In this document: one piece after another, positions 1 through 39,263 of the stretch
Layout of the letters: every line of letters begins with the position of its first letter
Numbering within the stretch: the first letter of the stretch is position 1
Sequence record: MK903281.1
Reading direction: 5' to 3' (one strand)
DNA: 39,263 bases
Source of the DNA: Escherichia phage Penshu1
Translations under genes and position numbers: made by a program
Notes under the pieces: model-generated
Databases searched by the model: none
Told to the model about the DNA's origin: nothing
Seen by the model: only the letters and a program-made list of their open reading frames with translations

Positions 1-190
1 TCTCACAGTTCAAGAACCTCAAGTCTCCCCCATAGGCCATCTTTCAGTCCAGACCAAAGGCCCTACCCAGTCTATCATAAGGTTGGACCGATGGTCAAGA
101 CTTCAGGTCAACGATAGGTTGAGGCTATGGCTTAGGGAAGGACGATAGGTTGGGACTATGGGTCTGCCTCTGAGTCTCTATCTGTATAGT
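1..190. repeat. Left genome end, probable terminal-repeat region (right boundary approximate)
   Basis: Window begins TCTCACAG, the same octamer that begins the T7 genome, followed by GT-rich sequence resembling the end of the T7 terminal repeat. The right-end copy is not in the window, so the length cannot be fixed. Confidence 0.35.
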
Positions 191-206
191 GATATAGTAT
201 AACATT

Positions 207-300
207 ACGTCCTACACCTACAGTCTCACTAACCTACAGTCCAACACCTACAGTCATAGACCATGAGACACTCACAGCCTACAGTCATAGACCTACAGTT
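207..300. repeat. Array of five CCTACAGT short direct repeats next to the terminal repeat
   Basis: CCTACAGT at 217, 233, 247, 278 and 292 with about 15 bp spacing; analogous to the CCTAAAG-type repeats flanking the T7 terminal repeat. Confidence 0.7.
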
Positions 301-410
301 AATAGACACAAAGCTATAGACTTAAGGTCAAAGACATGTTAGTCAAAGACTATATCCTCTTACACCATGAGGCCGACGATAGCTCAATCAATATTATTTC
401 AAATTACCTA

Positions 411-439
411 TTGACTATGGGTCCAGACTATGGCCTAAT
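411..439 (+). promoter_or_regulatory. Possible weak host sigma70 promoter (A1-like)
   Basis: TTGACT at 411-416, 17-bp spacer, CCTAAT at 434-439. The -35 box matches T7 A1 but the -10 lacks the conserved TA at -12/-11. Confidence 0.3.
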
Positions 440-551
440 AGCTTCCGTCAACACGACACGGCAACAACCGGATAGTGAAGACGCCGGGTCATCCCGGTTA
501 AGTAGACAGCCTGATAAGTCGTACGAACAACAGGCAGATGACAGAAAGTAG

Positions 552-581
552 TTGACAAGCAGTACCAATAAGATGTAAGAT
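552..581 (+). promoter_or_regulatory. Host sigma70 early promoter (T7 A2-like)
   Basis: TTGACA at 552-557, 18-bp spacer, TAAGAT at 576-581; the upstream flank (CCGGTTAAGTAGACAGCCTGATAAGTCG) is near-identical to the flank of T7 promoter A2. Confidence 0.6.
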
Positions 582-699
582 GCACCACATCGAAACGACG
601 GTGAAGCCTACCACTGAAACAGGCTAGCATGGCGACGACAGCCAATGCGAATGCTCTTTAACAATCTGGATAACTCTTAATGTGCGCCGATAGCGACTA

Positions 700-735
700 A
701 CTACAGGGTCTTTGAAAGCTGAAGGCCCTGACTGA
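700..735 (+). promoter_or_regulatory. RNase III-like processing hairpin, family 1
   Basis: CAGGGTCTT (704-712) pairs with AAGGCCCTG (722-730) as a 9-bp stem with one G-U pair and a 9-nt loop, directly upstream of the first early gene; position matches T7 R0.3. Confidence 0.5.
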
Positions 736-760
736 TAGTCACTAACTAAAGGATAGACAA

Positions 761-949
761 ATGGCATACCGTAAGATGACCAAAGCAGAAGTGATAGCTG
801 AATGTCGTGAGACTTTCCGCGAGTTCCCTGAGATTTTCAGAGGTGACGACATAGCGAAACAGCAGCACTGGAATGACTACACCGATAGTCTATGCAAGGA
901 TGGCATTATTTCTAACCACCAGTACAACACTTGGTCTAACCCATTTTAA
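761..949 (+). CDS. Hypothetical early protein, 62 aa
   Basis: First ORF after the early promoter and hairpin; weak SD (AAAGGA). No resemblance to T7 Ocr (gp0.3) that I can recognise. Confidence 0.5.
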   Translation: MAYRKMTKAEVIAECRETFREFPEIFRGDDIAKQQHWNDYTDSLCKDGIISNHQYNTWSNPF

Positions 950-961
950 GGAACTACAACC

Positions 962-1486
962 ATGAAACTGATAGGCAAAGGCGCGTTCACTAAGTGCTAC
1001 CTGAAGGACTGCGGGAAGCGTGTACTTCTGGTCTCTTCAGACCCAATCAAGGAGTGTATGGCGTGGGGATGGTTCCCTGAGTCTTCACTGTTCCCTGAAG
1101 TCAAGATGATTGAGGTAGGCACGTATGAGATGGACTACATGCCGCCAACACGAGGTCTCAAGGCGCATTTAGAACATGACCAGTGGCAACTCTATCAGGT
1201 GCTGCGCGACTGCTTCTCACGGTCTCCGGTATACTCTCGACCTGACGAACTGTATCACAAGTGGTACGAGATATTCCAAGATGCACACGACAGGTCTGAG
1301 TCTGAGACTGTGCGTGAGGGCCTGATGGATGTTCTGATGGCGCTGGACGCTTGCGCTAACTTCGGGTCAGACATTCAGTTTGAGATAAGCCTACGCAATG
1401 TACGGGCTGTGGCTGGCAAGTTGATACTGGTCGATTGTTTCTTCCTTGTGTCCAAGCTGCGAGAGGTGAGGTCATCAAGATGGTAA
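962..1486 (+). CDS. Protein kinase-like early protein (gp0.7 kinase-domain-like, C-terminal shut-off domain absent)
   Basis: Gly-rich loop LIGKGAFTKCY near the N-terminus resembles MLGNGHFSAAY of T7 gp0.7; 174 aa versus 359 aa in T7; position matches gene 0.7. Confidence 0.5.
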   Translation: MKLIGKGAFTKCYLKDCGKRVLLVSSDPIKECMAWGWFPESSLFPEVKMIEVGTYEMDYMPPTRGLKAHLEHDQWQLYQVLRDCFSRSPVYSRPDELYHKWYEIFQDAHDRSESETVREGLMDVLMALDACANFGSDIQFEISLRNVRAVAGKLILVDCFFLVSKLREVRSSRW

Positions 1487-1629
1487 CTTATGGTCTCTGC
1501 CAGAAACACGTCACTAGCGCCCGGCTTATGGTTCATACCGGGCAGTTAAACCACGATGCGGCTATGCGTCTCTTGAAAGTGGTCTACAAGCGCCGCAAGC
1601 GAATGCACGACAGTTTGCACGCTGAGTGA
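1480..1629 (+). CDS. Small basic protein, 49 aa, translationally coupled to the kinase-like gene
   Basis: ATG at 1480 overlaps the upstream stop (ATGGTAA); GAGGTGAGG lies about 10 nt upstream; C-terminal KRRKR basic patch. Confidence 0.4.
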   Translation: MVTYGLCQKHVTSARLMVHTGQLNHDAAMRLLKVVYKRRKRMHDSLHAE

Positions 1630-1632
1630 TAG

Positions 1633-1665
1633 ACTACAGGTCCTTTGACTGAAGGGCCTGACTGA
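1633..1665 (+). promoter_or_regulatory. RNase III-like processing hairpin, family 1 (second copy)
   Basis: CAGGTCCTT (1637-1645) pairs with AAGGGCCTG (1652-1660); shares the extended motif CCTGACTGAT(A/T)GTCACT with the hairpin at 700-735. Confidence 0.5.
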
Positions 1666-1697
1666 TTGTCACTTTATAACTACAGAAGGAACGAATA

Positions 1698-2045
1698 ATG
1701 ACTGCTAAAACTCGCAATGTATTCTCGGTAGCATTTAAACTTAAAGTTGTTAACTACTACACCTCCCTGCCTGAGGGAGCTATGGATAGGGTGACGGAAA
1801 CCGCCCAAAAGTTCGGGGTGGGGACGAGTTCGGTGAAGCGCTGGTTTACTCAGTTTAGCCGTGGTGAGCTTACCATGGAAAACGCTATTGCGGTAAGTCG
1901 CAGGCCCTCTAAGGTAATAACAGGGGACACATACCACCTTGCAGGAAAGGACTTCAAGTCCAAAGACGAGGCGATACGCTATGCAGTCGAGCTGGCTGGT
2001 GGGCTTACTGTAACCAAAATGACAACCATCGCGGTGGAAGTGTAG
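1698..2045 (+). CDS. Transposase-type helix-turn-helix DNA-binding protein (IS3 OrfA / HTH_Tnp_1-like), 115 aa
   Basis: FSVAFKLKVVNYY...ETAQKFGVGTSSVKRWFTQF matches the IS3-family OrfA HTH pattern (FxxEFKxxxV...xxAxxxGVxxStlxRWxxQ); RBS GAAGGA upstream; no DDE transposase partner nearby. Confidence 0.6.
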   Translation: MTAKTRNVFSVAFKLKVVNYYTSLPEGAMDRVTETAQKFGVGTSSVKRWFTQFSRGELTMENAIAVSRRPSKVITGDTYHLAGKDFKSKDEAIRYAVELAGGLTVTKMTTIAVEV

Positions 2046-2119
2046 GAGAGTGGTAGACGAGAGGTCATCGACTGATAGGTGGCCTCAAAGATTACCACTT
2101 ACATTGATAGGAGTTAACT

Positions 2120-2209
2120 ATGAACATCGGCTACTGGGTATGCTTATCTCCGGTAATCTTTCTGATAGCTTGGGGGCTTCTGGACGCAATCAAGCGAGGG
2201 TCATTCTAA
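2120..2209 (+). CDS. Small hydrophobic peptide, 29 aa (MNIGYWVCLSPVIFLIAWGLLDAIKRGSF)
   Basis: ATG at 2120 preceded by TAGGAG with 6-nt spacing; single predicted TM helix; stop overlaps the next start (TAATG). Confidence 0.35.
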   Translation: MNIGYWVCLSPVIFLIAWGLLDAIKRGSF

Positions 2210-2406
2210 TGAGCTGGATACTTCCGGTTATCTTCGGTTACGGACTTATCGCCTACGTGATGGGGAGAGACATCAACAAGGCGCGTAAAGTCTACAAATT
2301 AAACTATGTACGTCTAGGTCGCTGGACTGTACGCCAACCTAACGGTCGATTCATGCGTAACTTAGCGAACGTCTGGGATATAGCAACTCTTGGGAGCAAA
2401 CTATAA
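2209..2406 (+). CDS. Small membrane protein, 65 aa
   Basis: Internal ATG of track ORF 2050..2406 preceded by GAGGG; hydrophobic stretch ILPVIFGYGLIAYVMG; the N-terminal extension from 2050 has no RBS. Confidence 0.45.
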   Translation: MSWILPVIFGYGLIAYVMGRDINKARKVYKLNYVRLGRWTVRQPNGRFMRNLANVWDIATLGSKL

Positions 2407-2666
2407 TGAAAACCGCATACACTCACCGCCACTCTTCACACACCGCACTTCAACAGCAGGAGCGTGACCGGGTACTGCAAGCAAGACTCCGGGCTGAGGG
2501 CCATAAGTCCGAGCTGATGGGTCTGATATATGGTGGAAAACCAATCACTGACGACGGCAAACTTCTGGTCTCAGGCTGGAAGGCAATAGACCAACGGTCA
2601 ACCATCAAGCACACGACCCATGGTGACTTCAGTCATCTTCACGCTAACCCACTGATATGCAAGTGA
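2406..2666 (+). CDS. Hypothetical early protein, 86 aa
   Basis: ORF with coupled start (TAATGA overlap) and GGGAG upstream; no recognisable motif. Confidence 0.5.
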   Translation: MKTAYTHRHSSHTALQQQERDRVLQARLRAEGHKSELMGLIYGGKPITDDGKLLVSGWKAIDQRSTIKHTTHGDFSHLHANPLICK

Positions 2667-2672
2667 TTCTGA

Positions 2673-2693
2673 CTTAACTATCACTATAGGACT
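2673..2693 (+). promoter_or_regulatory. Phage RNAP promoter upstream of the RNAP gene (variant CTTAACTATCACTATAGGACT)
   Basis: Matches the 10-copy phage promoter family; +1 G at 2689; lies 71 nt upstream of the RNAP start codon. Confidence 0.6.
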
Positions 2694-2763
2694 CAAGGTC
2701 TAAGACTCCAAGTGAAAGACCAAAGAGACTTTAAGTGAAAGACTAATAACAAGGACTTTAAGT

Positions 2764-5445
2764 ATGAGCGTCATCTCTATTGACAAACACGACTTCTCTG
2801 ATGTGTCTAACGCCATTGAGCCGTTTAACCTGCTGGCTGACCACTATGGGCAAGACCTTGCAGTCAAACAGCTTCAGCTTGAGCATGAGGCATACACTGA
2901 AGGCGAGCGACGTTTCATCAAGAACCTTGAGCGACAGACTGAGCGTGGGGAACTGGCAGACAATCAGGTCGCCAAGCCTCTTATGCAGACTCTGGTCCCT
3001 AAGATTGCGCAAGCCGTTAAGGAGTGGCATGAAGGTCAAGACGGGAAGCTGTCAACCTCTCGTCCTAGCGTAGCTTTCACCATGTTGAGCACCGAAGAGA
3101 AGGTTGTTAAAGACCGCTCCCTACGCATCTCCTGCGAGTCTGCTGCGGTTATCATACTGAAGGTCATACTCTCCAAGCTGGTCAAGCCTGAAGGGATACC
3201 GATTACACCGATGGCCTCCGCGATAGGTCGCACACTTGAGGACGAAATCCGCTTCGGGCGCATCCGTGACAAGGAGCAGGAACACTTCAAGAAGGCGATA
3301 GCTGAGAACCTGAACAAGCGAGCCGGGGCATCCTACAAGAAGGCCTACATGCAAGCGGTTGAGACATCCATGCTGGAGCAGGGTCAACTGGAAGATGCGT
3401 GGGGGACTTGGAGTCCGACCGAGGCGGTACACGTTGGAATCAAGACGCTTGAGATTGTCATCCAGTCAACACAACTGGTCGAGCTTAAGCGCTACGGTGC
3501 TGGCAATGCAGCGGCTGACGTAGAGATGGTCCACCTGTCAGACTTTTGGGTAAAGAAGATGGCACAACGAGGATTTAGCCTTGCGGGCATCTCTCCAGTC
3601 TACCAGCCTTGCGTCGTTCCACCTAAGCCGTGGACCGGTGTCGTAGGCGGTGGGTACTGGGCCAAAGGTCGCAGACCACTACCACTGATTCGCTTAGGGT
3701 CTAAGTCTGCGGTGGCACGTTATGAAGACGTGTACATGCCTGAAGTCTATGACGCTGTGAATATCGTCCAGAATACGCCTTGGAAAGTGAACAAGAAGGT
3801 TCTGGACGTGGTGAACATGGTAGAGAAGCTGAACAACACGCCTATTGATGACATTCCTCAGATGGAGCCGCTGAAGCCTGAAGACTATGCGGGTGAGACT
3901 GAAGAGGAACTCAAGGCATGGAAGAAAGCTGCTGCTGGTATCTATCGCCGCGAGAAGGCCCGACAGTCACGCAGATTGTCACTTAGCTTTATCGTTAACC
4001 AAGCGAACAAGTTCTCTCAGTTCAAGGCCATCTGGTTCCCGTACAACATGGACTGGCGCGGTCGCGTCTACGCTGTGCCGATGTTCAACCCTCAGGGTAA
4101 CGACATGCAGAAGGGTCTCCTAACTCTGGCAGTCGGTAAGCCTATTGGTGCCAATGGTTTCAAATGGCTGAAGGTCCACGGTGCAAACTGTGCGGGTATT
4201 GATAAAGTAACCTTCGAGGAGCGCATCAAGTGGGTGGAAGACAACCACGACAACATAATGGCCACTGCTAAGGCACCGATGGACAGCATTGAGTGGTGGG
4301 GTAAGTTAGACTCTCCGTTCTGCTTCCTAGCGTTCTGCTTCGAGTATGCTGGCGTAATGCATCACGGATTGTCTTACTCCTGCTCGCTGCCGATAGCGTT
4401 CGATGGGTCCTGCTCTGGGATTCAGCACTTCAGCGCGATGCTTCGCGACCACATCGGTGGACATGCGGTAAACCTGACGCCTTCCGGTAAGGTCCAAGAC
4501 ATCTACCGCATCGTGTCTGACCGCATTGAGGAAGAGCTTAAAGTCCTGCTGGTTAACGGCACGGACAACGAGATGGTAACTCACGAGGACAAGAAAACTG
4601 GTGAGATTACCGAACGTCTCAAGCTGGGGACACGAGAGCTGGCCCGGCAGTGGCTGACTTACGGTATGTCACGCAAGGTGACTAAGCGTTCGGTCATGAC
4701 TCTGGCCTACGGGTCGAAAGAGTACGGCTTTGCAGACCAAGTGTACGAGGACATCGTGATGTCAGCGATTGACTCAGGGTCTGGCGCTATGTTCACTGAG
4801 CCAAGACAAGCGTCTCGCTTCATGGCTAAGATGATTTGGGAAGCTGTGAGTGTGACTGTAGTTGCTGCGGTTGACGCAATGAAGTGGCTTCAAGGTGCTG
4901 CCAAGCTGCTGGCGGCTGAAGTGAAGGACAAGAAGACTGGAGAAATCCTGAAGCCTTGCCTTCCGGTACACTGGGTCACACCTGACGGTTTCCCGGTCTG
5001 GCAGGAATACCGCAAGAAGGATACCACTCGTCTGAACCTGATGTTCTTAGGGTCCTTCAACCTTCAACCTACGGTCAACAAGGGCACGAAGAAGGAGCTT
5101 GACAAGCACAAGCAGGAGTCAGGCATTAGCCCGAACTTCGTCCACTCACAGGATGGAAGCCACCTACGCAAGACCGTAGTTCACACGCACCGCAAGTATG
5201 GCGTGATGTCATTCGCAGTGATTCACGATAGCTTCGGGACTATCCCGGCTGACGCTGAGTATCTGTTCCGTGGTGTCCGTGAAACGATGGTCGAGACCTA
5301 CCGCGACAACGATGTGCTGCTTGACTTCTATGAGCAGTTTGAATACCAGCTTCATGAGAGCCAGCGCGACAAGTTGCCTGAGCTTCCGAAGAAAGGTAAA
5401 CTGAATATCGAAGACATTCTGTCTTCAGACTTTGCATTCGCTTAA
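2764..5445 (+). CDS. Single-subunit DNA-directed RNA polymerase (T7 gene 1 homologue), 893 aa
   Basis: DGSCSGIQHFSAMLRD, IHDSFGTIPADA and C-terminal ...DFAFA match T7 RNAP signature segments; size matches the 883-aa T7 enzyme. Confidence 0.97.
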   Translation: MSVISIDKHDFSDVSNAIEPFNLLADHYGQDLAVKQLQLEHEAYTEGERRFIKNLERQTERGELADNQVAKPLMQTLVPKIAQAVKEWHEGQDGKLSTSRPSVAFTMLSTEEKVVKDRSLRISCESAAVIILKVILSKLVKPEGIPITPMASAIGRTLEDEIRFGRIRDKEQEHFKKAIAENLNKRAGASYKKAYMQAVETSMLEQGQLEDAWGTWSPTEAVHVGIKTLEIVIQSTQLVELKRYGAGNAAADVEMVHLSDFWVKKMAQRGFSLAGISPVYQPCVVPPKPWTGVVGGGYWAKGRRPLPLIRLGSKSAVARYEDVYMPEVYDAVNIVQNTPWKVNKKVLDVVNMVEKLNNTPIDDIPQMEPLKPEDYAGETEEELKAWKKAAAGIYRREKARQSRRLSLSFIVNQANKFSQFKAIWFPYNMDWRGRVYAVPMFNPQGNDMQKGLLTLAVGKPIGANGFKWLKVHGANCAGIDKVTFEERIKWVEDNHDNIMATAKAPMDSIEWWGKLDSPFCFLAFCFEYAGVMHHGLSYSCSLPIAFDGSCSGIQHFSAMLRDHIGGHAVNLTPSGKVQDIYRIVSDRIEEELKVLLVNGTDNEMVTHEDKKTGEITERLKLGTRELARQWLTYGMSRKVTKRSVMTLAYGSKEYGFADQVYEDIVMSAIDSGSGAMFTEPRQASRFMAKMIWEAVSVTVVAAVDAMKWLQGAAKLLAAEVKDKKTGEILKPCLPVHWVTPDGFPVWQEYRKKDTTRLNLMFLGSFNLQPTVNKGTKKELDKHKQESGISPNFVHSQDGSHLRKTVVHTHRKYGVMSFAVIHDSFGTIPADAEYLFRGVRETMVETYRDNDVLLDFYEQFEYQLHESQRDKLPELPKKGKLNIEDILSSDFAFA

Positions 5446-5505
5446 CAGGAGAGAGTTATGAAATTTGCACATAAGCAGACTGGCGTTAAGGGTGGGACTT
5501 AAATC

Positions 5506-5673
5506 GTGACCGTAACAGAACACAACGGCAAGGGTCTGGTGAAGACCACAGTCATTCCTACCGAAATGTCAAAGCAGCTTAACGTCCCATTCAAGACCCT
5601 CGTCTATCTTGTGGAATCCAGCCACGAGAAGTACCTGAAGGACGCAGTGACCAAGCTGGAGCAGGCCAAATGA
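5506..5673 (+). CDS. Possible small ORF (GTG start), in frame with a 14-codon ATG-initiated peptide ending at TAA 5500-5502
   Basis: Strong RBS (AGGAGAG) serves ATG 5458, which hits an in-frame TAA after 14 codons; the reading frame stays open from the GTG at 5506 to 5673. Confidence 0.2.
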   Translation: MTVTEHNGKGLVKTTVIPTEMSKQLNVPFKTLVYLVESSHEKYLKDAVTKLEQAK

Positions 5674-5749
5674 CAGACCTACAGTTACTGGCCTTGTGGC
5701 TGGGAGCACTAGCAGTATTCACTTTAATCCATCGCAGAAGAGGTTAACC

Positions 5750-5770
5750 CTAAACTATCACTATAGGATT
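5750..5770 (+). promoter_or_regulatory. Phage RNAP promoter (phi1.1-like)
   Basis: CTAAACTATCACTATAGGATT, +1 G at 5766. Confidence 0.75.
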
Positions 5771-5812
5771 AGACTCAAGGTCATGACTCAAAGTCGTGGC
5801 CTTCATGATTAA
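5770..5812 (+). promoter_or_regulatory. RNase III-like processing hairpin, family 2 (R1.1-like)
   Basis: AAGGTCAT (5777-5784) pairs with GTGGCCTT (5796-5803) using G-U wobbles; the conserved TAGACTCAAGGTCAT...GTGGCCTT(T/C)ATG motif recurs at 12520 and 36233. Confidence 0.55.
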
Positions 5813-5844
5813 CCATAAATAAACACTACTGGAGATTTAACCGT

Positions 5845-6024
5845 ATGTATCAGAACACTATCAACTTCGAGCGCATCCGTGAACGTCAGCAGACTGAAGG
5901 TTACATTCCTAAGGGCCGCAAGCTGAACAAGACTAAACGTGGCGGTGGCGTGAAGGGTGCTTTCCGTAACGCTGAAGGTAAAGACTCTATGGTTAACCAA
6001 GAGAAGTATTTCGTAGGAGCATAG
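5845..6024 (+). CDS. gp1.1-like small basic protein, 59 aa
   Basis: ATG at 5845 with GGAGA RBS; contains GRKLNKTKR as in T7 gp1.1; below the 60-aa cutoff of the ORF track. Confidence 0.55.
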   Translation: MYQNTINFERIRERQQTEGYIPKGRKLNKTKRGGGVKGAFRNAEGKDSMVNQEKYFVGA

Positions 6025-6028
6025 CCAA

Positions 6029-6286
6029 ATGGGCAGACTTTATAGTGGCAACCTAAACGCTTTCAAAGCAGCGTGTAACCGACTCTATCAGTTAGACTTC
6101 TGCGTGATACAGCAGGACTGGTACGATGCGCATCTTCGGAAAGAGTGCATGAGACTTCAAGTCGAGGACCGAGCTGGTAGCATCTTCTCGCTTAAGACCT
6201 TCGCACACCGCGATGAAGACGTACTGTATAACACTGCAACAGGCTTCCTTAACTGTCTCGCTAACCAACTCGACACATGGAGATAA
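6029..6286 (+). CDS. gp1.2-like protein (host dGTPase inhibitor family), 85 aa
   Basis: MGRLYSGNLNAFKAA...DWYDA...HRDEDVLYN aligns along its length with T7 gp1.2 (MGRLYSGNLAAFKAA...). Confidence 0.8.
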   Translation: MGRLYSGNLNAFKAACNRLYQLDFCVIQQDWYDAHLRKECMRLQVEDRAGSIFSLKTFAHRDEDVLYNTATGFLNCLANQLDTWR

Positions 6287-6290
6287 CACA

Positions 6291-7325
6291 ATGACAACTA
6301 TTAAAACCAACCCGCACCGCGCTGTAGATTACTCTGAGTCTGGCATTAAGAAGGCACTGGAAGCAGCCGGGTCTCTGGAAGCTGAAGTGAAGTATGACGG
6401 TGTGCGTTTAAACCTCATGGTCCTGCGTGAAGGTGAGACCTACTGGCTGAGCCGTGAGTCTAAACCTCTTCCAGCCTTGGAGTGGATGAACTCTGAGTTA
6501 GGTAATGCGTGGACCCAAGCTGACTGGCGATGGTTCCTGCGTCAAGCTGGCTACGAAGGCGTGGGCTTGATGATTGATGGCGAGGTCATGGTCAAAGGCG
6601 TGGACTTCAATACCTCCTCAGGCCTCATCCGAACAAAATGGCTCAAGCCTAGCAACGAGGAGTTCGCTGAATGTTATCCGGGCCGTGGCAAGAAGGTCCC
6701 GTTCTGGGTAGCCCGGTCACGACTTAAGGTTGTTGTCTACGGTGTCGTTGATATGCCGACCATAGCCGACCCAAAAGCCGAAGGTCCTATCCATAGCGTC
6801 ACACGCCTGAAGGCCGAAGCTATCGTCCCTCTCCTCCAGAAATACTTCCCGGAAATCGACTGGGTTCTGTCTGAGTCACACACGGTCTATGACCTTGAGT
6901 CGCTCAACTCCCTGTACGAAGAGAAGCGTCTGGAAGGACACGAGGGTCTGGTAGTCAAGGACCCGCTTGGTAAGTACAAGCGTGGCAAGAAGTCTGGCAT
7001 GTGGAAGATGAAGCCTGAGGAGACCATCGACGGGACTGTGTGTGGCCTAGTGTGGGGGACTCCTGGTAAGGCTAACGAGGGCAAGGTGATTGGCTTTGAG
7101 GTACTCTTAGAGGACGGCATGGTGGTTAACGCCTGCGGTCTGACTGAATCTCAGAAGGACGAGCTCACTGCTGAGGTTAAACGTCAGGAAGACGAAGAGG
7201 TTAATCCCTACGAAGGCTGGCAGGTTGAAGTCCTCTTTATGGAGCGATTCCCTGACGGCTCATTGCGTCACCCTAGCTTCAAGTGCTGGCGAGGGACGGA
7301 AGATGACCCGACCATTAAGAGCTAA
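6291..7325 (+). CDS. ATP-dependent DNA ligase (T7 gene 1.3 homologue), 344 aa
   Basis: Start moved to ATG 6291 (MTTIKTNPH..., GGAGA RBS), matching the T7 ligase N-terminus; adenylation motif KYDGVR; C-terminal SLRHPSF...RGTED as in T7. Confidence 0.9.
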   Translation: MTTIKTNPHRAVDYSESGIKKALEAAGSLEAEVKYDGVRLNLMVLREGETYWLSRESKPLPALEWMNSELGNAWTQADWRWFLRQAGYEGVGLMIDGEVMVKGVDFNTSSGLIRTKWLKPSNEEFAECYPGRGKKVPFWVARSRLKVVVYGVVDMPTIADPKAEGPIHSVTRLKAEAIVPLLQKYFPEIDWVLSESHTVYDLESLNSLYEEKRLEGHEGLVVKDPLGKYKRGKKSGMWKMKPEETIDGTVCGLVWGTPGKANEGKVIGFEVLLEDGMVVNACGLTESQKDELTAEVKRQEDEEVNPYEGWQVEVLFMERFPDGSLRHPSFKCWRGTEDDPTIKS

Positions 7326-7334
7326 CTAAATGTC

Positions 7335-7368
7335 AACCCAGTGGTCTTAGGACTGCTGGGTTTCTTTG
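7335..7368 (+). terminator. Rho-independent early terminator (T7 TE-like)
   Basis: Stem ACCCAGTGGTC / GACTGCTGGGT with loop TTAG, followed by TTTCTTT, directly after the ligase stop. Confidence 0.5.
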
Positions 7369-7390
7369 CGTCTAGGCCACCAGCTAGACC

Positions 7391-7412
7391 CTAAGCTATC
7401 ACTATAGGACAA
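7391..7412 (+). promoter_or_regulatory. Phage RNAP promoter (variant CTAAGCTATCACTATAGGAC)
   Basis: One mismatch to the family consensus upstream of the core; +1 G at 7407. Confidence 0.65.
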
Positions 7413-7436
7413 CCAACAACAGCCTAAGGAGACTCT

Positions 7437-7697
7437 ATGTCTAAGAACTTAATGTTCAACCGTTATTCCAATACCTTCCACCTGTCCAACAACCAGTTCG
7501 CTTGCATTAAGCGCAACGAGAAGCTGGGCTACTTCGGGAAGGCCGTTAAGCTGTCACCTACAGTCTTCGCTCTGATTACTCCGGGCAAAGCTGAAGAGGC
7601 TCGCCAGAAGCGTGAGACCAATGTGCCTGTGGTCCACACTAAGTGGCCCCGAGTTCGTCTGTTCGTTGAATTCATGAAGGAGGTGATCAATGACTAA
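7437..7697 (+). CDS. Hypothetical protein, 86 aa (gene 1.6 position)
   Basis: ORF with AAGGAG RBS at 5-nt spacing immediately downstream of a phage promoter. Confidence 0.55.
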   Translation: MSKNLMFNRYSNTFHLSNNQFACIKRNEKLGYFGKAVKLSPTVFALITPGKAEEARQKRETNVPVVHTKWPRVRLFVEFMKEVIND

Positions 7698-8025
7698 GCA
7701 CCATGAGTTGTGCCGCTCAGTCCTTAGCTCCGGTCCGTGCGACTGCGGTGCTGTTCTTGGATTCCGCGCCGAGTGTATTGAAGATGACGCTGTACGCAAG
7801 CCATCCCACTATCAGGTCTTTGACGGTGTCGAGTCCATTGAGATTATCGCTCGGTCCATGACTGTCAGCGAGTTCCGCGGGTTCTGCATGGGTAACGTCC
7901 TGAAGTATCGACTCCGGGCTGGTAAGAAGTCCGAACTGGCTACTATGGAGAAGGACCTGAACAAAGCAGCCTTCTATCAGGAGCTGTTCGACCTGCATAA
8001 AGGTAAGTGCTATGATGCCGAGTGA
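7690..8025 (+). CDS. gp1.7-like protein (nucleotide kinase family), C-terminal-domain-only, 111 aa
   Basis: PSHYQVFDGVESIEIIARSMTVSEFRGFCMGNVLKYRLRAGKKSELA matches the C-terminal half of T7 gp1.7 (196 aa). Confidence 0.75.
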   Translation: MTKHHELCRSVLSSGPCDCGAVLGFRAECIEDDAVRKPSHYQVFDGVESIEIIARSMTVSEFRGFCMGNVLKYRLRAGKKSELATMEKDLNKAAFYQELFDLHKGKCYDAE

Positions 8026-8107
8026 TTGGTGCCGGGAGATGTACGAGAAGACTCTCAACCCGGACTACATTACATTATACAACCAATGGAAGGAGCGCGG
8101 TTTATGA
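8012..8107 (+). CDS. gp1.8-like small protein, 31 aa
   Basis: [31 protein letters not shown] resembles the T7 gp1.8 C-terminus (WCRKMWEETFDDAYIKLYELWKSRGQ); overlaps both neighbouring genes. Confidence 0.55.
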
Positions 8108-8262
8108 CTGAGGTTGAGAAGAAATACATCGTGGAGCTTGAGGGGCGCGTTCAGTCCTTCGAGGTTCCGGTGTACGCAAAGTCTCTTGAAGAGGCTACCC
8201 TGAAGTCCCAAGAGTATGAGGACGCTGGGTTTGTGGTCGGACGGATTCGTCCTGAGACCTAA
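8104..8262 (+). CDS. gp2-like inhibitor of host RNA polymerase, 52 aa
   Basis: Start moved to ATG 8104 (GGAAGGAG RBS); [35 protein letters not shown] aligns with T7 gp2 ([35 protein letters not shown]). Confidence 0.75.
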
Positions 8263-8280
8263 ACTATCACTGTAGGACAG
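8259..8280 (+). promoter_or_regulatory. Phage RNAP promoter, degenerate (CTAAACTATCACTGTAGGACA), phi2.5-like
   Basis: Family match except A-to-G at position -3; +1 G at 8275; directly upstream of the SSB gene. Confidence 0.55.
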
Positions 8281-8320
8281 ACGTCCAGTTCGTAACTTTT
8301 AAATTAGGAGATTTACACCG

Positions 8321-9022
8321 ATGGCTAAAGAGCAACTGAAGACTTTCACCACTCCGGTAGCTGGTATCGTTGAGCCTTACGCATGGCTGAACAAAGCAGA
8401 CACCAAGTTTAACGAGCGTGGTGAGCATAAGGTTAACCTGACGTTCGACCTGAGCGACCCGAAGGTCCGTAAGATGATTGATGTCTTACAGAAGATTCAC
8501 GACGATGCGTATGCGAAAGCACTCGCAGACCACGAGAAGAACCCACCTCAGGTTCAGCGTGGCAAGAAGCCTATCGAGCCGCGTGAAGGCGATATGCCGT
8601 GGATTGAGAATGGTGACGGTACTGTTACCATGAAGTTTAAATGCTTTGCGTCTTACCTGAAAGACGGCAAGTCCGAGCCTATCGTATTACGGTTCTACGA
8701 CACCGATGCTAAACTCATCCGTGACGTCCCGAATATTGGCGCTGGGTCTAAGCTGAAGGTCAAGTTCAAAGTCCTGCCGTTCAAGTGGAACGCTGCGACT
8801 GGTGCAAGCGTTAAGCTGCAGCTTGAGTCCTGCCTTCTGGTAGAACTGAAGGAGTGGAAAGGTGATGGTGCTGGTGGCGATGGTGGTTGGGGTGATGATG
8901 AAGACCTCGGTACTGGTTATAAAGCGCCAACTGATGGTGACTTCGGGTCTGACGACTTCGGGTCTGACGATGGTTCCGAAGGTGGTGACGACTCCGGCTC
9001 TGGTGGCGATTACGACTTCTGA
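8321..9022 (+). CDS. Single-stranded DNA-binding protein (T7 gene 2.5 homologue), 233 aa
   Basis: Collinear similarity to T7 gp2.5 including the acidic C-terminal tail ending in F (...GGDYDF). Confidence 0.9.
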   Translation: MAKEQLKTFTTPVAGIVEPYAWLNKADTKFNERGEHKVNLTFDLSDPKVRKMIDVLQKIHDDAYAKALADHEKNPPQVQRGKKPIEPREGDMPWIENGDGTVTMKFKCFASYLKDGKSEPIVLRFYDTDAKLIRDVPNIGAGSKLKVKFKVLPFKWNAATGASVKLQLESCLLVELKEWKGDGAGGDGGWGDDEDLGTGYKAPTDGDFGSDDFGSDDGSEGGDDSGSGGDYDF

Positions 9023-9462
9023 TGACACTGAAAGAGAAACTGGAGGCTTACTCTATAGTTTCTCCTTCTGGCTGCTGGGAGTGGCAACGCTCCCGGCTAC
9101 CTTCTGGCTATGGTAGAATCTCAATAGGACACCAGAAACTGGACTATGCGCATCGGGTATCTTACCGAGAGCACGTTGGTCCCATACCTGATGGACTTCT
9201 GGTTCGCCATAAATGTGACAACCCTTGCTGCTGTAACCCGGAGCATCTTGAAGTCGGGACTCAGACAGACAACATGCAGGATTGCGTGAAGCGGGGTCGT
9301 CACTCGAAACCGCCAGTATTCAAAGGAGAAGCTAATCACAAGACTAAGCTGACCGAGGAAGACGTAAAGTTCATCCTGAAGTCTGACGAAAGTCCTACCG
9401 ACCTAGCCAAGAGATTCGGCGTTACCCCGCAAGCTATAGCGTGGAGACGAAAGAATGGCTAA
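9022..9462 (+). CDS. HNH endonuclease (homing-endonuclease-like), 146 aa
   Basis: HRVSYREHVGPIPDGLLVRHKCDNPCCCNPEHLEVGTQTDN is a canonical HNH motif; paralogue of the ORF at 17579. Confidence 0.8.
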   Translation: MTLKEKLEAYSIVSPSGCWEWQRSRLPSGYGRISIGHQKLDYAHRVSYREHVGPIPDGLLVRHKCDNPCCCNPEHLEVGTQTDNMQDCVKRGRHSKPPVFKGEANHKTKLTEEDVKFILKSDESPTDLAKRFGVTPQAIAWRRKNG

Positions 9463-9907
9463 ATGGTCAGCATCACGAGGACATGCAGTCGGGGCGTATC
9501 GCTCTGGACTGGAGGCAAAGAACCAAGAGTGGCTGGAGAAGAACGGAGTTAAGGCTGACTATGAGATGTTCTACCTTAATTATGTAATCCCAGAGTCGAC
9601 TCATAAATATACGTGCGACTTTATTCTACCAAACGGTATCATGGTGGAAACAAAAGGAATTTTTGACTCAGAGGACCGTAAGAAGCACCTATTGATTAAA
9701 GAACAGCACCCAGAGTTAGACATCCGGTTCGTGTTCTCAAGTTCACGCTCCAAGTTATACAAAGGGTCTCCAACCACGTATGGCGCATGGTGCGAAAAGA
9801 ACGGCTATAAGTATGCCGATAAGTTCATCCCGGTTGAGTGGCTGCGAGAGGAGACTGTACGTCTGCCTTCAGGTATACTCATCCCCAAGAAGAAAGGAGT
9901 TAAGTGA
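9455..9907 (+). CDS. Endonuclease I, Holliday-junction resolvase (T7 gene 3 homologue), 150 aa
   Basis: FRSGLE..., PNGI(M/F)VETKG, DRKKHLLI(K/R)EQHPELDIR and FSSSR(S/T)KLYKGSPT match T7 gp3. Confidence 0.9.
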   Translation: MAKWSASRGHAVGAYRSGLEAKNQEWLEKNGVKADYEMFYLNYVIPESTHKYTCDFILPNGIMVETKGIFDSEDRKKHLLIKEQHPELDIRFVFSSSRSKLYKGSPTTYGAWCEKNGYKYADKFIPVEWLREETVRLPSGILIPKKKGVK

Positions 9908-10131
9908 TGACTCAGGAAGTTAAGGTCGTTCGTCAGCGTCTGACCATTGATAAAATCCCGGTGGGCTATGCGTTTATCATCCACGGTAAGCCGGGTGAAG
10001 TGTACGTGAAGATTAGTAACTCTCACGTCTTCAACCATAAGTTACTCCAGATGCACACCACGGATGCTAACCGCTTCCAGCGTCATCTGAACCTCGTAGC
10101 TGTAGAGCTGGTGGTGTACGATGGTGAGTAA
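9907..10131 (+). CDS. Hypothetical protein, 74 aa
   Basis: ATG at 9907 overlaps the gene 3 stop, with AAGGAG 7 nt upstream; no recognisable motif. Confidence 0.5.
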   Translation: MTQEVKVVRQRLTIDKIPVGYAFIIHGKPGEVYVKISNSHVFNHKLLQMHTTDANRFQRHLNLVAVELVVYDGE

Positions 10132-10579
10132 GGTGAAATTCAACCCACGGTCCCGGACTGACGCTATCTTCGTTCACTGTTCGGCTACCAAGCCAGAGAT
10201 GGACATAGGGGTAGAGACCATCCGTATGTGGCACAAGCAGCAAGGATGGCTGGACGTAGGCTACCACTTTATCATCAAGCGCGATGGTACTGTGGAAGAG
10301 GGACGCCCGGTCAATGTCGTAGGGTCACACGTTAAGGATTGGAACTCCAAGTCCGTAGGCGTCTGCCTTGTAGGTGGAATTGACGCCAAGGGCAAGTTTG
10401 AAGCTAACTTCACTCCGGACCAGATGAACTCCCTGCGCAACAAGCTGGCTGACCTGAAGGCCCTGTATCCTCAGGCAGAGATAAAAGCACACCATGACGT
10501 AGCACCAAAGGCGTGTCCAAGTTTCGACTTGCAACGCTGGCTGTCTACCAATGAGCTGGTCACTTCCGACCGTGGTTAA
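10121..10579 (+). CDS. N-acetylmuramoyl-L-alanine amidase / lysozyme (T7 gene 3.5 homologue), 152 aa
   Basis: TDAIFVHCSATKP, GWLDVGYHFIIKRDGTVE, AHH(D/E)VAPKACPSFDL and C-terminal NELVTSDRG are near-identical to T7 lysozyme. Confidence 0.92.
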   Translation: MVSKVKFNPRSRTDAIFVHCSATKPEMDIGVETIRMWHKQQGWLDVGYHFIIKRDGTVEEGRPVNVVGSHVKDWNSKSVGVCLVGGIDAKGKFEANFTPDQMNSLRNKLADLKALYPQAEIKAHHDVAPKACPSFDLQRWLSTNELVTSDRG

Positions 10580-10593
10580 TAAACTCTAATTGG

Positions 10594-10615
10594 GGGACCT
10601 TAGGGTCCCTTTGTT
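10594..10615 (+). promoter_or_regulatory. Short hairpin GGGACC-TTAG-GGTCCC followed by TTTGTT (possible attenuator or processing element)
   Basis: Perfect 6-bp inverted repeat with tetraloop and U-rich tail between the lysozyme and primase-helicase genes. Confidence 0.3.
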
Positions 10616-10637
10616 CGCATTTGTGATTAAGGAGTGA

Positions 10638-12369
<1,732 letters not shown>

Positions 12370-12519
12370 AGCACGCTACCATCGGTTCATGTACAAATGG
12401 TGGAGCGATGAAGCAACCTGCCTGTCAAACATTCTGGGAGACCAGCGGTTCTACTCTAAGGCATGGAAGAAAGCTAACCGGAAGTTTATGTATCACTTCT
12501 TGCGTACAGACTTCTAGGT

Positions 12520-12562
12520 CTAGACTCAAGGTCATTCACATCGAGTGGCCTTTATGATTAGA
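12520..12562 (+). promoter_or_regulatory. RNase III-like processing hairpin, family 2
   Basis: AAGGTCAT (12528-12535) pairs with GTGGCCTT (12545-12552); same conserved motif as at 5770 and 36233. Confidence 0.55.
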
Positions 12563-12580
12563 CTAAACGGAGGATTAACC

Positions 12581-14752
12581 ATGTTTGACCTTAAGAGTAT
12601 CTGGGGTTCTGACATCGAGACCAACGGTCTCCTTGATACAGTCTCCCAGTTTCACTGTGGGGTCCTGATTAACGCCGAGTCGAATGAGACCCTTAAGTAT
12701 GGGGTAGCTCCGATGGTCGGTATCGTCGGTGGCTTCAAAGAGTATGTTCATAAAGTGGAAGAGATTGCCGCATCGCCTGATGGTATGCTGGTATTCCACA
12801 ACGGTATCAACTATGACGTCCCGGCTATTGACAAGCTGAAGCGTCTGTACTTTGGGAAACGCTTTAACTTCCCGAAACACAAGATGATTGATACCTTGGT
12901 GCTGGGACGCTTGATGTATCCAAACATTAAGTTCTCAGACATGGGCGCGGTGAAAGCCGGTCGCCTGCCACCTAAGATGATGGGACGCCAGTCTCTTGAG
13001 GCTTGGGGTTATCGTCTCGGTGAGATGAAGGGTGAGTACAAACACGATTACGTTGCCAAGTGCAAGGCTGAAGGTATCGAATATAAGGCTGGGGACGAAT
13101 GGTTGTTCCCGTCTCAGGAGATGCTGGACTATAACGTTCAAGACGTTGTGGTCACACTGGCGTTGTTCAAGAAGTTCCTGACTGACAAGTATTACTTCCA
13201 GTCTGAACAGTTCGCTTTCGACCAGATTTATGCGTTGCGTCTGGAACATGATGCTGCGTGGACCTGTGCTAAGATGGAACGTAACGGCTATCCGATGAAC
13301 ACCGAGATGGTCGAAGGCTTATATCGTGAACTCACCGTAAAACGTGCAGAGTTTCTGGACAAGCTGCGTTCGACTTTCGGTAGCTGGTACGCACCAAAGG
13401 GAGGCAAGGAGTTCTTCAAGCACCCACGGACAGGCAAGGACCTTCCGAAGTATCCGCGAGTCGTGTATCCTAAGGTCGGGTCAGTATTCAAGAAGCCGAA
13501 GAACAAAGCTCAACGCTTAGGTCTGGAGCCTTGCGAGTTCGACTCACGAGACACGATGGAGGGAGCACCGTTCACACCTATCACTTACGTTGAGTTTAAT
13601 CCGGGAAGCGGGGACCACTTAGCGAAAGTCTTGATGGAGCGTGGCTGGGAGCCTGTAGACTTCACTGACACCGGGAAACCTGTAGTCGATGACGAGACGT
13701 TAGAACACGTTAAGTTACCAGACGAAGAGGCTCAGGATTGCGTAGAGCTGGTCCGTGAGTATCTGGTGGTCCAGAAGCGTATCGGTCAGGCTGCTGAAGG
13801 CAAGAACGCATGGTTGAAACTTGTGGGTCCTGATGGAAGGATGCACGGGTCGATTAACCCATGTGGTGCAGTAACCGGACGTGCGACCCATAGTTCACCA
13901 AACATGGCTCAGGTCCCGGCTAACGGTGCTCCGTATGGTGAGATTTGCCGTGGTGCTTTCGGTGCAGCGTGGAACAAGAAGGACGGTGAGCCAGACCCTT
14001 GGATTCAAGTTGGTGTGGATGCTTCAGGTCTTGAGCTTCGTTGTCTGGGGAACCGAGCGTCTCCGTTCGATGGTGGTGAATATGCGAAGACTGTGGTCGA
14101 AGGTGACATCCACTGGGCAAACGCAGTCAACGCAGGGTTAGCGCCTAACGTCCCACGCGATAAGTACAGCCACGACCACGATGCCTTCCGCAACAACGCT
14201 AAGACGTTCATCTATGCGTTCCTGTATGGTGCAGGGGCCGCGAAGATTGGACTGATAGTCGGTGGGGGTAAGAAGGAAGGCGCGGCCCTGATGAAGAAAT
14301 TTATTGAGGGTACACCAGCTATCAAGGACCTCAGGGAAGCTGTGAGTAATACGTTAATCTCAGACTCTAAGTGGGTGGACGGAGAGAACATCGTCAAGTG
14401 GAAGCGCCGTTGGCTACGTGGACTTGATGGTCGCCGTATCCACATCCGGTCTCCACACTCAGCACTTAACGCCTTACTTCAGGGTGACGGTGCGGTGGTC
14501 TGTAAGCACTGGATGGTACTGACTGAGAAGAAACTTGAAGAGGCTGGTTATGGTAACGGATGGGACGGTGACTTTGCGCTAATGGCTTGGATTCACGATG
14601 AATTGCAGATAGCGTGTCGTACTCAGGAGATAGCAGAAGATGTCGTCCGTATTGCTCAAGAGGCTATGCGTGAGGTCGGACGCTTCTATAACTTCAAGTG
14701 TGAACTTGATACGGAGGGTAAGATTGGACCAACGTGGAAAGAATGCCATTGA
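12581..14752 (+). CDS. DNA polymerase (T7 gene 5 homologue), 723 aa
   Basis: Start moved to ATG 12581 (GGAGGA RBS); the 5' extension to 12545 lies inside the hairpin. GSDIETNGL (exo motif), FHNGINYDVPA, TGRATHS and YMAWIHDE match T7 DNAP. Confidence 0.95.
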   Translation: MFDLKSIWGSDIETNGLLDTVSQFHCGVLINAESNETLKYGVAPMVGIVGGFKEYVHKVEEIAASPDGMLVFHNGINYDVPAIDKLKRLYFGKRFNFPKHKMIDTLVLGRLMYPNIKFSDMGAVKAGRLPPKMMGRQSLEAWGYRLGEMKGEYKHDYVAKCKAEGIEYKAGDEWLFPSQEMLDYNVQDVVVTLALFKKFLTDKYYFQSEQFAFDQIYALRLEHDAAWTCAKMERNGYPMNTEMVEGLYRELTVKRAEFLDKLRSTFGSWYAPKGGKEFFKHPRTGKDLPKYPRVVYPKVGSVFKKPKNKAQRLGLEPCEFDSRDTMEGAPFTPITYVEFNPGSGDHLAKVLMERGWEPVDFTDTGKPVVDDETLEHVKLPDEEAQDCVELVREYLVVQKRIGQAAEGKNAWLKLVGPDGRMHGSINPCGAVTGRATHSSPNMAQVPANGAPYGEICRGAFGAAWNKKDGEPDPWIQVGVDASGLELRCLGNRASPFDGGEYAKTVVEGDIHWANAVNAGLAPNVPRDKYSHDHDAFRNNAKTFIYAFLYGAGAAKIGLIVGGGKKEGAALMKKFIEGTPAIKDLREAVSNTLISDSKWVDGENIVKWKRRWLRGLDGRRIHIRSPHSALNALLQGDGAVVCKHWMVLTEKKLEEAGYGNGWDGDFALMAWIHDELQIACRTQEIAEDVVRIAQEAMREVGRFYNFKCELDTEGKIGPTWKECH

Positions 14753-14856
14753 CGGAAAGTCCAGCACTTCACTGAAGAGGTTGGAGTCAAGACCTCTATG
14801 TGTATAAACTTAACGTCTGACAAGAAGTACGGACAATTTAAACAGGAGTAACACTA

Positions 14857-15141
14857 ATGGCTATTACTAAACGTATTCGTGTGAGTCTTGACCTGAAGAT
14901 GGTTGTTAGTTTAAAGGAAGAAGAGACCATGTGTCGCCAACTGGCTGAGATGACTAAAGCCTACGCTGAGGGTAAGAAGCTGGATGGACTTCAGTTGGCT
15001 CTGGTCAAAGCAGCAATCGAGTCAGGCCCTGAGTCTGCCCTTGAGATTGCCGCCAAGAAGACCATCAAGGAGGAGCTGGTAGACGCCTTTGGTGATGGCC
15101 ATTTCGGAGTATCCAACCTGCGATTCGAGGTCAAGCAATGA
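14857..15141 (+). CDS. gp5.5-like protein, 94 aa
   Basis: MAITKRIRVSLDL resembles the T7 gp5.5 N-terminus (MAMTKKFKVSFDV); position conserved. Confidence 0.6.
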   Translation: MAITKRIRVSLDLKMVVSLKEEETMCRQLAEMTKAYAEGKKLDGLQLALVKAAIESGPESALEIAAKKTIKEELVDAFGDGHFGVSNLRFEVKQ

Positions 15142-15347
15142 GTGAATACTTACGGGTCCTAGCGGCCCTTAAGTCCTGCCCGAAGACCTTCCAGTCCAAC
15201 TATGTGCGCAACAATGCAGCACTAGTGGCTGAGGCTGCGAGTCGTGGACATCTGAGCTGCCTGTCTATGGACGGGCGTAACAACGGTGCGTGGGAGATTA
15301 CCGCTGCTGGCACCAAGTTCCTGAACCAACATGGAGGCTGTCTATGA
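15138..15347 (+). CDS. gp5.7-like protein, 69 aa
   Basis: 69 aa, same length and position as T7 gp5.7; starts MSEYLRVLAALKSCPKTF; coupled to neighbours by ATGA overlaps. Confidence 0.6.
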   Translation: MSEYLRVLAALKSCPKTFQSNYVRNNAALVAEAASRGHLSCLSMDGRNNGAWEITAAGTKFLNQHGGCL

Positions 15348-16210
15348 GTGAGAAGAAGATTGCTCTGGTGCTGGACGGTGACTACCTAGCGTTCTCGTCT
15401 ATGGCTGCGGCTGAGGAAGAGACCGATTGGGGCGACTCAATCTGGACGCTAATCTGCGACCACGAGAAGGCTCGTCGTATCCTTGATAACACCATCGCTG
15501 AAATCATTAAGAAGCGAAAGGCGTGGAAAGACGCTAAGATTGTGATGTGCTTCACTGATGATTATAACTGGCGTAAGGACGTCCTGCCTACCTATAAGGC
15601 CAACCGTAAAGGTTCTCGCAAGCCTGTAGGATACAAGAAGTTCGTAGCCGAAGTGATGTCTGACCCACGGTTCAACAGCTTCCTACGTCCTACGCTTGAG
15701 GGTGATGACTGTATGGGTATCATCGGGACACGACCTCAGATTGTAGATTGTGACCATGCGGTTCTGGTATCCTGCGATAAGGACTTCAAGACCATCCCGA
15801 ACTGTGAGTTCTTCTGGTTAACCACTGGTGAAATCCTAAGTCATACAACTGCTGAGGCAGACTACTGGCACATGGAGCAAACCATCAAGGGTGACACTAC
15901 AGATGGCTACGGTGGCATTCCGGGGATGGGTGAGGATACCACTCGCGCGTTCCTTGACGAGCCGTACTACTTCGTGCAGGAGAGCCGTGAGCTTAAGACT
16001 GGTAAGAACAAAGGCCAGATTAAGACTGAGTGGAAGAAGTATCCAAAGCGTGACGACATGACGCTGTGGGACTGCATGGTGACTCTGGCTGCTAAAGCTG
16101 GGATGACCGAGGAGGAACTTCTGGTCCAAGCTCAGGTCGCTCGTATTTGTCGAGCCTCCGACTACGACCCTAAGTCCAAGGAGGTCATCCTATGGACACC
16201 ATCCATGTAA
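15344..16210 (+). CDS. 5'-3' exonuclease (T7 gene 6 homologue), 288 aa
   Basis: Start moved to ATG 15344 (GGAGG RBS); VSCDKDFKTIPNC, TIKGD(T/I)TDGY(G/S)GI and AKAGMTEE match T7 gp6. Confidence 0.9.
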   Translation: MSEKKIALVLDGDYLAFSSMAAAEEETDWGDSIWTLICDHEKARRILDNTIAEIIKKRKAWKDAKIVMCFTDDYNWRKDVLPTYKANRKGSRKPVGYKKFVAEVMSDPRFNSFLRPTLEGDDCMGIIGTRPQIVDCDHAVLVSCDKDFKTIPNCEFFWLTTGEILSHTTAEADYWHMEQTIKGDTTDGYGGIPGMGEDTTRAFLDEPYYFVQESRELKTGKNKGQIKTEWKKYPKRDDMTLWDCMVTLAAKAGMTEEELLVQAQVARICRASDYDPKSKEVILWTPSM

Positions 16211-16284
16211 TTTACTGGGCCGGACTTCTGGCCCTTTACTGCATGTACAAGTGGTTCGGGCCGAACAACCGTCCTAAACACTGA
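16192..16284 (+). CDS. Small hydrophobic protein, 30 aa (gene 6.3 position)
   Basis: ATG at 16192 with strong RBS AAGGAGG at 7-nt spacing, overlapping the gene 6 3' end; MDTIHVIYWAGLLALYCMYKWFGPNNRPKH. Confidence 0.45.
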   Translation: MDTIHVIYWAGLLALYCMYKWFGPNNRPKH

Positions 16285-16337
16285 GTCTAACCGATAGTCA
16301 TATCCTATCAATCCAACAGTCATCCATAGGTGAAACA

Positions 16338-16359
16338 CTAAACTATCACTATAGGGACT
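16338..16359 (+). promoter_or_regulatory. Phage RNAP promoter (phi6.5-like)
   Basis: CTAAACTATCACTATAGGGACT, +1 G at 16354. Confidence 0.75.
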
Positions 16360-16420
16360 TTAGGACCTAAGATATGACTATAAGATAGACTTTAGTCTTA
16401 ACTTAAAGAGGAGATTCAAG

Positions 16421-16693
16421 ATGGCGCTTAATGCTATTGAAAACGTTGTTAAGCAGTTACAGGAAGAAAGACTTGATGTCCCGAACATCTCCCAGTCTGC
16501 CATCCAGTTCCTGCACGTATTGTTCAACGCAAGCTACGCTGAGAAGATGGGAGCTATTAGTCTCCTCAAGCAGCAGGGCTACAGCGATGCGTTCATTGCC
16601 GGATTCATCAAGGGTCTCCAGTATTGCTCTGACACTCTCGACTCTGCGATTGCTATGCGTCGTGAGCTGAAAGATACCGTTCAGTTCGATTAA
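16421..16693 (+). CDS. Hypothetical protein, 90 aa (gene 6.5 position)
   Basis: ORF with GAGGAG RBS downstream of a phage promoter. Confidence 0.55.
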   Translation: MALNAIENVVKQLQEERLDVPNISQSAIQFLHVLFNASYAEKMGAISLLKQQGYSDAFIAGFIKGLQYCSDTLDSAIAMRRELKDTVQFD

Positions 16694-16707
16694 CTGTAGG
16701 AGGGACT

Positions 16708-16932
16708 ATGTGTTTCAGTCCAAAGATTAGCACTCCGAAGCCTTCGGTCCAAGCACCTGAACCAGCACCTCTGAGTGAGGAAGTTGCGTCAGTTGACATC
16801 GGGGCTGAATCGGATGTGGACACCAACGAGACCAAAGGTATCAAAGACCTGAAGGTCAAGAAGGAGTCTGCACCTAAAGATAAATCGTCAGTAAGTCGCG
16901 CTATGCGTAACTCTGGCGTCAACATGGGGTAA
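16708..16932 (+). CDS. gp6.7-like virion protein, 74 aa
   Basis: MCFSPKISTPK...PEPAPLSEEV resembles T7 gp6.7 (MCFSPKIKTPK...VEPAPLTQEV). Confidence 0.7.
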   Translation: MCFSPKISTPKPSVQAPEPAPLSEEVASVDIGAESDVDTNETKGIKDLKVKKESAPKDKSSVSRAMRNSGVNMG

Positions 16933-16936
16933 GACA

Positions 16937-17341
16937 ATGCTACCATATCTCAACTCACGCGAAGGTCGCCACATGTGCGCTTGTCGCCTCTGGGAAGACG
17001 GGCAGTCTAACTTCAAGTCATTCGAGGACTTCAAGGCTCATACTTACCGTATGGCTGACGAGTTCGACGGTGAAGAGTACACAATCTACGATGTCTCAGG
17101 TCAACCAGTAGCGTATCTCTACATGCTGGCTACCGCATCTTGGCACCGACCAACTCCCGGTCTTGACCTTTCAATCGTCGCTATTCGTCGTGACTCGCAG
17201 TCCTCCCGCAAGGTTCTTGAGACTGTCAGGCACATCATAAACGAAGAGTGCAAGCGGTGGGGCCTTGGCTGGTACTCTCGTGTTAAGCATGTTTCTGGGT
17301 CTGTAGACATCGTAACAACTAAGGAGATTAACCGTGGGTAA
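16937..17341 (+). CDS. gp7-like protein, 134 aa (alternative start ATG 16973)
   Basis: Position and size match T7 gene 7 (133 aa); the first ATG has a weak RBS and the second ATG has GAAGG upstream. Confidence 0.6.
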   Translation: MLPYLNSREGRHMCACRLWEDGQSNFKSFEDFKAHTYRMADEFDGEEYTIYDVSGQPVAYLYMLATASWHRPTPGLDLSIVAIRRDSQSSRKVLETVRHIINEECKRWGLGWYSRVKHVSGSVDIVTTKEINRG

Positions 17342-17582
17342 ATCAATCAGTAAGGCCTTCAAGAAAGTGGTGAAAAGTACGTTAGGGACCGTTGGTCTCG
17401 GTAATGACGAGGCACCAAATGTCGTTGAGGCTCAGACACCAGCAGCACCAGTGGAAGTACCGAACGACAAAGTGGAAGATGTGGATACTGAAGTGACTGC
17501 ATCTGACGATAAGAAAGTGAAGCGAACTGGTAAGCGTGGACTTAGCGTCTCTCGTACTTCCGGTGGTGGTATCTCTATATGA
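17334..17582 (+). CDS. gp7.3-like tail/virion protein, 82 aa (GTG start)
   Basis: Begins MGKSISKAFKK and ends LSVSRTSGGGISI, like T7 gp7.3 (MGKKVKKAVKK...SLSVARSSGGGINI); AAGGAG RBS before GTG 17334. Confidence 0.7.
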   Translation: MGKSISKAFKKVVKSTLGTVGLGNDEAPNVVEAQTPAAPVEVPNDKVEDVDTEVTASDDKKVKRTGKRGLSVSRTSGGGISI

Positions 17583-17989
17583 CAGACTGCATACTACATA
17601 AAGGCTGCGTTAGTAATTCTGGATATGGCCTGAAGTGGTATTCTGGTAGGCTGCGGGGAGCACACGTAGTGTCATATCTCAAGAACAAGGGACCTATACC
17701 AGAAGGGCTAGTTGTGATGCACTCTTGTGACAACAGATTGTGCGTAAATCCAGAACATCTTAGTGTTGGGACCTACAGTGAGAACATGATAGACTGTGTT
17801 TCCAAGGGACGGAAGAACGCTCAGCATAGTGACAGCCACTACAACTCCAAGCTGAGCGCTGAAGAAGTTAAGTCCATACGCAAGTCAGGACTAACGGCTA
17901 CAGAGCTTACAGCCATGTATCCTGGAGTGTCTAGGAGAACGCTGTCTGACGTATTAATAGGTAAAACATGGAGGCACGTAGATGGCTGA
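17579..17989 (+). CDS. HNH endonuclease (T7 gp7.7-like), 136 aa
   Basis: GPIPEGLVVMHSCDNRLCVNPEHLSVGTYSEN HNH motif; collinear with T7 gp7.7; paralogue of the ORF at 9022. Confidence 0.8.
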   Translation: MTDCILHKGCVSNSGYGLKWYSGRLRGAHVVSYLKNKGPIPEGLVVMHSCDNRLCVNPEHLSVGTYSENMIDCVSKGRKNAQHSDSHYNSKLSAEEVKSIRKSGLTATELTAMYPGVSRRTLSDVLIGKTWRHVDG

Positions 17990-19550
17990 ACGTGAAGGGT
18001 TCGCTGCTGAAGGAGCCAAAGCGGTCTATGACCGGCTGAAGAACGGTAGACAGCCATATGAGACACGCGCTCAGAACTGTGCTGCTGTCACTATCCCGTC
18101 ACTGTTTCCTAAGGAGTCCGACAACTCGTCTACTGAGTACACAACTCCGTGGCAAGCTGTAGGTGCTCGCTGTTTGAACAACTTGGCTGCAAAGCTTATG
18201 TTGGCGTTATTCCCTCAGTCACCGTGGATGCGACTGACAGTCTCAGAATATGAGGCCAAGACCTTGAGTCAGGACTCAGAGGCTGCTGCTCGTGTTGACG
18301 AAGGGCTGGCTATGGTCGAGCGTGTGTTGATGGCCTACATGGAGACTAACAGTTTCCGTGTCCCATTGTTCGAAGCACTGAAGCAGCTTATCGTCTCCGG
18401 TAACTGTCTTCTCTACATTCCAGAGCCTGAACAGGGAACCTACAGTCCCATGCGAATGTACCGCTTAGTGTCTTACGTTGTTCAACGTGATGCGTTCGGT
18501 AACATCTTGCAGATTGTGACTCTCGACAAGGTAGCGTTTAGTGCTCTACCGGAAGACGTGAAGTCTCAACTCAACGCAGACGACTATGAGCCTGACACAG
18601 AGCTTGAAGTGTATACGCACATCTACCGTCAGGACGACGAGTATCTGCGTTACGAGGAGGTGGAAGGCATTGAGGTAACAGGGACCGATGGTTCCTACCC
18701 GCTGACTGCATGTCCATACATCCCGGTACGAATGGTTCGACTGGATGGTGAAGACTATGGTCGTTCTTACTGCGAGGAGTATCTGGGAGACCTGAACTCG
18801 CTGGAGACGATTACAGAAGCTATCACCAAAATGGCTAAGGTAGCCTCCAAAGTGGTTGGCCTCGTTAACCCGAACGGCATCACGCAACCTCGTCGTCTTA
18901 ACAAAGCGGCTACAGGTGAGTTTGTGGCTGGTCGTGTTGAGGACATCAACTTCCTGCAACTAACGAAAGGTCAGGACTTTACGATTGCCAAGTCGGTGGC
19001 TGACGCTATCGAGCAGCGTTTAGGCTGGGCCTTCCTTCTTAATAGTGCTGTTCAGCGTAATGCCGAGCGAGTAACTGCTGAAGAGATTCGTTATGTTGCT
19101 GGCGAACTGGAGGCGACCTTAGGTGGCGTGTATTCAGTGCAGTCACAAGAGCTTCAGTTACCTATCGTCCGTGTGCTGATGAACCAGCTTCAGTCTGCTG
19201 GCATGATTCCTGACCTCCCGAAAGAAGCGGTTGAGCCTACGGTCTCCACTGGTCTGGAAGCGTTAGGTCGTGGTCAAGACTTAGAGAAGCTGACTCAGGC
19301 AGTCAACATGATGACCGGGCTACAGCCTCTGCAACAGGACCCAGACATTAACTTGCCGACCCTGAAGTTGCGACTGCTGAATGCCTTAGGTATTGACACT
19401 GCTGGTCTGCTATTGACTCAGGACGAGAAGATGCAACGTATTGCTGAACAATCCGCTCAAGGAGCTGTGGTCAACGGTGCGTCTGCTGCTGGTGCTAACA
19501 TGGGTGCTGTTGTAGGTCAGGGAGCTGGTGAGGACATGGCTCAAGCCTAA
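17982..19550 (+). CDS. Portal (head-tail connector) protein (T7 gene 8 homologue), 522 aa
   Basis: Extended collinear identity to T7 gp8 (YETRAQNCA, PWQAVGAR, YRLVSYVVQRDAFGN, GLVNPNGITQPRRL, AEEIRYVA). Confidence 0.95.
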   Translation: MAEREGFAAEGAKAVYDRLKNGRQPYETRAQNCAAVTIPSLFPKESDNSSTEYTTPWQAVGARCLNNLAAKLMLALFPQSPWMRLTVSEYEAKTLSQDSEAAARVDEGLAMVERVLMAYMETNSFRVPLFEALKQLIVSGNCLLYIPEPEQGTYSPMRMYRLVSYVVQRDAFGNILQIVTLDKVAFSALPEDVKSQLNADDYEPDTELEVYTHIYRQDDEYLRYEEVEGIEVTGTDGSYPLTACPYIPVRMVRLDGEDYGRSYCEEYLGDLNSLETITEAITKMAKVASKVVGLVNPNGITQPRRLNKAATGEFVAGRVEDINFLQLTKGQDFTIAKSVADAIEQRLGWAFLLNSAVQRNAERVTAEEIRYVAGELEATLGGVYSVQSQELQLPIVRVLMNQLQSAGMIPDLPKEAVEPTVSTGLEALGRGQDLEKLTQAVNMMTGLQPLQQDPDINLPTLKLRLLNALGIDTAGLLLTQDEKMQRIAEQSAQGAVVNGASAAGANMGAVVGQGAGEDMAQA

Positions 19551-19568
19551 ACTATCACTATAGGAACA
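19547..19568 (+). promoter_or_regulatory. Phage RNAP promoter (phi9-like)
   Basis: CTAAACTATCACTATAGGAACA, +1 G at 19563. Confidence 0.75.
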
Positions 19569-19639
19569 ACGTCTGGTCTACAATTTGTAGGTTTATAGTA
19601 CCGTTGTTCCTACCATTTCAATCAAAGGAGAATGACTCA

Positions 19640-20524
19640 ATGTCTCAATCAGTTTATGCCGAGTTCGGCGTTAGCTCTAATGCAGTCACTGGTTCCGTTG
19701 AGGACCTGAACGAACACCAGAAGTCTATGCTTGAACAGGACGTAGCTGTTCGTGATGGCGACGACGCTATTACCTTCAAGCAACTGGAAGCTGAAAGTGA
19801 AGAGGCGACCGAAGAAGACGAGAACGTAGAAGAGACTGAAGGTGAAGAAGACCACGAGTCAGATGACGAAGAGTCTGAGACCGATGGTGAGCAGCCTGAG
19901 TTCATCGAACTGGGTGATGCACCGAAAGAGCTGACTGAAAGTGTCACCGCTCTGGATGAGAACGAAGCTGCATTCGACGACATGGTGTCTTCTGCTGTGG
20001 AAGCTGGCAAGGTCACTGCTGATGAAATTACCTCTATCAAGGCTGAATACGCCAAGGACGGTAAGCTGTCTGACGCATCCTACGCTAAGTTGCAGGAAGC
20101 AGGTTACACCAAGCGTTTCGTAGATTCGTTTGTCCGTGGTCAGGAAGCACTGGCTGAACAGTATGCTGCTGGAGTGGTTCGCTACGCTGGTGGAGCTGAA
20201 CAGTTTAATCGCATCCTGTCACACCTTGAGTCCAACGACCCGTCAACTCGTGAAGCACTGGAAGCTGCTATCGTTCGTAAGGACATTGCGACTACCAAAG
20301 CTCTGCTGAATCTGGCTGGCAAGACTCTGGGTAAAGCTGTGGGTGTTAAACCTCAGCGTACCATCACCGCCCAGGCTAAACCTGTGGTCGCACCTAAGGC
20401 TCCTCAGACCGAAGCATTCAGCTCCAAGGCTGACATGATTAAGGCTATGAGTGACCCGCGATACCTGCGTGACGCTAAGTACACGATGGAAGTTCGCGCT
20501 AAGGTAGCTGCCTCAAGCCTGTAG
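19640..20524 (+). CDS. Capsid assembly (scaffolding) protein (T7 gene 9 homologue), 294 aa
   Basis: Start moved to ATG 19640 (AAGGAG RBS); acidic protein with VAVRDGDDAI and C-terminal IKAMSDPRY as in T7 gp9. Confidence 0.9.
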   Translation: MSQSVYAEFGVSSNAVTGSVEDLNEHQKSMLEQDVAVRDGDDAITFKQLEAESEEATEEDENVEETEGEEDHESDDEESETDGEQPEFIELGDAPKELTESVTALDENEAAFDDMVSSAVEAGKVTADEITSIKAEYAKDGKLSDASYAKLQEAGYTKRFVDSFVRGQEALAEQYAAGVVRYAGGAEQFNRILSHLESNDPSTREALEAAIVRKDIATTKALLNLAGKTLGKAVGVKPQRTITAQAKPVVAPKAPQTEAFSSKADMIKAMSDPRYLRDAKYTMEVRAKVAASSL

Positions 20525-20526
20525 GA

Positions 20527-20548
20527 CTAAACTATCACTATAGGGAGA
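20527..20548 (+). promoter_or_regulatory. Phage RNAP promoter for the capsid gene (phi10-like, full consensus)
   Basis: CTAAACTATCACTATAGGGAGA, +1 G at 20543, followed by a 108-nt leader. Confidence 0.8.
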
Positions 20549-20650
20549 CCAAGAGACAGACTCAAGGTTTCCCTATTACTTCAGTCCATACGGATTGGGC
20601 ATACAGTAAGTAATAAACTTTATCTTTCAATTGAATAGGAGAATTATCAT

Positions 20651-21694
20651 ATGGCAAACGTTCCGGGTCAGAAAATTGGTACAGACCAAGGTAAAGGTAA
20701 ATCCAGTTCCGACGCTCTGGCGTTGTTCCTGAAGGTCTTTGCTGGTGAAGTCCTGACCGCATTCACTCGCCGCTCTGTAACTGCTGACAAGCATATTGTC
20801 CGTACCATTCAGAACGGTAAGTCTGCTCAGTTCCCGGTCATGGGTCGCACCTCTGGTGTGTATCTGGCTCCTGGTGATCGACTGTCCGATAAACGTAAAG
20901 GTATCAAACATACCGAGAAAGTGATTACCATTGATGGTCTGCTGACTGCCGATGTGATGATTTTCGACATTGAAGACGCGATGAACCACTATGACGTGGC
21001 TGGCGAGTATTCCAACCAGTTAGGTGAAGCGCTGGCTATCGCTGCCGATGGTGCGGTTTTAGCTGAAATGGCTATCCTGTGCAACCTTCCGGCTACATCC
21101 AACGAGAACATTGCGGGTCTAGGCACTGCCTCCGTACTGGAAGTTGGTAAGAAAGCTGACCTCGACACCCCGGCTAAACTGGGTGAAGCAATCATCGGTC
21201 AATTGACCATTGCTCGCGCGAAGTTGACCTCCAACTACGTTCCTGCTGGCGACCGTTATTTCTACACCACGCCGGACAACTACTCTGCAATCCTCGCGGC
21301 TCTGATGCCGAACGCTGCTAACTATTCTGCGCTGATTGACCCAGAGACTGGTAACATCCGTAACGTGATGGGCTTCGTTGTTGTTGAAGTTCCACACTTG
21401 ACTCAGGGTGGTGCTGGAGAAACTCGTGGTGATGATGGCATCACTATTGCGACTGGTCAGAAGCACGCCTTCCCAGCTACTGCTACTGGTGATGCTAAAG
21501 TTGCTTTGGACAACGTTGTTGGTCTGTTCTCTCACCGTTCTGCTGTAGGTACTGTGAAGCTGCGTGACTTGGCGCTGGAACGTGACCGTGACGTCGATGC
21601 TCAGGGCGACCTGATTGTCGGTAAGTACGCTATGGGTCACGGTGGTCTGCGTCCTGAAGCGGCTGGCGCACTGGTTTTCAGCCCAGCGGCGTAA
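20651..21694 (+). CDS. Major capsid protein 10A (T7 gene 10 homologue), 347 aa
   Basis: Collinear high identity to T7 gp10A (KHTEKVITIDGLLTADV, AILAALMPNAANY, HRSAVGTVKLRDLALER, YAMGHGGLRPEAAG). Confidence 0.97.
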   Translation: MANVPGQKIGTDQGKGKSSSDALALFLKVFAGEVLTAFTRRSVTADKHIVRTIQNGKSAQFPVMGRTSGVYLAPGDRLSDKRKGIKHTEKVITIDGLLTADVMIFDIEDAMNHYDVAGEYSNQLGEALAIAADGAVLAEMAILCNLPATSNENIAGLGTASVLEVGKKADLDTPAKLGEAIIGQLTIARAKLTSNYVPAGDRYFYTTPDNYSAILAALMPNAANYSALIDPETGNIRNVMGFVVVEVPHLTQGGAGETRGDDGITIATGQKHAFPATATGDAKVALDNVVGLFSHRSAVGTVKLRDLALERDRDVDAQGDLIVGKYAMGHGGLRPEAAGALVFSPAA

Positions 21695-21825
21695 GCACCT
21701 TTAGCCAACCTAACGTCGCTACAGTAGCGGCTGCGCCTGAAGAGGAGACTCTAACTCCTCAACAGAAAGCTGCGCGTACTCGTGCTGCGAACAGGGCCGC
21801 TAAACTGGCTGAGTCCAACAACTAA
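20651..21825 (+). CDS. Minor capsid protein 10B, made by programmed -1 ribosomal frameshift at GGTTTTC (21673-21679)
   Basis: The same slippery heptamer as T7 sits 13 nt before the 10A stop; the -1 frame stays open for 49 codons to TAA 21823-21825 and encodes ...PEEETLTPQQKAARTRAAN..., resembling the T7 10B extension. Confidence 0.6.
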
Positions 21826-21831
21826 TTGAAA

Positions 21832-21868
21832 CCCCTTGGGTGCCTTCGGGTGCTTGAGGGGTTTTTTT
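21832..21868 (+). terminator. T-phi-like transcription terminator
   Basis: G-U-rich 13-bp stem (CCCCTTGGGTGCC / GGGTGCTTGAGGGG) closed by a UUCG tetraloop, then seven T residues, immediately after the 10B stop. Confidence 0.75.
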
Positions 21869-21878
21869 CGGAGGATTA

Positions 21879-22001
21879 ATGAAGATATGCGTAGGATGCC
21901 ACACGGAGAAGGACTTGAGGTCTTTCACGCCAAATGGCAGGACATGTAAGGGTACACAGAAATACGAGGCGTGCTTTGTCAGAGGTGCAACTATGCCATA
22001 G
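21879..22001 (+). pseudogene. Probable remnant of an Endo VII/HNH-type homing endonuclease gene (N-terminal Cys-motif fragment, 40 codons)
   Basis: ATG with GGAGGA RBS; MKICVGCHTEKDLRSFTPNGRTCKGT...C shares the CxxCxxEK...F.P...C pattern with the N-terminus of the intact Endo VII-like ORF at 25760; the catalytic half is missing. Confidence 0.4.
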
Positions 22002-22067
22002 GACTCCTAAGTGAGAATCCAGAGCATATTGCAAACGCTATACACTACCTTAAAGGAGAGGAGACTT

Positions 22068-22634
22068 ATGGCTCAATACATTCCACTGAATGCTAACGAT
22101 GACTTAGATGCCATCAACGATATGTTAGCTGCTATCGGTGAACCAGCAGTCCTACAGCTTGACGAGGGGAACGCTGACGTCTCGAACGCTCAACGTATCC
22201 TGCATCGTGTCAATCGTCAGGTCCAAGCTAAAGGCTGGAACTTTAACATCAACGAAGCTGCTGTCCTGACACCTGATGTCCAAGACAATAGGATTCGATT
22301 CTTGCCGTCATACCTCCGTGTAATGACCGCTGGGGCCACCAGCTACTACAGCAACATGGGTGGATACCTGTACGACCTATCCACTCAGTCAACCACTTTC
22401 ACCGACCCTATCACGGTAGAGCTTGTGGAGATGAAGCCATTCTCCGAGATGCCTGTGGTATTCAGGGACTACATCGTCACTAAAGCTAGCCGTGAGTTCA
22501 ACGCTAAGTTCTTCGGTAGCCCAGAGTCTGAACTGTACCTTCGTGAGCAGGAAGCAGAACTCTATCAGCAGGTTATGGAGTACGAGATGGACACTGGTCG
22601 CTACAACATGATGTCTGACATCGGGAGGGACTAA
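22068..22634 (+). CDS. Tail tubular protein A (T7 gene 11 homologue), 188 aa
   Basis: Start moved to ATG 22068 (AAAGGAGAGGAG RBS); KGWNFNINE, YIVTKASREFN and FFGSPE match T7 gp11. Confidence 0.9.
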   Translation: MAQYIPLNANDDLDAINDMLAAIGEPAVLQLDEGNADVSNAQRILHRVNRQVQAKGWNFNINEAAVLTPDVQDNRIRFLPSYLRVMTAGATSYYSNMGGYLYDLSTQSTTFTDPITVELVEMKPFSEMPVVFRDYIVTKASREFNAKFFGSPESELYLREQEAELYQQVMEYEMDTGRYNMMSDIGRD

Positions 22635-22861
22635 TGGCTATTCACAACCTGAAGATTCACCGCCAGCACTTTGGTCCGGTACAGCTAGGTCTAAAGACAG
22701 CAGAGCTGAGACTTAACGACCGGGACTTTAAGGTTGGCGACTGGCTTATCCTGAATGAGTGGGACAACGGGTATACTGGACAACAGGTAGCGCGTAAGGT
22801 TGTCCACATTGCTGACGTTGGTGCCATCTCTGAAGGATACGTCCTAATGAGTATGATTTAA
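22634..22861 (+). CDS. ASCH/DUF3850-like small protein, 75 aa, inserted between tail tubular genes
   Basis: HNLKIHRQHFGPVQLGLKTAELRLNDRDFKVGDWLILNEW...YTGQ follows the DUF3850 pattern (LKxxxxxFxxVxxGxKTxExRxNDRxxxVGDxLxLxE...YTG); T7 has no gene between 11 and 12. Confidence 0.6.
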   Translation: MAIHNLKIHRQHFGPVQLGLKTAELRLNDRDFKVGDWLILNEWDNGYTGQQVARKVVHIADVGAISEGYVLMSMI

Positions 22862-22870
22862 GGAGGGCCT

Positions 22871-25228
22871 ATGCCACTAATTACTCAATCAATCAAGAAC
22901 CTTAAAGGTGGCATTAGCCAGCAGCCTGATATACTGAGGTTCTCAGACCAAGGCGAGGCACAGGTTAACTGCTGGTCATCAGAGAGTGATGGCCTCCAGA
23001 AGCGCCCACCTACAGTCTTCAAGCGACGTCTTAACATCGACGTTGGGAGTAACCCTAAGTTCCACCTGATTAACCGTGACGAGCATGAGCAGTATTACAC
23101 CGTGTTCAATGGGTCCAACATTCAGGTAGTTGACTTGAGTGGTAATCAATACTCAGTGTCAGGTGCGGTAGACTACGTTAAGTCCTCCAACCCACGAGAT
23201 GACATCCGTGTCGTTACCGTGGCAGATTATACGTTCGTCGTTAACCGTAAGGTTGTCGTCAAAGGTGGAAGCGAGAAGTCACACTCTGGTTATAACCGCA
23301 AAGCACGAGCTTTAATTAACCTTCGTGGGGGACAGTATGGTCGCACCCTTAAGGTGGGAATCAACGGTGGCGTTAAGGTCTCGCATAAGCTACCAGCAGG
23401 TAATGATGCCGAGAATGACCCACCTAAGGTGGACGCTCAAGCCATTGGTGCAGCTCTGAGAGACCTTCTTGTTACTGCCTATCCTACCTTCACGTTTGAC
23501 CTTGGGTCTGGCTTCCTGCTAATCACAGCTCCTTCAGGGACCAACATTAACTCAGTGGAGACGGAGGATGGCTACGCTAACCAGCTAATAAGCCCAGTCC
23601 TAGACACTGTGCAAACAATCTCTAAACTACCTCTTGCGGCTCCTAATGGGTATATCATTAAGATTCAAGGTGAGACAAACAGTAGCGCCGATGAATACTA
23701 CGTGATGTATGACTCCAACACTAAGACGTGGAAGGAGACAGTGGAGCCGGGAGTTGTCACTGGGTTCGATGTCACCACAATGCCACATGCTCTGGTCAGA
23801 AAGTCTGATGGCTCCTTTGAGTTCAAGACTCTGGATTGGTCCAAGCGTGGTGCTGGTAACGATGACACAAACCCTATGCCTAGCTTCGTGGATGCTACGA
23901 TAAATGATGTGTTCTTCTACAGGAACAGGCTTGGGTTCTTGTCGGGTGAGAACGTAATAATGAGCCGTTCAGCCAGCTACTTTGCGTTCTTCCCTAAGAG
24001 TGTGGCGACACTGAGTGATGATGACCCTATTGATGTAGCTGTAAGTCACCCTCGAATCTCAATCCTTAAGTATGCCGTTCCGTTTAGCGAGCAGCTACTA
24101 CTTTGGTCAGATGAGGTGCAGTTCGTGATGACAAGCTCGGGGGTCCTTACCGCGAAGTCTATCCAGCTTGATGTAGGCTCAGAGTTTGCCTTAGGAGATA
24201 ATGCCCGACCGTTCGCTGTAGGACGCTCAGTCTTCTTCTCAGCACCTCGTGGGTCATTCACCAGCATTAAGCGATACTTCGCTGTAGCAGATGTGTCTGA
24301 CGTGAAGGATGCCGATGATACCACTGGTCACGTACTGTCCTATATCCCTAACGGGGTGTTTGACATTCATGGGACAGGGACCGAGAACTACATCTGCGTC
24401 AACTCTACAGGTGCATACAACCGAATCTACATCTACAAGTTCTTGTTTAAGGACGGCGTACAGCTTCAAGCCTCTTGGTCGCACTGGGAGTTCCCTAAAG
24501 CTGATAAGATTCTGGCGTCTGCGTCGATTGGCTCTACCATGTTCATTGTTCGTCAGCACCAAGGCGGCGTGGACCTTGAGCACCTTAAGTTCATCAAGGA
24601 GGCAACTGACTTTCCGTTAGAGCCATATAGACTCCACGTTGACTCCAAGGTGTCTATGGTAATACCAATTGGCTCATACAACGCTGACACCTATAAGACT
24701 ACGGTTGACATTGGTTCTGCTTATGGTGGAAACGCTCCGTCTCCCGGTCGGTACTATCTTATTGACAGTCAGGGTTCCTACGTGGACCTTGGTGAATTGA
24801 CAGACATCTCAACTGTGGCTATACTAAATGGCGATTGGTCAGGACGTACAGTGTTCATCGGACGGTCTTATCTGATGTCCTACAAGTTCTCACGGTTCCT
24901 GATTAAGATTGAAGACGAGAGTGGCACTCAGTCTGAAGACACTGGACGTCTACAACTTCGTCGGGCTTGGGTCAACTACAAGGACACTGGCGCTCTTAGA
25001 CTCATTGTCAGAAACGGTGAGCGGGAGTTCGTTAACACCTTTAATGGGTACACCCTTGGTCAGCAAACCATCGGGACTACCAACATTGGAGATGGTCAGT
25101 ATCGCTTCGCTATGAATGGTAACGCATTAACCACGAGTCTAACCTTAGAGTCGGATTATCCTACCCCAGTGTCCATCGTTGGCTGTGGCTGGGAGGCGTC
25201 ATACGCTAAGAAAGCTCGTTCCGTCTAA
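22871..25228 (+). CDS. Tail tubular protein B (T7 gene 12 homologue), 785 aa
   Basis: Collinear identity to T7 gp12 (NLKGGISQQPDILR, HLINRDEHEQYY, MPHALVR, GRLQLRRAWVNY, IVGCGWE). Confidence 0.95.
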   Translation: MPLITQSIKNLKGGISQQPDILRFSDQGEAQVNCWSSESDGLQKRPPTVFKRRLNIDVGSNPKFHLINRDEHEQYYTVFNGSNIQVVDLSGNQYSVSGAVDYVKSSNPRDDIRVVTVADYTFVVNRKVVVKGGSEKSHSGYNRKARALINLRGGQYGRTLKVGINGGVKVSHKLPAGNDAENDPPKVDAQAIGAALRDLLVTAYPTFTFDLGSGFLLITAPSGTNINSVETEDGYANQLISPVLDTVQTISKLPLAAPNGYIIKIQGETNSSADEYYVMYDSNTKTWKETVEPGVVTGFDVTTMPHALVRKSDGSFEFKTLDWSKRGAGNDDTNPMPSFVDATINDVFFYRNRLGFLSGENVIMSRSASYFAFFPKSVATLSDDDPIDVAVSHPRISILKYAVPFSEQLLLWSDEVQFVMTSSGVLTAKSIQLDVGSEFALGDNARPFAVGRSVFFSAPRGSFTSIKRYFAVADVSDVKDADDTTGHVLSYIPNGVFDIHGTGTENYICVNSTGAYNRIYIYKFLFKDGVQLQASWSHWEFPKADKILASASIGSTMFIVRQHQGGVDLEHLKFIKEATDFPLEPYRLHVDSKVSMVIPIGSYNADTYKTTVDIGSAYGGNAPSPGRYYLIDSQGSYVDLGELTDISTVAILNGDWSGRTVFIGRSYLMSYKFSRFLIKIEDESGTQSEDTGRLQLRRAWVNYKDTGALRLIVRNGEREFVNTFNGYTLGQQTIGTTNIGDGQYRFAMNGNALTTSLTLESDYPTPVSIVGCGWEASYAKKARSV

Positions 25229-25235
25229 CTTATTG

Positions 25236-25285
25236 AAGGGCCTATAGATTTACCTTAACTATCACTATAGGGACTATAGGCCCTT
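25236..25285 (+). promoter_or_regulatory. Phage RNAP promoter (phi13-like, CTTAACTATCACTATAGGGACT) nested inside a perfect 12-bp inverted repeat
   Basis: Promoter at 25254-25275 with +1 G at 25270; AAGGGCCTATAG (25236-25247) is the exact reverse complement of CTATAGGCCCTT (25274-25285). Confidence 0.65.
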
Positions 25286-25304
25286 AAGGTTATAAGGAGA
25301 CTTT

Positions 25305-25763
25305 ATGTATATTCGCAAGGCTGCGGAACAGGATGTCCACTACTTTCTGTGGCATCTTTCAGAAGATGATGTTAATGAGTGCAAAGCAAACTACGGGTCA
25401 ACCGTGGGTCTCTCTGAAAGACTGCTTAAGCACCTATCTCCGTCATCTGTGGTTTTAACGAACGGTGTAGGTGAAGTGTTTGCCTATGGTGGAAACCAAG
25501 GGGATAACGTATGGTTCTTGACTTCCGGTCTGGTCTACAAGCTGGGGCCTAAAGAGAAGCGAGAGTTCATAAAGCGTATCTCTGAGTACAGGGACTTAAT
25601 GTTAGACCAATACGGGACCATCTGGAACTACGTGTGGTCAGGCAATAAGTCTCACATTAAATTCTTGAAGTTGCTTGGGGCTAAGTTCCATGATGATTGG
25701 ACTGTAAGTCCGGTAACTGGTGAGCGTTTTCAACTATTCACTATCTCTAAGGAGCAAAGATGA
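25305..25763 (+). CDS. Gene 13-position protein (internal virion/assembly protein homologue by synteny), 152 aa
   Basis: ORF with AAGGAG RBS immediately downstream of the phi13-like promoter; function assigned by position only. Confidence 0.55.
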   Translation: MYIRKAAEQDVHYFLWHLSEDDVNECKANYGSTVGLSERLLKHLSPSSVVLTNGVGEVFAYGGNQGDNVWFLTSGLVYKLGPKEKREFIKRISEYRDLMLDQYGTIWNYVWSGNKSHIKFLKLLGAKFHDDWTVSPVTGERFQLFTISKEQR

Positions 25764-26146
25764 CCAAGGTTTGTACAGTCTGTAAGATTGAGAAGCCTCG
25801 CTCTGCGTTCTCCCCACGGAAGGACTCAAAGTGTGGTATCCGTTCGGCCTGTAAGTTGTGCCACAATGGTCGAAGCCATAAGAACAAAGGATACGAAAAG
25901 TATCACCTAACTCAGGACGAGTACGATTCAATCCTCAGGTCTCAGGACGGAGTGTGCGCTATATGCAAAACTTCAGGACCTAGCCGAGGGCTATGCGTGG
26001 ACCACTGCCATGACTCCGGTAAGGTGCGTGGTATTCTGTGCCACACCTGCAACCTTAAGCTGACACGTAGAAACTATCCGTCCACCTGCGACAATTTCGA
26101 CGAGAAGGCTGCTGAGTATCTGGCTGGTAGCCGGAAGGGGGATTAG
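25760..26146 (+). CDS. Endonuclease VII-like (His-Me finger / HNH superfamily) putative homing endonuclease, 128 aa
   Basis: GVCAICKTSGPSRGLCVDHCHDSGKVRGILCHTCNLKL matches the T4 Endo VII core (CLICQ...HLDHDH...GKVRGLLCNLCN); N-terminal CxxC...C...C zinc motif; inserted between genes 13 and 14. Confidence 0.8.
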   Translation: MTKVCTVCKIEKPRSAFSPRKDSKCGIRSACKLCHNGRSHKNKGYEKYHLTQDEYDSILRSQDGVCAICKTSGPSRGLCVDHCHDSGKVRGILCHTCNLKLTRRNYPSTCDNFDEKAAEYLAGSRKGD

Positions 26147-26173
26147 AAAATTTGCGAACCAATTTCTATCGGC

Positions 26174-26737
26174 ATGGGTGTCATGGCTGTAGCCGGGGCC
26201 ACTATGTCCGCGTCCCAACAGGCCAAGGCAGAGGGAGCTGCTATTGACGCTCAGAACCGACAGGCTCAGGAGATGATTAAGCAGATGAACTACTCCGACG
26301 CCAACCTGAAGATGCAAGAGCGAGACCTTAAGAATCAGCAGGTCGCTGAGCTGACCGAGACGACTCTGAATGGTATCCGCAATCAGGGAATGGTCCGTGC
26401 AGCAGTGGCTGAGTCCGGTCTGGAAGGAAACTCCATGAACCGCATTGAGCGCTCAGTGGAAGGCGACACCGTGAAAGAACGTGCTGGCATCACCGAAAGT
26501 TACGACCGCGACTATGCGACTATCTTCGGGAACCGTATCGCCAACATTGAGAACACCAAGTCTGCTATCCGTGGTCAAGGTAAAATCATCAAGACCAGCC
26601 CACTAGCTCATGCACTTAATGTTGCTAACGCCGGGATGCAGGGATACGCTGCTGGTGAGTCAATCTCTGGGGCATCAAGCTCTGGGGGTGCTGCACCGAT
26701 TAGTGCTGCTAAAGGCACACCTACAGGTCATAGCTAA
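26174..26737 (+). CDS. Internal virion protein (T7 gene 14 homologue), 187 aa
   Basis: Collinear similarity to T7 gp14 (SGLEGNSMNRIER, YDRDYATIFG, C-terminal AAKGTPTG); weak RBS, probably displaced by the upstream endonuclease insertion. Confidence 0.8.
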   Translation: MGVMAVAGATMSASQQAKAEGAAIDAQNRQAQEMIKQMNYSDANLKMQERDLKNQQVAELTETTLNGIRNQGMVRAAVAESGLEGNSMNRIERSVEGDTVKERAGITESYDRDYATIFGNRIANIENTKSAIRGQGKIIKTSPLAHALNVANAGMQGYAAGESISGASSSGGAAPISAAKGTPTGHS

Positions 26738-26748
26738 GAGGAGGACTA

Positions 26749-29031
26749 ATGGCTAGTAATATTGAATCAGCTCTGGCTAATCGGACTATGGGTCGTGGCA
26801 GAGCGCCGGGTAAAACTATCGCCGTCAACTATCAAGCAGCCAACGTTCAGGCTCCGACTGGCGACTCCGGGCTGGCTCGTGCGTTAACTAACTTCGTTGA
26901 GTCTGGGACTGGATTGTATAAGCAGTTCAAGGACGAGGAGAAGACCAGAGCTGACGAGCGGTCTAACGAGATTATCCGTAAGTTGACACCTCAGCAAAGA
27001 CGTGAGGCTATCCAGAACGGCACACTGCTGTATCAGGATGACCCTTACGCTATGGAAGCACTTCGAGTCAAGACGGGACGTAACGCTGCCTTTGCGGTGG
27101 ATGACGAGATTAACGTTAAGATTCAGAACGGTGAGTTCCGTACACGTCAGGAAATGGAAGAGTATCGCCACCAGCGACTTCAGGACGCCGCTAAGTCCTA
27201 TGCTGAAGAGGCAGGTATTAACCCTACAGATGAGTTCTTCCAGCGCGGGTTCAACGATAACATCACAGACCGCAACATCGCTATCTATGGGTCTTTCAAT
27301 AAGTATTTCAGCAAGCAGTCTGAAGAGACAGCAATGTTGAACACTCGTATTGAGATGAACTCATTCCTGAACGATGGCGACCTGATGCGTTCACCTGAGT
27401 CCGGTAAGACCTTCATGGCCTACCTTCGTGATGGCCTGACTACTGCTGCTATCCCTTCGGACCAGCGAGCACGGGAGGTCATTACCCAGACGGTCCGTGA
27501 CGCAATCCAGAAGTCAGGAGGCTCAAACTTCCTACAGCAAGTCCGTGGCGAGCGTATCACCCTTAACGGCGTTGACGCTACAGTCGAAGAGATTGTAGGA
27601 CCTGATGTCTTCAACGCTGCTATTGTTGAGGCACAAGGCACCGAGTACAAGCTGGTGGCTAAGTATCAGGAAGACTTAGCGTTAGGCGTTCAGTCTGCGA
27701 TTCTTCAGGACGACCCAACCATTGGTCTTGCCCAGATTCAGAAACTCAAGGAGCAGAACAACCTGCTTCAGCCGGGTGAAGAACTCACGCCTCAGCGTCA
27801 GATGCTTATTAATGCCGAAGCCAGCTTACTGGAAGCGGTCAAGCGTAAGTCTGCTGAACAGGCGAAGGAGAACAAGAAGTTAATCCAGACCCAGAACAAG
27901 CAACTGGTCATTGACCAAGTTTATCAGCGACGTCTGGCTGGGGACAACGTGTCCACCAATTATGAGGACCTTCCGGTCTCTGAAGCTACAGGAGAGTTCA
28001 AGCGTTCAGACATGAACAACTATGCGTCTACTAAGCTACAGCAGATTGACCAGATGGACATCCCTGAAGCGGCTAAAGACGCGCAGAAGGTGGCATTGTT
28101 AAGGGCTGACACTAACAATGGTCCGTTCCGTAATGCCTTCCAGACGCTGACTCAGGACGCTGCTGGAGAGTGGCAAGCTGCGGTCATCCGTGGACAGTAC
28201 GACCCAGACAAGATGCAACGCTTCGAATCTCTTCGTCGTGCCTACACTCAGGACCCTTCAAGTTTTGCTGCGCTGTATCCTGACCAAGCTCAATTGTTCT
28301 CTACGTTCGACCAGATGGACAAGATGGGTCTGGACCCTCAGACGATGATTGAAGCTGATAAGCAAGCTGCAAGTCAAAGCCGTGAGATGCGCATGGAGTC
28401 AGACAAGGCGTGGCAGGAGTTGAAGAACGACTCCAAGAACACCCAGTTGTCTCGCCTCCCAACGTCTCTGGACTCAAGTGCTCGTAAGGTCTGGGACTCA
28501 TGGTACTATCGTACAGGTAACGCTGACGCTGCAACTCAGCAGACTCAACGCTGGCTGAATGAAAATACCGTAACGTTCCAGTCTGAAGGTTCTGACGGTA
28601 AGTCAATCGGCATGGTGTCCAAGCATCAACTGATGGTCGGGGACAACCCAGAGTCGTGGCAGGTTGGTCGAGACATTATCGACACCGCTCGTAAGCAGCT
28701 CATTAAGGCCAACCCTTGGGTAGTGAACTCTCAGTTGTCCGTTGTTGAACAGAACGGCTCTGTCTTCCTTCAGGACGCTACCGGGACCATTCGCATCCGC
28801 TACGATAAGGAACTGGTAGGCAAACTGTACCGTGAACAGCAGAAGCAAGCTGAGGATAAAGCCTACGCTGAAGCTGAGCGTACAGCCAACACCCGCGCTC
28901 GCATTGTCGAGACTAAAGCGGCTGGTGATAAACGTAGAGCCGAGCGTGAAGGTAACATCCAGAAACGAGGCGGTCTGTACAGTGATGTCTCGCTGGAGGG
29001 TATCGCAAACACCTTAATCGGTAAGGAGTAA
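26749..29031 (+). CDS. Internal virion protein (T7 gene 15 homologue), 760 aa
   Basis: ERSNEIIRKLTPQQRREAIQNGTLLYQDDPYAMEALRVKTGRNAA is near-identical to T7 gp15; similarity continues along the length. Confidence 0.9.
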   Translation: MASNIESALANRTMGRGRAPGKTIAVNYQAANVQAPTGDSGLARALTNFVESGTGLYKQFKDEEKTRADERSNEIIRKLTPQQRREAIQNGTLLYQDDPYAMEALRVKTGRNAAFAVDDEINVKIQNGEFRTRQEMEEYRHQRLQDAAKSYAEEAGINPTDEFFQRGFNDNITDRNIAIYGSFNKYFSKQSEETAMLNTRIEMNSFLNDGDLMRSPESGKTFMAYLRDGLTTAAIPSDQRAREVITQTVRDAIQKSGGSNFLQQVRGERITLNGVDATVEEIVGPDVFNAAIVEAQGTEYKLVAKYQEDLALGVQSAILQDDPTIGLAQIQKLKEQNNLLQPGEELTPQRQMLINAEASLLEAVKRKSAEQAKENKKLIQTQNKQLVIDQVYQRRLAGDNVSTNYEDLPVSEATGEFKRSDMNNYASTKLQQIDQMDIPEAAKDAQKVALLRADTNNGPFRNAFQTLTQDAAGEWQAAVIRGQYDPDKMQRFESLRRAYTQDPSSFAALYPDQAQLFSTFDQMDKMGLDPQTMIEADKQAASQSREMRMESDKAWQELKNDSKNTQLSRLPTSLDSSARKVWDSWYYRTGNADAATQQTQRWLNENTVTFQSEGSDGKSIGMVSKHQLMVGDNPESWQVGRDIIDTARKQLIKANPWVVNSQLSVVEQNGSVFLQDATGTIRIRYDKELVGKLYREQQKQAEDKAYAEAERTANTRARIVETKAAGDKRRAEREGNIQKRGGLYSDVSLEGIANTLIGKE

Positions 29032-29036
29032 CAATT

Positions 29037-32000
29037 ATGGCGACTCGTGGTATTCGCAACAACAACATCGGGAACATTCGCGTTTCCAAGGACCAATGGG
29101 AAGGAGCTACGGGTGATGACGGAGCGTTCGTGACTTTCGACACCCCAGACTCCGGTGTACGCGCTCTGGCGAAGAACCTGATGTCATATGGTCGACAGGG
29201 CTATGACTCAATCGAGAAGATTATCACCAGATGGGCACCGCCTAACGAGAACGATACTCAGGCGTACATTCAGTCCGTGGCTTCGGCTACGGGCATCCCG
29301 GCAACTCAAAGTCTCGACCTGACGGACCCGGATGTCCTCGCCTCTCTGTCTGAGGCTATCGGCTACCATGAGACTGGCTCTCGCTACGATAAGTCTGTCT
29401 ATCAGGCTGGCGTGGGCCGTGCTCTGGGAGGTGGCATCAGCCCAAAGACTCCACCAGTAAGCGCTAACGTATTTGACGCACTCACGGAAGGACTCAAGGC
29501 TAAACCTAAAGTAACTCTGGGTGAGAGCCTTCCGACCGCTGCTGGTCTGAACATTGAGGGTCAAACACCTGAAGCTCCCAACGAATCGTTCGGTGAGATG
29601 TTCTATAAGGCTACTGGTGAGACCATGCAGGAACGAGAGGACCGCTCTACGTGGTTCGGTTTCGGTGCGGCTACAGAAGCTGAAGTGAAGAACTCTATGG
29701 TCGGCGTGGCTATCAGAGCTGGTCAGACTGAGGACTCACTGGATGTCATTGGCGATGTGTTCAACCCAACCCGATGGAATAGCCATAAGTGGTCTCGTGA
29801 GGAGCTGGACCAGATTCGTAACGCTGGGGTCCTGCCTCAGTATTACGGGGTCATTACTGGTGGCTCCCCTCAGAACCTGACCGAGCTTATTAACTTGGCG
29901 CTTGAGAACCAGAAGTTGGACCAAGAGAAGGCCAAGGCAGGGATTGGTGCTCAGTTAGCCGCTGGTGTGATTGGTGCTGGTGTAGACCCGCTGACCTACG
30001 TTCCTATCGCTGGACAGGTTGGCAAAGGTGGTAAGCTGGTCAACAAGATGTTCACCGTGGCTGCTCAATCTGGAGCACTGGCTGGTGTGTCCGAGATGGC
30101 CCGTACCTCAGTGGCTGGTGGTGATGCCCATGTGGCTGAAGCTATCCTTGGTGGTGCTCTCTTCGGTGGCGGTATGACTGCTATCGCTGATGGGTTAGGC
30201 AGAGCCTTGGGTCGCAACACTAATGAGTTTGCTGGTCCAGCTACACGTTTGGAAGCTCGTGAGACCGCTCGTAACGTTGATGGTCAGGACCTGTCTCGTC
30301 TCCCTATTCAGGAAGGTGAGCAGACCTTTAGTCATCAAGGAGTTAAGTTCGCTGAAGTCCCGAATGAGCCGGGTAGTGTACGACTTGAAGATGGTTCAAT
30401 CCTGATTGGTGAGAACCCTCTGAACCCTAAGACACGTCAAGTCTTTGACGAAGTGATTGAGCCTGAACGTGCTGCTGCTGGTGTGAACCTTGGTGGGCTG
30501 ACTGAGATTGGCCTGAAGCTGCTTCGGTCCGAGAACCCTGAGATTCGTGGAGTAGCTGCTGACTTAGTGCGTTCACCAACTGGTATGCAGTCTGGGGCTT
30601 CAGGTAAAATCGGGACCACTGCGTCAGACGTATTCGAGAGACTTCGTGCTGTGGACCATCGGTTCTACAACGACATCGACGATGCGGTTACTGAGGCGCT
30701 CAAGGACCCATACTTCCAGACAGCATTCTGGCGAGACTCTGGCGCATTCCGTCAGGACATCTACCAGCGCGTGTCTATGGCTATCGAAGATGGTAGCGGA
30801 AACCTGAAGGCTGAACTGACTCCGGGAGAACTGAAAGTCTATGACCTGCTGAAGAACCAGTTTGACGCAAAGCGTGAGATGATGGAGAACCCAGCGATGT
30901 TTGGTCGTACAGACGCTCAGTCTATCTTTCCGGGTAGTAGATTCAAGGGGACCTACGTCCCGCATGTGTATAGCAACCAGATGAAGGAGCTGTACATCAA
31001 GGAGCTTGGAAGTCCAGAGGCACTACAGGAGGCCATCAAGAAGTCATGGTTGACCAGCTATGCGTCAAGACCTGAAGTCAAGAAACGTGTGGACGAGGCA
31101 CTCTTAGAGGCTGACCCTACGTTGACTCCAGATGGACTTGCGGCTGCGGTCGATAAGTACGCCAACGATAAGGCTTACGGTATCTCCCATACAGAGCAGT
31201 TCGAGCGTTCATCCGTAATGGAAGAGAACATCAATGGTCTGGTGGGTCTGGAGAACAACAGCTTCCTTGAGGCTCGTAACCTGTTCGACAGCGATATGTC
31301 AATAGTTCTTCCTAATGGTCAAACCTTCAGTGTCAACAACCTGCGTGAGTGGGACATGGACAAGATTGTCCCGGCCTACAACCGTCGAGTTAATGGTGAT
31401 ATTGCTATCATGGCTGGTACAGGCAAGACAACGAAGGACATGAAGGACTTGGTTGAGACCATGATGAACAAGGCAGGGGATGACGGAAAGTTGAAAGGTG
31501 AGGTCTCGACCTTACGTGACACCTTGAAGATTCTCACTGGTCGTGCTCGACGTGATGGTTCTGATGATGCAGCCTTAGCTACAGTGATGCGCACAATGAC
31601 AGACCTATCGTTCTTCGCTAAGAATGCCTACATGGGTGTTCAGAACTTAACGGAGATTGGTGGTATGCTGGCTCGTGGTAACGTTCGTGCACTGCTTCAT
31701 GGAGTCCCGATGTTCCGTGACCTAGCATTCCGTAACAAGAAGGTAGGAGCTTCAGAGATTAAGGCCCTGCACAATGTTATCTTCGGTAAGGAACTGGATG
31801 ACTCAATCCGTCCGTCTAAACAGGATGTCATTGACCGTCTGCGCTCCTATAGCGACCTAGGTCGTGGGGCAGCTACGGCTTTAGGCTCCGCCAAGTATTA
31901 CACTGGTGAACTTGCAGTACGCTCTCCGTTCACTAAAGTCCTCAACGGTACGACCAACTACCTGTTAGATGCTGGACGTCAAGGATTCCTGTCTGACATC

Positions 32001-32927
32001 GTGGAGCATAGCCTGACTGGTAGTAAGCGTAAGTTCGATGACCGATGGCTGAAGACCGCTGGTATCTCTGACGAGCAATGGAATGGCATTAAGTCCCTAA
32101 TCCGTGAGTCAGTGACTCGTGGGCCAGACGGGAAGTACACCATCAAGGATAAGAAGGCGTTCAGTAAGGACCCAAGGGCTATGGACCTGTGGCGTATGGG
32201 TGACACCATCGCTGATGAAACGTTACTACGACCTCATAAGCTGTCCAACATGGACGCCAAGGCTTATGGTACTATCGCTAAGACTGTCCTTCAGTTTAAG
32301 AACTTCGTCATCAAGTCCATCAATGGACGTACCATGCGAACCTTCTATAACGCCACGAAGAACAACCGAGCGATGGACGCTGCTCTGTCCACTGTGATAT
32401 CGATGGGTCTTGCTGGTGTCTACTACATGGCTCAGGCTCACGTCAAGGCTTACGCTATGCAGGATGGTCGAGACCGTGATTACCTCAAGCAAGCTCTTGA
32501 CCCGACTATGATTGGTTATGCGGCTCTATCCCGTAGCTCACACTTGGGTGGCCCACTTGGGGTCGCCAACATTCTGGGTGGCATCGCTGGGTATGAGGAC
32601 ACTAAGTTACTCCGCTCGTCTATCCTTCCGCGCTCACCTACCGAGAAGACTGAGAAGCCAATCGCCTTTGGTGCGGCTACAAGTGACCCTGTGATGAATG
32701 TTGTTGGTAACTTCTTGGAGCAGGTTCCAGCTTTCGGATATGCTGCTAACGTTGGCTCTTCGGCTTACAACTTGGCTGGCTACCTCAAGGCTGATACTCG
32801 TGTCAACGAGCGTGACTACATGACCGGGATGTATAATACGTTCCGTGAACTGGTTCCGAACGACCCCATTACCCAGAAGCTGTTACTTGGAACGTTTGAG
32901 GAGCAAGGTATCCACATCAAGGACTAA
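29037..32927 (+). CDS. Internal virion protein (T7 gene 16 homologue) with a divergent N-terminal domain, 1296 aa
   Basis: From about residue 200 onward collinear with T7 gp16 (RSTWFGF, TRWNSH, VITGGSPQNL, GAGVDPLTYVP, MENPAMFG, KGTYVPHVY); the first ~200 aa do not resemble the T7 lytic-transglycosylase N-terminus. Confidence 0.9.
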   Translation: MATRGIRNNNIGNIRVSKDQWEGATGDDGAFVTFDTPDSGVRALAKNLMSYGRQGYDSIEKIITRWAPPNENDTQAYIQSVASATGIPATQSLDLTDPDVLASLSEAIGYHETGSRYDKSVYQAGVGRALGGGISPKTPPVSANVFDALTEGLKAKPKVTLGESLPTAAGLNIEGQTPEAPNESFGEMFYKATGETMQEREDRSTWFGFGAATEAEVKNSMVGVAIRAGQTEDSLDVIGDVFNPTRWNSHKWSREELDQIRNAGVLPQYYGVITGGSPQNLTELINLALENQKLDQEKAKAGIGAQLAAGVIGAGVDPLTYVPIAGQVGKGGKLVNKMFTVAAQSGALAGVSEMARTSVAGGDAHVAEAILGGALFGGGMTAIADGLGRALGRNTNEFAGPATRLEARETARNVDGQDLSRLPIQEGEQTFSHQGVKFAEVPNEPGSVRLEDGSILIGENPLNPKTRQVFDEVIEPERAAAGVNLGGLTEIGLKLLRSENPEIRGVAADLVRSPTGMQSGASGKIGTTASDVFERLRAVDHRFYNDIDDAVTEALKDPYFQTAFWRDSGAFRQDIYQRVSMAIEDGSGNLKAELTPGELKVYDLLKNQFDAKREMMENPAMFGRTDAQSIFPGSRFKGTYVPHVYSNQMKELYIKELGSPEALQEAIKKSWLTSYASRPEVKKRVDEALLEADPTLTPDGLAAAVDKYANDKAYGISHTEQFERSSVMEENINGLVGLENNSFLEARNLFDSDMSIVLPNGQTFSVNNLREWDMDKIVPAYNRRVNGDIAIMAGTGKTTKDMKDLVETMMNKAGDDGKLKGEVSTLRDTLKILTGRARRDGSDDAALATVMRTMTDLSFFAKNAYMGVQNLTEIGGMLARGNVRALLHGVPMFRDLAFRNKKVGASEIKALHNVIFGKELDDSIRPSKQDVIDRLRSYSDLGRGAATALGSAKYYTGELAVRSPFTKVLNGTTNYLLDAGRQGFLSDIVEHSLTGSKRKFDDRWLKTAGISDEQWNGIKSLIRESVTRGPDGKYTIKDKKAFSKDPRAMDLWRMGDTIADETLLRPHKLSNMDAKAYGTIAKTVLQFKNFVIKSINGRTMRTFYNATKNNRAMDAALSTVISMGLAGVYYMAQAHVKAYAMQDGRDRDYLKQALDPTMIGYAALSRSSHLGGPLGVANILGGIAGYEDTKLLRSSILPRSPTEKTEKPIAFGAATSDPVMNVVGNFLEQVPAFGYAANVGSSAYNLAGYLKADTRVNERDYMTGMYNTFRELVPNDPITQKLLLGTFEEQGIHIKD

Positions 32928-32945
32928 ACTATCACTATAGGAAAC
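32924..32945 (+). promoter_or_regulatory. Phage RNAP promoter (phi17-like)
   Basis: CTAAACTATCACTATAGGAAAC, +1 G at 32940, overlapping the gene 16 stop codon. Confidence 0.75.
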
Positions 32946-32991
32946 GGGAGGCGCTACCATAGGTCTCCCTTTAAATCACAAAGGAGGCATA

Positions 32992-35733
32992 ATGTCCACG
33001 ATTACACAATTCCCTTCAGGCAACACTCAGCACAGGATTGAGTTCGACTATCTAGCCAGACCATTTGTTGTTGTAACTCTGGTTAATAGCTCTAACCCTA
33101 CCCTGAACCATGTGCTGGAAGCGGGTCGAGATTACCGATTCCTTAATCCAACTATGATTGAAATATTGGCTGACCAATCAGGTTTCGACATCGTTCGTAT
33201 TCACCGTCAGACTGGAACTGACTTAGTGGTAGACTTCCGCGATGGCTCGGTGCTGACAGCTAATGACCTGACCAATGCAGAGCTTCAGGCTATCCATATT
33301 GCAGAAGAAGGTCGAGACCAAACGGTTGACTTAGCGAAGGAATATGCCGATGCTGCTGGTATCTCTGCTGGTAACGCTAAGGATAGCGAGAACGAAGCAC
33401 GACGTATCGCTGAGAGTATCAAGACTGCTGGTCTGATGGGTTACATTACTCGTCGCTCCTTCGAGAAAGGCTTCAACATTACCGCATGGAACGAGGCCCT
33501 GCTGTGGGAAGCTGATGGGAACTACTACCGCTGGGATGGAACATTACCTAAGAACGTGCCTGTGGGCTCTACACCTGAGGCCACTGGTGGAGTTGGTAAA
33601 GGTAAGTGGCTTTCGGTCGGAGACGCAACGTTGCGCACTGAGATGCTTCGTGGTCGCTTCAAGTTCGAGGGAGCTGAGTCTGTCTACTATGTCCCGAACA
33701 TCAACTTCAACACTTCGGTAGATAACCGAGCCGCTGCTTATGCGTTTGCCAGTAAGATTTACATCCCTCGTGATGTGACCATCCGTGTGAACCTGCTGCC
33801 AGACGACGATGTTCGTAAGTTTGTAGGTGAGGGTAAACTCATTGTCAAGAACCAGTTCTATGGAGGTGACATGCTGTTTGACGTAGAGAAGGCGACAAAT
33901 GGTAATGGACGCTCGGTCAAGGATGTACTGATGAGCGCTTACAGTCGTCAGGCCTACGGAGTGGCTGACGTTGGTATCGTTGGCGACTCTATCACCGATG
34001 GTGCGTGGGGTAAACAGAACTGGGCGTCCCCACCTCTTACCCCAGAACGTGACCTTCAGGCTCCTATTGATTATGATCACAGTCTGTCTGGTGGTTCACA
34101 CTCATGGTGCGCGCACTGGGAATACCTGATGAACGCTGTTCAGTCACGCTTCTCCGCCGAGGCTATCTTCAAGATTAAGAACGCCTCTCTGTCTGGTGCT
34201 AGGCTGAGTGACGGCTGGGGCTACCGTAACTTCGACCGTGGGTTCTTCGGTAATATCCGCTATGGTGCAAAAGCTCCGAACATCTGCATTCTGGCTATGG
34301 GCTGGAACGACAGCAGCGCTAACAGCGATACTTACCGCGACCAGATTGACATGTTCGTCCGTAAGGCGTGGGGATATGGTTGCACCGTTGGTATCGTGAC
34401 TGTAAATGACAACGACCCGCACCGCATGGGCTTCGAGGCAGACACAAAGCGTCAGATGTGCAATCGTCTTGGAATCGACTACTTCAACCTAGGTCCTGAC
34501 CTGACGGAAATCAGTAACAAGACCATGCATGATATGGAGTGGTATTACACCAAGAAAGACCCAGCGTGGGACACAACGCACCCTCAGGAGCTTGGACAGA
34601 TGGTAATGGGAAACGCAATGTTCATGCAGACAGTAGGCGAGAAGTATGTACGCCGGGTCAAATCAGGGGATGTAATTACTCCTGCTGTGGTTGAAAGCTA
34701 TTGGGATGCAGTCACTTACCCATCGCACAACCACCTGAAGCCAGCCTATGGTAAGACTGGTGGTACTCCAGTTCTGGACTCGCTGAAGTATCTTCCTATG
34801 GCATCTACTGCTGGTGAGAACGTAACGTTCACCACTTTAGTCTGGTGCGAGGAGAACGATATGTCCCTGACGGTCTTTGAGCCGTGGACTGGTAACGGCA
34901 AGGTAGGGGATTATAACCACGTCAAGGTTATCAACCCAGCGGGCAAGGACTTGGACATTAATGACCCAGTTTATGGAGCCAGAAACACCACGGTAAACAA
35001 TGAGCGCATCCTGCGTCAGGGGAAGTTAGCCTCTAGCTGGCTTGGTGGTGGTAAGAGCTTAACTACCTACGTAGGCCGACTGCGTAAGGGCTTAAACCAG
35101 ATTAACATCGTTAATGGTGGTCAGCTTCCCACTGTTTGGTATCCAGCCCTGAAGTTTGGCACGTCCAACAATGACGGCATCCACATCCCGATGACACGAC
35201 GGGGTATTGGTGTCTCCGCTCTTCCTACAGCACTATACGCAGATGGTAACAAGTTCGAAGACTACATGCTTAGCAACGTTATGTCTGGACGTAAAGGCTC
35301 CCTCACGGCTGACGCTTATGCTCAGCAGGGTACGCTGGTGGGTCGAGTATACGTTAAGTCCGGACTGAAGAAGTCAGTATACTTGGCGTTGAACTGGAAT
35401 CCAATTATGAACACAGCGGTCCTCCTTGGCGTGGCCTCTGATGGTCGACTGGCGGTGGGTACGTGGAATGGTGGTGAGCCTACTGACTGGAAGGTCCTGA
35501 CGTCTGCATATCAGGGCGACTTCACGGACAAAGGTTTTACAGTGTATCACTACACCCAGGTCTCCGATGGTTCTCATCTTTTTACTCTGACTACTGATGA
35601 CGGAACTGTTAAAGACGCTAACGTGTTTACGACACTTACTGCTACATCCGGTGTCGTCGGGCTCCTGAACCGAGTAGGAGGCTCGAAGATTGTGGAAGTA
35701 GAGGCGAACTACACGCTGACTAGCGTAGGGTAA
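32992..35733 (+). CDS. Tail fibre / tailspike with gp17-type N-terminal anchor and an internal SGNH (GDSL) esterase domain, 913 aa
   Basis: N-terminus ([14 protein letters not shown]...DYRF...[16 protein letters not shown]...IHIAEEGRD) matches the T7 gp17 tail-attachment domain. SGNH blocks: GDSITDG (Ser codon 33988-33990), GWND (34300-34311) and DTTHP (34570-34584). Confidence 0.85.
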
Positions 35734-35775
35734 CAACTTTGGGTCAAGGACGACCCGCTTTAAACTGGAGGTTTT

Positions 35776-35970
35776 ATGCTTGAGTTAGACTTCAAGAATG
35801 AGGTCCTTAAAGCCTCTCCTATAGTCGGGACCGCTGCGGCTGATGGTGCCAGTCGGTTCTTCTTCGGACTCACACTGAACGAATGGTTCTACGTTGCAGC
35901 TATCGCGTACACCGTTGTCCAGATTGGTGTGCTAGTCTACAAAACGATTAAAGGAGGTGGTAAAACATGA
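35776..35970 (+). CDS. Holin (T7 gene 17.5 homologue), 64 aa
   Basis: MLELDFKNEVLKASPIVGTAAADGASRFFFGLTLNEWFYVAAIAYTVVQIG is near-identical to T7 gp17.5. Confidence 0.85.
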   Translation: MLELDFKNEVLKASPIVGTAAADGASRFFFGLTLNEWFYVAAIAYTVVQIGVLVYKTIKGGGKT

Positions 35971-36230
35971 CGCAGATGGACTTAGAGAAGTTCCTCTTGA
36001 TGCTAGATACTGAACGTGCTCGACTCATGCTGCAAGACCTGCGGGATGACTCTAAGCGTTCACCTCAGCTCTACAACGCCATTGAGAAGCTACTGGCTCG
36101 TCACAACTTCGTGTTAAGCAAGGTGTCTGTGGACGAGAAGACTCTGGCTGATATGGAGGCCCTGAACGCAGAGTACGATAAGGTACTTTCAGCTACTGAG
36201 GATAATGACACTGGATATGGTGTTCAATAA
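35967..36230 (+). CDS. Terminase small subunit (T7 gene 18 homologue), 87 aa
   Basis: Position, size and the RSPQLYNAIEKLLARHNF motif match T7 gp18; ATGA overlap with the holin gene. Confidence 0.85.
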   Translation: MTQMDLEKFLLMLDTERARLMLQDLRDDSKRSPQLYNAIEKLLARHNFVLSKVSVDEKTLADMEALNAEYDKVLSATEDNDTGYGVQ

Positions 36231-36232
36231 GT

Positions 36233-36275
36233 GTTAGACTCAAGGTCATTACTATATGTAGTGGCCTTTATGGTT
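36233..36275 (+). promoter_or_regulatory. RNase III-like processing hairpin, family 2 (R18.5-like)
   Basis: AAGGTCAT (36242-36249) pairs with GTGGCCTT (36261-36268); same conserved motif as at 5770 and 12520. Confidence 0.55.
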
Positions 36276-36331
36276 AACACTAACTAGTGGAGGCGACTCT
36301 ACGTGGATTCTGAGAAATGAGGAGGGCAACT

Positions 36332-36769
36332 ATGCTCGAATTTTTAAAGAGAGCGGCTCCGTGGTTACTTGCAGCAGTGATGTTTGCTGGTGGCTACCAC
36401 ACCGCTAACAATAAGTGGGAGGCTAAGGTCAATGCAGAATACACCTCGAATCTTAAGGCATCGGAAGATACAAGGCTTGCTGTCCAAGCTGAAGTCAACA
36501 AAGTGTCCAAGCGGTTTCAGGACGAAATGTCCTCGCTGGAAGGCAGCACTGATAGGATTATTGCTGACCTTAACCGCGATAACAAGCGGCTGCGCGTCAA
36601 AGTCAACACCTCAGGTCTCACCGAGCAAGCTATCAGTCGATGCTTCCCTAATGGTAGAGTCGAACTACACCCAGAAACTTCTAAAAGTCTTATCCGAATA
36701 GCTCAGGAGGCAGACCTTAAGGAGAAGGCGCTTCAGGACACAATAAGGAGGCTCCAAGGTGTTAAATGA
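36332..36769 (+). CDS. i-spanin, Rz-like (T7 gene 18.5 homologue), 145 aa
   Basis: Start moved to ATG 36332 (GAGGAGGG RBS); MLEFLKR..., N-terminal TM segment and GSTDRIIADLNRDNKRLRVKV match T7 gp18.5. Confidence 0.85.
   Translation: MLEFLKRAAPWLLAAVMFAGGYHTANNKWEAKVNAEYTSNLKASEDTRLAVQAEVNKVSKRFQDEMSSLEGSTDRIIADLNRDNKRLRVKVNTSGLTEQAISRCFPNGRVELHPETSKSLIRIAQEADLKEKALQDTIRRLQGVK
36432..36701 (+). CDS. o-spanin lipoprotein, Rz1-like (gene 18.7 position), embedded in the +1 frame of the i-spanin gene, 89 aa
   Basis: ATG 36432 with GGGAGG 9 nt upstream; basic N-region then hydrophobic AALIGLLLTLTAI and lipobox-like ITSGC; the first ATG of the track ORF (36384) has no RBS. Confidence 0.55.
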   Translation: MQNTPRILRHRKIQGLLSKLKSTKCPSGFRTKCPRWKAALIGLLLTLTAITSGCASKSTPQVSPSKLSVDASLMVESNYTQKLLKVLSE

Positions 36770-36804
36770 TTACTACAAAGTGGACCTAATGCTGGAGGGA
36801 CTAT

Positions 36805-38571
36805 ATGTCTAAGAAAACACCCGCTGAAAGACAGGCAGAAATGACCCAAAGGATGAGGGACGACTTCGTGTTCTTCATCTTCGTTCTCTGGAAAGCACTA
36901 AGTCTTCCGGTTCCAACCCGCTGCCAGATAGATATGTGCAAGAAGCTGGCTGCTGGGGATAATCGCCGCTTCATCCTTCAGGCGTTCCGTGGTATTGGCA
37001 AGTCGTTTTTGACATGTGGCTTTGTGGTCTGGAAGCTATGGAACAACCCAGACTTGAAGTTCATGATTGTGTCGGCCTCAAAGGAACGAGCCGATGCGAA
37101 CTCCATCTTCATTAAGCGAATCATCGACCTCATGCCTCAGCTTCAGGAACTCAAACCTAAGCAGGGACAACGAGATGCGGTTATCAGCTTTGACGTTGGG
37201 CCAGCCAAGCCAGACCACTCACCTTCGGTTAAGTCCGTTGGTATCACTGGTCAGTTGACTGGTAGTCGTGCGGACATCCTGATTGCCGATGACGTAGAGG
37301 TCCCCGGTAACTCATCGACTCAAGCTGCAAGGGACCGACTGTCAGAGCTTGTGAAAGAATTCGACGCTATCCTGAAGCCGGGAGGTACAATCATCTATCT
37401 AGGCACTCCTCAGAACGAGATGACCCTGTACCGTGAGTTGGAAGGTCGTGGGTATACCACTACTATCTGGCCAGCTCGTTATCCACGCGATAAGAAGGAC
37501 TGGCAGTCTTACGGCGACCGTCTGGCTCCTATGCTTCAGGCAGAGCTGGAAGAGGACCCTGAGTCCTTCTACTGGCGTCCGACTGATGAAGTACGCTTCG
37601 ATGATACGGACCTGAAGGAACGTGAGCTGTCCTACGGTAAAGCTGGATTCGCTCTACAGTTCATGCTTAACCCTAACCTGAGTGATGCTGAGAAGTACCC
37701 TCTGAAGCTCCGTGACCTTATCGTAGCCGACTTGGACCCAGAGTCCAGCCCAATGGTCTACCAATGGTTGCCGAACCCTCAGAACAAGCGTGAGGACGTT
37801 CCTAATGTTGGACTCATGGGTGATTCATACCACACGTATCAGACTGTAGGTTCTGCCTTTAGTTCGTACACCCAGAAGATTCTGGTCATAGACCCTAGTG
37901 GTCGTGGTAAGGATGAGACGGGCTATGCGGTACTGTATCAGCTCAACGGCTACATCTTCGTGATGGAAGCTGGTGGTATGCGTGGTGGTTATGAAGACTC
38001 TACGCTGGAAGCTCTGGCTAAGATTGGTCGTAAGTGGAAGGTTAACGAATACGTCATTGAGGGTAACTTCGGTGATGGCATGTACCTTGAGCTATTCAAG
38101 CCTGTAGCGGCCCGTATCCATCCTGCTGCTGTAACTGAAGTTAAGAGTAAGGGTCAGAAAGAACTCCGCATCTGTGACGTTCTGGAGCCTATCATGGGGT
38201 CTCACCGACTTATCGTTAACGCTGCTGCTATCGTCCAAGACTACCAGTCAGCCTCTGATAAGGATGGTGTTCGTAACCCTATCTACTCTCTCTTCTACCA
38301 GATGACCCGTATCTCTCGTGAACGTGGCGCCTTGGCACACGATGACCGACTTGATGCGCTGGCTATCGGTGTACAGTTCTTCGTTGAGTCTATGGCTAAG
38401 GATGCCAACAAAGGAGAACGTGAAGTCACTGAGGAGTGGCTGGAGGAACAGATGGAGAACCCACGGAAAGGCTTCGAGTCCATCCACACTGAGTTCTGGG
38501 ACAATGGGGTCCGGGTAACTCACGATACGGACGACGAGCTTGGACTAGGGTCCTACGTTACGTTCCACTAG
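36805..38571 (+). CDS. Terminase large subunit (T7 gene 19 homologue), 588 aa
   Basis: Collinear with T7 gp19; ATPase and nuclease segments ([38 protein letters not shown]). Confidence 0.95.
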
Positions 38572-38666
38572 CTGAATGAATAACTATGGGCGAAAGCCGC
38601 ATGAATACGCGGTTAGTAACCTATAGTTACTACCAGACTAACCTACTGTTTTATAAGCAGTTTGGA

Positions 38667-38688
38667 CTTAACTATCACTATAGGGAAG
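38667..38688 (+). promoter_or_regulatory. Phage RNAP promoter near the right end (phiOR-like)
   Basis: CTTAACTATCACTATAGGGAAG, +1 G at 38683, downstream of the terminase gene. Confidence 0.7.
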
Positions 38689-38867
38689 ACCCCCGGTTAC
38701 TTATAGTATTACTGTAGTGAATATACATATGCAGACTTTATGCAAGACCTTAGGAGGCATACTCCGAGTTCTTACCTAAGGCTTGCACCGATGGAGGAGG
38801 GTGATATTAATCATAATCCCTCCAATACAGATAGTCACCGACCATAGATACAGGAGGTATGTAGCAT

Positions 38868-39026
38868 ATGGAAAAGACCAAAGCTGTACTTAAAGCTCTG
38901 GCGACCAATCGAGCTACATACAGGTTTCTTGCTGCTGTTCTACTTGCTGCTGGCGTTACTGCTGGAAGTCAGTGGGTCGGGTGGGTCGAGACTCTCGTAT
39001 GTTCTCTGGTCTCTCAGTGTAATTAA
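38868..39026 (+). CDS. Small hydrophobic protein, 52 aa (gene 19.5 position)
   Basis: ATG with AGGAGG about 10 nt upstream; MEKTKAVLKALATNRATYRFLAAVLLAAGVTAGSQWVGWVETLVCSLVSQCN. Confidence 0.4.
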   Translation: MEKTKAVLKALATNRATYRFLAAVLLAAGVTAGSQWVGWVETLVCSLVSQCN

Positions 39027-39185
39027 CGCAATCATGGTAACGATTCATGAGCGGAAGACCTAAGGTCAGTTCATAGCTAACGCTACTCTACTGACCTTAG
39101 CTACTGTAGTCAAGGACTTTAGGTAACACCTTAATAGAAGCTCACTTAGGGTCATCCTACTTATTGGTCTATCCTAGTGTCGCCT

Positions 39186-39226
39186 GACCTACGGTCCTTG
39201 ACCTACAGTGGCTGTGGCCTACAGTA
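39186..39226. repeat. Right-end CCTAC(A/G)GT short direct repeats (three copies)
   Basis: CCTACGGT at 39188, CCTACAGT at 39202 and 39217; same motif as the left-end array, as expected for repeats flanking T7-like terminal repeats. Confidence 0.6.
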
Positions 39227-39263
39227 GTGACGATGAGTTTTGGACCAAAAGTTTGAGACCACA

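Follow-up and report, generated by a model that had tools for sequence, protein, structure and literature searches.

A predicted minimal kinase-like protein in the Ocr slot of the cassette-built early operon of Escherichia phage Penshu1

Ocr (T7 gp0.3) is an anti-restriction DNA mimic. In Escherichia phage Penshu1, the slot that an Ocr-like gene takes in some close relatives is filled by a cassette of two ORFs, here called A and B, and B has the predicted fold of a protein kinase reduced to its core. The window analysed here, the whole stretch of 39,263 nucleotides (MK903281.1), is the genome of a Kayfunavirus, a K1F-like relative of T7. Positions 761-2666 are its class I (early) operon, transcribed by the host RNA polymerase from a single host promoter. 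The preliminary description had taken the ORFs of this block for a distinct early set. They are instead the standard Kayfunavirus repertoire: every one recurs in relatives, and dozens to hundreds of Kayfunavirus genomes in the databases carry them under the label hypothetical. The explanation that we lean towards, and consider somewhat probable, is that within this cassette-built class I operon B is an active kinase core that forms, together with ORF C, a takeover module in the place of Ocr.

Layout of the early operon

The block was described earlier as lying between a host-type promoter and the RNA polymerase gene, and this placement is correct. The sigma-70 promoter at 552-581 is the only strong match on the + strand upstream of the ORFs, and the first phage promoter and gene 1 follow downstream. 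Further copies of the phage promoter lie at 5747-5768 and 7388-7409, and the copy at 2670-2691 marks the end of the part that only the host enzyme transcribes. The features, in map order, are:

552-581, + strand: host-type sigma-70 early promoter, TTGACA-18-TAAGAT, 10/12 consensus positions
691-744, + strand: RNase III-type hairpin, R0.3-like, -22.2 kcal/mol, z -4.5; two stems and an internal loop
761-949, + strand: ORF A, 62 aa; phrog_336, E 1e-19; dN/dS 0.10
962-1486, + strand: ORF B, 174 aa, predicted minimal protein-kinase-like protein in the Ocr slot; phrog_11084
1480-1629, + strand: ORF C, 49 aa, basic, by profile a remote homologue of T7 gp0.4; start overlaps the B stop (ATGGTAA)
1624-1674, + strand: RNase III-type hairpin, -23.2 kcal/mol, z -4.0; a 92% repeat of 719-743
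1698-2045, + strand: ORF D, 115 aa; transposase/Brinker-type HTH at about residues 11-54, nearly invariant C-terminal domain at 56-115
2040-2104, + strand: RNase III-type hairpin, R0.5-like, -26 kcal/mol, z -3.9
2120-2209, + strand: ORF F, 29-aa hydrophobic peptide; AGGAG 7 nt before the ATG
2209-2406, + strand: ORF E, 65 aa, T3 gp0.6 homologue; phrog_2385; start overlaps the F stop (TAATG)
2406-2666, + strand: ORF G, 86 aa, basic, His-rich; phrog_7066; start overlaps the E stop
2670-2691, + strand: first phage-RNAP promoter, AACTATCACTATAGGA core; repeat family D1
2764-5445, + strand: gene 1, T7-type single-subunit RNA polymerase, 893 aa

The three hairpins resemble the annotated R0.3 and R0.5 sites of T3 in sequence, and all have the form of RNase III sites in the T7 group, with two stems and an internal loop between early genes. 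As putative RNase III sites they divide the operon into three segments, A-B-C, D and F-E-G. The early block is a series of exchangeable cassettes whose junctions coincide with these hairpins. The hairpin at 691-744 is the left junction of the A+B cassette. Those at 1624-1674 and 2040-2104 are the left and right junctions of a D cassette, where homology to K1F and KM02 stops at 1674 and resumes at 2048.

That the seven ORFs listed earlier are real is well supported. Compared with relatives (3-20 distinct copies each), all seven have third-position-biased substitutions and dN/dS of 0.10-0.36, which indicates genes rather than chance ORFs, all of them under purifying selection. We regard it as very improbable that some of the small ones (F, A or the 49-aa C) arose by chance or through faulty annotation. 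They are very short, F has no family match, and a nearby ORF at 336-551 that is annotated as a CDS in relatives lacks codon-position bias. Against this stand the substitution patterns just described, the Shine-Dalgarno sequences and coupled stop/start overlaps at the small ORFs (the overlapping pairs are B/C, F/E and E/G), and a gene order that is kept among relatives. The ORF at 336-551, which also lies upstream of the promoter, was itself rejected as a gene. So was a GTG-started 118-aa ORF at 2050-2406, given the Shine-Dalgarno placement, an RNase III-type hairpin over the 5' part of this ORF and the fact that F shows codon bias; the F and E pair is preferred. Scans of all ORFs against Pfam, NCBIfam and PHROGs returned only PHROGs of unknown function and one sub-threshold HTH.

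Exchange of modules at the first slot

The claim that the region lacks an Ocr-like gene holds. In a profile search that does recover T7 gp0.3 and SH3 gp2, not one of the seven ORFs hit phrog_2568, the Ocr family, and they show no pairwise similarity to Ocr. The suggested check for an acidic DNA mimic gave the same answer, since no ORF product is strongly acidic (pI 5.5-11.0, compared with 4.05 for both T7 Ocr and SH3 gp2).

Relatives including SH3 and K1F carry their Ocr-like gene exactly where Penshu1 has A+B. The cassette has breakpoints at 746, beyond which homology to SH3, an Ocr-type phage, is lost, and at 1479, and these positions correspond to an RNase III-type hairpin and to the start of the gp0.4-like gene. 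Ocr and A+B share the slot, first after the R0.3-type hairpin with a gp0.4-like gene directly next, but they are not homologous: B is near-neutral (pI 6.1), A is mildly acidic (pI 5.5), and where Ocr is a DNA mimic, B has an enzyme-like fold in its model.

Of the 26 Kayfunavirus early regions compared, 12 have Ocr in the first slot, eight have B and six a T7K-like gene, and none (0/26) combines two types. Three exclusive modules can be recognized: Ocr with a gp0.4-like gene, B (with or without A) with a gp0.4-like gene, and a 244-aa gene resembling the T7 kinase; Penshu1 has the second. A is an optional partner, present at 3/8 of the B-type Kayfunavirus loci, and its family extends to 275 phage records, mostly from cyanomyoviruses. 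This three-way polymorphism predicts that near-identical therapeutic Kayfunavirus phages will differ in their sensitivity to defence systems.

Depletion of S/T/Y in early proteins has been reported for T7K phages. We looked for such depletion in B-type phages, and the S/T/Y content of early proteins did not differ between the three slot types, a result that counts against the explanation favoured here.

A family of kinase-like proteins

The preliminary description had recognized B as a shortened kinase-like ORF. B is not shortened: proteins of about 170 aa form a separate family (median 174 aa among 139 diverse members), to which B belongs at full length, and it is kinase-like by fold and motifs only. 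Its only PHROG match is phrog_11084, not 2828, 15752 or 18305. The family comprises at least 760 sequence clusters, each of about 170 aa, in many unrelated phages, scattered like a mobile accessory gene, and early regions of unrelated phages are among its locations. In Dickeya phage Luksen a member of the B family coexists with a full-length T7K, so B is not simply a substitute for T7K. No Pfam entry covers the family, and its members are annotated as hypothetical; it appears to be a small kinase-like family that has so far been overlooked.

By sequence, B has no significant match to kinases. Pfam and NCBIfam scans of B returned nothing, sequence and profile searches of the PDB gave no significant match, and no Pfam model matched any of the 139 members. 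In hhalign, B and gp0.7 align with E values of 0.0015-0.028 and a probability of at most 17%. The alignment is collinear (Gly loop to Gly loop, FEISPRN to FDxHxxN, LLDCF to ITDPV), but even the best E value of 0.0015 is statistically weak, and the kinase assignment therefore relies on structure and motifs.

The AF2 model of B has a pLDDT of 94.6 and a pTM of 0.88. With Foldseek against BFVD it matched, at E 1e-5 to 3e-4 and a probability of 1.00, entries of the T7K family and phage entries named 'protein kinase', among them A0A7L7SMK1, a T7K homologue (PMC13645617). Outside the B family, the structures closest to it belong to T7K-group phage protein kinases. As modelled, B is a stripped-down protein-kinase core with a glycine loop, N-lobe, helical insert, catalytic loop and metal-binding Asp. 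The predicted structure lacks an activation segment and a C-lobe for binding substrate, in which it closely resembles the core of the T7 kinase, and the protein ends 16 residues past D158 with nothing beyond the DFG position.

T7K (gp0.7) and JSS1_004 are, like B, encoded by early genes of T7-like phages; all have a kinase-like fold, predicted in the case of B, that is cut down to the catalytic core, and almost nothing past the DFG-equivalent Asp. The motifs of T7K and B are collinear (glycine loop, F-[DE]-x4-N catalytic loop, NG turn, metal-binding Asp), although there is no significant sequence match between the two. B, at about 174 aa, lacks the N-terminal extension of about 65 aa and the C-terminal basic shutoff/DNA-binding domain of T7K, and its place is the gene 0.3 slot rather than the 0.7 slot. 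DPV in place of DFG is conserved in the T7K family (PMC13645617); B has DCF, and with it a Glu for the catalytic Asp and no beta3 Lys. Escherichia phage JSS1 (KX689784) is an Ocr-type Kayfunavirus and has no connection with the work on the JSS1_004 kinase.

Across the 139 family members, the glycine-rich loop GxGxxG/F is present (G5 in 134, G7 in all, F9 in 134). The catalytic-loop spacing is canonical (Glu141-x4-Asn146, then Asp158), with an invariant Glu141 (139/139) where Asp is canonical, N146 in 138 and D158 in all. The VAIK beta3 lysine is absent: position 23, which aligns to K93 of T7K, is L, I or V, and the closest near-invariant lysine is K30 (136/139), in the helix after it. D158 is followed by C (98 members), V (33) or I/L (8) and then F, never by Pro. 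The Penshu1 protein has Leu at position 144, where 130/139 members and 7/7 close relatives have Pro, which counts against an active kinase.

Possible functions of B

Without a beta3 lysine, and with Glu for the catalytic Asp, phosphotransfer is not assured. It is possible, if unlikely, that B is kinase-like in fold only and works as a small-molecule kinase in the style of choline or aminoglycoside kinases, as some other transferase that depends on nucleotides, or as a pseudokinase that binds nucleotide and acts by binding and inhibiting a host protein instead of phosphorylating proteins. Besides the altered residues, which would make Glu the catalytic base, this alternative draws on Foldseek matches to choline/ethanolamine kinases and to one aminoglycoside phosphotransferase, and on protein-kinase HMMs that match none (0/139) of the family. 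However, the near-invariance of E141, N146 and D158 speaks for a catalytic protein rather than a dead pseudokinase, and the nearest structural neighbours of B outside its own family are the T7K-group protein kinases. T7K, moreover, is a proven protein kinase (PMC13645617) that likewise does without an activation loop and C-lobe. An active site this unusual, with a Glu base and no beta3 lysine, should interest kinase enzymologists.

Under the explanation that we favour, B would be produced in the earliest minutes of infection and be catalytically active, as a Mg-ATP phosphotransferase in a constitutively open state. It could modify host proteins, possibly defence proteins, and together with the gp0.4-type C, which would inhibit FtsZ, it may form a takeover module that replaces Ocr. 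T7K is known as a broad anti-defence kinase (PMC13645617; PMC12345140), and recent work showed that it disables many defences of bacteria through phosphorylation on a mass scale. The location of B in the Ocr slot and its mutual exclusivity with Ocr make it an obvious candidate for a counter-defence or takeover enzyme, and it is from position that an anti-defence role of B is plausible. We are more doubtful of a bolder proposal, that phrog_11084 (FEISPRN...D) represents a novel type of counter-defence enzyme in phages: a minimal kinase, distinct from T7K, that relies on Glu, does without the lysine and replaces Ocr functionally. Similarly speculative is its corollary that such an enzyme, acting early and alongside T7K, covalently inactivates Type I R-M, BREX or other DNA-sensing defences.

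This slot had earlier been put forward as the classic location for anti-restriction and host-takeover functions, and its ORFs as candidates for new ones. Much of that logic stands: the block is class I, A+B occupy the Ocr slot, B has a predicted T7K-like fold and C is by profile a gp0.4 homologue. Novelty, however, does not extend to C and E.

Alternatively, the block may do no more than take over the host in the ordinary way, with no part of it dedicated to anti-defence, Ocr being dispensable where restriction is rare or sites are avoided; we think this rather unlikely. Its further suggestion, that A to G arrest division, affect the membrane and regulate genes, seems to us improbable to a like degree. 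In their favour, C is related to a division inhibitor, E is a homologue of the non-essential T3 gp0.6, and many Autographiviridae lack Ocr (PMC13423816). The genome also has no EcoKI sites where about five are expected, and its avoidance of GATC and CCWGG is extreme. Yet EcoBI, EcoAI and EcoR124I sites occur in expected numbers and EcoKI counts among relatives do not track the presence of Ocr, so avoidance is no general substitute, and we rejected Type I site avoidance as a general replacement for Ocr. The replacement of Ocr by A+B at identical junctions, with the two mutually exclusive, and the presence of the B family in unrelated phages in the pattern of a mobile accessory gene also weigh against a block with no role in defence.

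A gp0.4-like protein downstream of B

T7 gp0.4 is a host-takeover protein that inhibits FtsZ. The earlier statement that the remaining ORFs have no T7 counterpart fails for C and, through its T3 homologue, for E. In hhalign, C matches gp0.4 with a probability of 91.1% (E 1.1e-6, 37% identity over 41 aa), and phrog_5058 and phrog_7202 link the two by reciprocal matches, a relationship that BLAST did not detect. C is thus, by profile comparison, a remote homologue of gp0.4. The proteins are of similar length (49 aa for C, 51 aa for gp0.4) and are encoded at the same position, with a start that overlaps the end of the first early gene. They differ in charge, gp0.4 being acidic (pI 4.75) and C basic (pI 10.3). 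W28 and L35 are the residues with which gp0.4 contacts FtsZ (PMC13423816); L35 corresponds to the invariant L32 of C, whereas W28 is replaced by an invariant H25. All five positions at which gp0.4 contacts CapRelEbc differ in C.

K1F has been reported to lack gene 0.4, yet FtsZ is mislocalized by this phage (PMC9372555). The K1F ORF at 1623-1772 is 84% identical to C, and the remote homology to gp0.4 offers a direct possible answer to how K1F, said to be without 0.4, blocks FtsZ.

The remaining early genes

D is sporadic within Kayfunavirus. It scores below the gathering threshold of the Pfam models BrkDBD and HTH_Tnp_1, and it differs from Brinker, CENP-B and IS3-OrfA HTH proteins in that it has no transposase catalytic domain. 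In its place is the nearly invariant C-terminal domain of 60 aa, for which we obtained no confident model or family match. We suspect that D is a DNA-binding accessory protein.

F is hydrophobic (GRAVY 1.11) and has a dN/dS of 0.33 over 17 distinct copies; scans of Pfam, NCBIfam and PHROGs gave it no family match. E is present in all relatives surveyed, and its copy in K1F is annotated as gene 0.6. BLASTP aligns it with T3 gp0.6 at 42% identity over 55 aa (E 1.8e-7). Both are 65 aa long, have a hydrophobic N-terminus and a basic tail with an NGRF motif, and follow an R0.5-type hairpin. To our knowledge, T3 gp0.6 has no known function. The MreB inhibitor T7 gp0.6 is unrelated to E, with no cross-match between PHROGs. 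E and F may be small inner-membrane proteins.

G could be thought of as a detached shutoff domain of gp0.7, an idea that we rejected given the insignificant similarity. It was found only in Kayfunavirus-like phages, always immediately upstream of gene 1, and is probably a genus-specific early protein. It has 139 homologues, with at least 72% identity to G in each of the 120 matches listed, and it occurs in 212 phage records. Its C-terminal half is conserved.

Organization of the early region

The first 6 kb of Penshu1 share ~91-93% identity (megablast) with Escherichia, Citrobacter and Salmonella phages of the genus Kayfunavirus. Judged by this similarity, 761-2666 is the early region at the left genome end of a K1F-like T7 relative (genus Kayfunavirus, K1F-like Studiervirinae). 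It lies between a single strong sigma-70-type promoter and the first phage-type promoter, and thus can be transcribed by host RNA polymerase only.

Features of the Penshu1 early region (coordinates, strand, feature)
552-581, strong sigma-70-type promoter (TTGACA-18-TAAGAT), the single such promoter
691-744, stable two-stem hairpin
761-949, +, ORF A, 62 aa
962-1486, +, ORF B, 174 aa
1480-1629, +, ORF C, 49 aa
1624-1674, stable two-stem hairpin
1698-2045, +, ORF D, 115 aa
2040-2104, stable two-stem hairpin
2120-2209, +, ORF F, 29 aa
2209-2406, +, ORF E, 65 aa
2406-2666, +, ORF G, 86 aa
2670-2691, first phage-type promoter, AACTATCACTATAGGA, more copies at 5747 and 7388
2764-5445, +, gene 1, RNA polymerase, downstream of ORF G

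The three hairpins (z within -3.9 to -4.5) are similar to annotated RNase III sites of T3 (R0.3 and R0.5), and two of the three repeat one another (92%). Processing at these hairpins would yield three early RNA segments, A-B-C, D and F-E-G. The stop codon of one ORF overlaps the start codon of the next at B/C (ATGGTAA), F/E (TAATG) and E/G (TAATG). Compared with 3-20 distinct homologous copies from related loci, all seven ORFs have an excess of third-position changes and a dN/dS of 0.10-0.36, and they are real genes. The early operon is organized as listed, with its promoters, hairpins and seven ORFs. The set had been described as distinct, but it is the standard, already sequenced Kayfunavirus repertoire.

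Several relatives have a CDS annotation (YZ1 gp01 and, in part, SH3 gp1) for an ORF upstream of the early promoter (336-551, 71 aa). Its differences are spread 22/27/27 over the codon positions with no third-position bias, so it is probably non-coding. Beyond gene 1, what looks like an R1.1-type processing site directly follows the phage promoter at 5747-5768: a hairpin (5777-5803) with a 12-bp stem and 68% similarity to the hairpin repeat of the early region.

Exchange of the Ocr gene for a two-gene cassette

The absence of an Ocr-like gene, proposed in the preliminary description, holds. None of the seven ORFs matches the Ocr family, to which both T7 gp0.3 (Ocr) and SH3 gp2 do match, and A and B occupy its place. 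Nor does any ORF have the strongly acidic character of a DNA mimic that had been considered for them (pI 5.5-11.0 versus 4.05 for Ocr). Nucleotide homology to the Ocr-encoding sister phage SH3 ends at 746, the end of the first hairpin, and restarts at 1479, the start of C. The A+B cassette is thus a precise replacement of the Ocr gene, which was lost through cassette exchange.

The position of the Ocr gene (the first slot) was surveyed in 24 early regions, K1F and the GenBank entry for JSS1.

First-slot modules (genomes)
Ocr + C, 12
(A)+B + C, 8
244-aa T7-kinase-like gene without the shutoff domain and without C, 6

No surveyed Kayfunavirus early region has two of these modules; the genomes are related, and this exclusivity is a pattern rather than a statistical test. 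E and G are found throughout, F almost throughout, and D sporadically across all three slot types. The D cassette (1675-2047), absent from K1F and KM02, is flanked by the second and third hairpins, which therefore also serve as module junctions. Together, these boundaries suggest that early-gene modules recombine at RNase III-type hairpins. We consider the three-way exclusive polymorphism of the first slot, bounded by an RNase III-type hairpin on one side and the start of C on the other, worthy of follow-up.

Breakpoints between Kayfunavirus genomes coincide with the hairpins at 691-746, 1624-1674 and 2040-2104. Phage ZG49 has a partial tandem duplication (1310-2359), in which full B and a truncated C are followed by a second copy of the 3' part of B and a full C. 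The GenBank Escherichia phage JSS1 (KX689784) is an Ocr-type Kayfunavirus without a kinase. Judging from its genes, it is apparently a different phage from Salmonella phage JSS1, the subject of the JSS1_004 kinase papers, and the shared name may mislead.

Could avoidance of restriction sites compensate for the loss of Ocr? EcoKI sites (AACN6GTGC) are absent from the whole window, against ~5 expected. However, EcoBI (10), EcoAI (7) and EcoR124I (13) sites occur at expected numbers, and EcoKI counts show no link to Ocr presence in five relatives (K1F, 3, and SH3, 2, with Ocr; KM02, 2, YZ1, 0, and SH4, 5, with B). Site avoidance is thus not an obvious substitute for Ocr. GATC (3 sites versus ~153 expected) and CCWGG (5 versus ~80) are extremely avoided in 1-39263, as they are in all five relatives. 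Such avoidance is known for T7-group phages.

A minimal kinase-like protein in the Ocr slot

The only family match of ORF B is phrog_11084, a PHROG without assigned function. B has no match in Pfam, NCBIfam or PDB sequence searches, and none of 139 diverse members of its family matches Pfam. The AlphaFold2 model is confident (pLDDT 94.6, pTM 0.88), and the predicted structure has a kinase-like fold with conserved catalytic-loop residues. Foldseek against viral models places a family member first and phage protein kinases next, including A0A7L7SMK1 (E 1.2e-5), which has been named a homologue of the T7 gp0.7 kinase (PMC13645617). Kinases of NahiliMali, RSB1 and IME278 were also recovered, as were choline/ethanolamine kinases. 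A weak but collinear profile alignment to gp0.7 (E 0.0015, probability 17%) pairs the Gly loops, FEISPRN with FDxHxxN, the NG turns, and LLDCF with ITDPV.

G7, E141 and D158 are invariant in the 139 family members, and N146 (138/139), K30 (136/139), G5 (134/139) and R145 (133/139) nearly so, whereas the beta3 lysine of gp0.7 aligns to L, I or V in every member. B has 16 residues beyond D158. We read B as a minimal kinase-like core in which the metal/nucleotide site is preserved, Glu stands in for the catalytic Asp and the canonical lysine is missing. It had been read as a shortened kinase, but it belongs to a family of its own and is not a truncated gp0.7. In Penshu1 B, codon 144 (1391-1393), which lies within the catalytic loop (FEISLRN), encodes Leu. 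Pro occupies this position in 7/7 close relatives and 130/139 family members, and the substitution may alter activity.

A profile search of 1.84 billion representatives recovered 760 clusters at E <=1e-3 (189 at <=1e-30), and nearly all of the 150 matches listed are stand-alone proteins of 155-210 aa. Among deposited phages, 81 records of unrelated types carry the family: Kayfunavirus, Klebsiella and Dickeya podoviruses, siphovirus Seurat, Ralstonia, Aeromonas and Cellulophaga phages, and 98-kb Pseudomonas myoviruses. Where its surroundings were inspected, the neighbours are small genes, mostly annotated as hypothetical. Dickeya phage Luksen has both a family member in the first slot (1102-1635) and a full-length gp0.7-type kinase before gene 1 (2194-3252); thus, the two are not redundant. 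This unrecognised, widespread family in the Ocr slot merits further study.

Our inference is that B would act on host proteins early in infection, as an active phosphotransferase; we give catalytic phosphotransfer roughly even chances. B might also contribute to counter-defence, by analogy with the T7 kinase (PMC13645617, PMC12345140) and given its occupancy of the Ocr slot, but a true anti-defence role seems rather unlikely.

ORF C and FtsZ

ORF C matches phrog_5058 and, more weakly, phrog_7202 and phrog_25044; the T7 FtsZ inhibitor gp0.4 matches the same three in the opposite order. In hhalign, an 18-sequence alignment of C also matches gp0.4 with 91% probability (E 1.1e-6; 37% identity in 41 columns). 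C, as gene 0.4 does in T7, begins at the end of the first gene. At the level of sequence, C is a gp0.4 homologue. Two residues of gp0.4, W28 and L35, have been shown to be required for FtsZ binding (PMC13423816); L35 aligns to the invariant L32 of C and W28 to its invariant H25. All five CapRelEbc-contacting residues of gp0.4 are different in C.

K1F was reported to lack gene 0.4, yet it causes FtsZ mislocalisation and filamentation via "an unknown K1F phage protein" (PMC9372555). The K1F ORF at 1623-1772, 84% identical to C, is the obvious candidate for this protein, and as a putative FtsZ inhibitor it warrants follow-up. An 86-aa metagenomic protein, P0194, fuses the N-terminal 40 residues of gp0.4-like C to the invariant C-terminal domain of D.

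Other early ORFs

ORF E shares 42% identity over 55 residues with the 65-aa T3 gene 0.6 protein (E 1.8e-7), along with a hydrophobic N-terminus and a basic NGRF tail; its K1F copy was already named 0.6 by that phage's authors. These similarities identify E as a T3 gp0.6 homologue, and by family comparison it is unrelated to T7 gp0.6. The preliminary description, which recognised no T7 counterparts beyond the kinase, was therefore mistaken for two ORFs, C (T7 gp0.4) and E (T3 gp0.6).

ORF F is a hydrophobic peptide with a good ribosome-binding site, for which no family match was found. In ORF D, three N-terminal helices (residues 11-54) are confidently modelled, and the remainder (residues 56-115) hardly varies within the family and is poorly modelled; its homologues occur only in Autographiviridae early regions. 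ORF A belongs to phrog_336 (275 phage records, mostly cyanomyoviruses) and is present in just 3 of the 8 B-type loci.

ORF G is restricted to Kayfunavirus-like phages (139 homologues, 212 phage records), always directly before gene 1, and the 120 homologues listed are all at least 72% identical. It was considered as a relative of the gp0.7 shutoff domain and showed no credible similarity. K1F (NC_007456) has a 74% identical homologue at 2208-2465 that is missing from its RefSeq annotation.

Follow-up and report, generated by a model that had tools for sequence, protein, structure and literature searches.

The open reading frame (ORF) at positions 1698..2045 of the Escherichia phage Penshu1 genome is a real gene, under purifying selection in both of its halves. 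It represents an uncharacterised new family within a familiar kind, the small helix-turn-helix (HTH) accessory proteins that phages encode in their early regions. Its product joins an exchangeable N-terminal HTH domain to a C-terminal half that had been missed in an earlier note on this DNA and that is a separate orphan module and the most conserved part of the protein. The gene appears to be neither a transposon remnant nor a transposition gene, its resemblance to transposases being visible at superfamily level only.

Genome context and distribution of the gene

The window, i.e. the whole stretch of 39,263 nt that was analysed (MK903281.1), is a complete or near-complete genome of a Kayfunavirus (Autographiviridae, Studiervirinae, T7-like). 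Its positions 1-6 kb share 90-93% identity with the E. coli phages BUCT788, KM02 and U8 and with Citrobacter phage SH3. The gene and the parts of its product are as follows:

1698..2045, plus strand: complete ORF with an ATG start, 115 aa and a stop codon, encoding a two-domain early accessory protein
1685..1690, plus strand: Shine-Dalgarno sequence GAAGGA, read from the sequence, 7 nt before the ATG
1698..1862, plus strand: codons 1-55, basic three-helix HTH domain of the homeodomain-like / Brinker / transposase-OrfA class, class-A allele
1863..1928, plus strand: codons 56-77, linker with the conserved pattern G-E-L-x-x-x-N-A-I-A-V-S-R-(K/R)-P-x-K-V-I-x-G-D, the apparent joint of recombination between the N- and C-terminal parts
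1929..2042, plus strand: codons 78-115, core of the C-terminal module (C-module), with a beta-hairpin, a helix and a beta-like C-terminal tail

The single-subunit RNA polymerase gene extends over 2764..5445, and the phage-promoter core ACTATCACTATAGG occurs in ten copies, on the plus strand only, the first being at 2677. Since the ORF lies to the left of this first copy, host RNA polymerase is the only enzyme that can transcribe it, which places it in the class I early region. It is situated upstream of the RNA polymerase gene and of all ten promoter copies, and the earlier note is supported in describing a lone HTH protein of transposase type (OrfA class) among the early genes. The ORFs that follow encode 29, 65 and 86 aa, and none exceeds 120 aa before the RNA polymerase gene. 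On the other side, a homolog of gp0.4 is encoded at 1480..1629, directly upstream of a hairpin at 1626-1672. Its identity is supported by precomputed matches to PF26807 (Phage_T7_GP04) in P0028, which has the N-terminus of the gp0.4 homolog gene, and in the equivalent short gene of L014. The ORF at 962-1486 had been considered as a gp0.7-type kinase; blastp and Pfam gave no support and this assignment was dropped.

Homologs of the 115-aa protein were found by tblastn in 25 of 50,697 phage records and, among 5.8 billion proteins, in about 35 protein clusters, all from phage-sized or short metagenomic contigs. They are spread over at least five genera and two subfamilies of Autographiviridae, always intact. 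Furthermore, they occupy the same early slot in Przondovirus, Foetvirus, Pectobacterium phages and metagenomic T7-like genomes, with Ocr, SAM lyase, gp0.4 or gp0.7 kinase genes as neighbours. The isolated phages that carry the gene include SH3, SFPH2, BUCT788, GW1 and pO2. As a rough figure, the gene is present in one close relative in ten, since about 234 records match the first 6 kb of the window at ≥80% identity and only about 20 of them have it. The classical model phages T7, T3, K1F and SP6 are absent among the carriers. Ratios of dN to dS (Nei-Gojobori) range from 0.14 to 0.29 for the N-terminal half and from 0.05 to 0.17 for the C-terminal half.

A literature search found no paper addressing the gene, the papers combining Kayfunavirus and transposase mention transposases generically only, and the family is not mentioned in the accessory-gene screen of Silas et al. 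PADLOC gave no meaningful match. The protein JSS1_004 is an unrelated gp0.7-type kinase. One homolog bears the name 'SiR5 protein' in nr, for which a literature search gave nothing relevant; we suspect that the name derives from an HTH protein chosen as a target in structural genomics.

RNase III-type hairpins as joints of a gene cassette

The gene is flanked by two hairpins, and a third one of the same type is found further upstream:

1626..1672, plus strand: upstream hairpin with a 7-bp lower stem, a 4/5-nt internal loop and a 10-bp upper stem (-21 kcal/mol, z -3.83)
2048..2100, plus strand: downstream hairpin, RNase III-type (-25.8 kcal/mol, z -4.04)
692-743: third hairpin of the same type

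The upstream hairpin matches the T7 hairpin 1430-1477 in its lower stem (GUGAUAG...UUGUCAC in the window, GUGAUAG...UUAUCAC in T7), its internal loop and its upper stem, and both directly follow gene 0.4. We take this T7 hairpin to be the R0.5 RNase III site, which is not annotated in the T7 record used. Dunn and Studier reportedly placed, in 1983, the R0.5 cut at T7 nt 1468. Transferred from this cut, the predicted cleavage area of the window hairpin would lie on the 3' side of the internal loop, at about 1661-1665; for the downstream end of the mRNA, the prediction is near 2087-2091. The RNase III-like hairpin that the earlier note had placed before the gene is thus a homolog, in sequence, fold and position, of the T7 hairpin taken to be R0.5, and it has a counterpart after the gene. 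If both are cleaved as in T7, release of the gene as a monocistronic mRNA of about 430 nt is plausible. Rfam, which has no family for T7-type RNase III sites, gave no match at E≤1 for positions 1-6000 of the window. The slot of T7 genes 0.5/0.6 is occupied in the window by the gene studied here, and T7 gp0.5 and gp0.6A gave no blastp match to its product at E≤10.

The gene is missing from KM02 and U8, two close relatives in which the sequence corresponding to the window up to 1674 (KM02) or 1631 (U8) directly abuts that from 2048 onward. Moreover, the two flanking hairpins cross-match at 79% as direct copies. Taken together, these gene-less junctions and the similarity of the hairpins indicate that the hairpins are the joints at which the cassette is present or absent. 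The locus also illustrates how RNase III hairpins can act as junctions for the gain and loss of early-gene cassettes.

A basic homeodomain-like domain at the N-terminus

Family-level profiles and predicted helices together make it a sound conclusion that the N-terminal domain is a homeodomain-like three-helix HTH. The fold covers residues ~6-55 of the window protein, with helices predicted by AlphaFold2 at 11-23, 31-39 and 43-54 (pLDDT 79-89 in 10-residue blocks). Searched alone against Pfam, the window protein stays below all cut-offs: BrkDBD scores 21.7 bits (GA 23.4; E 2e-4), HTH_Tnp_1 (PF01527) 14.9 bits (GA 24.1; E 0.033), and the matches to HTH_28 and HTH_23 are also sub-threshold. In PHROGs, it matches phrog_151, 'transposase', with an E-value of 7e-4. 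At family level, 12 of 28 members match HTH_Tnp_1 at E<0.01 (best 9.4e-7), and the homolog from Pectobacterium phage JJY1 exceeds the gathering thresholds of both HTH_23 and HTH_Tnp_1 (32.6 bits for the latter). The HTH assignment of the earlier note therefore holds at family level, while the window protein taken alone gives sub-threshold matches. The observation made in that note is confirmed, and its interpretation finds partial support.

Among solved structures, the family profile matches the DNA-binding domain (DBD) of Brinker (2glo) with an E-value of 5.1e-5. Foldseek likewise gave Brinker and homeodomains as best neighbours of the N-terminal domain (TM 0.68 on target, probability 0.93), none of them statistically significant. 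With the full model, Foldseek found nothing in the PDB at E≤0.001 and returned generic homeodomains only, and a single-sequence search of solved structures gave only noise (antibodies, repebodies). Brinker DBD (PF09607; 2glo) is hence both the best single-profile and the best solved-structure match of the domain. However, it belongs to a eukaryotic transcription repressor, the likeness is at fold or superfamily level only, and nothing in Brinker corresponds to the C-module.

The class-A HTH domain of the window protein has a net charge of +6 and a pI of 10.4. All classes of N-terminal domain are strongly basic (net charge +3 to +7, pI 9.0-10.4) despite sharing only about 30% identity, and this conserved charge fits a putative DNA-binding function. 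A comparison of three carriers with the gene-less KM02 and the class-B phage pO2, which is a weak test since it considers exact matches only in five genomes, found no carrier-specific k-mer (k≥11) or palindrome that could be the DNA target. The early promoter region is alike across allele classes at blastn resolution.

A conserved orphan module at the C-terminus

Residues 56-115 are almost invariant in the homolog alignment (36 invariant columns, alignment A1), whereas the HTH half is highly divergent and in some homologs gives way to an altogether different sequence. Four residues, Y79, F86, G101 and G102, are the same in every member of the family. Between the window and pO2, the C-terminal 60 codons show 18 synonymous versus 9 non-synonymous codon differences, which corresponds for the C-module to a dS of 0.95 and a dN of 0.055 (Nei-Gojobori). 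Such a high dS associated with a low dN indicates that the conservation of the module results from selection and not from recently shared DNA.

A hidden Markov model of the C-module alone, searched against 1.84 billion representative proteins, gave 19 matches at E≤0.001, about 15 of them genuine and three being repeat-protein artefacts. The genuine matches are in every case early proteins of T7-like phages, 56-164 aa long, and in those that are not chimeric the module is without exception preceded by one or two HTHs. For instance, P0047, a member with two HTHs, is encoded between a SAM lyase gene and a gp0.7 kinase gene in T7-like genomes of 39.8 kb.

The C-module has no match in the PDB, either by sequence or by fold. 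C-modules are near neutral in charge. AlphaFold2 models of the module, which are only moderately confident (pLDDT 65-72), predict a beta-hairpin (residues 79-86) followed by a helix (89-99), the last 13 residues being beta-like and unpaired. The NAIAVSRKP linker is well conserved and yet predicted to be disordered, with pLDDT <50 in both models. The sole Pfam likeness is to DUF2188 (PF09954), which is weakly similar to the helix region of the C-module ('F.sK.EAi.yA.elaGG') and has a similar predicted beta-beta-alpha order. However, this likeness extends over ~20 residues only and lies below the gathering score (E 0.03-0.05, 12-15 bits versus GA 22). The idea of an HNH/beta-beta-alpha-metal nuclease was rejected, His80 not being conserved in distant members.

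Recombination between the two halves and chimeric proteins

The N-terminal halves of the Kayfunavirus-type proteins fall into at least four classes that share 30-47% identity, i.e. they are as distant as homologs from different genera. The C-terminal halves of the same proteins are 75-97% identical, with relationships that cut across the N-terminal classes. For instance, P0025 and P0003 are 90% identical in the C-terminal half and 33% in the N-terminal half; conversely, P0003 and P0004 are 93% identical in the N-terminal half and 77% in the C-terminal half. The same break is seen in the DNA. Upstream of the gene, the class-B phage pO2 and the window share 88% identity; over 1675-1862 they cannot be aligned, and from 1863, i.e. 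codon 56, onward they share 80%. Nucleotide homology to Dev2 also restarts at 1863, and homology to IMEP24 at 1879. Moreover, among class-A phages, dS is 3-5 fold lower in the N-terminal half (0.06-0.11) than in the C-terminal half (0.28-0.42). These discordant identities and dS values indicate that the two halves have different histories and were joined within the conserved linker.

In five cases, the C-module is found in frame behind an N-terminal part that is not an HTH:

IMEP24: almost complete Ocr, followed by the C-module in frame
Dev2 gp0.2: fragment of ~45 residues with a weak S-AdoMet_lyase match, followed by the C-module in frame
P0028: gp0.4 fragment, followed by the C-module in frame
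P0006: short unrelated leader, followed by the C-module in frame
P0036: short unrelated leader, followed by the C-module in frame

The junction of IMEP24 lies at a CGCTAYTGC microhomology, which indicates that the chimeras are deletion products. Such deletion products have long been known in the early regions of T7. Each chimera was found in one phage or cluster only. In the frame-unbiased tblastn set, both chimeras (2/2) are in frame, an outcome expected by chance with a probability of ~0.11. These observations therefore suggest, short of proof, that selection retains the C-module in frame.

Possible role of the protein

The early accessory genes of T7-like phages house anti-restriction and host-takeover functions such as Ocr, SAM lyase, gp0.4 and the gp0.7 kinase. 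Since the family sits in this early accessory slot, a new host-directed function is a reasonable possibility for it. The reading that we favour, tentatively and with slightly more doubt than confidence, is that of a DNA-bound early accessory protein involved in host takeover or counter-defence, in which the C-module would serve for self-association and/or partner contact. The gene is an accessory gene of class I in T7-like phages. According to this scenario, it would form part of the early polycistronic transcript made by host RNA polymerase, from which host RNase III would excise its own mRNA of ~430 nt by cutting the R0.5-type hairpins on both sides. The basic three-helix HTH would bind DNA, while the conserved linker and the orphan beta-beta-alpha(-beta) C-module would allow self-association and/or contact with a conserved partner. 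Within minutes of the start of infection, the protein would then act on the DNA of the host or of the phage, with a putative host-directed function, and it would not act as a transposition protein. Exchangeable HTH alleles, presumably differing in DNA specificity, would be joined to one and the same C-module by recombination in the linker. Since the models of the C-module are of low confidence (pLDDT 65-72), the role assigned to it here is a guess. Further points that weigh against this reading are the lack of a DNA target in the k-mer comparison, an early promoter region that is alike in the different allele classes and the sub-threshold HTH scores of the window protein.

The HTH-less, in-frame C-modules of Dev2, IMEP24, P0028, P0006 and P0036 are hard to explain if the module is a mere dimerisation domain for the HTH. 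They lead to the main alternative, which we consider somewhat unlikely: the C-module would itself be the active effector, binding a conserved protein of the host or the phage and serving counter-defence or host takeover, and the HTH would be a replaceable add-on for targeting or autoregulation. Such an effector could account for a module that is the most conserved part of the protein, both by its invariant columns and by its low omega (0.05-0.17), that is paired with at least four divergent HTH alleles, that persists behind unrelated N-termini and whose gene adjoins known host-directed early genes. The predicted disorder of the conserved linker would also be expected of a segment that folds on contact with a partner. 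However, an HTH is kept in every non-chimeric member among the 1.84 billion representatives. Furthermore, the chimeras are single instances formed at microhomologies and may be recent deletions that have not yet decayed, their retention in frame in the unbiased set (2/2) has the chance level given above, and the module shows no similarity to known anti-defence or defence proteins.

A narrower form of this proposal, which we regard as unlikely, is that the C-module is a stand-alone effector specific to T7-like phages and binding a protein conserved in enterobacteria, with a role in either defence or housekeeping, the HTH alleles being targeting or regulatory heads. If so, the fusion of Ocr to the C-module in IMEP24 would be a two-function anti-host protein. 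AcrIIA1 is a two-domain anti-CRISPR protein that combines an HTH regulator domain with an inhibitor domain. As a purely hypothetical parallel to the effector reading, it shares with the family an N-terminal HTH, a separate small C-terminal domain and its nature as an early phage accessory gene. In contrast, in the phage family described here the C-terminal domain is the conserved half and the HTH is the variable one.

Relationship to transposases

Compared with our preferred reading of a DNA-bound early accessory protein, a third explanation is improbable, namely that an IS3-family OrfA was captured from a host insertion sequence (IS) and domesticated as a transcription regulator. It draws on the resemblance of the ~50-residue N-terminal three-helix HTH to OrfA of the IS3 family and to InsA of the IS2 type (small, basic, with a 'ys.eFK..vv ... 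W' pattern), on the fact that the best profile neighbours are transposase HTH families (HTH_Tnp_1, phrog_151 and the NCBIfam IS3/IS630/IS66-TnpA models) and on the name 'Transposase' given in UniProt to the SFPH2 and Phoria orthologs. However, the matches span only ~45 residues of the HTH and are far under the family cut-offs, the NCBIfam models scoring 12-25 bits versus cut-offs of 74-160 for the HTH part only. Moreover, the Brinker DBD outscores every transposase model for the window protein, and the IS629 OrfA structure matches the family profile with an E-value of only 1.9.

A donor is also lacking in the databases searched. The N-terminal domain alone, searched as a profile against 5.8 billion proteins, retrieved members of the phage family only, apart from one marginal 'transposase' match (E 0.07) that is the nearest non-phage relative. 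The earlier note had suggested a search of the host genome for the IS element encoding the closest OrfA; there was no blastn match in 5,426 complete E. coli genomes and no tblastn match in 72,556 plasmids. The family is encoded only in lytic T7-like phages, unlike OrfA of insertion sequences.

The architecture expected of an IS3 element is missing as well. The earlier note had reported neither a DDE transposase ORF nor inverted repeats nor a frameshift partner, and the ORF list, a repeat search and a reading of the sequence bear this out. The ORFs around the gene are all too short to encode a DDE transposase (OrfB), and no A6G-type slippery heptamer or frameshift partner is found at the 3' end of the gene. 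No inverted repeats bracket it: the sole pair spanning it is 16 nt long and 88% identical, which is at chance level, and one of its arms lies inside another ORF. In addition, OrfA proteins have a leucine-zipper C-terminus, whereas the AlphaFold2 models show no leucine zipper or coiled coil after the HTH: they predict a disordered linker, a beta-hairpin and a helix of 11-12 residues, with no long helix. The domesticated transposase HTH proposed in the earlier note is thus not upheld, no IS relative closer than superfamily level having been found.

The least probable explanation is a functionless passenger, i.e. a neutral 'moron' cassette or decaying fragment persisting between recombinogenic RNase III hairpins: the patchy distribution, the clean presence or absence between homologous hairpins and the frequent deletions yielding chimeras would suit it, but it is largely refuted by the strong purifying selection at high synonymous divergence seen between the window and pO2, by the maintenance of always intact copies across genera and subfamilies and by the good ribosome-binding site.

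The name 'Transposase' was attached automatically to the SFPH2 and Phoria orthologs in UniProt and is misleading for a strictly lytic phage. Such a label could cause therapeutic phages that are strictly lytic to be mistaken for carriers of mobile-element genes.

Early-gene cassettes and their probable joints

Three related RNase III-type hairpins are spaced along the early operon.

692-743, + strand: RNase III-type hairpin
1626-1672, + strand: RNase III-type hairpin
2048-2100, + strand: RNase III-type hairpin

Breakpoints of gene presence and absence among the relatives fall at these hairpins, which therefore look like recombination joints of early-gene cassettes. In contrast to SH3, pO2 and IMEP24, the early region of the window carries neither an Ocr gene nor a SAM-lyase gene. 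The slot and the ORF that adjoins the gene of the 115-aa protein on its upstream side are as follows.

761-1486, + strand: slot with a 62-aa ORF and a 174-aa ORF (962-1486) without Pfam match
1480-1629, + strand: 49-aa ORF (MVTYGLCQKHV...)

The 174-aa ORF is common to the window, U8 and KM02. Its tentative identification as a gp0.7-like kinase was supported neither by blastp nor by Pfam and was dropped. The 49-aa product appears to be a homolog of T7 gp0.4, an inhibitor of FtsZ. Precomputed matches to PF26807 (Phage_T7_GP04) exist for P0028, a chimeric homolog that bears the N-terminus of this ORF joined to the C-module (the conserved C-terminal ~60 residues of the 115-aa protein), and for the equivalent gene of another compared locus (L014); the 49-aa product itself gave no match in the Pfam scan and none by blastp against T7 gp0.4.

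Fusions of the C-module and annotation of homologs

Two natural in-frame fusion genes join the C-module to fragments of other early proteins. They are listed here with the long Ocr gene of pO2.

IMEP24 (L007), 1275-1835: Ocr residues ~1-128 fused to the C-module
Dev2 (L006), 759-1076: gp0.2, a ~45-residue N-terminal fragment of SAM lyase fused to the C-module
pO2 (L001), 675-1178: long Ocr, 167 aa

The Ocr proteins of Kayfunavirus are long (167 aa); a C-terminal extension of ~45 residues (YWVVDAKTGEII...LKVEDIN) follows the T7-type core. In IMEP24, the C-module stands in place of most of this extension. Dev2 gp0.2 is named 'SAM-dependent methyltransferase' in RefSeq, a label that looks wrong. 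Furthermore, the GenBank record of Shigella phage ESh23 (ON528733.1, 14535-14879) describes the ortholog as a 'nonfunctional hypothetical protein due to mutation', yet all 115 residues align without interruption (tblastn, 92% identity).

Promoters and repeats

The phage-promoter core ACTATCACTATAGG occurs in 10 copies on the + strand, whereas 0.28 would be expected by chance in the window.

2677-2690, + strand: first copy, just 5' of the RNA polymerase gene
5754, 7395, 8263, 16342, 19551, 20531, 25258, 32928 and 38671, + strand: the other nine copies

One pair of tandem 21-nt direct repeats (AGACTCCAAGTGAAAGACCAA and AGACTTTAAGTGAAAGACTAA; 2703-2746, + strand) lies between this first promoter and the RNA polymerase start codon. 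Arrays of short direct repeats, with units ACGATAGGTTG.GGCTATGG and CCTACAGTC, are also found near the left end of the window (111-161, 200-300 and 414-433, + strand); repeats of this kind adjoin the terminal repeat in T7-like genomes.

Follow-up and report, generated by a model that had tools for sequence, protein, structure and literature searches.

The window analysed here, a stretch of 39,263 bp, is a complete Kayfunavirus genome of the K1F/EcoDS1/SH3 group (Studiervirinae). It starts with a T7-type left end (TCTCACAG), and its early region is 92-94% identical to that of Citrobacter phage SH3, Escherichia phages EcoDS1 and Peacock, and other Kayfunavirus. Gene 1 encodes the phage RNA polymerase (RNAP), and an early gene lies directly upstream of it (Table 1). 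The 97-nt gap between the stop of the early gene (2666) and gene 1 contains, on the same strand as gene 1, the sequence CTTAACTATCACTATAGGACT at positions 2673-2693; its 3' end is 71 nt before the RNAP ATG. The original prediction identified this 21-mer as a copy of the phage promoter family, and the match proved exact, the copy being one of 10 in the genome. Herein, the promoter before gene 1 is called phi1, a name used in this analysis. In T7 numbering, -17 of phi1 falls at 2672, 6 nt after the stop codon of the 86-aa early gene, and +6 at 2694, while the distance from +1 (2689) to the RNAP ATG (2764) is 75 nt.

Table 1. Features of the window that bear on the transcription of gene 1
Feature	Position	Strand	Remarks
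Sigma-70-like early promoter candidate, TTGACA-18-TAAGAT, the best one	552..581	+	Consensus match only
Second sigma-70-like candidate	712-739	+	Consensus match
Upstream early gene, 86 aa, phrog_7066, gp0.38/0.42-like, function unknown	2406..2666	+	
phi1 promoter, -17 to +6, 23 bp, ACTTAACTATCACTATAGGACTC	2672..2694	+	+1 = G2689
Imperfect hairpin, 19 bp, -16.4 kcal/mol, z = -2.3	2681..2738	+	Folding of read-through RNA
phi1 transcript leader, 75 nt, A-rich, 5' end GGACTCAAGGTC	2689..2763	+	
21-nt direct repeat in the leader, AGACTCCAAGTGAAAGACCAA and AGACTTTAAGTGAAAGACTAA, spacing 23 nt	2703-2723, 2726-2746	+	
Ribosome-binding site (RBS) of gene 1, AAGGA	2751-2755	+	
Gene 1, T7-type single-subunit RNA polymerase, 893 aa	2764..5445	+	PF00940 and RPOL_N
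Family copy following phi1 (phi1.1 equivalent); both precede the early terminator	5749..5771	+	R1.1-like ACTCAAGGTCATGA... hairpin after it
Early terminator (TE) homologue, AACCCAGTGG...CTGCTGGGTTTCTTTG, end of the host-RNAP early region	7336..7368	+	TE annotated in EcoDS1
gp2-type host RNAP inhibitor	8026..8262	+	PF16857
gp3.5-type amidase/lysozyme	10121..10579	+	PF01510
Promoter family, +1 positions	2689, 5766, 7407, 8275, 16354, 19563, 20543, 25270, 32940, 38683	+	Core matches

The family core, CTATCACTRTAGG, occurs 10 times in the genome and always on the + strand; for the 21-mer with up to three mismatches, 0.00 matches were expected from shuffled sequence. All 10 family sites scored 33-37.5 bits with a position-weight matrix, while the next best genomic site scored 15.7 bits. 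When each site was left out of its own matrix, the family ranged from 29.1 to 36.2 bits; phi1 scored 31.3 bits, mid-range among the early-region promoters and higher than the copies at 5766, 7407 and 8275. The 23 bp of phi1 match the genome's own consensus, including the core CACTATAGG, and as in promoters of the K1F class the site is intergenic, lies on the strand of the gene and has a gene with an RBS downstream. The GG at 2689-2690 provides the initiating G residues at +1 and +2. It had been proposed that phi1 may be weak, owing to its GGAC start. This weakness is unsupported, because six of the 10 copies, phi1 included, begin with GGA (GGG starts are found at the late promoters) and its score is within the family range. 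phi1 thus has the look of a normal early/middle-type promoter of the phage and not of a degenerate copy. The site scoring 15.7 bits (CCTAAGATATGACTATAAGATAG, 16366-16388) is the sole sub-threshold match in the genome; its +1 sits 29 nt downstream of that of the 16354 promoter, and it may be a degenerate tandem copy.

Next, we consider the signals on either side of phi1. From +1 through gene 1, a search for hairpins with a T-run gave matches at chance level, and the single match to a class II terminator, ATCTGTT at 5261, is followed by no U-run. The locus is thereby arranged as an intact RNAP gene with a cognate, co-oriented promoter and no terminator signal between the two. On the upstream side, no terminator-like site was found before gene 1, and the sigma-70 scan gave counts at chance level; in the corresponding left-end region, the EcoDS1 record annotates three host promoters. 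No sigma-70-type promoter that overlaps phi1, in the manner of T7 promoter C, was found near 2600-2760. No open reading frame upstream of gene 1 is long enough for a gp0.7-type kinase, which relatives such as Pisces do have. Literature searches found no transcript maps for Kayfunavirus or K1F.

The non-coding left end holds several further elements. At 179-186 lies TATCTGTA, at the position of a 'concatemeric junction' feature annotated in EcoDS1. Right after it (within 179-205), the minus strand carries ACTATATCACTATACAG, a promoter-like, leftward-pointing sequence that corresponds to the family core interrupted by 2 inserted nt. Short repeats (CCTACAGTC...) are clustered at 215-300, among them TCTATGACTGTAGG on the minus strand at 247-260 and 278-291, and the cluster resembles the repeat arrays near the T7 genome ends.

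The phi1 region is widely conserved. A 241-nt region containing it was found in more than 200 GenBank phage records, and a 45-nt region centred on it in 208, of which 110 were at least 99% identical. For the comparison with divergent relatives, we used their whole genomes together with 80 RNAP-encoding IMG/VR loci with 10-kb flanks, and the promoter family of each genome was derived de novo. The Kayfunavirus-like genomes numbered 26 and comprised the window, 4 GenBank genomes and 21 IMG/VR loci (RNAP identities of 78-99%), and every one of them has a family member 74-93 nt upstream of gene 1; these are not 26 independent tests, because some IMG/VR loci duplicate GenBank isolates, and they represent about two independent specificity switches. 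Among 29 unique Kayfunavirus sequences, the mean column identity was 0.94 for the promoter, compared with 0.79 for the spacer before it and 0.85 for the leader after it, while the RBS of gene 1 reached 0.98. Two lineages deviate within the promoter: the gene-1 copy of the Pisces-type phages has an A at -2, unlike every other promoter of theirs, and that of ASO2B has a T at -3. Judging by these substitutions, the strength of phi1 may differ between lineages. A phi1 promoter before gene 1 is a hallmark of the genus Kayfunavirus.

If the promoter before gene 1 is read by the polymerase that this gene encodes, then its recognition region should agree with the specificity loop of that polymerase. 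In all 26 genomes, the hexamer at -12 to -7 of the gene-1 copy was the consensus of the genome's other promoters. Three classes of hexamer were found, and each went with its own loop (T7 numbering). ACTATC (21 genomes) was found with N748/N756/Q758, which is also the loop encoded in the window, where phi1 is cognate to it; ACCCTC (4 genomes) with D748/R756/Q758, which is identical to the loop of T3, a phage that also reads ACCCT; and AGGTAC (1 genome) with K748/Q756/R758. In line with the first class, a T7 RNAP carrying the K1F loop was active and orthogonal on a promoter with the K1F -12 to -7 consensus (Temme 2012, PMC3458549). The flanking leader is homologous across the classes, and the promoter was therefore re-tuned in place and not replaced. 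Since phi1 has tracked the RNAP through at least two specificity switches, selection acts on this site as a promoter. Recombination that homogenises the promoter copies could also have a part in this pattern of covariation. The ACCCTC class consists of the IMG/VR loci L011, L012, L029 and L051, whose D748/R756/Q758 loop with AACCCTCACT is the T3 solution, either shared or convergent. The AGGTAC class is L027 (RNAP 78% identical), which uses AAGGAAGGTACACTATAGG and in which the gene-1 copy is flanked by the inverted repeat GGGCTTA...TAAGCCC.

The original prediction contrasted this locus with T7, in which no phage promoter was said to precede gene 1. This is correct for the region immediately upstream: directly before gene 1, T7 and T3 have the E. 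coli promoter C and the RNase III site R1, and no phage promoter. Further upstream it does not hold, since phiOL lies there on the same strand (annotated at nt 405 in the T7 record and at 366-388 in the T3 record). The contrast was overstated, because T7, T3 and K11-like phages carry phiOL upstream of gene 1, as about 50 contigs of this kind showed. Like phi1, phiOL is a phage-RNAP promoter upstream of gene 1 and in principle allows the RNAP to transcribe its own gene; unlike phi1, it belongs to the left end, some 2.6-2.8 kb away from gene 1 and ahead of the host promoters. It has been described as a non-canonical promoter in weak use, with a link to genome entry mediated by the RNAP (PMC6171733).

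The two promoters have complementary distributions. No family member was found within 400 nt of gene 1 in any of the 52 T7-, T3- and K11/KP32-like loci in which a family could be detected (0/52), and nearly all of these loci had one 2.2-3.4 kb upstream. In the Kayfunavirus-like genomes, by contrast, the gene-1 promoter is present and phiOL is absent; in the window, no family member was found on the + strand in 1-2671. Over about 75 genomes, phi1 and phiOL were mutually exclusive. In some T7/T3/K11-like contigs, apparent promoters were detected 600-2000 nt upstream of gene 1, and these were rejected as equivalents of phi1: they are either phiOL with a shortened early region or off-consensus sites ahead of a kinase gene. 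Two T7-like IMG/VR loci, L042 (+1 at 2083) and L052 (+1 at 9020), have such a weak, off-consensus promoter-like site directly ahead of a kinase-sized open reading frame (311-376 aa) that precedes gene 1. Their arrangement resembles that of Vibrio phage phiA318, described below.

The arrangement at phi1 is already known and not new, as it is annotated in EcoDS1 and CR44b and has precedents in gh-1, LUZ100 and phiA318. In the EcoDS1 record (EU734172), a 'promoter phi' whose 23 bp are the same as those of phi1 is listed ahead of gene 1 (2244-2266), and the record of Citrobacter phage CR44b (HG818823) has a 'predicted promoter' at 1814-1836, at the same site and 100% identical over 45 nt. In both, the distance to gene 1 is as in the window and the element itself shows no differences; the two entries are annotations only, with no experiments and no discussion of feedback. 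The site is unannotated in the K1F record (DQ111067) and in many other Kayfunavirus records. In a 2026 paper on the Kayfunavirus Sparklingdew, a repeat with the sequence CTWAACTATCACTATAGG is listed where the gene in front of the RNAP gene has its 3' end (PMC13298934).

Outside the genus, Pseudomonas phage gh-1 (NC_004665), another member of the Studiervirinae, has an annotated putative phi1 at 939-961, about 100 nt upstream of its RNAP gene. It shares with the window an A-rich leader with AAGGTC/AAAGACC motifs, but it belongs to another genus, has another promoter consensus and has hardly any early genes ahead of gene 1. The R1 hairpin annotated in gh-1 precedes phi1, whereas the hairpin in the window overlaps the promoter. 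In Pseudomonas phage LUZ100, the start site of a phage-specific promoter, also called phi1, was mapped by ONT-cappable-seq immediately before the RNAP gene, and the authors of that study proposed a positive-feedback model, in which host RNAP makes the first phage RNAP and this enzyme then amplifies its own transcription (PMC10134795). LUZ100 is a distant relative with temperate features, and a MarR-like repressor was proposed as the gate of its loop. For phiA318, a phage promoter was predicted in front of the transcription unit of the kinase and the RNAP, and its authors read this as autoregulation (PMC4099482); the site precedes the kinase gene and not the RNAP gene directly, and it is a prediction only. 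No convincing SP6-type promoter was found before the RNAP gene of SP6, where the best site has 5 mismatches and is 1.27 kb upstream. The circuit logic, a polymerase gene under its cognate promoter, is the same as that of the T7 'autogene', in which Dubendorff and Studier in 1991 reportedly cloned T7 gene 1 behind a T7 promoter; that autogene is an engineered plasmid, not a natural phage.

RNA from this locus differs in its folding potential according to where it begins. The leader has a GC content of 0.35-0.38, and when folded alone it showed no significant structure (z = +0.43; for RNA from +1, z = -0.06). In RNAalifold runs on the leaders alone, the 5' end paired only weakly with the RBS, and no covariation was seen. 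The hairpin of Table 1 is possible only in RNA read through from upstream: its 5' arm is the promoter from -8 to +6 (2681-2694), the partner bases in the leader reach to 2738, and the outer stem pairs the promoter-core TCACT (-8 to -4) with AGTGA (2734-2738). RNA begun at +1 has no outer stem. Equivalent hairpins were found in Ro103C3lw (z = -2.8) and Pisces (z = -2.1), while EcpYZU01 and L027 have none. When 10 sequences were aligned, RNAalifold recovered the hairpin with 98.6% of cells paired and one compensatory pair, between promoter -2 (T as in the window or A as in the Pisces type) and a leader A/T, which occurs in one clade only; most of the pairs are invariant and hence uninformative. 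In the Pisces-type phages, TATCACTAAAG and CTTTAGTGATA are perfectly complementary over 11 bp, which would explain why the A at -2 is found in their gene-1 copy alone.

This hairpin is located where T7 and T3 have the RNase III site R1, and it is built like such sites: irregular, some 20 bp long, interrupted by internal loops and situated in the intergenic RNA that precedes gene 1. A scan of 1-8400 against Rfam at E <= 1 returned no match; Rfam has no model for T7-type RNase III processing sites. The hairpin arm (-8 to +6) could account for part of the conservation of phi1, though not for that of -12 to -9.

Several sequences in the leader recur elsewhere. Within 2703-2746 and 2754-2763 of the gene 1 leader, GACTTTAAGT occurs twice, its second copy directly abutting the ATG; GACTTTAAG is rare genome-wide, with 4 copies as against 0.3 expected; and the start context GGACTTTAAGTATG is common to T7 gene 1.1 and gene 1 of the window. 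ACTCAAGGTC is over-represented, with 19 matches at up to one mismatch versus 3.4 expected (for example, at 2691, 5773, 12524 and 36238 on the + strand). The copy at 5773 comes after the phi1.1 promoter, like in the T7 phi1.1A/R1.1 module. The ACTCAAGGTC copies probably mark RNase III-type sites across the genome.

Could the conserved sequence be mainly an RNA element, the 5' arm of an R1-type hairpin in host-made early RNA, with its promoter likeness secondary or unused? The restriction of the fold to read-through RNA, its z-scores in three lineages, the nearly complete pairing in the alignment with its compensatory pair at -2, and the presence of R1 at this position in T7 and T3 all speak for a role of the RNA. 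The hairpin cannot replace the promoter reading, however, because it begins at -8, and the bases from -17 to -9 fall outside it, yet they are conserved and switch with RNAP specificity. Moreover, the two relatives with no hairpin still have a cognate promoter, most pairs never vary, and Rfam gave no match. A promoter and a hairpin can also coexist, as phi1.1 and R1.1 do in T3. We thus regard an RNA element as the main reason for the conservation as very unlikely. It is harder still to believe that phi1 is silent or decaying and survives only through recent common ancestry, for instance as what is left of a phi1.1-R1.1 module that was duplicated. The ACTCAAGGTC at the start of the leader does resemble that module, and many of the relatives are very close. 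However, phi1 is kept down to 78% RNAP identity, has had its specificity positions re-tuned in two or more lineages and is more conserved than the adjoining non-coding bases, and a decaying copy is accordingly a most improbable account.

A different possibility is that phi1 is functional, but was selected for something other than autoregulation. It would then be a stand-in for the missing phiOL and for the second phi1.1 promoter, with gene 1 mRNA as a by-product, and would serve as a transcription-primed secondary origin of replication, as the first RNAP entry point on incoming or concatemeric DNA, or as a booster of genes 1.05-1.3. The mutual exclusivity of phi1 and phiOL keeps a phiOL-type role in replication or entry alive for phi1. 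The weak use described for phiOL and its tie to genome entry (PMC6171733) point the same way, as does the GC content of the A-rich leader. T7 promoters near origins serve replication, and the T3 record puts the primary origin just after phi1.05. On the other hand, the constant spacing of 74-93 nt and the conserved RBS tie phi1 to the expression of gene 1, and no origin features (clusters of primase sites or a strongly AT-rich block) were identified. A promoter at this position must transcribe gene 1 in any case, and the roles are not exclusive. Overall, we consider it unlikely that the stand-in role is what phi1 was selected for.

We favor the interpretation that phi1 is a functional promoter for the phage's own RNAP, so that the synthesis of gene 1 mRNA is probably in part self-driven. 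The suggestion that the phage RNAP could transcribe its own gene was supported by the sequence comparisons: phi1 truly belongs to the family, points in the direction of gene 1, has no terminator signal between itself and the gene, and covaries with RNAP specificity in the relatives. Because phi1 is conserved and covaries in this manner, we infer that the phage RNAP very probably initiates there in vivo and so copies gene 1 into RNA. We hold it as highly probable that the RNAP initiates there; that the feedback matters quantitatively we hold with less confidence.

The proposed process would comprise several steps. Host RNAP, starting from the sigma-70 promoters at the left end, would read genes 0.3 to 0.38 and make the first gene 1 mRNA. 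The newly made phage RNAP would then bind phi1, start at G2689 and transcribe gene 1 together with genes 1.05-1.3; with initiation at phi1 by the new RNAP, the synthesis of gene 1 mRNA would become partly self-driven. The phage RNAP is expected to pass TE, which would halt the host RNAP only, and the supply of gene 1 mRNA would persist after gp2 shuts off the host RNAP. In T7, the gp3.5 lysozyme inhibits the phage RNAP. By analogy with that role, the gp3.5 lysozyme of the window would be a likely later brake on the loop.

A more elaborate version combines the promoter with the hairpin, and we put it forward as a tentative and somewhat doubtful idea. It holds that Kayfunavirus has rewired the T7 early-to-middle switch, having lost phiOL and placed a cognate promoter inside an R1-type hairpin, so that two forms of gene 1 mRNA exist. 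The host-made read-through mRNA would fold the full hairpin and be processed by RNase III, whereas the self-made mRNA would start inside the hairpin and could not form the outer stem. The result would be an autocatalytic loop whose mRNA differs from the host-made one in 5' structure, stability or translation. The paired change of T to A at -2 and of A to T in the leader of the Pisces-type phages would then reflect selection on promoter and hairpin together.

In practical terms, the value of this analysis is mostly negative, as the feature is real yet already annotated and the contrast with T7 is weaker than was claimed. Its modest new points are that phi1 tracks the RNAP through at least two specificity switches, that it is mutually exclusive with phiOL, and that it overlaps a hairpin that appears conserved. 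Phage therapy against E. coli K1, Salmonella Typhi and Citrobacter makes much use of Kayfunavirus phages, which are also the source of the orthogonal K1F RNAP. If the loop operates, it would make Kayfunavirus a natural, strictly lytic polymerase autogene, in which the supply of RNAP would be independent of host transcription once the first dose has been made. Such a loop would bear on the timing of host shut-off and on resistance to defences that target the host RNAP, and would also matter to those who engineer phages or design expression circuits based on K1F.

Follow-up and report, generated by a model that had tools for sequence, protein, structure and literature searches.

The promoter class of the K1F-like phages is already known: it is annotated in GenBank, has been characterised biochemically, and already serves synthetic biologists as an orthogonal counterpart to the T7 system. 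Grafting of the K1F specificity loop into T7 RNA polymerase (RNAP) produced an enzyme orthogonal to T7, which gave a 17-fold induction on a T7 promoter carrying the K1F consensus at positions −12 to −7 (Temme et al. 2012, PMC3458549). Residues 754S/756N/761V were later paired with the cognate sequence ACTAT at −12 to −8 (Table 2 in Zhu et al. 2025, PMC11880802), and the same authors reported noticeable non-cognate activity in the grafted set of Temme et al., with an orthogonality ratio of 8. In addition, the purified native RNAP of phage Ro45lw was shown to transcribe in vitro from ACTTAACTATCACTATAGGGA, the +1 G being mapped by 5′-end sequencing (Takatsuki et al. 2025, PMC12272871), and the consensus CTWAACTATCACTATAGG, which is the same as that of Penshu1, has been reported for the promoters of another Kayfunavirus (PMC13298934).

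The window analysed here, a stretch of 39,263 nucleotides from Escherichia phage Penshu1 (MK903281.1), is a complete genome of a Kayfunavirus (K1F-like, T7 group), with DNA identity of 91–95% to many genomes of the genus. Analysis of this sequence revealed ten copies of the element (A/C)CT(A/T)AACTATCACTATAGG(G/A), all of them on the + strand (Table 1). A search with ACTATCACTATAGG allowing up to two mismatches returned exactly these 10 matches, against 0.28 expected from shuffled sequences. When both strands were scanned with weight matrices spanning −22 to +8 or −17 to +6, the ten sites scored 33–42 bits, in comparison with 15.7–17.9 bits for the best site outside the family (+1 = 16383) and 15.4 bits for the best score in shuffled sequence; no credible copy was found on the − strand of the whole genome. 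An earlier sequence-only reading had listed ten copies and proposed such a scan. All ten of its coordinates proved right, each start corresponding to −16 and position 38688 to +6 of the last copy, and the count of ten stands, with no other credible copy on either strand. A search for weaker or internal copies at three mismatches yielded just three extra matches, none of them promoters: two lie on the − strand in the CCTACAGTC repeat array of the left end, and one at 38822.

Table 1. Promoters, terminators and polymerase features of the Penshu1 genome. Promoter sequences run from −17 to +6.
Feature	Sequence	Position	Strand	Remarks
Gene 1, single-subunit RNA polymerase, 893 aa		2764..5445	+	Similarity to T7/K1F/Ro45lw RNAPs
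RNAP specificity loop	YRKKDTTRLNLMFLGSFNLQPTVNKGTKKELD	5008..5103	+	Aligned to T7 residues 739–770
Promoter upstream of gene 1	ACTTAACTATCACTATAGGACTC	2672..2694	+	+1 G 2689; RNAP gene 75 nt downstream
Promoter, phi1.1 position, downstream of gene 1	CCTAAACTATCACTATAGGATTA	5749..5771	+	+1 G 5766
Promoter phi1.6, G at −12	CCTAAGCTATCACTATAGGACAA	7390..7412	+	+1 G 7407; directly past early terminator TE
Promoter phi2.5, G at −3	CCTAAACTATCACTGTAGGACAG	8258..8280	+	+1 G 8275
Promoter phi6.5	ACTAAACTATCACTATAGGGACT	16337..16359	+	+1 G 16354
Promoter phi9	CCTAAACTATCACTATAGGAACA	19546..19568	+	+1 G 19563; TAA at −15 to −13 is the stop of the portal gene (17982–19550)
Promoter phi10, before major capsid gene	ACTAAACTATCACTATAGGGAGA	20526..20548	+	+1 G 20543
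Promoter phi13	CCTTAACTATCACTATAGGGACT	25253..25275	+	+1 G 25270
Promoter phi17, before tailspike gene	ACTAAACTATCACTATAGGAAAC	32923..32945	+	+1 G 32940; TAA at −15 to −13 is the stop of gene 16
Promoter phiOR, after terminase gene	ACTTAACTATCACTATAGGGAAG	38666..38688	+	+1 G 38683
Early (host RNAP) terminator TE	hairpin CCCAGTGGTCTTAGGACTGCTGGG then TTTCTTTG	7337..7367	+	Read from sequence
Tphi-type terminator after capsid gene	GC-rich hairpin then TTTTTTT	21831..21868	+	Sequence and synteny

The sole sub-threshold match to the matrix was CCTAAGATATGACTATAAGATAG, the site with +1 at 16383, located 29 nt past phi6.5 and conserved in the relatives. We take it for a dead or fossil copy and rejected it as an eleventh promoter, given the G at position −7 and the A at +1. 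An RNA structure (RNase III site) was also sought downstream of phi6.5; the predicted fold (−10.1 kcal/mol, z = 0.11) was no better than those of shuffled sequences.

The information profile of the family covers positions −17 to +3. The core TCACTATAG occupies −8 to +1 in the ten copies, one of them with G at −3, and ACTAT is found at −12 to −8 in nine of them, the exception being phi1.6 with GCTAT. The two sub-variants described previously are real and correspond to position −14 (A in seven copies, T in three), as is the degenerate copy placed at 8259, which is the one with G at −3. The G at −12 of the copy at 7407 (GCTATC) had been missed. All ten promoters run with the genes and lie between genes or at gene ends, so that their description as intergenic holds approximately: in three of them, at 8258, 19546 and 32923, the promoter runs over the final codon and stop of the gene before it, the TAA of that stop being promoter positions −15 to −13. 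At phi2.5 this stop belongs to ORF 8026–8262, identified as gene 2 by synteny with EcoDS1 and K1F.

Each of the ten 23-mers has its counterpart at the corresponding site among the annotated promoters of EcoDS1 (EU734172), nine being identical and one differing at −17, and the 23-mers recur in K1F, pO91, yong1 and Ro45lw. Nine are identical to sites in K1F (DQ111067), and six of the ten are also annotated in Ro45lw (MK301532); the two GenBank records of K1F hold no promoter features, whereas those of EcoDS1 and Ro45lw do. The promoter upstream of gene 1, kept in all six genomes compared, is identical to the one named 'phi' in EcoDS1 (annotated at 2244–2266); it is also retained in K1F, pO91 and yong1 and carries two changes in Ro45lw. 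Counterparts of the promoter downstream of gene 1 are annotated at 6034–6056 in EcoDS1 and at 5483–5505 in Ro45lw. Synteny extends to the terminators: TE, located between the ligase gene and the promoter at 7390, is homologous to the EcoDS1 TE annotated at 7668–7697, and the terminator after the capsid gene is syntenic with the one at 22122–22157 of that phage.

Across the six genomes, 238 of 253 promoter columns (94%) were invariant, in comparison with 1081 of 1906 (57%) in the flanking ±80 nt. Conservation includes the deviant copies: phi2.5 is invariant at 23 of 23 positions, G at −3 included, and the G at −12 of phi1.6 is present in five of the six genomes, K1F, pO91, Ro45lw and EcoDS1 among those that share it with Penshu1. 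EcoDS1 and K1F share the 23-bp sequences and their genome positions with Penshu1, both variants being present in EcoDS1, and differ from it in the tailspike and in an overall DNA identity of only about 91–95%. A further difference concerns gene 4. K1F, pO91, yong1, Ro45lw and EcoDS1 all carry before this gene a weak eleventh promoter of the ACTAAACTATCACCTTAGGG type together with the small gene 3.7; when this promoter was sought in Penshu1 it was found to be absent, deleted together with gene 3.7.

Comparison with the 17 annotated promoters of T7 showed a shared architecture. The class II and III promoters of T7 have the 23-bp layout, the −8 to +1 sequence, the +1 G and the co-orientation with genes seen in Penshu1, and Penshu1 promoters are located at positions corresponding to phi1.1, phi1.5/1.6, phi2.5, phi6.5, phi9, phi10, phi13, phi17 and phiOR of T7, whose terminators TE and Tphi also have counterparts. 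In both phages late promoters tend to start with GGGA and early ones with GGA, and the GGGAGA start of T7 class III promoters is found likewise in Penshu1 phi10. The sets differ in number (17 sites in T7, 10 in Penshu1, which has neither phiOL nor equivalents of phi3.8/4c/4.3/4.7) and in the promoter directly upstream of gene 1, absent at that position in T7 and T3.

This arrangement bears on the possibility that the repeats mainly serve recombination, replication-origin function, packaging or homing-endonuclease targeting and not transcription. In T7, some promoters (phi1.1A/B, phiOR) have a second role as origin or packaging-related elements, and several HNH and Endo VII genes are present in the Penshu1 genome. 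Such extra roles would, however, supplement promoter function and not supplant it. All ten sites point the same way as the genes, immediately precede gene blocks where the mapped promoters of T7 are found, and have a T7-type promoter sequence built on the core CACTATAG with G at +1; moreover, the Ro45lw enzyme initiates there in vitro (PMC12272871). Altogether, we regard a mainly non-transcriptional purpose as extremely improbable.

The similarity to T7 ends upstream of the core. As the sequence-only reading had pointed out, −8 to +1 is common to Penshu1 and T7, and −12 to −9 reads ACTA in the former and CGAC in the latter. A second difference, beyond that reading, was found at −17 to −14, with TAAT in T7 and (A/C)CT(A/T) in Penshu1. 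In cross-scoring, the Penshu1 matrix gave T7 promoters −2 to −16 bits, and the T7 matrix gave Penshu1 sites −4 to −24 bits.

To these differences in the promoters correspond differences in the polymerase. The RNAP encoded by gene 1 is 64% identical to that of T7, 98% to that of K1F and 94% to that of Ro45lw. Its specificity loop, in place of the YKKPIQTRLNLMFLGQFRLQPTINTNKDSEID of T7, is identical to the K1F loop (N748, S754, N756, Q758, V761) and carries the changes Q754S, R756N and I761V with regard to T7, plus others at 740, 742–744 and 763–769. The proposal that the loop is tuned to a different promoter is therefore borne out by a pairing that is already published, and the comparison with T7 suggested along with it places differences at residues 754, 756 and 761, with N748 and Q758 kept. 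The interpretation was correct and slightly incomplete, because −17 to −14 also differs from T7, as does the N-terminal region facing, in the alignment, the AT-rich recognition loop of T7; the differences there include an insertion of 11 residues. Furthermore, the three substitutions listed do not fully explain the residue-to-base logic, since Asn748 is kept while −11/−10 differ (CT in Penshu1, GA in T7).

The sites might alternatively be T7-group promoters with no real shift in specificity, the −12 to −9 difference being neutral drift that a T7-type enzyme reads equally well. The common −8 to +1 sequence, the retention of contact residues R746, N748 and Q758, and the non-cognate activity of the grafted set (PMC11880802) would fit this reading. 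On the contrary, the cross-scores are negative both ways, R756, which contacts bases in T7, is Asn in Penshu1, and −12 to −9 is constant in nine of the ten copies and across six genomes. Experimentally, swapping the loop together with −12 to −7 gave an orthogonal pair (PMC3458549). Absence of a specificity shift is thus, in our view, highly improbable.

We conclude that the ten repeats are almost certainly the promoter set of a K1F-like Kayfunavirus, read by the phage's own RNAP. The sites, their statistics, the match to the annotated promoters of relatives, the conservation and the loop sequence were computed here, and the loop–promoter pairing and the initiation at +1 are taken from the literature. 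The T7(K1F)/PK1F engineered pair has the same 754S, 756N and 761V and the same ACTAT at −12 to −8 as Penshu1; it is built on a T7 scaffold with the T7 promoter altered at −12 to −7 only, whereas the natural promoters differ from T7 also at −17 to −14 and past +2. That graft required no more than −12 to −7; a role of −17 to −14 with the native enzyme may be read from the promoter-truncation tests of the Ro45lw study (PMC12272871). The published minimal promoter of Ro45lw occurs verbatim in Penshu1 at 38666–38686 (phiOR), and the 23-mer tested in vitro is that of Penshu1 phi13 from −16 to +6, differing at −17 alone. These biochemical data concern the Ro45lw enzyme, to which that of Penshu1 is 94% identical. 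In its loop, Leu replaces Met at T7 position 750 in the Ro45lw enzyme, and Ser replaces Thr at 765.

According to the proposed mechanism, host RNA polymerase would first transcribe the early region, gene 1 included. The phage RNAP would then bind each 23-bp element at −17 to −5, melt −4 to +2 and start RNA at the +1 G, and rightward transcription would lead into the middle genes (DNA metabolism) and the late genes (virion, lysis, packaging). What sets these elements apart from T7-type promoters would lie mainly at −12 to −9, bases that the hairpin of the specificity loop reads in the major groove, with Ser754, Asn756 and Val761 in place of the Gln, Arg and Ile of T7. We infer that all ten copies fire in Penshu1, together with their relative strengths; the 8275 copy, with its G at −3, and the 7407 copy, with its G at −12, may be weak. 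Poor use of the Penshu1 promoters by T7 RNAP is predicted by analogy with the published loop graft (PMC3458549), the orthogonality of which is incomplete (PMC11880802).

With the promoter class itself known, the regulatory details of this lineage are its least-explored side. The promoter before gene 1 would form a natural positive-feedback 'autogene', and the conserved G at −3 in phi2.5 and G at −12 in phi1.6 may have been selected for setting promoter strength. Because the weak gene 4 promoter is lost, the genes for the primase/helicase and the DNA polymerase would rely wholly on read-through from phi2.5. In our judgement, these readings on the autogene, the selected variants and the read-through from phi2.5 are unlikely.

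The earlier interpretation was right and amounts to a rediscovery, since the loop–promoter pairing, the initiation by the Ro45lw enzyme and the consensus were already published; as a discovery it carries little weight, being a correct re-identification of a known promoter class from raw sequence. Its use lies in the annotation of Penshu1, to which it contributes ten starts of transcription, two terminators (TE and Tphi) and the assignment to a genus. Furthermore, the natural variation among the ten copies, including the deviations conserved at particular sites, could supply a small promoter-strength series for the K1F/Ro45lw polymerase.

Searching the window with ACTATCACTATAGG, with up to two mismatches allowed, returned exactly ten matches, all of them on the + strand and at the positions claimed by the sequence-only reading (shuffled-sequence mean 0.28 matches; ten attained in no shuffle). 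The repeats are thus confirmed as described. With the initiating G as +1, their consensus is (A/C)CT(A/T)AACTATCACTATAGG(G/A), with no variation at positions −16, −15, −13, −11 to −4, and −2 to +2. The two sub-variants already pointed out differ in having A or T at −14. The deviant copy at 8275 carries a G at −3; a G at −12 in the 7407 copy had been overlooked. In a weight-matrix scan of both strands, the ten sites (33-42 bits; 27-38 bits in leave-one-out scoring) stood apart from the runner-up site (15.7-17.9 bits), which lay near the shuffled-sequence maximum of 15.4, and no site was found on the − strand.

Coordinates of the promoters and other features in the window
Feature	Position	Strand	Remark
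Pre-gene 1 promoter	+1 at 2689 (2672-2694)	+	75 nt upstream of gene 1 (2764)
phi1.1 position	+1 at 5766	+	
phi1.6	+1 at 7407	+	G at −12
phi2.5	+1 at 8275	+	G at −3
phi6.5	+1 at 16354	+	
phi9	+1 at 19563	+	
phi10	+1 at 20543	+	start GGGAGA
phi13	+1 at 25270	+	
phi17	+1 at 32940	+	
phiOR	+1 at 38683	+	
RNAP ORF	2764-5445		893 residues
TAA stops inside promoters	8260-8262, 19548-19550, 32925-32927		genes 2, 8, 16
TE-like hairpin	about 7337-7367		
Tphi-like terminator	21831-21868		
Degenerate promoter-like CCTAAGATATGACTATAAGATAG	16366-16388 (would-be +1 16383)		29 nt downstream of phi6.5 start
Probable mobile nuclease genes	9022-9462, 17579-17989, 25760-26146		two HNH (HNH_3), one endonuclease VII family
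Tailspike	32992-35733		not K1F endosialidase

Comparison with T7, whose record annotates 17 promoter start sites (consensus TAATACGACTCACTATAGGG vs nCTAAACTATCACTATAGG in the window), bore out the proposed difference at −12 to −9 (CGAC in T7, ACTA in the window), with every base from −8 to +2 in agreement; the window sites also depart from T7 at −17 to −14, a difference missed earlier. Cross-scoring was negative both ways: the T7 matrix gave the window sites −4 to −24 bits, and the window matrix gave the T7 sites −2 to −16 bits. Apart from the pre-gene 1 promoter, which is without a counterpart in T7 or T3, the promoter positions have T7 counterparts in phi1.1, phi1.5/1.6, phi2.5, phi6.5, phi9, phi10, phi13, phi17, and phiOR, whereas equivalents of T7 phiOL, phi3.8, 4c, 4.3, and 4.7 are missing from the window. 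As in T7, a GGGA start tends to mark late promoters and GGA early-middle ones, and the TE-like hairpin and Tphi-like terminator round out a T7-style transcription map. The copies had all been considered intergenic, which holds for most of them but not for those starting at 8258, 19546, and 32923, where the TAA stop codon of the upstream gene forms promoter positions −15 to −13. This overlap is conserved, since the stop codon of each of these genes in T7 is a TAA at −17 to −15 of phi2.5, phi9, or phi17, the register in the window being shifted by 2 nt.

The RNAP encoded in the window is 64% identical to T7 RNAP, 98% to that of K1F, and 94% to that of Ro45lw. Opposite T7 residues 739-770 (YKKPIQTRLNLMFLGQFRLQPTINTNKDSEID) in the alignment, it reads YRKKDTTRLNLMFLGSFNLQPTVNKGTKKELD, the same as in K1F. 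Four T7 residues form hydrogen bonds with promoter bases (R746, N748, R756, and Q758, quoted in PMC11880802); of these only R756 is altered, to Asn, and the loop also carries Q754S and I761V. Covariation analysis ties position 756 to promoter bases −10 and −9 (PMC11880802), two of the four bases unlike T7 in the window promoters. These data support the suggestion of an RNAP loop tuned to a different promoter, although the residue-to-base mapping is only partly accounted for, because N748 is kept while −11 is unlike T7. A further difference lies in the N-terminal region, where the part that aligns to the T7 AT-rich recognition loop is altered and contains an 11-residue insertion; this fits the differing bases at −17 to −14.

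By megablast, with roughly 190-220 records spanning most of its length, the window falls within Kayfunavirus, at about 91-95% DNA identity. Kayfunavirus comprises the K1F-like members of Studiervirinae, the T7 subfamily. Alignment to EcoDS1 revealed that the window is a whole genome with a single terminal-repeat copy: the window starts at the left end of the genome, its positions 1-179 match both EcoDS1 terminal repeats, and it ends where the right repeat, not included, would start. Short CCTACAGT(C)-type repeats, like those described for other Kayfunavirus genomes, lie beside both ends (200-300 and 39150-39263); on the − strand, two of them match the promoter core spuriously, with 3 mismatches.

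The EcoDS1 record (EU734172) annotates host promoters, TE, the late terminator, terminal repeats, and eleven 23-bp phage promoters (pre-gene 1, pre-gene 1.1, phi1.6, phi2.5, pre-gene 4, phi6.5, phi9, pre-gene 10, phi13, phi17, and phiOR). The ten window 23-mers pair one-to-one with ten of the eleven, nine being identical and one differing only at −17. Six of the sites are annotated in Ro45lw (MK301532), and the same sites occur in the same order in K1F, pO91, and yong1, most of which also show the G−12 and G−3 deviations. When the six genomes were aligned, 238 of 253 columns within promoters were invariant vs 1081 of 1906 in the ±80-nt flanks, an excess that indicates purifying selection on the promoter elements themselves. 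Exact search of IMG/VR with CTWAACTATCACTATAGG gave 95 stretches; they come from at least 23 contigs, most of which by far are 39-40 kb in length and have several copies apiece.

The phage promoter before gene 1 is also found in K1F, pO91, yong1, Ro45lw, and EcoDS1 (annotated there as 'phi'), whereas the annotated T7 and T3 records show only an E. coli promoter at this place; it could potentially create a positive-feedback 'autogene'. The window lacks at 10580-10640 both the small gene 3.7 and the weak ACTAAACTATCACCTTAGGG-type promoter before the primase/helicase gene (gene 4), which are present in all five compared relatives (regions 10655-10935 of K1F and 10879-11143 of EcoDS1). At this junction, 18 nt stand in place of about 265 nt of EcoDS1, and among the top database matches only phage vB_EcoM_SHAK9454 matched across it in a single piece. 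The degenerate CCTAAGATATGACTATAAGATAG, kept unaltered in K1F, pO91, and yong1, has A at +1 and G at −7 and is therefore probably inactive, perhaps the fossil of a tandem promoter; RNA folding of its region gave nothing remarkable. Ro45lw contains an extra, unannotated promoter-like site (GCTTAACTATCACTGTAGGATAG, +1 at 12462) before the DNA polymerase gene, which neither the window nor the other relatives have. The three probable mobile nuclease genes are insertions among conserved genes of the T7 group, and not every relative has them all. The tailspike combines a T7-type N-terminal adaptor domain with G7C-type tailspike domains (G7C_GBD, G7C_C, and Gp63_3rd_G7C matches) and a GDSL/SGNH esterase-like segment, which suggests an O-antigen-modifying protein and a non-K1 host.

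Promoter subfamilies in T7-like phages were recognised by Temme et al. (2012), who gave T7 RNAP the K1F hairpin and changed −12 to −7 of the T7 promoter to the K1F consensus, obtaining an active, orthogonal pair with 17-fold induction (PMC3458549). Zhu et al. (2025) describe this grafted variant as 754S/756N/761V with the cognate ACTAT, and their classes of T7-like RNAP-promoter pairs include one cluster called 'K1F' (PMC11880802). Purified RNAP of the Kayfunavirus Ro45lw transcribes from ACTTAACTATCACTATAGGGACT, with +1 mapped to G and a minimal promoter, ACTTAACTATCACTATAGGGA (Takatsuki et al. 2025; PMC12272871), that occurs verbatim at window 38666-38686. Eight CTWAACTATCACTATAGG copies were read as promoters in the 2026 genome paper on Kayfunavirus Sparklingdew (PMC13298934). 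Altogether, the interpretation put forward from the sequence is supported and represents a correct rediscovery: both the promoter class and the genus that carries it are known, and the enzyme-promoter specificity has already been tested experimentally. The pre-gene 1 promoter, the phi1.6 and phi2.5 deviations, and the loss of the gene 4 promoter are minor lineage- or genome-specific points.

Follow-up and report, generated by a model that had tools for sequence, protein, structure and literature searches.

A pseudogene of the Endonuclease_7 family, presumably from a free-standing homing endonuclease, between the capsid terminator and gene 11 of a Kayfunavirus genome

Between the capsid terminator and gene 11 of the T7-like phage genome analysed here lies a 40-codon open reading frame (ORF) preceded by a strong ribosome-binding site (RBS) of its own. 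Does this frame encode a small protein in its own right, or is it what a larger gene has left behind? The original prediction, made from the sequence letters, saw in it the decayed remnant of a second insertion of an Endo VII-like homing endonuclease. The comparisons described below point in the same direction. The segment 21869-22096 is probably what remains, as a pseudogene, of an Endonuclease_7-family gene for a presumed free-standing homing endonuclease, a complete explanation to which we assign a probability of about 85%. Its structural part, an Endonuclease_7-family pseudogene with a microhomology-flanked, frameshifting deletion of 247 bp, is essentially certain.

The locus and the surviving fragments

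The window (the whole stretch of DNA analysed, 39,263 bp) is a complete Kayfunavirus genome (K1F/EcoDS1 group, T7-like). Its first 25 kb align with Escherichia phages pO91, YZ1, Mt1B1_P3 and others at ~92-93% identity over ~90% of the length. Short repeated motifs (CCTACAGTC...) close to both genome ends (200-293 and 39185-39210) are consistent with a complete linear T7-like genome with terminal-repeat-associated arrays. Around the ORF, the genes follow the order scaffold, capsid 10A (20651-21694), 10B-like extension, terminator, gene 11, a gene for a 75-aa product and gene 12. The counterpart of gene 11 is annotated as gp11/tail tube in phages YZ1, TM1 and EcoDS1, and on contig L005, one of the carriers of the intact endonuclease gene, it corresponds to the Pfam family Tube (PF17212). 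In the window, gene 11 has preserved its own RBS (AAAGGAGAGGAGAC, 22052-22065). The features of the locus are the following:

21826..21868, + strand: T-phi-like intrinsic terminator (hairpin and run of 7 T), upstream boundary of the insertion site; context, outside the remnant
21869..22048, + strand: all remaining insert-derived DNA, 180 nt out of ~427 nt (from spacer lengths and alignments A1 and A2)
21870..21875, + strand: GGAGGA RBS of the former endonuclease gene, still intact, 3 bases before the ATG and the same in the intact alleles L004-L010
21879..21965, + strand: codons 1-29 of the endonuclease gene (its 5' fragment), in frame, 29/29 residues the same as in the intact protein P0001
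21959..21965, + strand: deletion junction, sole surviving copy of the 7-bp direct repeat GAAATAC, with the breakpoint anywhere within the heptamer
21959..22096, + strand: 3' fragment of the endonuclease gene, codons 110-154 and stop, in the +1-shifted frame, 43/45 residues identical to P0001 residues 110-154 (E 4e-30)
21966..22001, + strand: out-of-frame tail of the ORF (EACFVRGATMP) and premature TAG (21999-22001), made by the frameshift
22068..22634, + strand: gene 11 (tail tubular protein A), from the ORF list, downstream boundary of the insert

The T-phi hairpin has a predicted RNA fold of -25.3 kcal/mol (z -5.3) and was also matched in a terminator scan; its homologue in EcoDS1 carries a terminator annotation, and alignments A1 and A2 show it to be the same whether the site is empty or holds the intact gene or a remnant. 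A structured RNA at the locus was considered and dropped, as an Rfam scan of 21600-22300 gave only a sub-threshold NsiR1 match on this hairpin (19 bits; gathering score 39).

The phage promoter consensus, CTAAACTATCACTATAGG, belongs to a motif of ~23 nt, CTAAACTATCACTATAGG(G/A)A, which recurs at ~10 sites presumed to be promoters of the phage RNA polymerase:

2661-2692, 5738-5769, 7383-7409, 8247-8278, 16326-16357: presumed promoters, repeated motif
19535-19566, 20515-20546, 25225-25271, 32912-32943, 38655-38686: presumed promoters, repeated motif

The site at 20515-20546 lies upstream of gene 10 and that at 25225-25271 upstream of gene 13, with none from gene 10 to gene 12. A consensus scan found no phage promoter in 21869-22068, and no sigma-70-like site was found there either. 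Since nothing between T-phi and gene 11 appears able to start transcription, the intact gene and the remnant would depend for transcription on read-through of T-phi, within transcripts that also cover genes 11 and 12. In T7, genes 11 and 12 are likewise transcribed by terminator read-through.

The ORF itself is as first described. It begins with the ATG at 21879, 11 nt past the T-run of T-phi and just behind the GGAGGA at 21870-21875, and ends with the TAG at 21999-22001 (40 codons, MKICVGCHTEKDLRSFTPNGRTCKGTQKYEACFVRGATMP). Residues 1-29 coincide, far beyond chance, with the N-terminal 29 residues of an intact Endonuclease_7 protein of 154 aa encoded at the same locus in related contigs (BLASTP E 6e-21), and the corresponding 5' fragment codes for the first CxxC of an N-terminal zinc-ribbon-like region. 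The +1-shifted frame downstream reads EIRGVLCQRCNYAIGLLSENPEHIANAIHYLKGEETYGSIHSTEC, and the neighbouring frame downstream of the ORF reads GYTEIRGVLCQRCNYAIGLLSENPEHIANAIHYLKGEETYGSIHSTEC. This 3' fragment (EIRGVLCQRCN...YLKGEE...) runs 29 nt into gene 11, as does the intact P0001-type allele, and retains R-G-x-L-C-x-x-C-N and the C-terminal helix with no translation from the original start.

Profile searches place both the intact gene and the stranded fragment in the same family. The intact orthologue matches PF02945 over profile positions 4-81 of 82 (E 1.6e-19, 70 bits). The out-of-frame fragment 21950-22093 matches positions 50-81 of 82 (E 2.5e-7, 30.9 bits; the curated gathering cut-off is 23.6 bits), and the frame-shifted remnants of the catalytic motif for which the original prediction suggested a search are thus present, in the +1 frame. 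In tblastn, the same downstream frame has 56% identity (E 4e-6) to 'endonuclease VII' genes of Klebsiella podophages. The 40-aa ORF itself does not match the PF02945 profile. These matches indicate that the locus descends from a PF02945 member of which only the last third of the domain remains. The original claim that the gene stops before the catalytic core needs to be amended accordingly in one respect: DHxH is indeed lost, but through an internal deletion of 247 bp, and CxxCN and codons 110-154 persist out of frame.

Window 21879-22096 equals an intact P0001-type gene (190-654 of contig L009) minus 247 bp and plus three substitutions, 215 of the 218 retained nucleotides being the same (98.6%). 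The valid single-deletion alignment is the one anchored on the ATG, as the T-run of the window differs in length by 1 nt. Because the intact gene contains GAAATAC twice, 247 bp apart (in the contexts cacaGAAATACagaag and ggtGAAATACgaggc), the breakpoint can be placed anywhere in 21959-21965, and such a junction is characteristic of slippage, or of recombination, between direct repeats of this short length. As 247 is 3n+1, the deletion shifts the frame, so that 29 native codons are followed by 11 nonsense codons and the TAG. Codons 30-111 were lost, among them C33/C36 (the second Cys pair of the N-terminal zinc ribbon), C86/C89 (the first Zn-ligand pair of the nuclease domain) and the catalytic D103-H104-x-H106; CxxCN (116-120) was kept, but out of frame. 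With DHxH and the first Zn-ligand CxxC deleted, the window copy is not a functional PF02945 member. Of the substitutions, 21953 C>T is silent, whereas the two G>A changes replace Arg with His (22044) and Cys121 with Tyr (21993). The Cys121 position is Cys in 8/8 intact clade members aligned (alignment A3), and its loss would fit drift after inactivation under relaxed constraint.

The segment thus has a disabling lesion relative to intact orthologues, and its truncated frame is conserved nowhere in the sequences searched, as expected of a pseudogene. An exact look-up of the 40-aa product returned no record, blastn with the 203-nt remnant segment gave no match among 50,697 GenBank phage records, and the 25-mer spanning the deletion junction was absent from the IMG/VR scan. 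The product of the ORF, if made, would be a by-product, and the remnant would have no function of its own. The residue matches to P0001 (29/29 and 43/45) and the similarity to Endo VII/HNH genes downstream of an ORF that nowhere recurs as an intact peptide bear out the decayed second Endo VII-like insertion that had been predicted.

Empty, intact and decayed alleles

The intact gene encodes an Endonuclease_7 protein of 143-154 aa (PF02945, His-Me/HNH) and lies between the capsid terminator and the tube gene. Its carriers are uncultured Kayfunavirus-like phages (e.g., IMGVR_UViG_3300045988_000061 and ENA/Logan assemblies). By scanning IMG/VR with back-translated peptide patterns we found one contig of 39 kb (L004) with a complete 143-codon gene exactly at the T-phi/gene 11 junction. 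A large protein collection contained a 154-aa version (P0001), 97% identical to the L004 protein. At least 14 Kayfunavirus-like contigs from metagenomes carry P0001, and nine of these fall into the 20-50 kb class. The order is always capsid, endonuclease gene, tube on the longer P0001 contigs, with a 29-nt overlap with the start of gene 11. Both proteins are clear PF02945 members. The L004-type allele has its own stop (GATTAG) just upstream of gene 11. Altogether, the gene is intact at the site in L004-L010, and remnants occur in the window and in phage YZ1; the junction that the original prediction marked as a past insertion site is therefore the very place where related contigs carry intact orthologues. 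Two other searches added nothing to this set: an IMG/VR scan with an 18-mer covering the RBS and start returned only the known contig and three unrelated genes, and exact 24-mers from the 5' and 3' gene fragments had no match in JGI metagenome contigs.

More distant homologues (P0002, P0003, P0005, P0004 and P0007, with 81, 74, 69, 68 and 65% identity, respectively) occupy this position on further T7-like contigs. Capsid and tube genes flank four of these homologues, and the contig of P0003 (3.2 kb) shows the tube gene downstream only. The tube and nozzle proteins of these contigs differ in length, and the contigs therefore belong to other lineages; the same target locus has been kept across diverged T7-like phages. 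The 75-aa ORF between genes 11 and 12 (22634-22861), whose L005 counterpart has DUF3850/ASCH Pfam matches, is found in the window and in the P0001-type contigs and is missing between tube and nozzle in the P0002 contig (L011).

None of 276 related GenBank records covers the insert segment, all of them aligning in two pieces that skip it. In EcoDS1 and TM1 the site is empty, with T-phi, a short spacer (GCTTAAAGTGAGAGGAGACTT) and then the gene 11 ATG. The intact gene had no DNA match among the 50,697 GenBank phage records, and the intact protein had no orthologue above 40% identity in GenBank phages. Among Kayfunavirus and other T7-like genomes, a minority with a scattered distribution has the intact gene in the T-phi/gene 11 spacer.

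A second decayed allele is present in YZ1 (MG845865.1, 527-621 of L001), one of the closest GenBank relatives of the window. At the T-phi/gene 11 junction it has a 29-nt scar of this endonuclease gene, GGAGGATTAATGAAGATAcGTATA joined to CGCTACCTTAAAGGAGATTAGTAATG. Removing 396 bp from the L004-type allele gives the scar with 2 mismatches; the breakpoint lies in a TATA microhomology of 4 bp. This deletion is in frame and leaves an 11-codon mini-ORF (MKIRIRYLKGD), unannotated in the record. At the 3' end the scar follows the L004 type, whereas the window has the P0001 type, and the two deletions are therefore separate events. Among the closest GenBank matches listed, only YZ1 has the scar, and the other relatives are 27-30 nt shorter and hence empty. 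Presence/absence polymorphism at one precise site is thus observed among close relatives.

The distance from the start of T-phi to the gene 11 ATG summarizes these states: 63 nt in empty sites, 490 in intact alleles, 242 in the window and 92 in YZ1. The P0001-type gene ends in CTTAAAGGAGAGGAGACTTATG, which differs little from the empty-site leader of gene 11 (CTTAAAGTGAGAGGAGACTTATG; alignments A1 and A2), and the insertion therefore apparently took place between the T-run and this leader. The element seems to have borrowed its last 16 codons and stop from host-phage sequence. The last codons of the P0001 type (LKGEETYGSIHSTEC) correspond to the gene 11 leader plus the first 29 nt of gene 11 in empty-site phages; for this leader, window 22049-22067 and EcoDS1 (L003) 569-589 were compared and show one T difference.

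Mobile element or accessory nuclease

The pattern of alleles leads to the question of what the intact gene does. From nuclease class, distribution, site fidelity and conservation we infer that it was most likely a homing endonuclease gene (HEG). It encodes an HNH/His-Me finger nuclease; it is compact, has its own RBS and lies in an intergenic spacer; it keeps strictly to one site across diverged hosts; it is sporadically present, absent or decayed among genomes that are ~93-95% identical; and it is 98.6% conserved between genomes whose flanking essential genes are 92-95% identical.

The last comparison involves the remnant and the intact gene on the one hand and genes 10, 11 and 12 of the same genomes on the other. 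Near the insert, elevated identity is weak evidence, as conservation is high (97-99%) in all relatives where gene 10 ends and gene 11 begins. At window position 22109 (gene 11 +42), the window and all six P0001-type carrier contigs have T, and YZ1, TM1, EcoDS1 and L004 have C. This shared T hints, weakly, at a short co-conversion tract beside the insert; at the gene 11 +99 and +102 markers, the window does not share the state of the P0001-type carriers. Taken together, the higher identity of the remnant and the shared +42 T would be compatible with lateral spread and co-conversion.

HEGs are known to pass through a homing cycle of invasion, degeneration and loss, and the alleles found here could be arranged along it. 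An intact homing endonuclease would cut the insert-less allele in a mixed infection, and its gene would be copied in by recombinational repair. The ancestral allele in the window lineage was of the P0001 type, with 154 codons, the GGAGGA RBS, a 3' end running through the gene 11 leader and a 29-nt overlap. Replication slippage or microhomology-mediated recombination would then have deleted the DNA between the two GAAATAC copies, a kind of deletion that is usual for T7-type phages. The window and YZ1 would represent the degeneration stage, and empty-site phages would carry alleles either never invaded or fully purged.

The gene might instead have been an ordinary, dispensable and non-mobile accessory nuclease, inherited vertically and repeatedly lost by deletion, for instance a structure-specific resolvase like Endo VII or a nuclease directed against host or competitor DNA. 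The name of its family, 'Recombination endonuclease VII' (PF02945), speaks for this, as do its solved relatives, T4 endonuclease VII and Hpy99I, neither of which is a characterised homing enzyme, and the wide occurrence in the genus of its paralogue gp13.5 (25760-26146). We nevertheless regard it as unlikely. A vertically inherited gene sits uneasily with presence in a small minority of ~93-95% identical genomes and absence from all GenBank relatives, and always the same intergenic spacer is occupied across diverged T7-like lineages. The gene is also compact, has its own RBS and is more conserved than the essential genes around it, and these traits, taken with its distribution and constant site, make up the usual signature of free-standing HEGs. 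T7-like phages, moreover, already encode a resolvase (gene 3).

Two further readings accept the nuclease ancestry and concern the present state of the window. In one, the 247-bp deletion is not fixed and reflects either an assembly artefact at GAAATAC or a variant in a subpopulation. Short direct repeats do lie on both sides of the deletion, and a mixed population with and without the HEG segment is described for the related Hafnia phage Ca (PMC8861465); yet a 7-bp repeat is too short to fool a modern assembler, the additional substitution at a clade-invariant Cys is expected after some time in a nonfunctional state, and YZ1 provides an independent natural deletion, so that this reading appears very improbable. 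In the other, the 40-codon ORF has become a functional small protein, either a zinc-ribbon DNA-binding fragment that prevents reinvasion by the intact endonuclease or a tuner of gene 11 expression. A strong RBS and ATG are retained and would permit translation of the peptide, which by chance contains four Cys (C4, C7, C23 and C32) and whose residues 2-27 faintly resemble the His_Me_b4a2 N-terminal domain (E 0.03, below threshold). Its native C33/C36, half of the zinc ribbon, are however deleted, its last 11 residues are frameshift nonsense, it is absent from every other sequence searched, hardly anything of it is left in YZ1, with no substitute in its place, and in most relatives the position is empty. 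We give such a function scarcely any credence, and just as little to the specific proposal that a peptide made from T-phi read-through acts as an anti-homing immunity factor at the homing site or modulates gene 11 translation.

The finding bears chiefly on annotation and phage engineering. The feature at 21879-22001 should be annotated as a pseudogene fragment and not as a hypothetical protein. The Kayfunavirus T-phi/gene 11 spacer tolerates an insert of ~430 bp, which makes it a natural permissive cargo site for engineering. Deposited phage genomes (~50,000) lack the intact gene lineage, which is known from metagenomic assemblies only. Finally, the allelic series at one site (empty, intact, 247-bp deletion, 396-bp deletion) is a possible test system for putative homing by Endonuclease_7-family genes of T7-like phages; our literature search found no biochemical (cleavage) test of this clade.

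Related nucleases and homing genes

The closest comparison lies within the window itself. The intact gene at 25760-26146, whose first 4 nt are shared with the end of gene 13 (25305-25763), encodes a 128-aa Endonuclease_7 protein (PF02945, E 9.4e-18) equivalent to gp13.5 of EcoDS1. The original prediction took the ORF to repeat the N-terminal Cys motif of this gene. Taken alone, that likeness is weak (7/17 identical residues, pairwise E 0.002), and it holds at the level of the family, the intact orthologue sharing 35% identity with the 25760 product (E 1e-17). The idea that the remnant is a duplicate of the 25760 gene was rejected, as 35% protein identity points to a paralogue and not to the source. 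The two genes have PF02945 in common, with an N-terminal CxxC...CxxC followed by CxxC-DHxH-CxxCN, and both are small genes wedged between structural genes; they differ in that gp13.5 lies between genes 13 and 14, is intact in the window and is common in GenBank relatives, from which the gene of the 10/11 junction is absent. Some Kayfunaviruses are reported to have this 'endonuclease VII' gene and others, ST31 among them, to lack it (PMC8861465), so that gp13.5 may be mobile in its own right.

The nearest solved relatives of P0001 are Hpy99I (E 1.8e-10) and T4 endonuclease VII (E 9e-4); the DHxH and CxxCN motifs fall into register. Hpy99I (PDB 3FC3) aligns over P0001 residues 2-44 (the N-terminal Cys-rich region) and 80-143 (the nuclease core), and it is closer to P0001 than T4 endonuclease VII is, the namesake of the Pfam family. 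T4 gp49 is the founding member of the PF02945 family and a junction resolvase. Both enzymes (for T4 endonuclease VII, 1E7D/1EN7/2QNC) resemble the intact protein in their His-Me finger (beta-beta-alpha-metal) core, Zn-binding Cys pairs, DHxH and CxxCN. Identity is low, however, and the roles differ: Hpy99I is a restriction enzyme and T4 endonuclease VII a Holliday-junction resolvase, whereas the gene described here is a sporadic intergenic insert. From the window copy, the catalytic His motif of these enzymes is gone.

With the intact P0001/L004 gene, the window remnant shares locus, RBS and 5' and 3' ends. It differs in the absence of the central 247 bp, in the frameshift, and in the Cys121->Tyr and Arg->His changes of the stranded 3' part.

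Free-standing HNH HEGs of phages provide the general likeness: a small nuclease gene in a spacer, overlapping an essential downstream gene, sporadic in distribution and lost by short deletions. In the Kayfunavirus Hafnia phage Ca, where HEGs are likewise sporadic, a spontaneous HEG deletion of 397 bp has been reported (PMC8861465). The HEG of phage Ca is another gene, of another Pfam clade, at locus 18.5/19, and the window deletion differs from that case in being internal, with both gene ends remaining. The remnant between T-phi and gene 11 is a well-resolved new example of a known phenomenon, HEG degeneration, a phase through which such genes ordinarily pass.

Follow-up and report, generated by a model that had tools for sequence, protein, structure and literature searches.

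Introduction

The best-described relatives of the small phage protein analyzed here are ASCH proteins. Escherichia coli YqfB hydrolyses N4-acetylcytidine using K21, T24 and R26, which are essential, while E74, H70 and Y89 of its C-terminal part contribute; at 103 aa it counted, when described in 2020, as the smallest of the monomeric amidohydrolases (PMC6972931). In the GKER-type ASCH proteins a Lys and a Glu form the essential dyad, and 19 of 19 tested ASCH proteins, a set that included neither a phage protein nor a DUF3850 protein, deacetylated tRNA ac4C in vitro (bioRxiv 10.64898/2026.02.27.708502). Modified bases are the predicted ligands of ASCH domains, for which links to N6-adenine methylases recur (PMC4738411), and an ASCH protein is part of nearly every (PIN)-GNAT-EVE operon (PMC7641849). 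Within the DUF3850 family itself, prophages are enriched in ParB-CTPase-DUF3850 fusion proteins, which bind CTP. A literature search on DUF3850 returned no paper that gives the family a function, and none was found when "activating signal cointegrator" was combined with tail tubular protein.

We analyzed a DUF3850 gene in the genome of Escherichia phage Penshu1 (hereafter the window, i.e., the whole stretch of 39,263 nucleotides). The window holds a complete genome of about 39.3 kb, of the Kayfunavirus type (K1F-like, T7 group) and ordinary for its kind; about 90% of the first 25 kb aligns at 92-93% identity with phages such as pO91, YZ1 and Mt1B1_P3. The initial annotation had singled out an ORF between the two tail tubular genes as an unexpected ASCH/DUF3850-like insertion in a structural operon. 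The explanation that we favor for this locus taken as a whole, with a probability of roughly 0.55, is an expressed, dispensable Kayfunavirus accessory gene whose product has an ASCH-type pocket for a base or nucleotide.

A DUF3850 gene overlapping the end of gene 11

The features of the tail operon and its surroundings are as follows.

20515-20546: promoter-family repeat before gene 10
21843..21870, plus strand: T-phi-like intrinsic terminator after gene 10
22071..22634, plus strand: gene 11, tail tubular protein A or gatekeeper (tblastn to annotated tail tubular protein A, 100% coverage; Pfam Tube on homologues)
22620..22636, plus strand: translational coupling site, in which the final gene 11 codons GGG AGG GAC TAA provide the Shine-Dalgarno sequence GGGAGGG, followed by TAATG
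22634..22861, plus strand: DUF3850/ASCH-fold ORF, stop included (75 aa; Pfam, PHROG and PDB matches)
22857..22873, plus strand: 3' end of a 237-bp insert, with a new Shine-Dalgarno sequence and ATG for gene 12 (AAGGAGGGCCTATG)
22871..25228, plus strand: gene 12, tail tubular protein B or nozzle
25252..25271, plus strand: phage RNA-polymerase promoter (family CTTAACTATCACTATAGG; repeat family D1-D3) ahead of gene 13, marking the end of the 11-ORF-12 unit
2661, 5738, 7383, 8247, 16326, 19535, 20515, 25252, 32912 and 38655, plus strand: promoter-like sites of the repeat family

The 75-aa ORF with a DUF3850-like pattern that had been read at 22634-22861 is borne out by the ORF list, Pfam, PHROG and the solved structure 3IUW. 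Its product is MAIHNLKIHRQHFGPVQLGLKTAELRLNDRDFKVGDWLILNEWDNGYTGQQVARKVVHIADVGAISEGYVLMSMI (75 codons and a stop). Gene 11 ends at 22634, where one base is common to its TAA and to the ATG of the ORF (GGGAGGGACTAATGGCT), and the overlap of start and stop as TAATG is thus present in the sequence as described. The Pfam DUF3850 profile (PF12961) scores 72 bits against a cut-off of 22.9 (E 4.7e-20) and aligns residues 3-73 with profile positions 1-76 of 77, i.e., the whole domain. The Pfam ASCH profile (PF04266) also scores above its cut-off (26.2 bits against 21.2, E 1.3e-5), in an alignment that reaches only profile positions 2-62 of 103, the C-terminal helical part being absent. The protein matches PHROG 986, which carries the label RNA-binding protein (E 2.8e-35), and the sequence of PDB 3IUW (E 1.7e-11, and 1.1e-24 with the family profile). 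A search of NCBIfam with the 75-aa protein gave no match. The profile scores are far beyond chance and make a chance origin of the ORF untenable. Profile search, the sequence search against solved structures and fold comparison all support the assignment to DUF3850/ASCH that the initial annotation had proposed: the profile score, the signature residues and the 3IUW fold place the protein in DUF3850 (PF12961), and of the features of the wider ASCH superfamily (PF04266; PUA-like) it has the octapeptide but not the full-length domain. We consider it almost certain that this is a real DUF3850/ASCH accessory gene.

Mapping of the promoter family and of terminators in the window revealed neither a promoter nor a terminator between genes 11 and 12. 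The promoter-like repeat family has about 10 sites in the window, with the core CT[A/T]AACTATCACTATAGG[G/A]A. The anatomy of the operon indicates that gene 11, the ORF and gene 12 would be transcribed late by terminator read-through, as in T7. Phage RNA polymerase would read through the T-phi-like terminator late to give a transcript of all three genes, and ribosomes finishing gene 11 would go on to translate the ORF, for which the closing codons of gene 11 offer the Shine-Dalgarno sequence GGGAGGG and TAATG the overlapping start. Since the ORF would be translated by gene 11 ribosomes, its product is expected to be a late protein made in modest amounts, roughly like those of gp11. Gene 12 starts at 22871, 10 nt past the stop of the ORF, and is preceded by a Shine-Dalgarno sequence of its own (TAAGGAGGGCCTATG). 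The proposal of an accessory gene within the late structural operon is therefore supported, both by the lack of either phage signal in the 11/12 interval and by the coupling of the start to the gene 11 stop. At the RNA level, an Rfam search of the whole window gave no match, and the fold of the insert region (z = -2.2) is not compelling as an RNA element.

The codons at the end of gene 11 follow the arrangement of the junction. All carriers of the ORF have GGG AGG GAC there, and ORF-less genomes with a 14-16 nt spacer have GGT CGA GAC. The penultimate Gly-Arg of gene 11 (22626-22631 in the window) is encoded as GGG-AGG wherever the downstream gene starts at an overlapping ATG. AGG is a rare Arg codon in E. 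coli. The choice of codons at 22626-22631 thus appears to be dictated by their function as a Shine-Dalgarno sequence.

Other parts of the window also hold additional ORFs and repeats. Between gene 13 (25305-25763) and gene 14 (26174-26737), which overlap directly in K1F unlike in the window, a 128-aa Cys-rich ORF on the plus strand (25760-26146) matches Pfam Endonuclease_7 (E 9.4e-18) and probably encodes a homing endonuclease of the free-standing kind. The plus strand also has two short ORFs, out of frame, between the T-phi-like terminator and gene 11 (21879-22096); the second matches the C-terminal end of Endonuclease_7 at an E value of 7.7e-5, just under the cut-off, and the pair resembles what is left of a further, disrupted homing endonuclease of the Endo VII type. 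Most relatives align only from about 22049-22067 onward, so that sharing of this stretch is limited. Short repeated units containing ACCTACAGT are found near both genome ends (200-255 and 39185-39210; repeat family D8), and presumably belong to the region of terminal repeats or concatemer junctions in this T7-like genome.

The 11/12 junction in related phages

Genes 11 and 12 are directly adjacent in T7, as its annotation confirms, and likewise in K1F. The placement of the ORF, which had been called unexpected, is so relative to T7 but not within Kayfunavirus, where its presence is the majority state. Comparison of the junction across relatives found the ORF there in most Kayfunavirus-like genomes. 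By tblastn, about 154 of about 217 related GenBank genomes (about 70%) have it, counting phage records with at least 80% identity to the ORF over records with a gp11 of at least 80% identity; among 24 related viral contigs, a DUF3850 ORF occupies the 11/12 junction in 13 and is missing in 11. Public annotations of the Kayfunavirus orthologues call them hypothetical, RNA-binding, DUF3850 or "activating signal cointegrator" proteins. As an object the ORF is already known, near-identical genes being annotated in more than 150 public genomes, some of them as DUF3850. Alleles with as little as 60-69% aa identity, including that of Pectobacterium phage LET1, lie between the Tube (gp11) and nozzle (gp12) genes and keep the overlap of stop and start. 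Compared with divergent alleles, the ORF has a dN/dS of 0.07-0.23, which indicates purifying selection.

Alignment of the window to K1F, the type species of Kayfunavirus, shows the additional DNA as one clean block of 237 bp. This block directly follows a shared GGGAGGGACTAATG, and its end is a similar AGGAGGGCCTATG; an imperfect repeat of ribosome-binding site plus ATG thus stands at both of its bounds. K1F and one contig of our set (L086) do not have the ORF, yet their gp11 is 100% and their gp12 97% identical to those of the window, and a neighbor-joining tree of gp11 plus gp12 places both deep inside the clade of ORF carriers. Both still have the GGG-AGG-GAC codons, whereas more distant ORF-less genomes have GGT-CGA-GAC and a separate Shine-Dalgarno sequence. 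The simplest reading of these alignments would be a precise secondary deletion of the ORF in the K1F lineage, for which the imperfect direct repeat (AAGGAGGGCCTATG and the upstream GGGAGGGACTAATG) was likely the substrate. Because these two genomes are nested among carriers and have no ORF, the gene is dispensable for a functional tail and virion. We regard the gene as very probably non-structural and dispensable.

Some variation at the junction is of interest in its own right. In 12 closely related carriers (loci L087-L101), the cassette differs on average at 3.1% of nucleotides, compared with 5.7-6.8% in genes 11 and 12, and its dN/dS is above that of the flanking genes. In another contig (L004), gene 11 is near-identical to that of the window (dS 0.2), and the ORF and gene 12 are very divergent (dS >1.6). 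These patterns suggest recombination breakpoints at the borders of the cassette and possibly its recent horizontal spread. A CR44b-like Kayfunavirus contig has a 44%-identical DUF3850 allele at the junction (L108:4055-4292, …GIKTCDLRPSIPEIKAGDW…), in which G-x-K-x-x-D-x-R is kept (Lys and Arg remain and Asp replaces Glu) but N-D-R, invariant otherwise, is gone; this allele would be either decaying or changed in function. In Hafnia phage yong1 (L116:2326-2766) and Enterobacter phage B1 (ORF41; PMC12785254), gene 12 is separated from the DUF3850 gene by an extra ORF of 146-158 aa, whose annotation is endonuclease in yong1 and hypothetical protein in B1. Such extra ORFs in some Kayfunaviruses mark the 11/12 junction as a recurrent insertion site.

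A homing endonuclease or mobile cassette was considered as an identity for the DUF3850 ORF and rejected. Pfam gives only DUF3850/ASCH for the 75-aa protein and no nuclease domain (HNH, Endo VII, GIY-YIG or LAGLIDADG), and the junction endonuclease ORFs of yong1 and B1 are separate genes.

Conserved residues, fold and family context

Within the ASCH/PUA-like superfamily, the protein belongs to family DUF3850 and is a minimal form with a single barrel. The ASCH octapeptide, generally G-x-K-x-x-[E/T/S]-x-R and here of the form GxKxxExR, corresponds to G19-L-K21-T-A-E24-L-R26; after it comes the DUF3850 motif N28-D29-R30. Among 135 proteins that each represent a cluster at 50% identity, K21, E24, D29, R30, G35 and E42 are invariant (135/135), H4, K7, R26, N28 and D36 are conserved in at least 132, and Y69 in at least 127. 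The protein of the window has all signature residues of the family, i.e., H4, K7, K21, E24, R26, N28-D29-R30, G35-D36, E42 and Y69. Position 13, F in the window, is F or Y in 135/135 and could correspond to Tyr14 of TthASCH. An AlphaFold2 model built from an alignment of 63 diverse homologues has a mean pLDDT of 97.5. In fold comparison the best structural matches were all ASCH proteins, while the hub matches reflect generic barrel similarity; a fold search of BFVD matched only uncharacterised phage DUF3850/ASCH proteins. The chain ends directly after the last barrel strand. In HMM alignment, K21, E24 and R26 fall on K21, T24 and R26 of YqfB, and the alignment with YqfB stops at about residue 53. 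From the combination of the ASCH Lys-Glu-Arg motif with the N-D-R motif we infer a pocket for a base or nucleotide. With a pI of 6.9 and a net charge of about 0, the protein is ill matched to generic polyanion binding.

DUF3850 is a large family, with 15,246 clusters at 50% identity matching the profile (E <= 1e-3). Many members are multi-domain, their fused regions being mostly unannotated; Pfam scans of these proteins gave only DUF551, DUF7415 or nothing and are uninformative on function. We surveyed 80 viral contigs with homologues by clustering the neighboring genes and scanning representatives against Pfam, and found SSB, DnaB helicase, D12-class Dam methylase, NinB, NinG, DUF1064, YopX, gpA and integrase, among which the D12-class Dam methylase is a recurrent neighbor. 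In lambdoid phages the DUF3850 gene lies in the nin region between the replication genes and Q, beside NinB, NinG and RusA, and in P2 the early operon closes with Orf91, which comes after gpA and beside tin/old. Elsewhere, DUF3850 thus travels with early DNA-metabolism accessory genes and not with structural modules. The site in the tail operon is specific to Kayfunavirus, and location there says little about function.

Discussion

The main finding of this study is that the ORF between genes 11 and 12 is a genuine member of DUF3850, under purifying selection, present in most Kayfunaviruses and dispensable for the tail. As to what its product does, we propose a soluble, near-neutral protein that would not be part of the virion. 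Its conserved polar pocket would be composed of the ASCH octapeptide (Lys21, Glu24 and Arg26) together with His4, Lys7, Asn28-Asp29-Arg30, Asp36 and Glu42. This pocket would bind a cytosine-type base or nucleotide, either free or flipped out of RNA or DNA, and would hydrolyse or tightly bind an N4-amide-type modification, thereby adjusting the nucleic-acid or nucleotide chemistry of host or phage. N4-acyl-cytosine chemistry is the likeliest here because characterised ASCH proteins use their Lys and Glu/Thr (with Arg in most) to hydrolyse the N4-acyl group of cytidine, as a free nucleoside or within tRNA. Assigning N4-acyl-cytidine amidohydrolase activity to the 75-aa protein specifically is a tentative extension by analogy, and on balance we doubt it. 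Because the C-terminal helical part of YqfB and TthASCH is missing, the pocket may be incomplete unless the protein dimerises or has a partner, and because N-D-R has no counterpart in characterised ASCH enzymes, the chemistry could differ. ac4C is scarce in E. coli, where it is essentially confined to C34 of tRNA-Met. No gain for a lytic phage from removing it is evident, and the neighbors and fusions found elsewhere (Dam methylase, ParB-CTPase) would point to DNA or CTP rather than tRNA.

Several other readings have to be weighed against this one. The protein might be a reader without catalytic activity: a small module of the PUA-like type that acts by occupancy (e.g., masking, recruiting or regulating) once bound to RNA, to ssDNA or to a modified base, for instance m6A or a modified cytosine. 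The predicted binding of modified bases by ASCH domains and their link to N6-adenine methylases (PMC4738411), the recurrence of a Dam methylase as a neighbor, and the absence from the 75-aa protein of the C-terminal elements that complete the YqfB active site would all suit such a role, which is also roughly what the label of PHROG 986 implies. That label is an inherited prediction, however, a net charge of about 0 is ill-suited to backbone binding, and absolute conservation of Lys, Glu, Arg, Asp, Arg and Glu in very divergent members fits catalysis better than it fits a reader with an aromatic cage, which leaves this reading unlikely. A role in anti-defence overlaps with the enzymatic model that we prefer: the protein would reverse or intercept a modification or signal imposed by the host, such as acetylation by GNAT-type toxin/defence modules with genomic links to ASCH proteins, or a cytidine-derived nucleotide. 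Selection driven by host range would then explain the patchy distribution of the ORF, which is polymorphic for presence or absence among near-isogenic phages and forms a cassette less diverged than its flanks with recombination breakpoints at its borders. P2 Orf91 adjoins the tin/old conversion genes, (PIN)-GNAT-EVE operons almost always come with an ASCH protein (PMC7641849), and the prophage-enriched ParB-CTPase-DUF3850 fusions bind CTP. Nevertheless, PADLOC models give only an insignificant partial match (best E 0.0064, 14.6 bits), and expression from a late tail operon is poor timing against early defences unless virions carry the protein or its targets are abortive systems that act late; we therefore judge anti-defence improbable as the function of this gene.

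Two further readings would take the gene out of nucleic-acid chemistry altogether. Its position between two tail tube genes and its translational coupling to gene 11 could denote a tail assembly factor or minor virion protein working with gp11 and gp12, but the same tail, with identical gp11, is built without the ORF by K1F and by about 30% of relatives, and absence from T7, K1F and 11 of 24 close relatives is not what characterizes a virion or tail protein of the T7 group. Homologues elsewhere reside in replication/recombination regions and in bacterial chromosomes, and the structural matches described above lead to ASCH proteins and not to hubs. Mass spectrometry of phage B1 virions (eight gel bands) did not report the protein, which is a weak point because gp11 and gp12 were missed too. 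Taken together, these observations make a tail role very improbable. Even less credence is due to a spurious or decaying ORF, the functionless remnant of a mobile element, although operon junctions are hot spots for homing-endonuclease insertions and the CR44b-like lineage (L108) has a degenerate allele that has lost N-D-R. The reading frame is intact, all family-invariant residues are kept, dN/dS is 0.07-0.23, and position and coupling are conserved in alleles down to 60% identity; these conservation data essentially refute it. The preferred reading thus remains an accessory gene with a base or nucleotide pocket. A bolder version of it, which we regard as a long shot, is that the DUF3850 mini-ASCH protein might be a phage "eraser" of an N4-acyl (or related amide) cytosine mark, whether carried by host tRNA or by nucleic acid that a GNAT-type toxin or defence module of the host has modified. 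If this were true, it would represent a new class of counter-defence or translation-reprogramming enzyme, in 75 residues, far below the 103 aa of YqfB, and would provide a function for a family of more than 15,000 sequence clusters across phages and prophages.

For the window itself these results are mostly housekeeping, since the ORF is a correct gene call that is already annotated in most sequenced Kayfunavirus genomes. The wider value lies in the DUF3850 family, which is very large, enriched in phages and prophages, and has an enzyme-like set of invariant polar residues. Kayfunaviruses provide a natural isogenic test bed, in which K1F does without the gene and close relatives with identical gp11 carry it, and the recent finding that ASCH proteins deacetylate ac4C makes a biochemical hypothesis for DUF3850 directly testable.

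Comparison with known ASCH systems

The closest counterparts are the Kayfunavirus orthologues of Escherichia phages ST31, vB_EcoP_F, PE3-1, JSS1 and FFK3 and of the Enterococcus phage EFA-1 record, which are 75 aa long and 92-97% identical in aa sequence, sit at the 11/12 junction as in the window, their start overlapping the gene 11 stop, and show no material difference from the window. The DUF3850 structure PDB 3IUW comes from structural genomics and is that of Enterococcus faecalis NP_814290, a bacterial or prophage protein named "activating signal cointegrator"; our searches found no biochemical data on it. P2 Orf91 and the lambdoid nin-region genes (40-58% identity) also encode DUF3850 proteins that are small, stand-alone or short-tailed, and non-essential accessories. 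They are expressed with early replication/recombination genes, whereas the ORF of the window is in a late tail operon, and Orf91 has 109 aa with a C-terminal extension compared with 75 aa here. The ParB-CTPase-DUF3850 proteins of prophages have the same, phage-enriched domain fused to a CTP-binding ParB fold and encoded beside parA; unlike in these fusions, the DUF3850 domain of the window stands alone, in a genome region with neither ParA nor ParB.

The comparison with characterised ASCH enzymes highlights both similarities and differences. E. coli YqfB (ASCH; PDB 1TE7/9KYF) is 17% identical to the protein of the window and has Thr24 as its nucleophile, compared with Glu24 here. It needs His70, Glu74 and Tyr89 from a C-terminal helical region that has no equivalent in the 75-aa protein, which therefore has neither the Thr/Ser at position 6 of the octapeptide nor the three C-terminal residues typical of YqfB. 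The GKER-type proteins, i.e., T. thermophilus TthASCH (2DP9), human EOLA1, the TRIP4 ASCH domain and Z. mobilis ZmASCH (5GUQ), are larger (120-160 aa), with helical additions and no N-D-R, and Tyr81 of TthASCH, supplied by the C-terminal part, may have no counterpart here. ZmASCH is reportedly a ribonuclease specific for ssRNA. What the protein of the window does share with the GKER type is the Lys-Glu dyad: K21 and E24 are both present, and both are conserved in 135/135 representatives of the family.

Follow-up and report, generated by a model that had tools for sequence, protein, structure and literature searches.

Why does an open reading frame lie between genes 13 and 14 of Escherichia phage Penshu1, and how is gene 14 translated behind it? 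We addressed both questions in record MK903281.1, and by the window we mean the whole 39,263-nucleotide stretch analysed. The phage is a Kayfunavirus, T7-like and of the K1F type. The original prediction had described the frame as a putative Endo VII-like homing endonuclease gene placed in a junction that is gene-free in T7, and in T7 genes 13 and 14 are indeed separated by 4 nt. Here, gene 13 (25305..25763, + strand) encodes a 152-aa internal virion/scaffold protein (PF11090, E=5.9e-42), and the protein from the ORF downstream of the insert matches the gp14 family PF24072 (E=5.3e-42). The endonuclease frame was said to start within the gene 13 stop, and it does so through an ATGA at 25760-25763 in which the TGA overlaps the ATG. 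Upstream of gene 13, at 25257..25273 (+), lies a phi13-like phage RNA polymerase promoter, AACTATCACTATAGGGA, at the place equivalent to promoter phi13 of T7; its motif is found 10 times on the + strand across the window, where 0.12 would be expected by chance. A scan of 25150-26800 found neither a sigma-70 promoter nor a convincing terminator between genes 13 and 14. The phi13-like promoter drives a late transcript containing gene 13, the endonuclease gene 13.5 and genes 14 and 15. The window also encodes endonuclease I (E=2.5e-77) and has three separate HNH-type genes, inserts that are missing from the relative ST3.

Comparison with phages that have no gene at this position defines the insert to the base. 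In such empty-site phages gp13 extends a few codons further and overlaps the start of gene 14, which reads AAGGAG-GACGT-ATG-TGC-GAG. The corresponding stretch in carriers is AAGGAG-NNNNN-ATG/GTG-ACN-AAG, and what follows is the endonuclease. Thus the Shine-Dalgarno (SD) sequence AAGGAG at 25749..25754 (+; duplex -8.3 kcal/mol) is the ancestral SD of gene 14 that now serves the endonuclease, which would be translated from the former SD and ATG of its neighbor. The inserted cassette is 390 bp long (25763..26152, +) and runs from the base after the ancestral ATG of gene 14 through an ATT at the old start position. The distance between anchors on either side is 521 bp in carriers versus 131 bp at the empty site of PR_Kaz2018. 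The insertion is precise and leaves both flanks intact, with gp13 and gp14 each matching their own profiles, and the ORF is independent of any intron or intein.

The ORF occupies 25760..26146 on the + strand, starts with ATG, encodes 128 aa and contains the motifs CAICK, VDHCH and GKVRGILCHTCN as quoted in the original prediction. The Pfam search proposed there returned PF02945 (Endonuclease_7) over residues 46-121 with E=9.4e-18 and a score of 64.4 bits (cut-off 23.6), and PHROG 2633, "endonuclease VII", was matched with E=2.4e-27. The gene is of the 13.5 type, with a DHHRN/Endo VII motif of the ββα-Me class. Its catalytic core, delimited by invariance in alignments, comprises C66-x2-C69, D81-H82-C83-H84, R90 and C94-x2-C97-N98 (25955..26053, +). 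Residues D81, H82, H84, R90 and N98 are invariant in eight homologs from the same junction and in 21 database homologs, as are C66/C69 and C94/C97, which form a second zinc site (CX2-4C … CX2C) flanking the motif. These positions correspond to C23/C26, D40/H41/H43, R54 and C58/C61/N62 of T4 Endo VII (PMC6083498). The N-terminal cysteine motif noticed earlier is likewise genuine: C5, C8, C31 and C34 are invariant among the eight junction homologs, which are 35-88% identical. This zinc ribbon (25772..25861, +) aligns to the zinc region of the restriction enzyme Hpy99I and is presumed to be the DNA-recognition module. An AF2 model (pLDDT 84.4) predicts the ββα fold, with β79-82, β89-93 and α95-102, and within the ribbon strands 2-4 and 11-13 and helix 32-39 at a pLDDT of about 90. 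Top PDB matches of the model in Foldseek were Hpy99I, PacI and T4 Endo VII, although at TM-scores of about 0.3 and an rmsd above 10 Å it is the rank order and the motifs that are informative and not the superposition. Judged by sequence and predicted fold, the ORF encodes an intact ββα-Me nuclease of the Endo VII-motif (DHHRN) family whose N-terminal part is a zinc ribbon.

One alternative to a homing enzyme is a genuine Holliday-junction resolvase of the Endo VII type, or a mismatch nuclease, acting in recombination or packaging. The Pfam family takes its name from T4 Endo VII, many records carry the annotation "endonuclease VII", and T4 endonuclease VII (gp49; PDB 1EN7, 1E7D) shares both the catalytic motif and the zinc site. 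However, T4 Endo VII is structure-specific and the sole resolvase of its phage, whereas the phage studied here owns a T7-type resolvase, endonuclease I. Because the window encodes that enzyme, the ORF is not expected to be a resolvase, an argument also made in PMC6083498, where Fang et al. (2018) placed the Endo VII-like proteins of T7-like podoviruses encoding endonuclease I in an "endonuclease clade". The architecture agrees with this assignment. In T4 Endo VII an N-terminal catalytic motif is followed by a C-terminal dimerization domain, an arrangement that the ORF lacks; its motif follows a zinc ribbon and occupies the C-terminal half, as in the endonuclease clade and not the resolvase clade (PMC6083498), and its alignment with T4 Endo VII is limited to residues 52-101. 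About 90% of close relatives also do without the gene. The best PDB match by both structure and sequence is instead Hpy99I (PDB 3FC3; sequence E=1.2e-4 over residues 3-122, Foldseek E=9e-5), which has a zinc ribbon joined to a ββα-Me core and cuts both DNA strands at specific sequences; T4 Endo VII ranks behind it. Hpy99I differs in being a bacterial restriction enzyme with a methylase partner and an extra N-terminal domain, and its TM-score to the model is 0.30. We therefore reject the resolvase reading as very improbable.

Another parallel is F-CphI of cyanophage S-PM2, which is also free-standing and phage-borne; its C-terminal Endo VII motif contains the residues D, H, H, R and N together with two CxxC pairs. 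Experiments have demonstrated that F-CphI cuts intron-less psbA, and it works with a group I intron, whereas the gene described here is intron-free and its putative target is the start region of a virion gene. The nearest relative in position is EcoDS1 gp13.5, from the same genus and inserted at the same point between genes 13 and 14; it is likewise an Endo VII-motif protein, with a CxxC…CxxC ribbon at its N-terminus. It too uses the AAGGAG and ATG of gene 14, and its last codons carry an SD for gene 14; it differs in length (133 aa) and is only 39% identical in protein to the window endonuclease. Further alleles of the EcoDS1 type are found in Hafnia phage Ca/yong1, 101136BS1 and TH20. A literature search for "gp13.5" returned only the Hafnia phage Ca paper, in which the gene is listed without analysis. 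A homing endonuclease at this site is in itself routine, as records from Kayfunavirus and related genera already list Endo VII genes of the 13.5 type.

The original prediction would have failed if relatives universally carried the ORF, and the junction comparison it called for found instead that the gene is sporadic. Among 208-240 flank-matching, Kayfunavirus-like GenBank records, about 10 have the full allele, about 5 phages have remnants, 8 records have a different Endo VII allele (the EcoDS1 gp13.5 type) and the rest, K1F included, are empty. The site is thus empty in about 85-90% of related phages, and in a spread sample of records most junctions span 609-613 bp, the empty-site length. Outside GenBank isolates, a pattern scan of IMG/VR for the 3′ junction recovered only copies of ZG49 and Ro45lw, and a metagenome scan that left the start codon open (NNN) gave 26 loci, 25 of them chance matches and one real (L040). 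That nearly all were chance matches suggests that such coliphages are few in those collections.

The history of the cassette departs from that of the DNA around it. Over its 407 bp, an island at 25760-26166 differs from phage ST3 at 3 positions, while the flanks are about 9% (8.9%) divergent (binomial p about 2e-12) and the genome as a whole is about 91% identical to ST3. The nearest relative of the downstream flank is EPr2, an empty-site phage, and not ST21. With near-identity to ST3 inside the island and a flank closest to a phage that lacks the gene, we conclude that cassette and flanks have discordant histories. The gene is also under purifying selection, with dN/dS of 0.05-0.08 over a dS of about 1.4, and it decays through internal deletions in several lineages: remnants occur in Esher6/7, Monomax, KM02, L040, L051 and ZG49, and ST1, ST3 and ST21 carry C94R, a change of a zinc ligand. 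Three diverged allele classes persist at this single site across several genera. Empty sites, a precise cassette, transfer, selection and decay are the marks that a free-standing homing endonuclease gene leaves in genome comparisons, and that reading is well supported here.

We infer from this pattern a homing cycle. In a mixed infection with an empty-site relative, the enzyme would cut the uninterrupted 13/14 junction, and recombinational repair templated by the carrier genome would copy the cassette into the cut site. The carrier itself would be immune, since the cassette splits the junction sequence. One observation sits poorly with such a cycle, in that the left side of the island shows almost no co-converted flank, which is unusual for double-strand-break repair.

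Benefit to the phage offers another account of the same data. The protein might be retained chiefly as a weapon against competitors, cutting relatives that infect the same cell (marker exclusion), rather than as a purely selfish gene, and such a benefit would explain the strong purifying selection. Consistent with this possibility are the low dN/dS at so large a dS, the three diverged allele classes at one site in several genera and the presence of three separate HNH-type genes in the window. On the other hand, only about 10% of sites are occupied, several independent copies have decayed and the C94R change in ST1/3/21 alters a zinc ligand. Low occupancy, decay and C94R fit a selfish cycle of invasion, decay and loss, and we consider a role chiefly as a weapon improbable. 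The weapon and homing readings are not exclusive, as homing itself excludes the rival allele.

If the cassette separates gene 14 from its ancestral start, where does translation of gene 14 begin? The original prediction took the ATG at 26174..26176 (+) as the start, saw an unusually weak ribosome-binding site in front of it and proposed that the insertion had disturbed local translation signals. The weakness is real for that ATG, with an anti-SD duplex of -1.7 kcal/mol, but this ATG is not the ancestral start and is probably an internal Met codon without an SD. The idea of disturbed signals holds in spirit, except that the signals have been replaced by a new SD and an ATT and not merely weakened. 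The replacement SD, AAGGGGGA, lies at 26135..26142 (+) within the last codons of the endonuclease (…R K G D), forms a duplex of -10.8 kcal/mol and stands 7 nt from the ATT. It is followed by the endonuclease stop TAG (26144..26146, +), which is in the frame of gene 14, then by a single codon (AAA) and the ATT. Gene 14 as we propose it thus runs from the ATT (AUU) at 26150 to 26737 on the + strand and encodes 195 residues beginning (M)CEPISIGMGVMAVAG…. The position at which empty-site phages have ATG or GTG is ATT in 19 of 19 carriers, comprising 12 distinct downstream sequences, and the SD is conserved in all 19; in Ro45lw it is a perfect AAGGAGGA. The profile PF24072 aligns from model position 1 only with the ATT start, and its score rises from 144.3 to 155.8 bits.

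These findings must be weighed against a plainer reading, in which the mobile endonuclease is accepted and translation of gene 14 begins farther downstream, at an AUG (26174 or 26183; codon +11 in ST21 and PSK1). The protein would then lack its first 8-11 residues, and the ATT and the SD-like tail of the cassette would be mere leftovers. Such a start is canonical, whereas AUU is inefficient; at least one in-frame ATG occurs within 11 codons in every carrier; and gene callers as well as all annotators of the carrier records in GenBank placed gene 14 at the downstream ATG, which counts against the AUU. Against it, the ATGs are without a usable SD (-1.7 kcal/mol for one; -4.7 kcal/mol at a 2-nt spacing for the other), and their position is not conserved. 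The site of ATG 26174 reads CTA, TTA, CTC or ATA in 12 of 19 carriers, and the first downstream ATG shifts between +8, +10 and +11. By contrast, an SD stands at the right distance from the ATT in every carrier, including relics of 24-60 codons. The N-terminal residues MCEPISIG that the ATG would discard fall within the family profile, and Cys2 is shared with T7-group gp14 proteins of Klebsiella phages (MCW…). In the predicted RNA fold the ATGs also fall within a stem, and the centroid leaves the SD and AUU free of pairing, but this fold lacks significance (z=-0.31) and the endonuclease/gene 14 junction shows no special RNA structure. Between the ATT and the downstream ATG there is neither a stop nor a frameshift, and variable sites fall 4/2/8 by codon position; we had considered this synonymous bias as proof of translation and downgraded it, since it could be imported by recombination with empty-site phages, in which the stretch is coding. 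Taken together, a downstream start appears unlikely, and gene 14 most likely initiates at AUU 26150, as judged from conservation of the junction.

The shared reading frame raises a further possibility, that the UAG is read through to give an endonuclease-gp14 fusion packaged with the internal core. Only TAG AAA separates the two ORFs, the 390-bp insert is a multiple of 3 and the relics keep the frame. No read-through signal is evident, however, and L050 has a second in-frame stop. In other endonuclease lineages at this junction the gene is out of frame or overlaps the gene 14 start, as in the EcoDS1 type (GTGTGTGA) and in kpssk3 (TAATG). A fusion would also be unable to supply the roughly 12 copies of gp14 per virion given in the T7 record. 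We reject read-through as extremely improbable. What these other lineages do share is an ending with an SD and an ATG or GTG that lies 0-4 nt from the stop or overlaps it. The EcoDS1 type has a canonical GTG start for gene 14 overlapping its own stop, whereas the lineage in the window has ATT one codon past the TAG.

An AUU initiator closely behind a stop codon has a counterpart in E. coli. The thrS-infC junction (UAA GGU AUU) likewise has a stop, a 3-nt gap, an AUU and an SD inside the upstream ORF, and it has been measured to be functional, with reinitiation and de novo initiation contributing in roughly equal shares (PMC3592434). AUU is a weak initiator, 6-8 fold below AUG on its own and about 4 fold below in the infC context (PMC3592434). 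The two junctions differ in that the AUU of infC is an autoregulatory device sensed by IF3, while here it is apparently a by-product of the insertion of a mobile element. Our literature search found no paper describing the ATT junction, though its coverage of the literature was incomplete. By analogy, signals borne by the cassette, namely the SD AAGGGGGA, the TAG, one spacer codon and the AUU at the old start, would keep gene 14 alive, and initiation at the AUU would be shared between de novo events directed by the SD and ribosomes that had just terminated on the endonuclease ORF.

The decayed copies bear on whether gene 14 depends on translation of the frame upstream. All five independent internal deletions preserve the reading frame as well as the start and TAG-RAA-ATT, for which chance gives (1/3)^5 = 0.004. 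One of the five, L051, came from a protein search, which favors in-frame relics, and a deletion into the +2 frame would run into a stop at 26128, ahead of the SD, and might also be tolerated, so that the frame statistic is weakened to about 0.03. Two phages show that termination exactly at the TAG is not obligatory, since in ZG49 translation of gene 13 ends at a TGA about 200 nt upstream of the ATT and in L050 an earlier TAA lies 15 nt upstream of it. Even so read, the retention of ATG…TAG-RAA-ATT in all five deletions suggests that translation of gene 14 is coupled to the endonuclease ORF. We infer that a homing endonuclease at the 13/14 junction, together with gene 14 initiating at AUU 26150 and partly coupled to the endonuclease, is the probable joint explanation of the locus.

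If coupling operates in this way, the cassette could be lost only precisely or by in-frame deletions that spare both ends. We suggest, tentatively and with somewhat less than even confidence, that this endonuclease lineage is hard to delete having taken over translation initiation of the essential virion gene 14. Gene 14 would then be left with an AUU whose use requires both the SD in the final endonuclease codons and ribosomes that finish translating the endonuclease ORF. Free-standing endonucleases of the T4 type, such as mobE at nrdA/nrdB and the Aeh1 "genes-in-pieces" nrdA, offer a comparison as elements that overlap or split host genes. In T4 the endonuclease is coupled to the upstream host gene, whereas here the downstream essential gene additionally seems to be endonuclease-dependent.

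One implication for annotation is that the start of gene 14 is probably misplaced in all the carrier genomes we examined, leaving the gene short by 8-18 N-terminal codons, depending on the record. The three HNH-type inserts without a counterpart in ST3 make the phage useful for illustrating how endonuclease genes move among coliphages of the therapeutic type, and the 13/14 junction offers a small natural system for studying AUU initiation and termination-reinitiation at an essential phage gene. Should the coupling prove real, it would be a route by which a selfish gene becomes entrenched and would explain the survival of short relic ORFs, with dead copies persisting as translated in-frame mini-ORFs of 24-60 codons instead of being lost. 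A homing endonuclease would then be using translational "addiction" as its strategy, and a phage structural gene would provide a natural case of an AUU start like that of infC.

The original prediction placed an Endonuclease VII-like gene between genes 13 and 14, and the ORF at 25760..26146 (+) was present as described, with an ATG start, 128 aa, a TAG end and the motifs quoted for it. A Pfam search returned Endonuclease_7 (PF02945) far over the curated cut-off (E=9.4e-18), and the ORF also matched PHROG 2633 'endonuclease VII' (E=2.4e-27). It is flanked by gene 13 upstream (25305..25763; PF11090 match), whose TGA shares ATGA with the endonuclease start as predicted, and by gene 14 downstream (PF24072 match). 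The junction is indeed gene-free in T7, where genes 13 and 14 are separated by 4 nt with nothing between. The phage is a Kayfunavirus (K1F-like, Studiervirinae), and its best relatives across the 13/14 region are Salmonella phages ST21, ST3 and ST1 at 93.8%. No promoter or terminator was found between genes 13 and 14, indicating that the endonuclease ORF is on the late 13-14-15 transcript. A phi13-like phage promoter, one of ten copies in the window, is located at 25257-25273 and is flanked by a perfect 12-bp inverted repeat (AAGGGCCTATAG / CTATAGGCCCTT) at 25236..25285, which has an RNA fold of -21.5 kcal/mol (z=-3.05, equalled by 0 of 200 shuffles) and could correspond to the T7 R13 RNase III site.

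We aligned eight endonucleases from the 13/14 junctions of different Studiervirinae, comprising Kayfunavirus alleles of three classes, Przondovirus kpssk3, Teetrevirus Koku and phage PMBT12. Identity to the window protein was only 35-88%; the predicted N-terminal Cys-rich zinc motif corresponds to a zinc ribbon (C5, C8, C31, C34) that is invariant across all eight, as are a second zinc site (C66, C69, C94, C97) and residues D81, H82, H84, R90 and N98. The same core is invariant across 21 database homologues and is equivalent to D40, H41, H43, R54 and N62 of T4 Endo VII plus its zinc ligands. These residues define the 'DHHRN' homing-endonuclease family and are required in F-CphI, as determined by mutagenesis (Fang et al. 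2018, PMC6083498). By sequence, the closest solved structure is the restriction enzyme Hpy99I (3FC3; E=1.2e-4, residues 3-122), followed by T4 Endo VII (E=6e-3, only residues 52-101). An AlphaFold model (pLDDT 84.4) has a β-β-α core at residues 79-102, and its top PDB matches were Hpy99I, PacI and T4 Endo VII, with low TM-scores. The window also encodes a T7-type resolvase, endonuclease I (E=2.5e-77), and therefore this phage does not need an Endo VII resolvase; by the same argument Fang et al. place such podovirus proteins in the endonuclease clade and not the resolvase clade (PMC6083498).

Comparison with relatives through flank-based searches (208-240 related phage records) established that the ORF is not universal and that most sampled records are empty at 13/14. 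Most records in a spread sample, K1F among them, span 609-613 bp, the exact empty-site length, and an anchor distance of 521 bp in carriers versus 131 bp in empty sites defines a 390-bp cassette. This allele occurs in full in about 10 of the flank-matching records, at 99.2% nucleotide identity to the window in ST1/3/21 and 78-80% in HC13, CY1, PSK1, Esher2, ZCEC02, U8 and pO91. An EcoDS1 'gp13.5'-type allele, with 39% protein identity to the window type, occupies the same place in 8 records, and Ro45lw carries a third allele with a window-type 3' end. ST3 is 91.2% identical to the window genome-wide, and yet only 3 mismatches occur in the 407 bp at 25760-26166 (binomial p ~2e-12). Five mismatches lie at, or no more than 5 bases left of, the endonuclease ATG, and from 26167 on mismatches are dense; downstream, the flank is most closely matched by EPr2 (94.6%), an empty-site phage, and not by ST21. 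Compared with the PSK1, CY1 and U8 alleles, the window allele gives a dS of ~1.4 and a dN/dS of 0.05-0.08, indicating that the protein has long been kept functional. The otherwise 99.2%-identical endonuclease of ST1/3/21 carries C94R, at a zinc ligand invariant elsewhere, which may be an early inactivating step; the window copy is intact. The U8 and PSK1 endonuclease alleles differ by five non-synonymous and zero synonymous changes and are otherwise identical, a hint that selection has been relaxed or altered in U8. The comparative signature of the free-standing homing endonuclease originally predicted is thus present in empty sites, discordant history, selection and decay, and on these sequence comparisons the protein very probably is, or recently was, such an enzyme.

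Two further HNH-type ORFs were observed in the window. A 146-aa HNH_3 ORF (PF13392, E=1.6e-16) at 9022..9462 (+) overlaps both of the genes it lies between, gp2.5 (SSB), which ends at 9022, and gp3 (endonuclease I), which starts at 9455. ST3 lacks this region (alignment coverage of 0.14 across 9001-9500), and the ORF probably encodes a second free-standing homing endonuclease. A 136-aa HNH_3/His-Me finger ORF (PF13392, E=2e-12) at 17579..17989 (+), directly 5' of the portal gene (17982..) and overlapping it, is likewise absent from ST3 (coverage 0.19 in 17501-18000) and is probably the third.

The empty sites bear on where gene 14 begins. PR_Kaz2018 reads AAGGAG-GACGT-ATG-TGC-GAG-CCA… and EPr2 reads …GTG-TGC-GAG-CCA…, and thus gp14 starts MCEPISIG. 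Carriers have the same AAGGAG, spacer and ATG/GTG followed by endonuclease codons (ACN-AAG-GTN-TGT…), indicating that gene 14's SD and start codon have been captured by the endonuclease. The 3' end is …CGG-AAG-GGG-GAT-TAG-RAA-ATT-TGC-GAR-CCA… in every carrier, so that the ancestral gene 14 start position is ATT, in frame and one codon past the endonuclease stop. ATT was found in 19 of 19 carrier sequences checked, a set with 12 distinct downstream sequences that includes a 70%-identical allele (L050), metagenomic contigs and loci from a scan with the start codon left as NNN. The weak ribosome-binding site originally claimed for gene 14 holds for ATG 26174 (-1.7), but the ancestral start at 26150 has a strong SD of -10.8 kcal/mol at 7-nt spacing, similar to those of gene 13 (-9.3) and gene 15 (-12.0); in Ro45lw it is a perfect AAGGAGGA.

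Initiation at an internal ATG would be the alternative, and GenBank records of all carriers annotate gene 14 from differing internal ATGs at codon +8, +11 or +18, counted from the ancestral start (e.g. ST21, PSK1, U8 and loci L007, L011 and L053-L056); the CY1 record leaves the endonuclease unannotated. The position of ATG 26174 reads CTA, TTA, CTC or ATA in 12 of the 19 carriers, ATG 26183 has an anti-SD of -4.7, with a 2-nt spacing too short to be of use, and the location of the first canonical in-frame start varies among codons +8, +10 and +11. No stops or frameshifts occur between ATT and the first canonical start in any of the 19, and variation after ATT favours third codon positions (4/2/8). 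The gp14 profile aligns from model position 1 only with a start at ATT, raising the score from 144.3 to 155.8 bits. We consider it moderately likely that gene 14 starts at AUU 26150.

Deletion relics were found in six genomes. Five independent internal deletions trace back to three different parental alleles, and their relics comprise 24 codons in Esher6/7 (joint MTKVCTVCKIEK|AAKYLADSRKGD), 29 in Monomax (5' end Ro45lw-type), 60 in KM02 (catalytic core gone) and 49 at locus L040 (DHxH gone), while locus L051 has lost 27 zinc-ribbon codons; at least two deletions fall at 6-bp microhomologies (GAGAAG, AAGCTG). Each of the five preserves the reading frame as well as the endonuclease SD and start, and ends at TAG-RAA-ATT. 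The probability of five in-frame events is 0.004 under a uniform frame model, and ~0.01 leaving out the one relic found by protein search; counting the +2 frame as viable too, although it would stop ahead of the SD at 26128, gives ~0.03. These figures suggest selection for ribosomes running from the captured start to the stop beside AUU, and hence that gene 14 is translationally coupled to the endonuclease ORF. Two cases speak against an absolute need for coupling. In L050 an additional TAA lies 15 nt ahead of ATT, and in ZG49 (locus L003, ~940..1190) gene 13 codon 108 is fused by a deletion to endonuclease codon 64, with a TGA arising at the joint, about 200 nt before ATT. With that TGA gp13 would lose its last 44 residues; either gp13 can do without its C-terminus or the record (version 5) is in error.

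The remaining endonuclease lineages at the junction all end in a '…YL…GG/GE' tail with codons that double as an SD, and the ATG or GTG that comes next overlaps the stop or lies within 0-4 nt of it (kpssk3, GGAGGTGAATAATG; Koku, AGAGGAGAATAACTATG; PMBT12, AGGAGGATAACCATATG; EcoDS1-type, GGAGGTGAACCGTG); ATT is confined to the window lineage. Cronobacter phage Dev2 (locus L052, 611..742) and Citrobacter phage SH5 carry a different 43-aa CxxC…CxxC mini-ORF (MSLKGLIATKLLCPKCG…WWCYKCNREVKDV) in the identical position, following the AAGGAGGACGT-ATG of gene 14. It ends GGGAGGTGAAAG-ATG-TGT-GAA, re-supplying an SD and ATG to gene 14, and may be the relic of yet another endonuclease. The 13/14 site is a hotspot for insertions, and their layout recurs.

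A precedent is the E. coli thrS-infC junction, UAA-GGU-AUU, which runs at ~2x a stand-alone AUU and ~four-fold below its AUG version, with reinitiation and de novo initiation in about equal shares (Osterman et al., PMC3592434). The window shares this arrangement, with UAG-AAA-AUU preceded by a strong SD, and for this reason we propose AUU 26150 as the gene 14 start. The endonuclease would be translated from gene 14's captured SD and initiation codon, ribosomes would run to the TAG adjoining AUU and feed gene 14 translation, and gene 14 would be initiated at AUU 26150 behind the SD in the endonuclease's last codons.

EcoDS1 gp13.5 is given as Endonuclease VII in the Hafnia phage Ca paper (PMC8861465) and in GenBank, the DHHRN family with its clade from T7-like podoviruses was defined in 2018 (PMC6083498), and T4 free-standing endonucleases such as mobE have stop/start overlaps suggesting coupling (PMC2988022). 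Within incomplete literature coverage, we found no description of gene 14 start capture, the invariant ATT or the in-frame relics. We conclude that the endonuclease gene is an ordinary mobile gene of a described kind, and that a gene 14 start at AUU with coupling would be a modestly interesting, testable translational twist.
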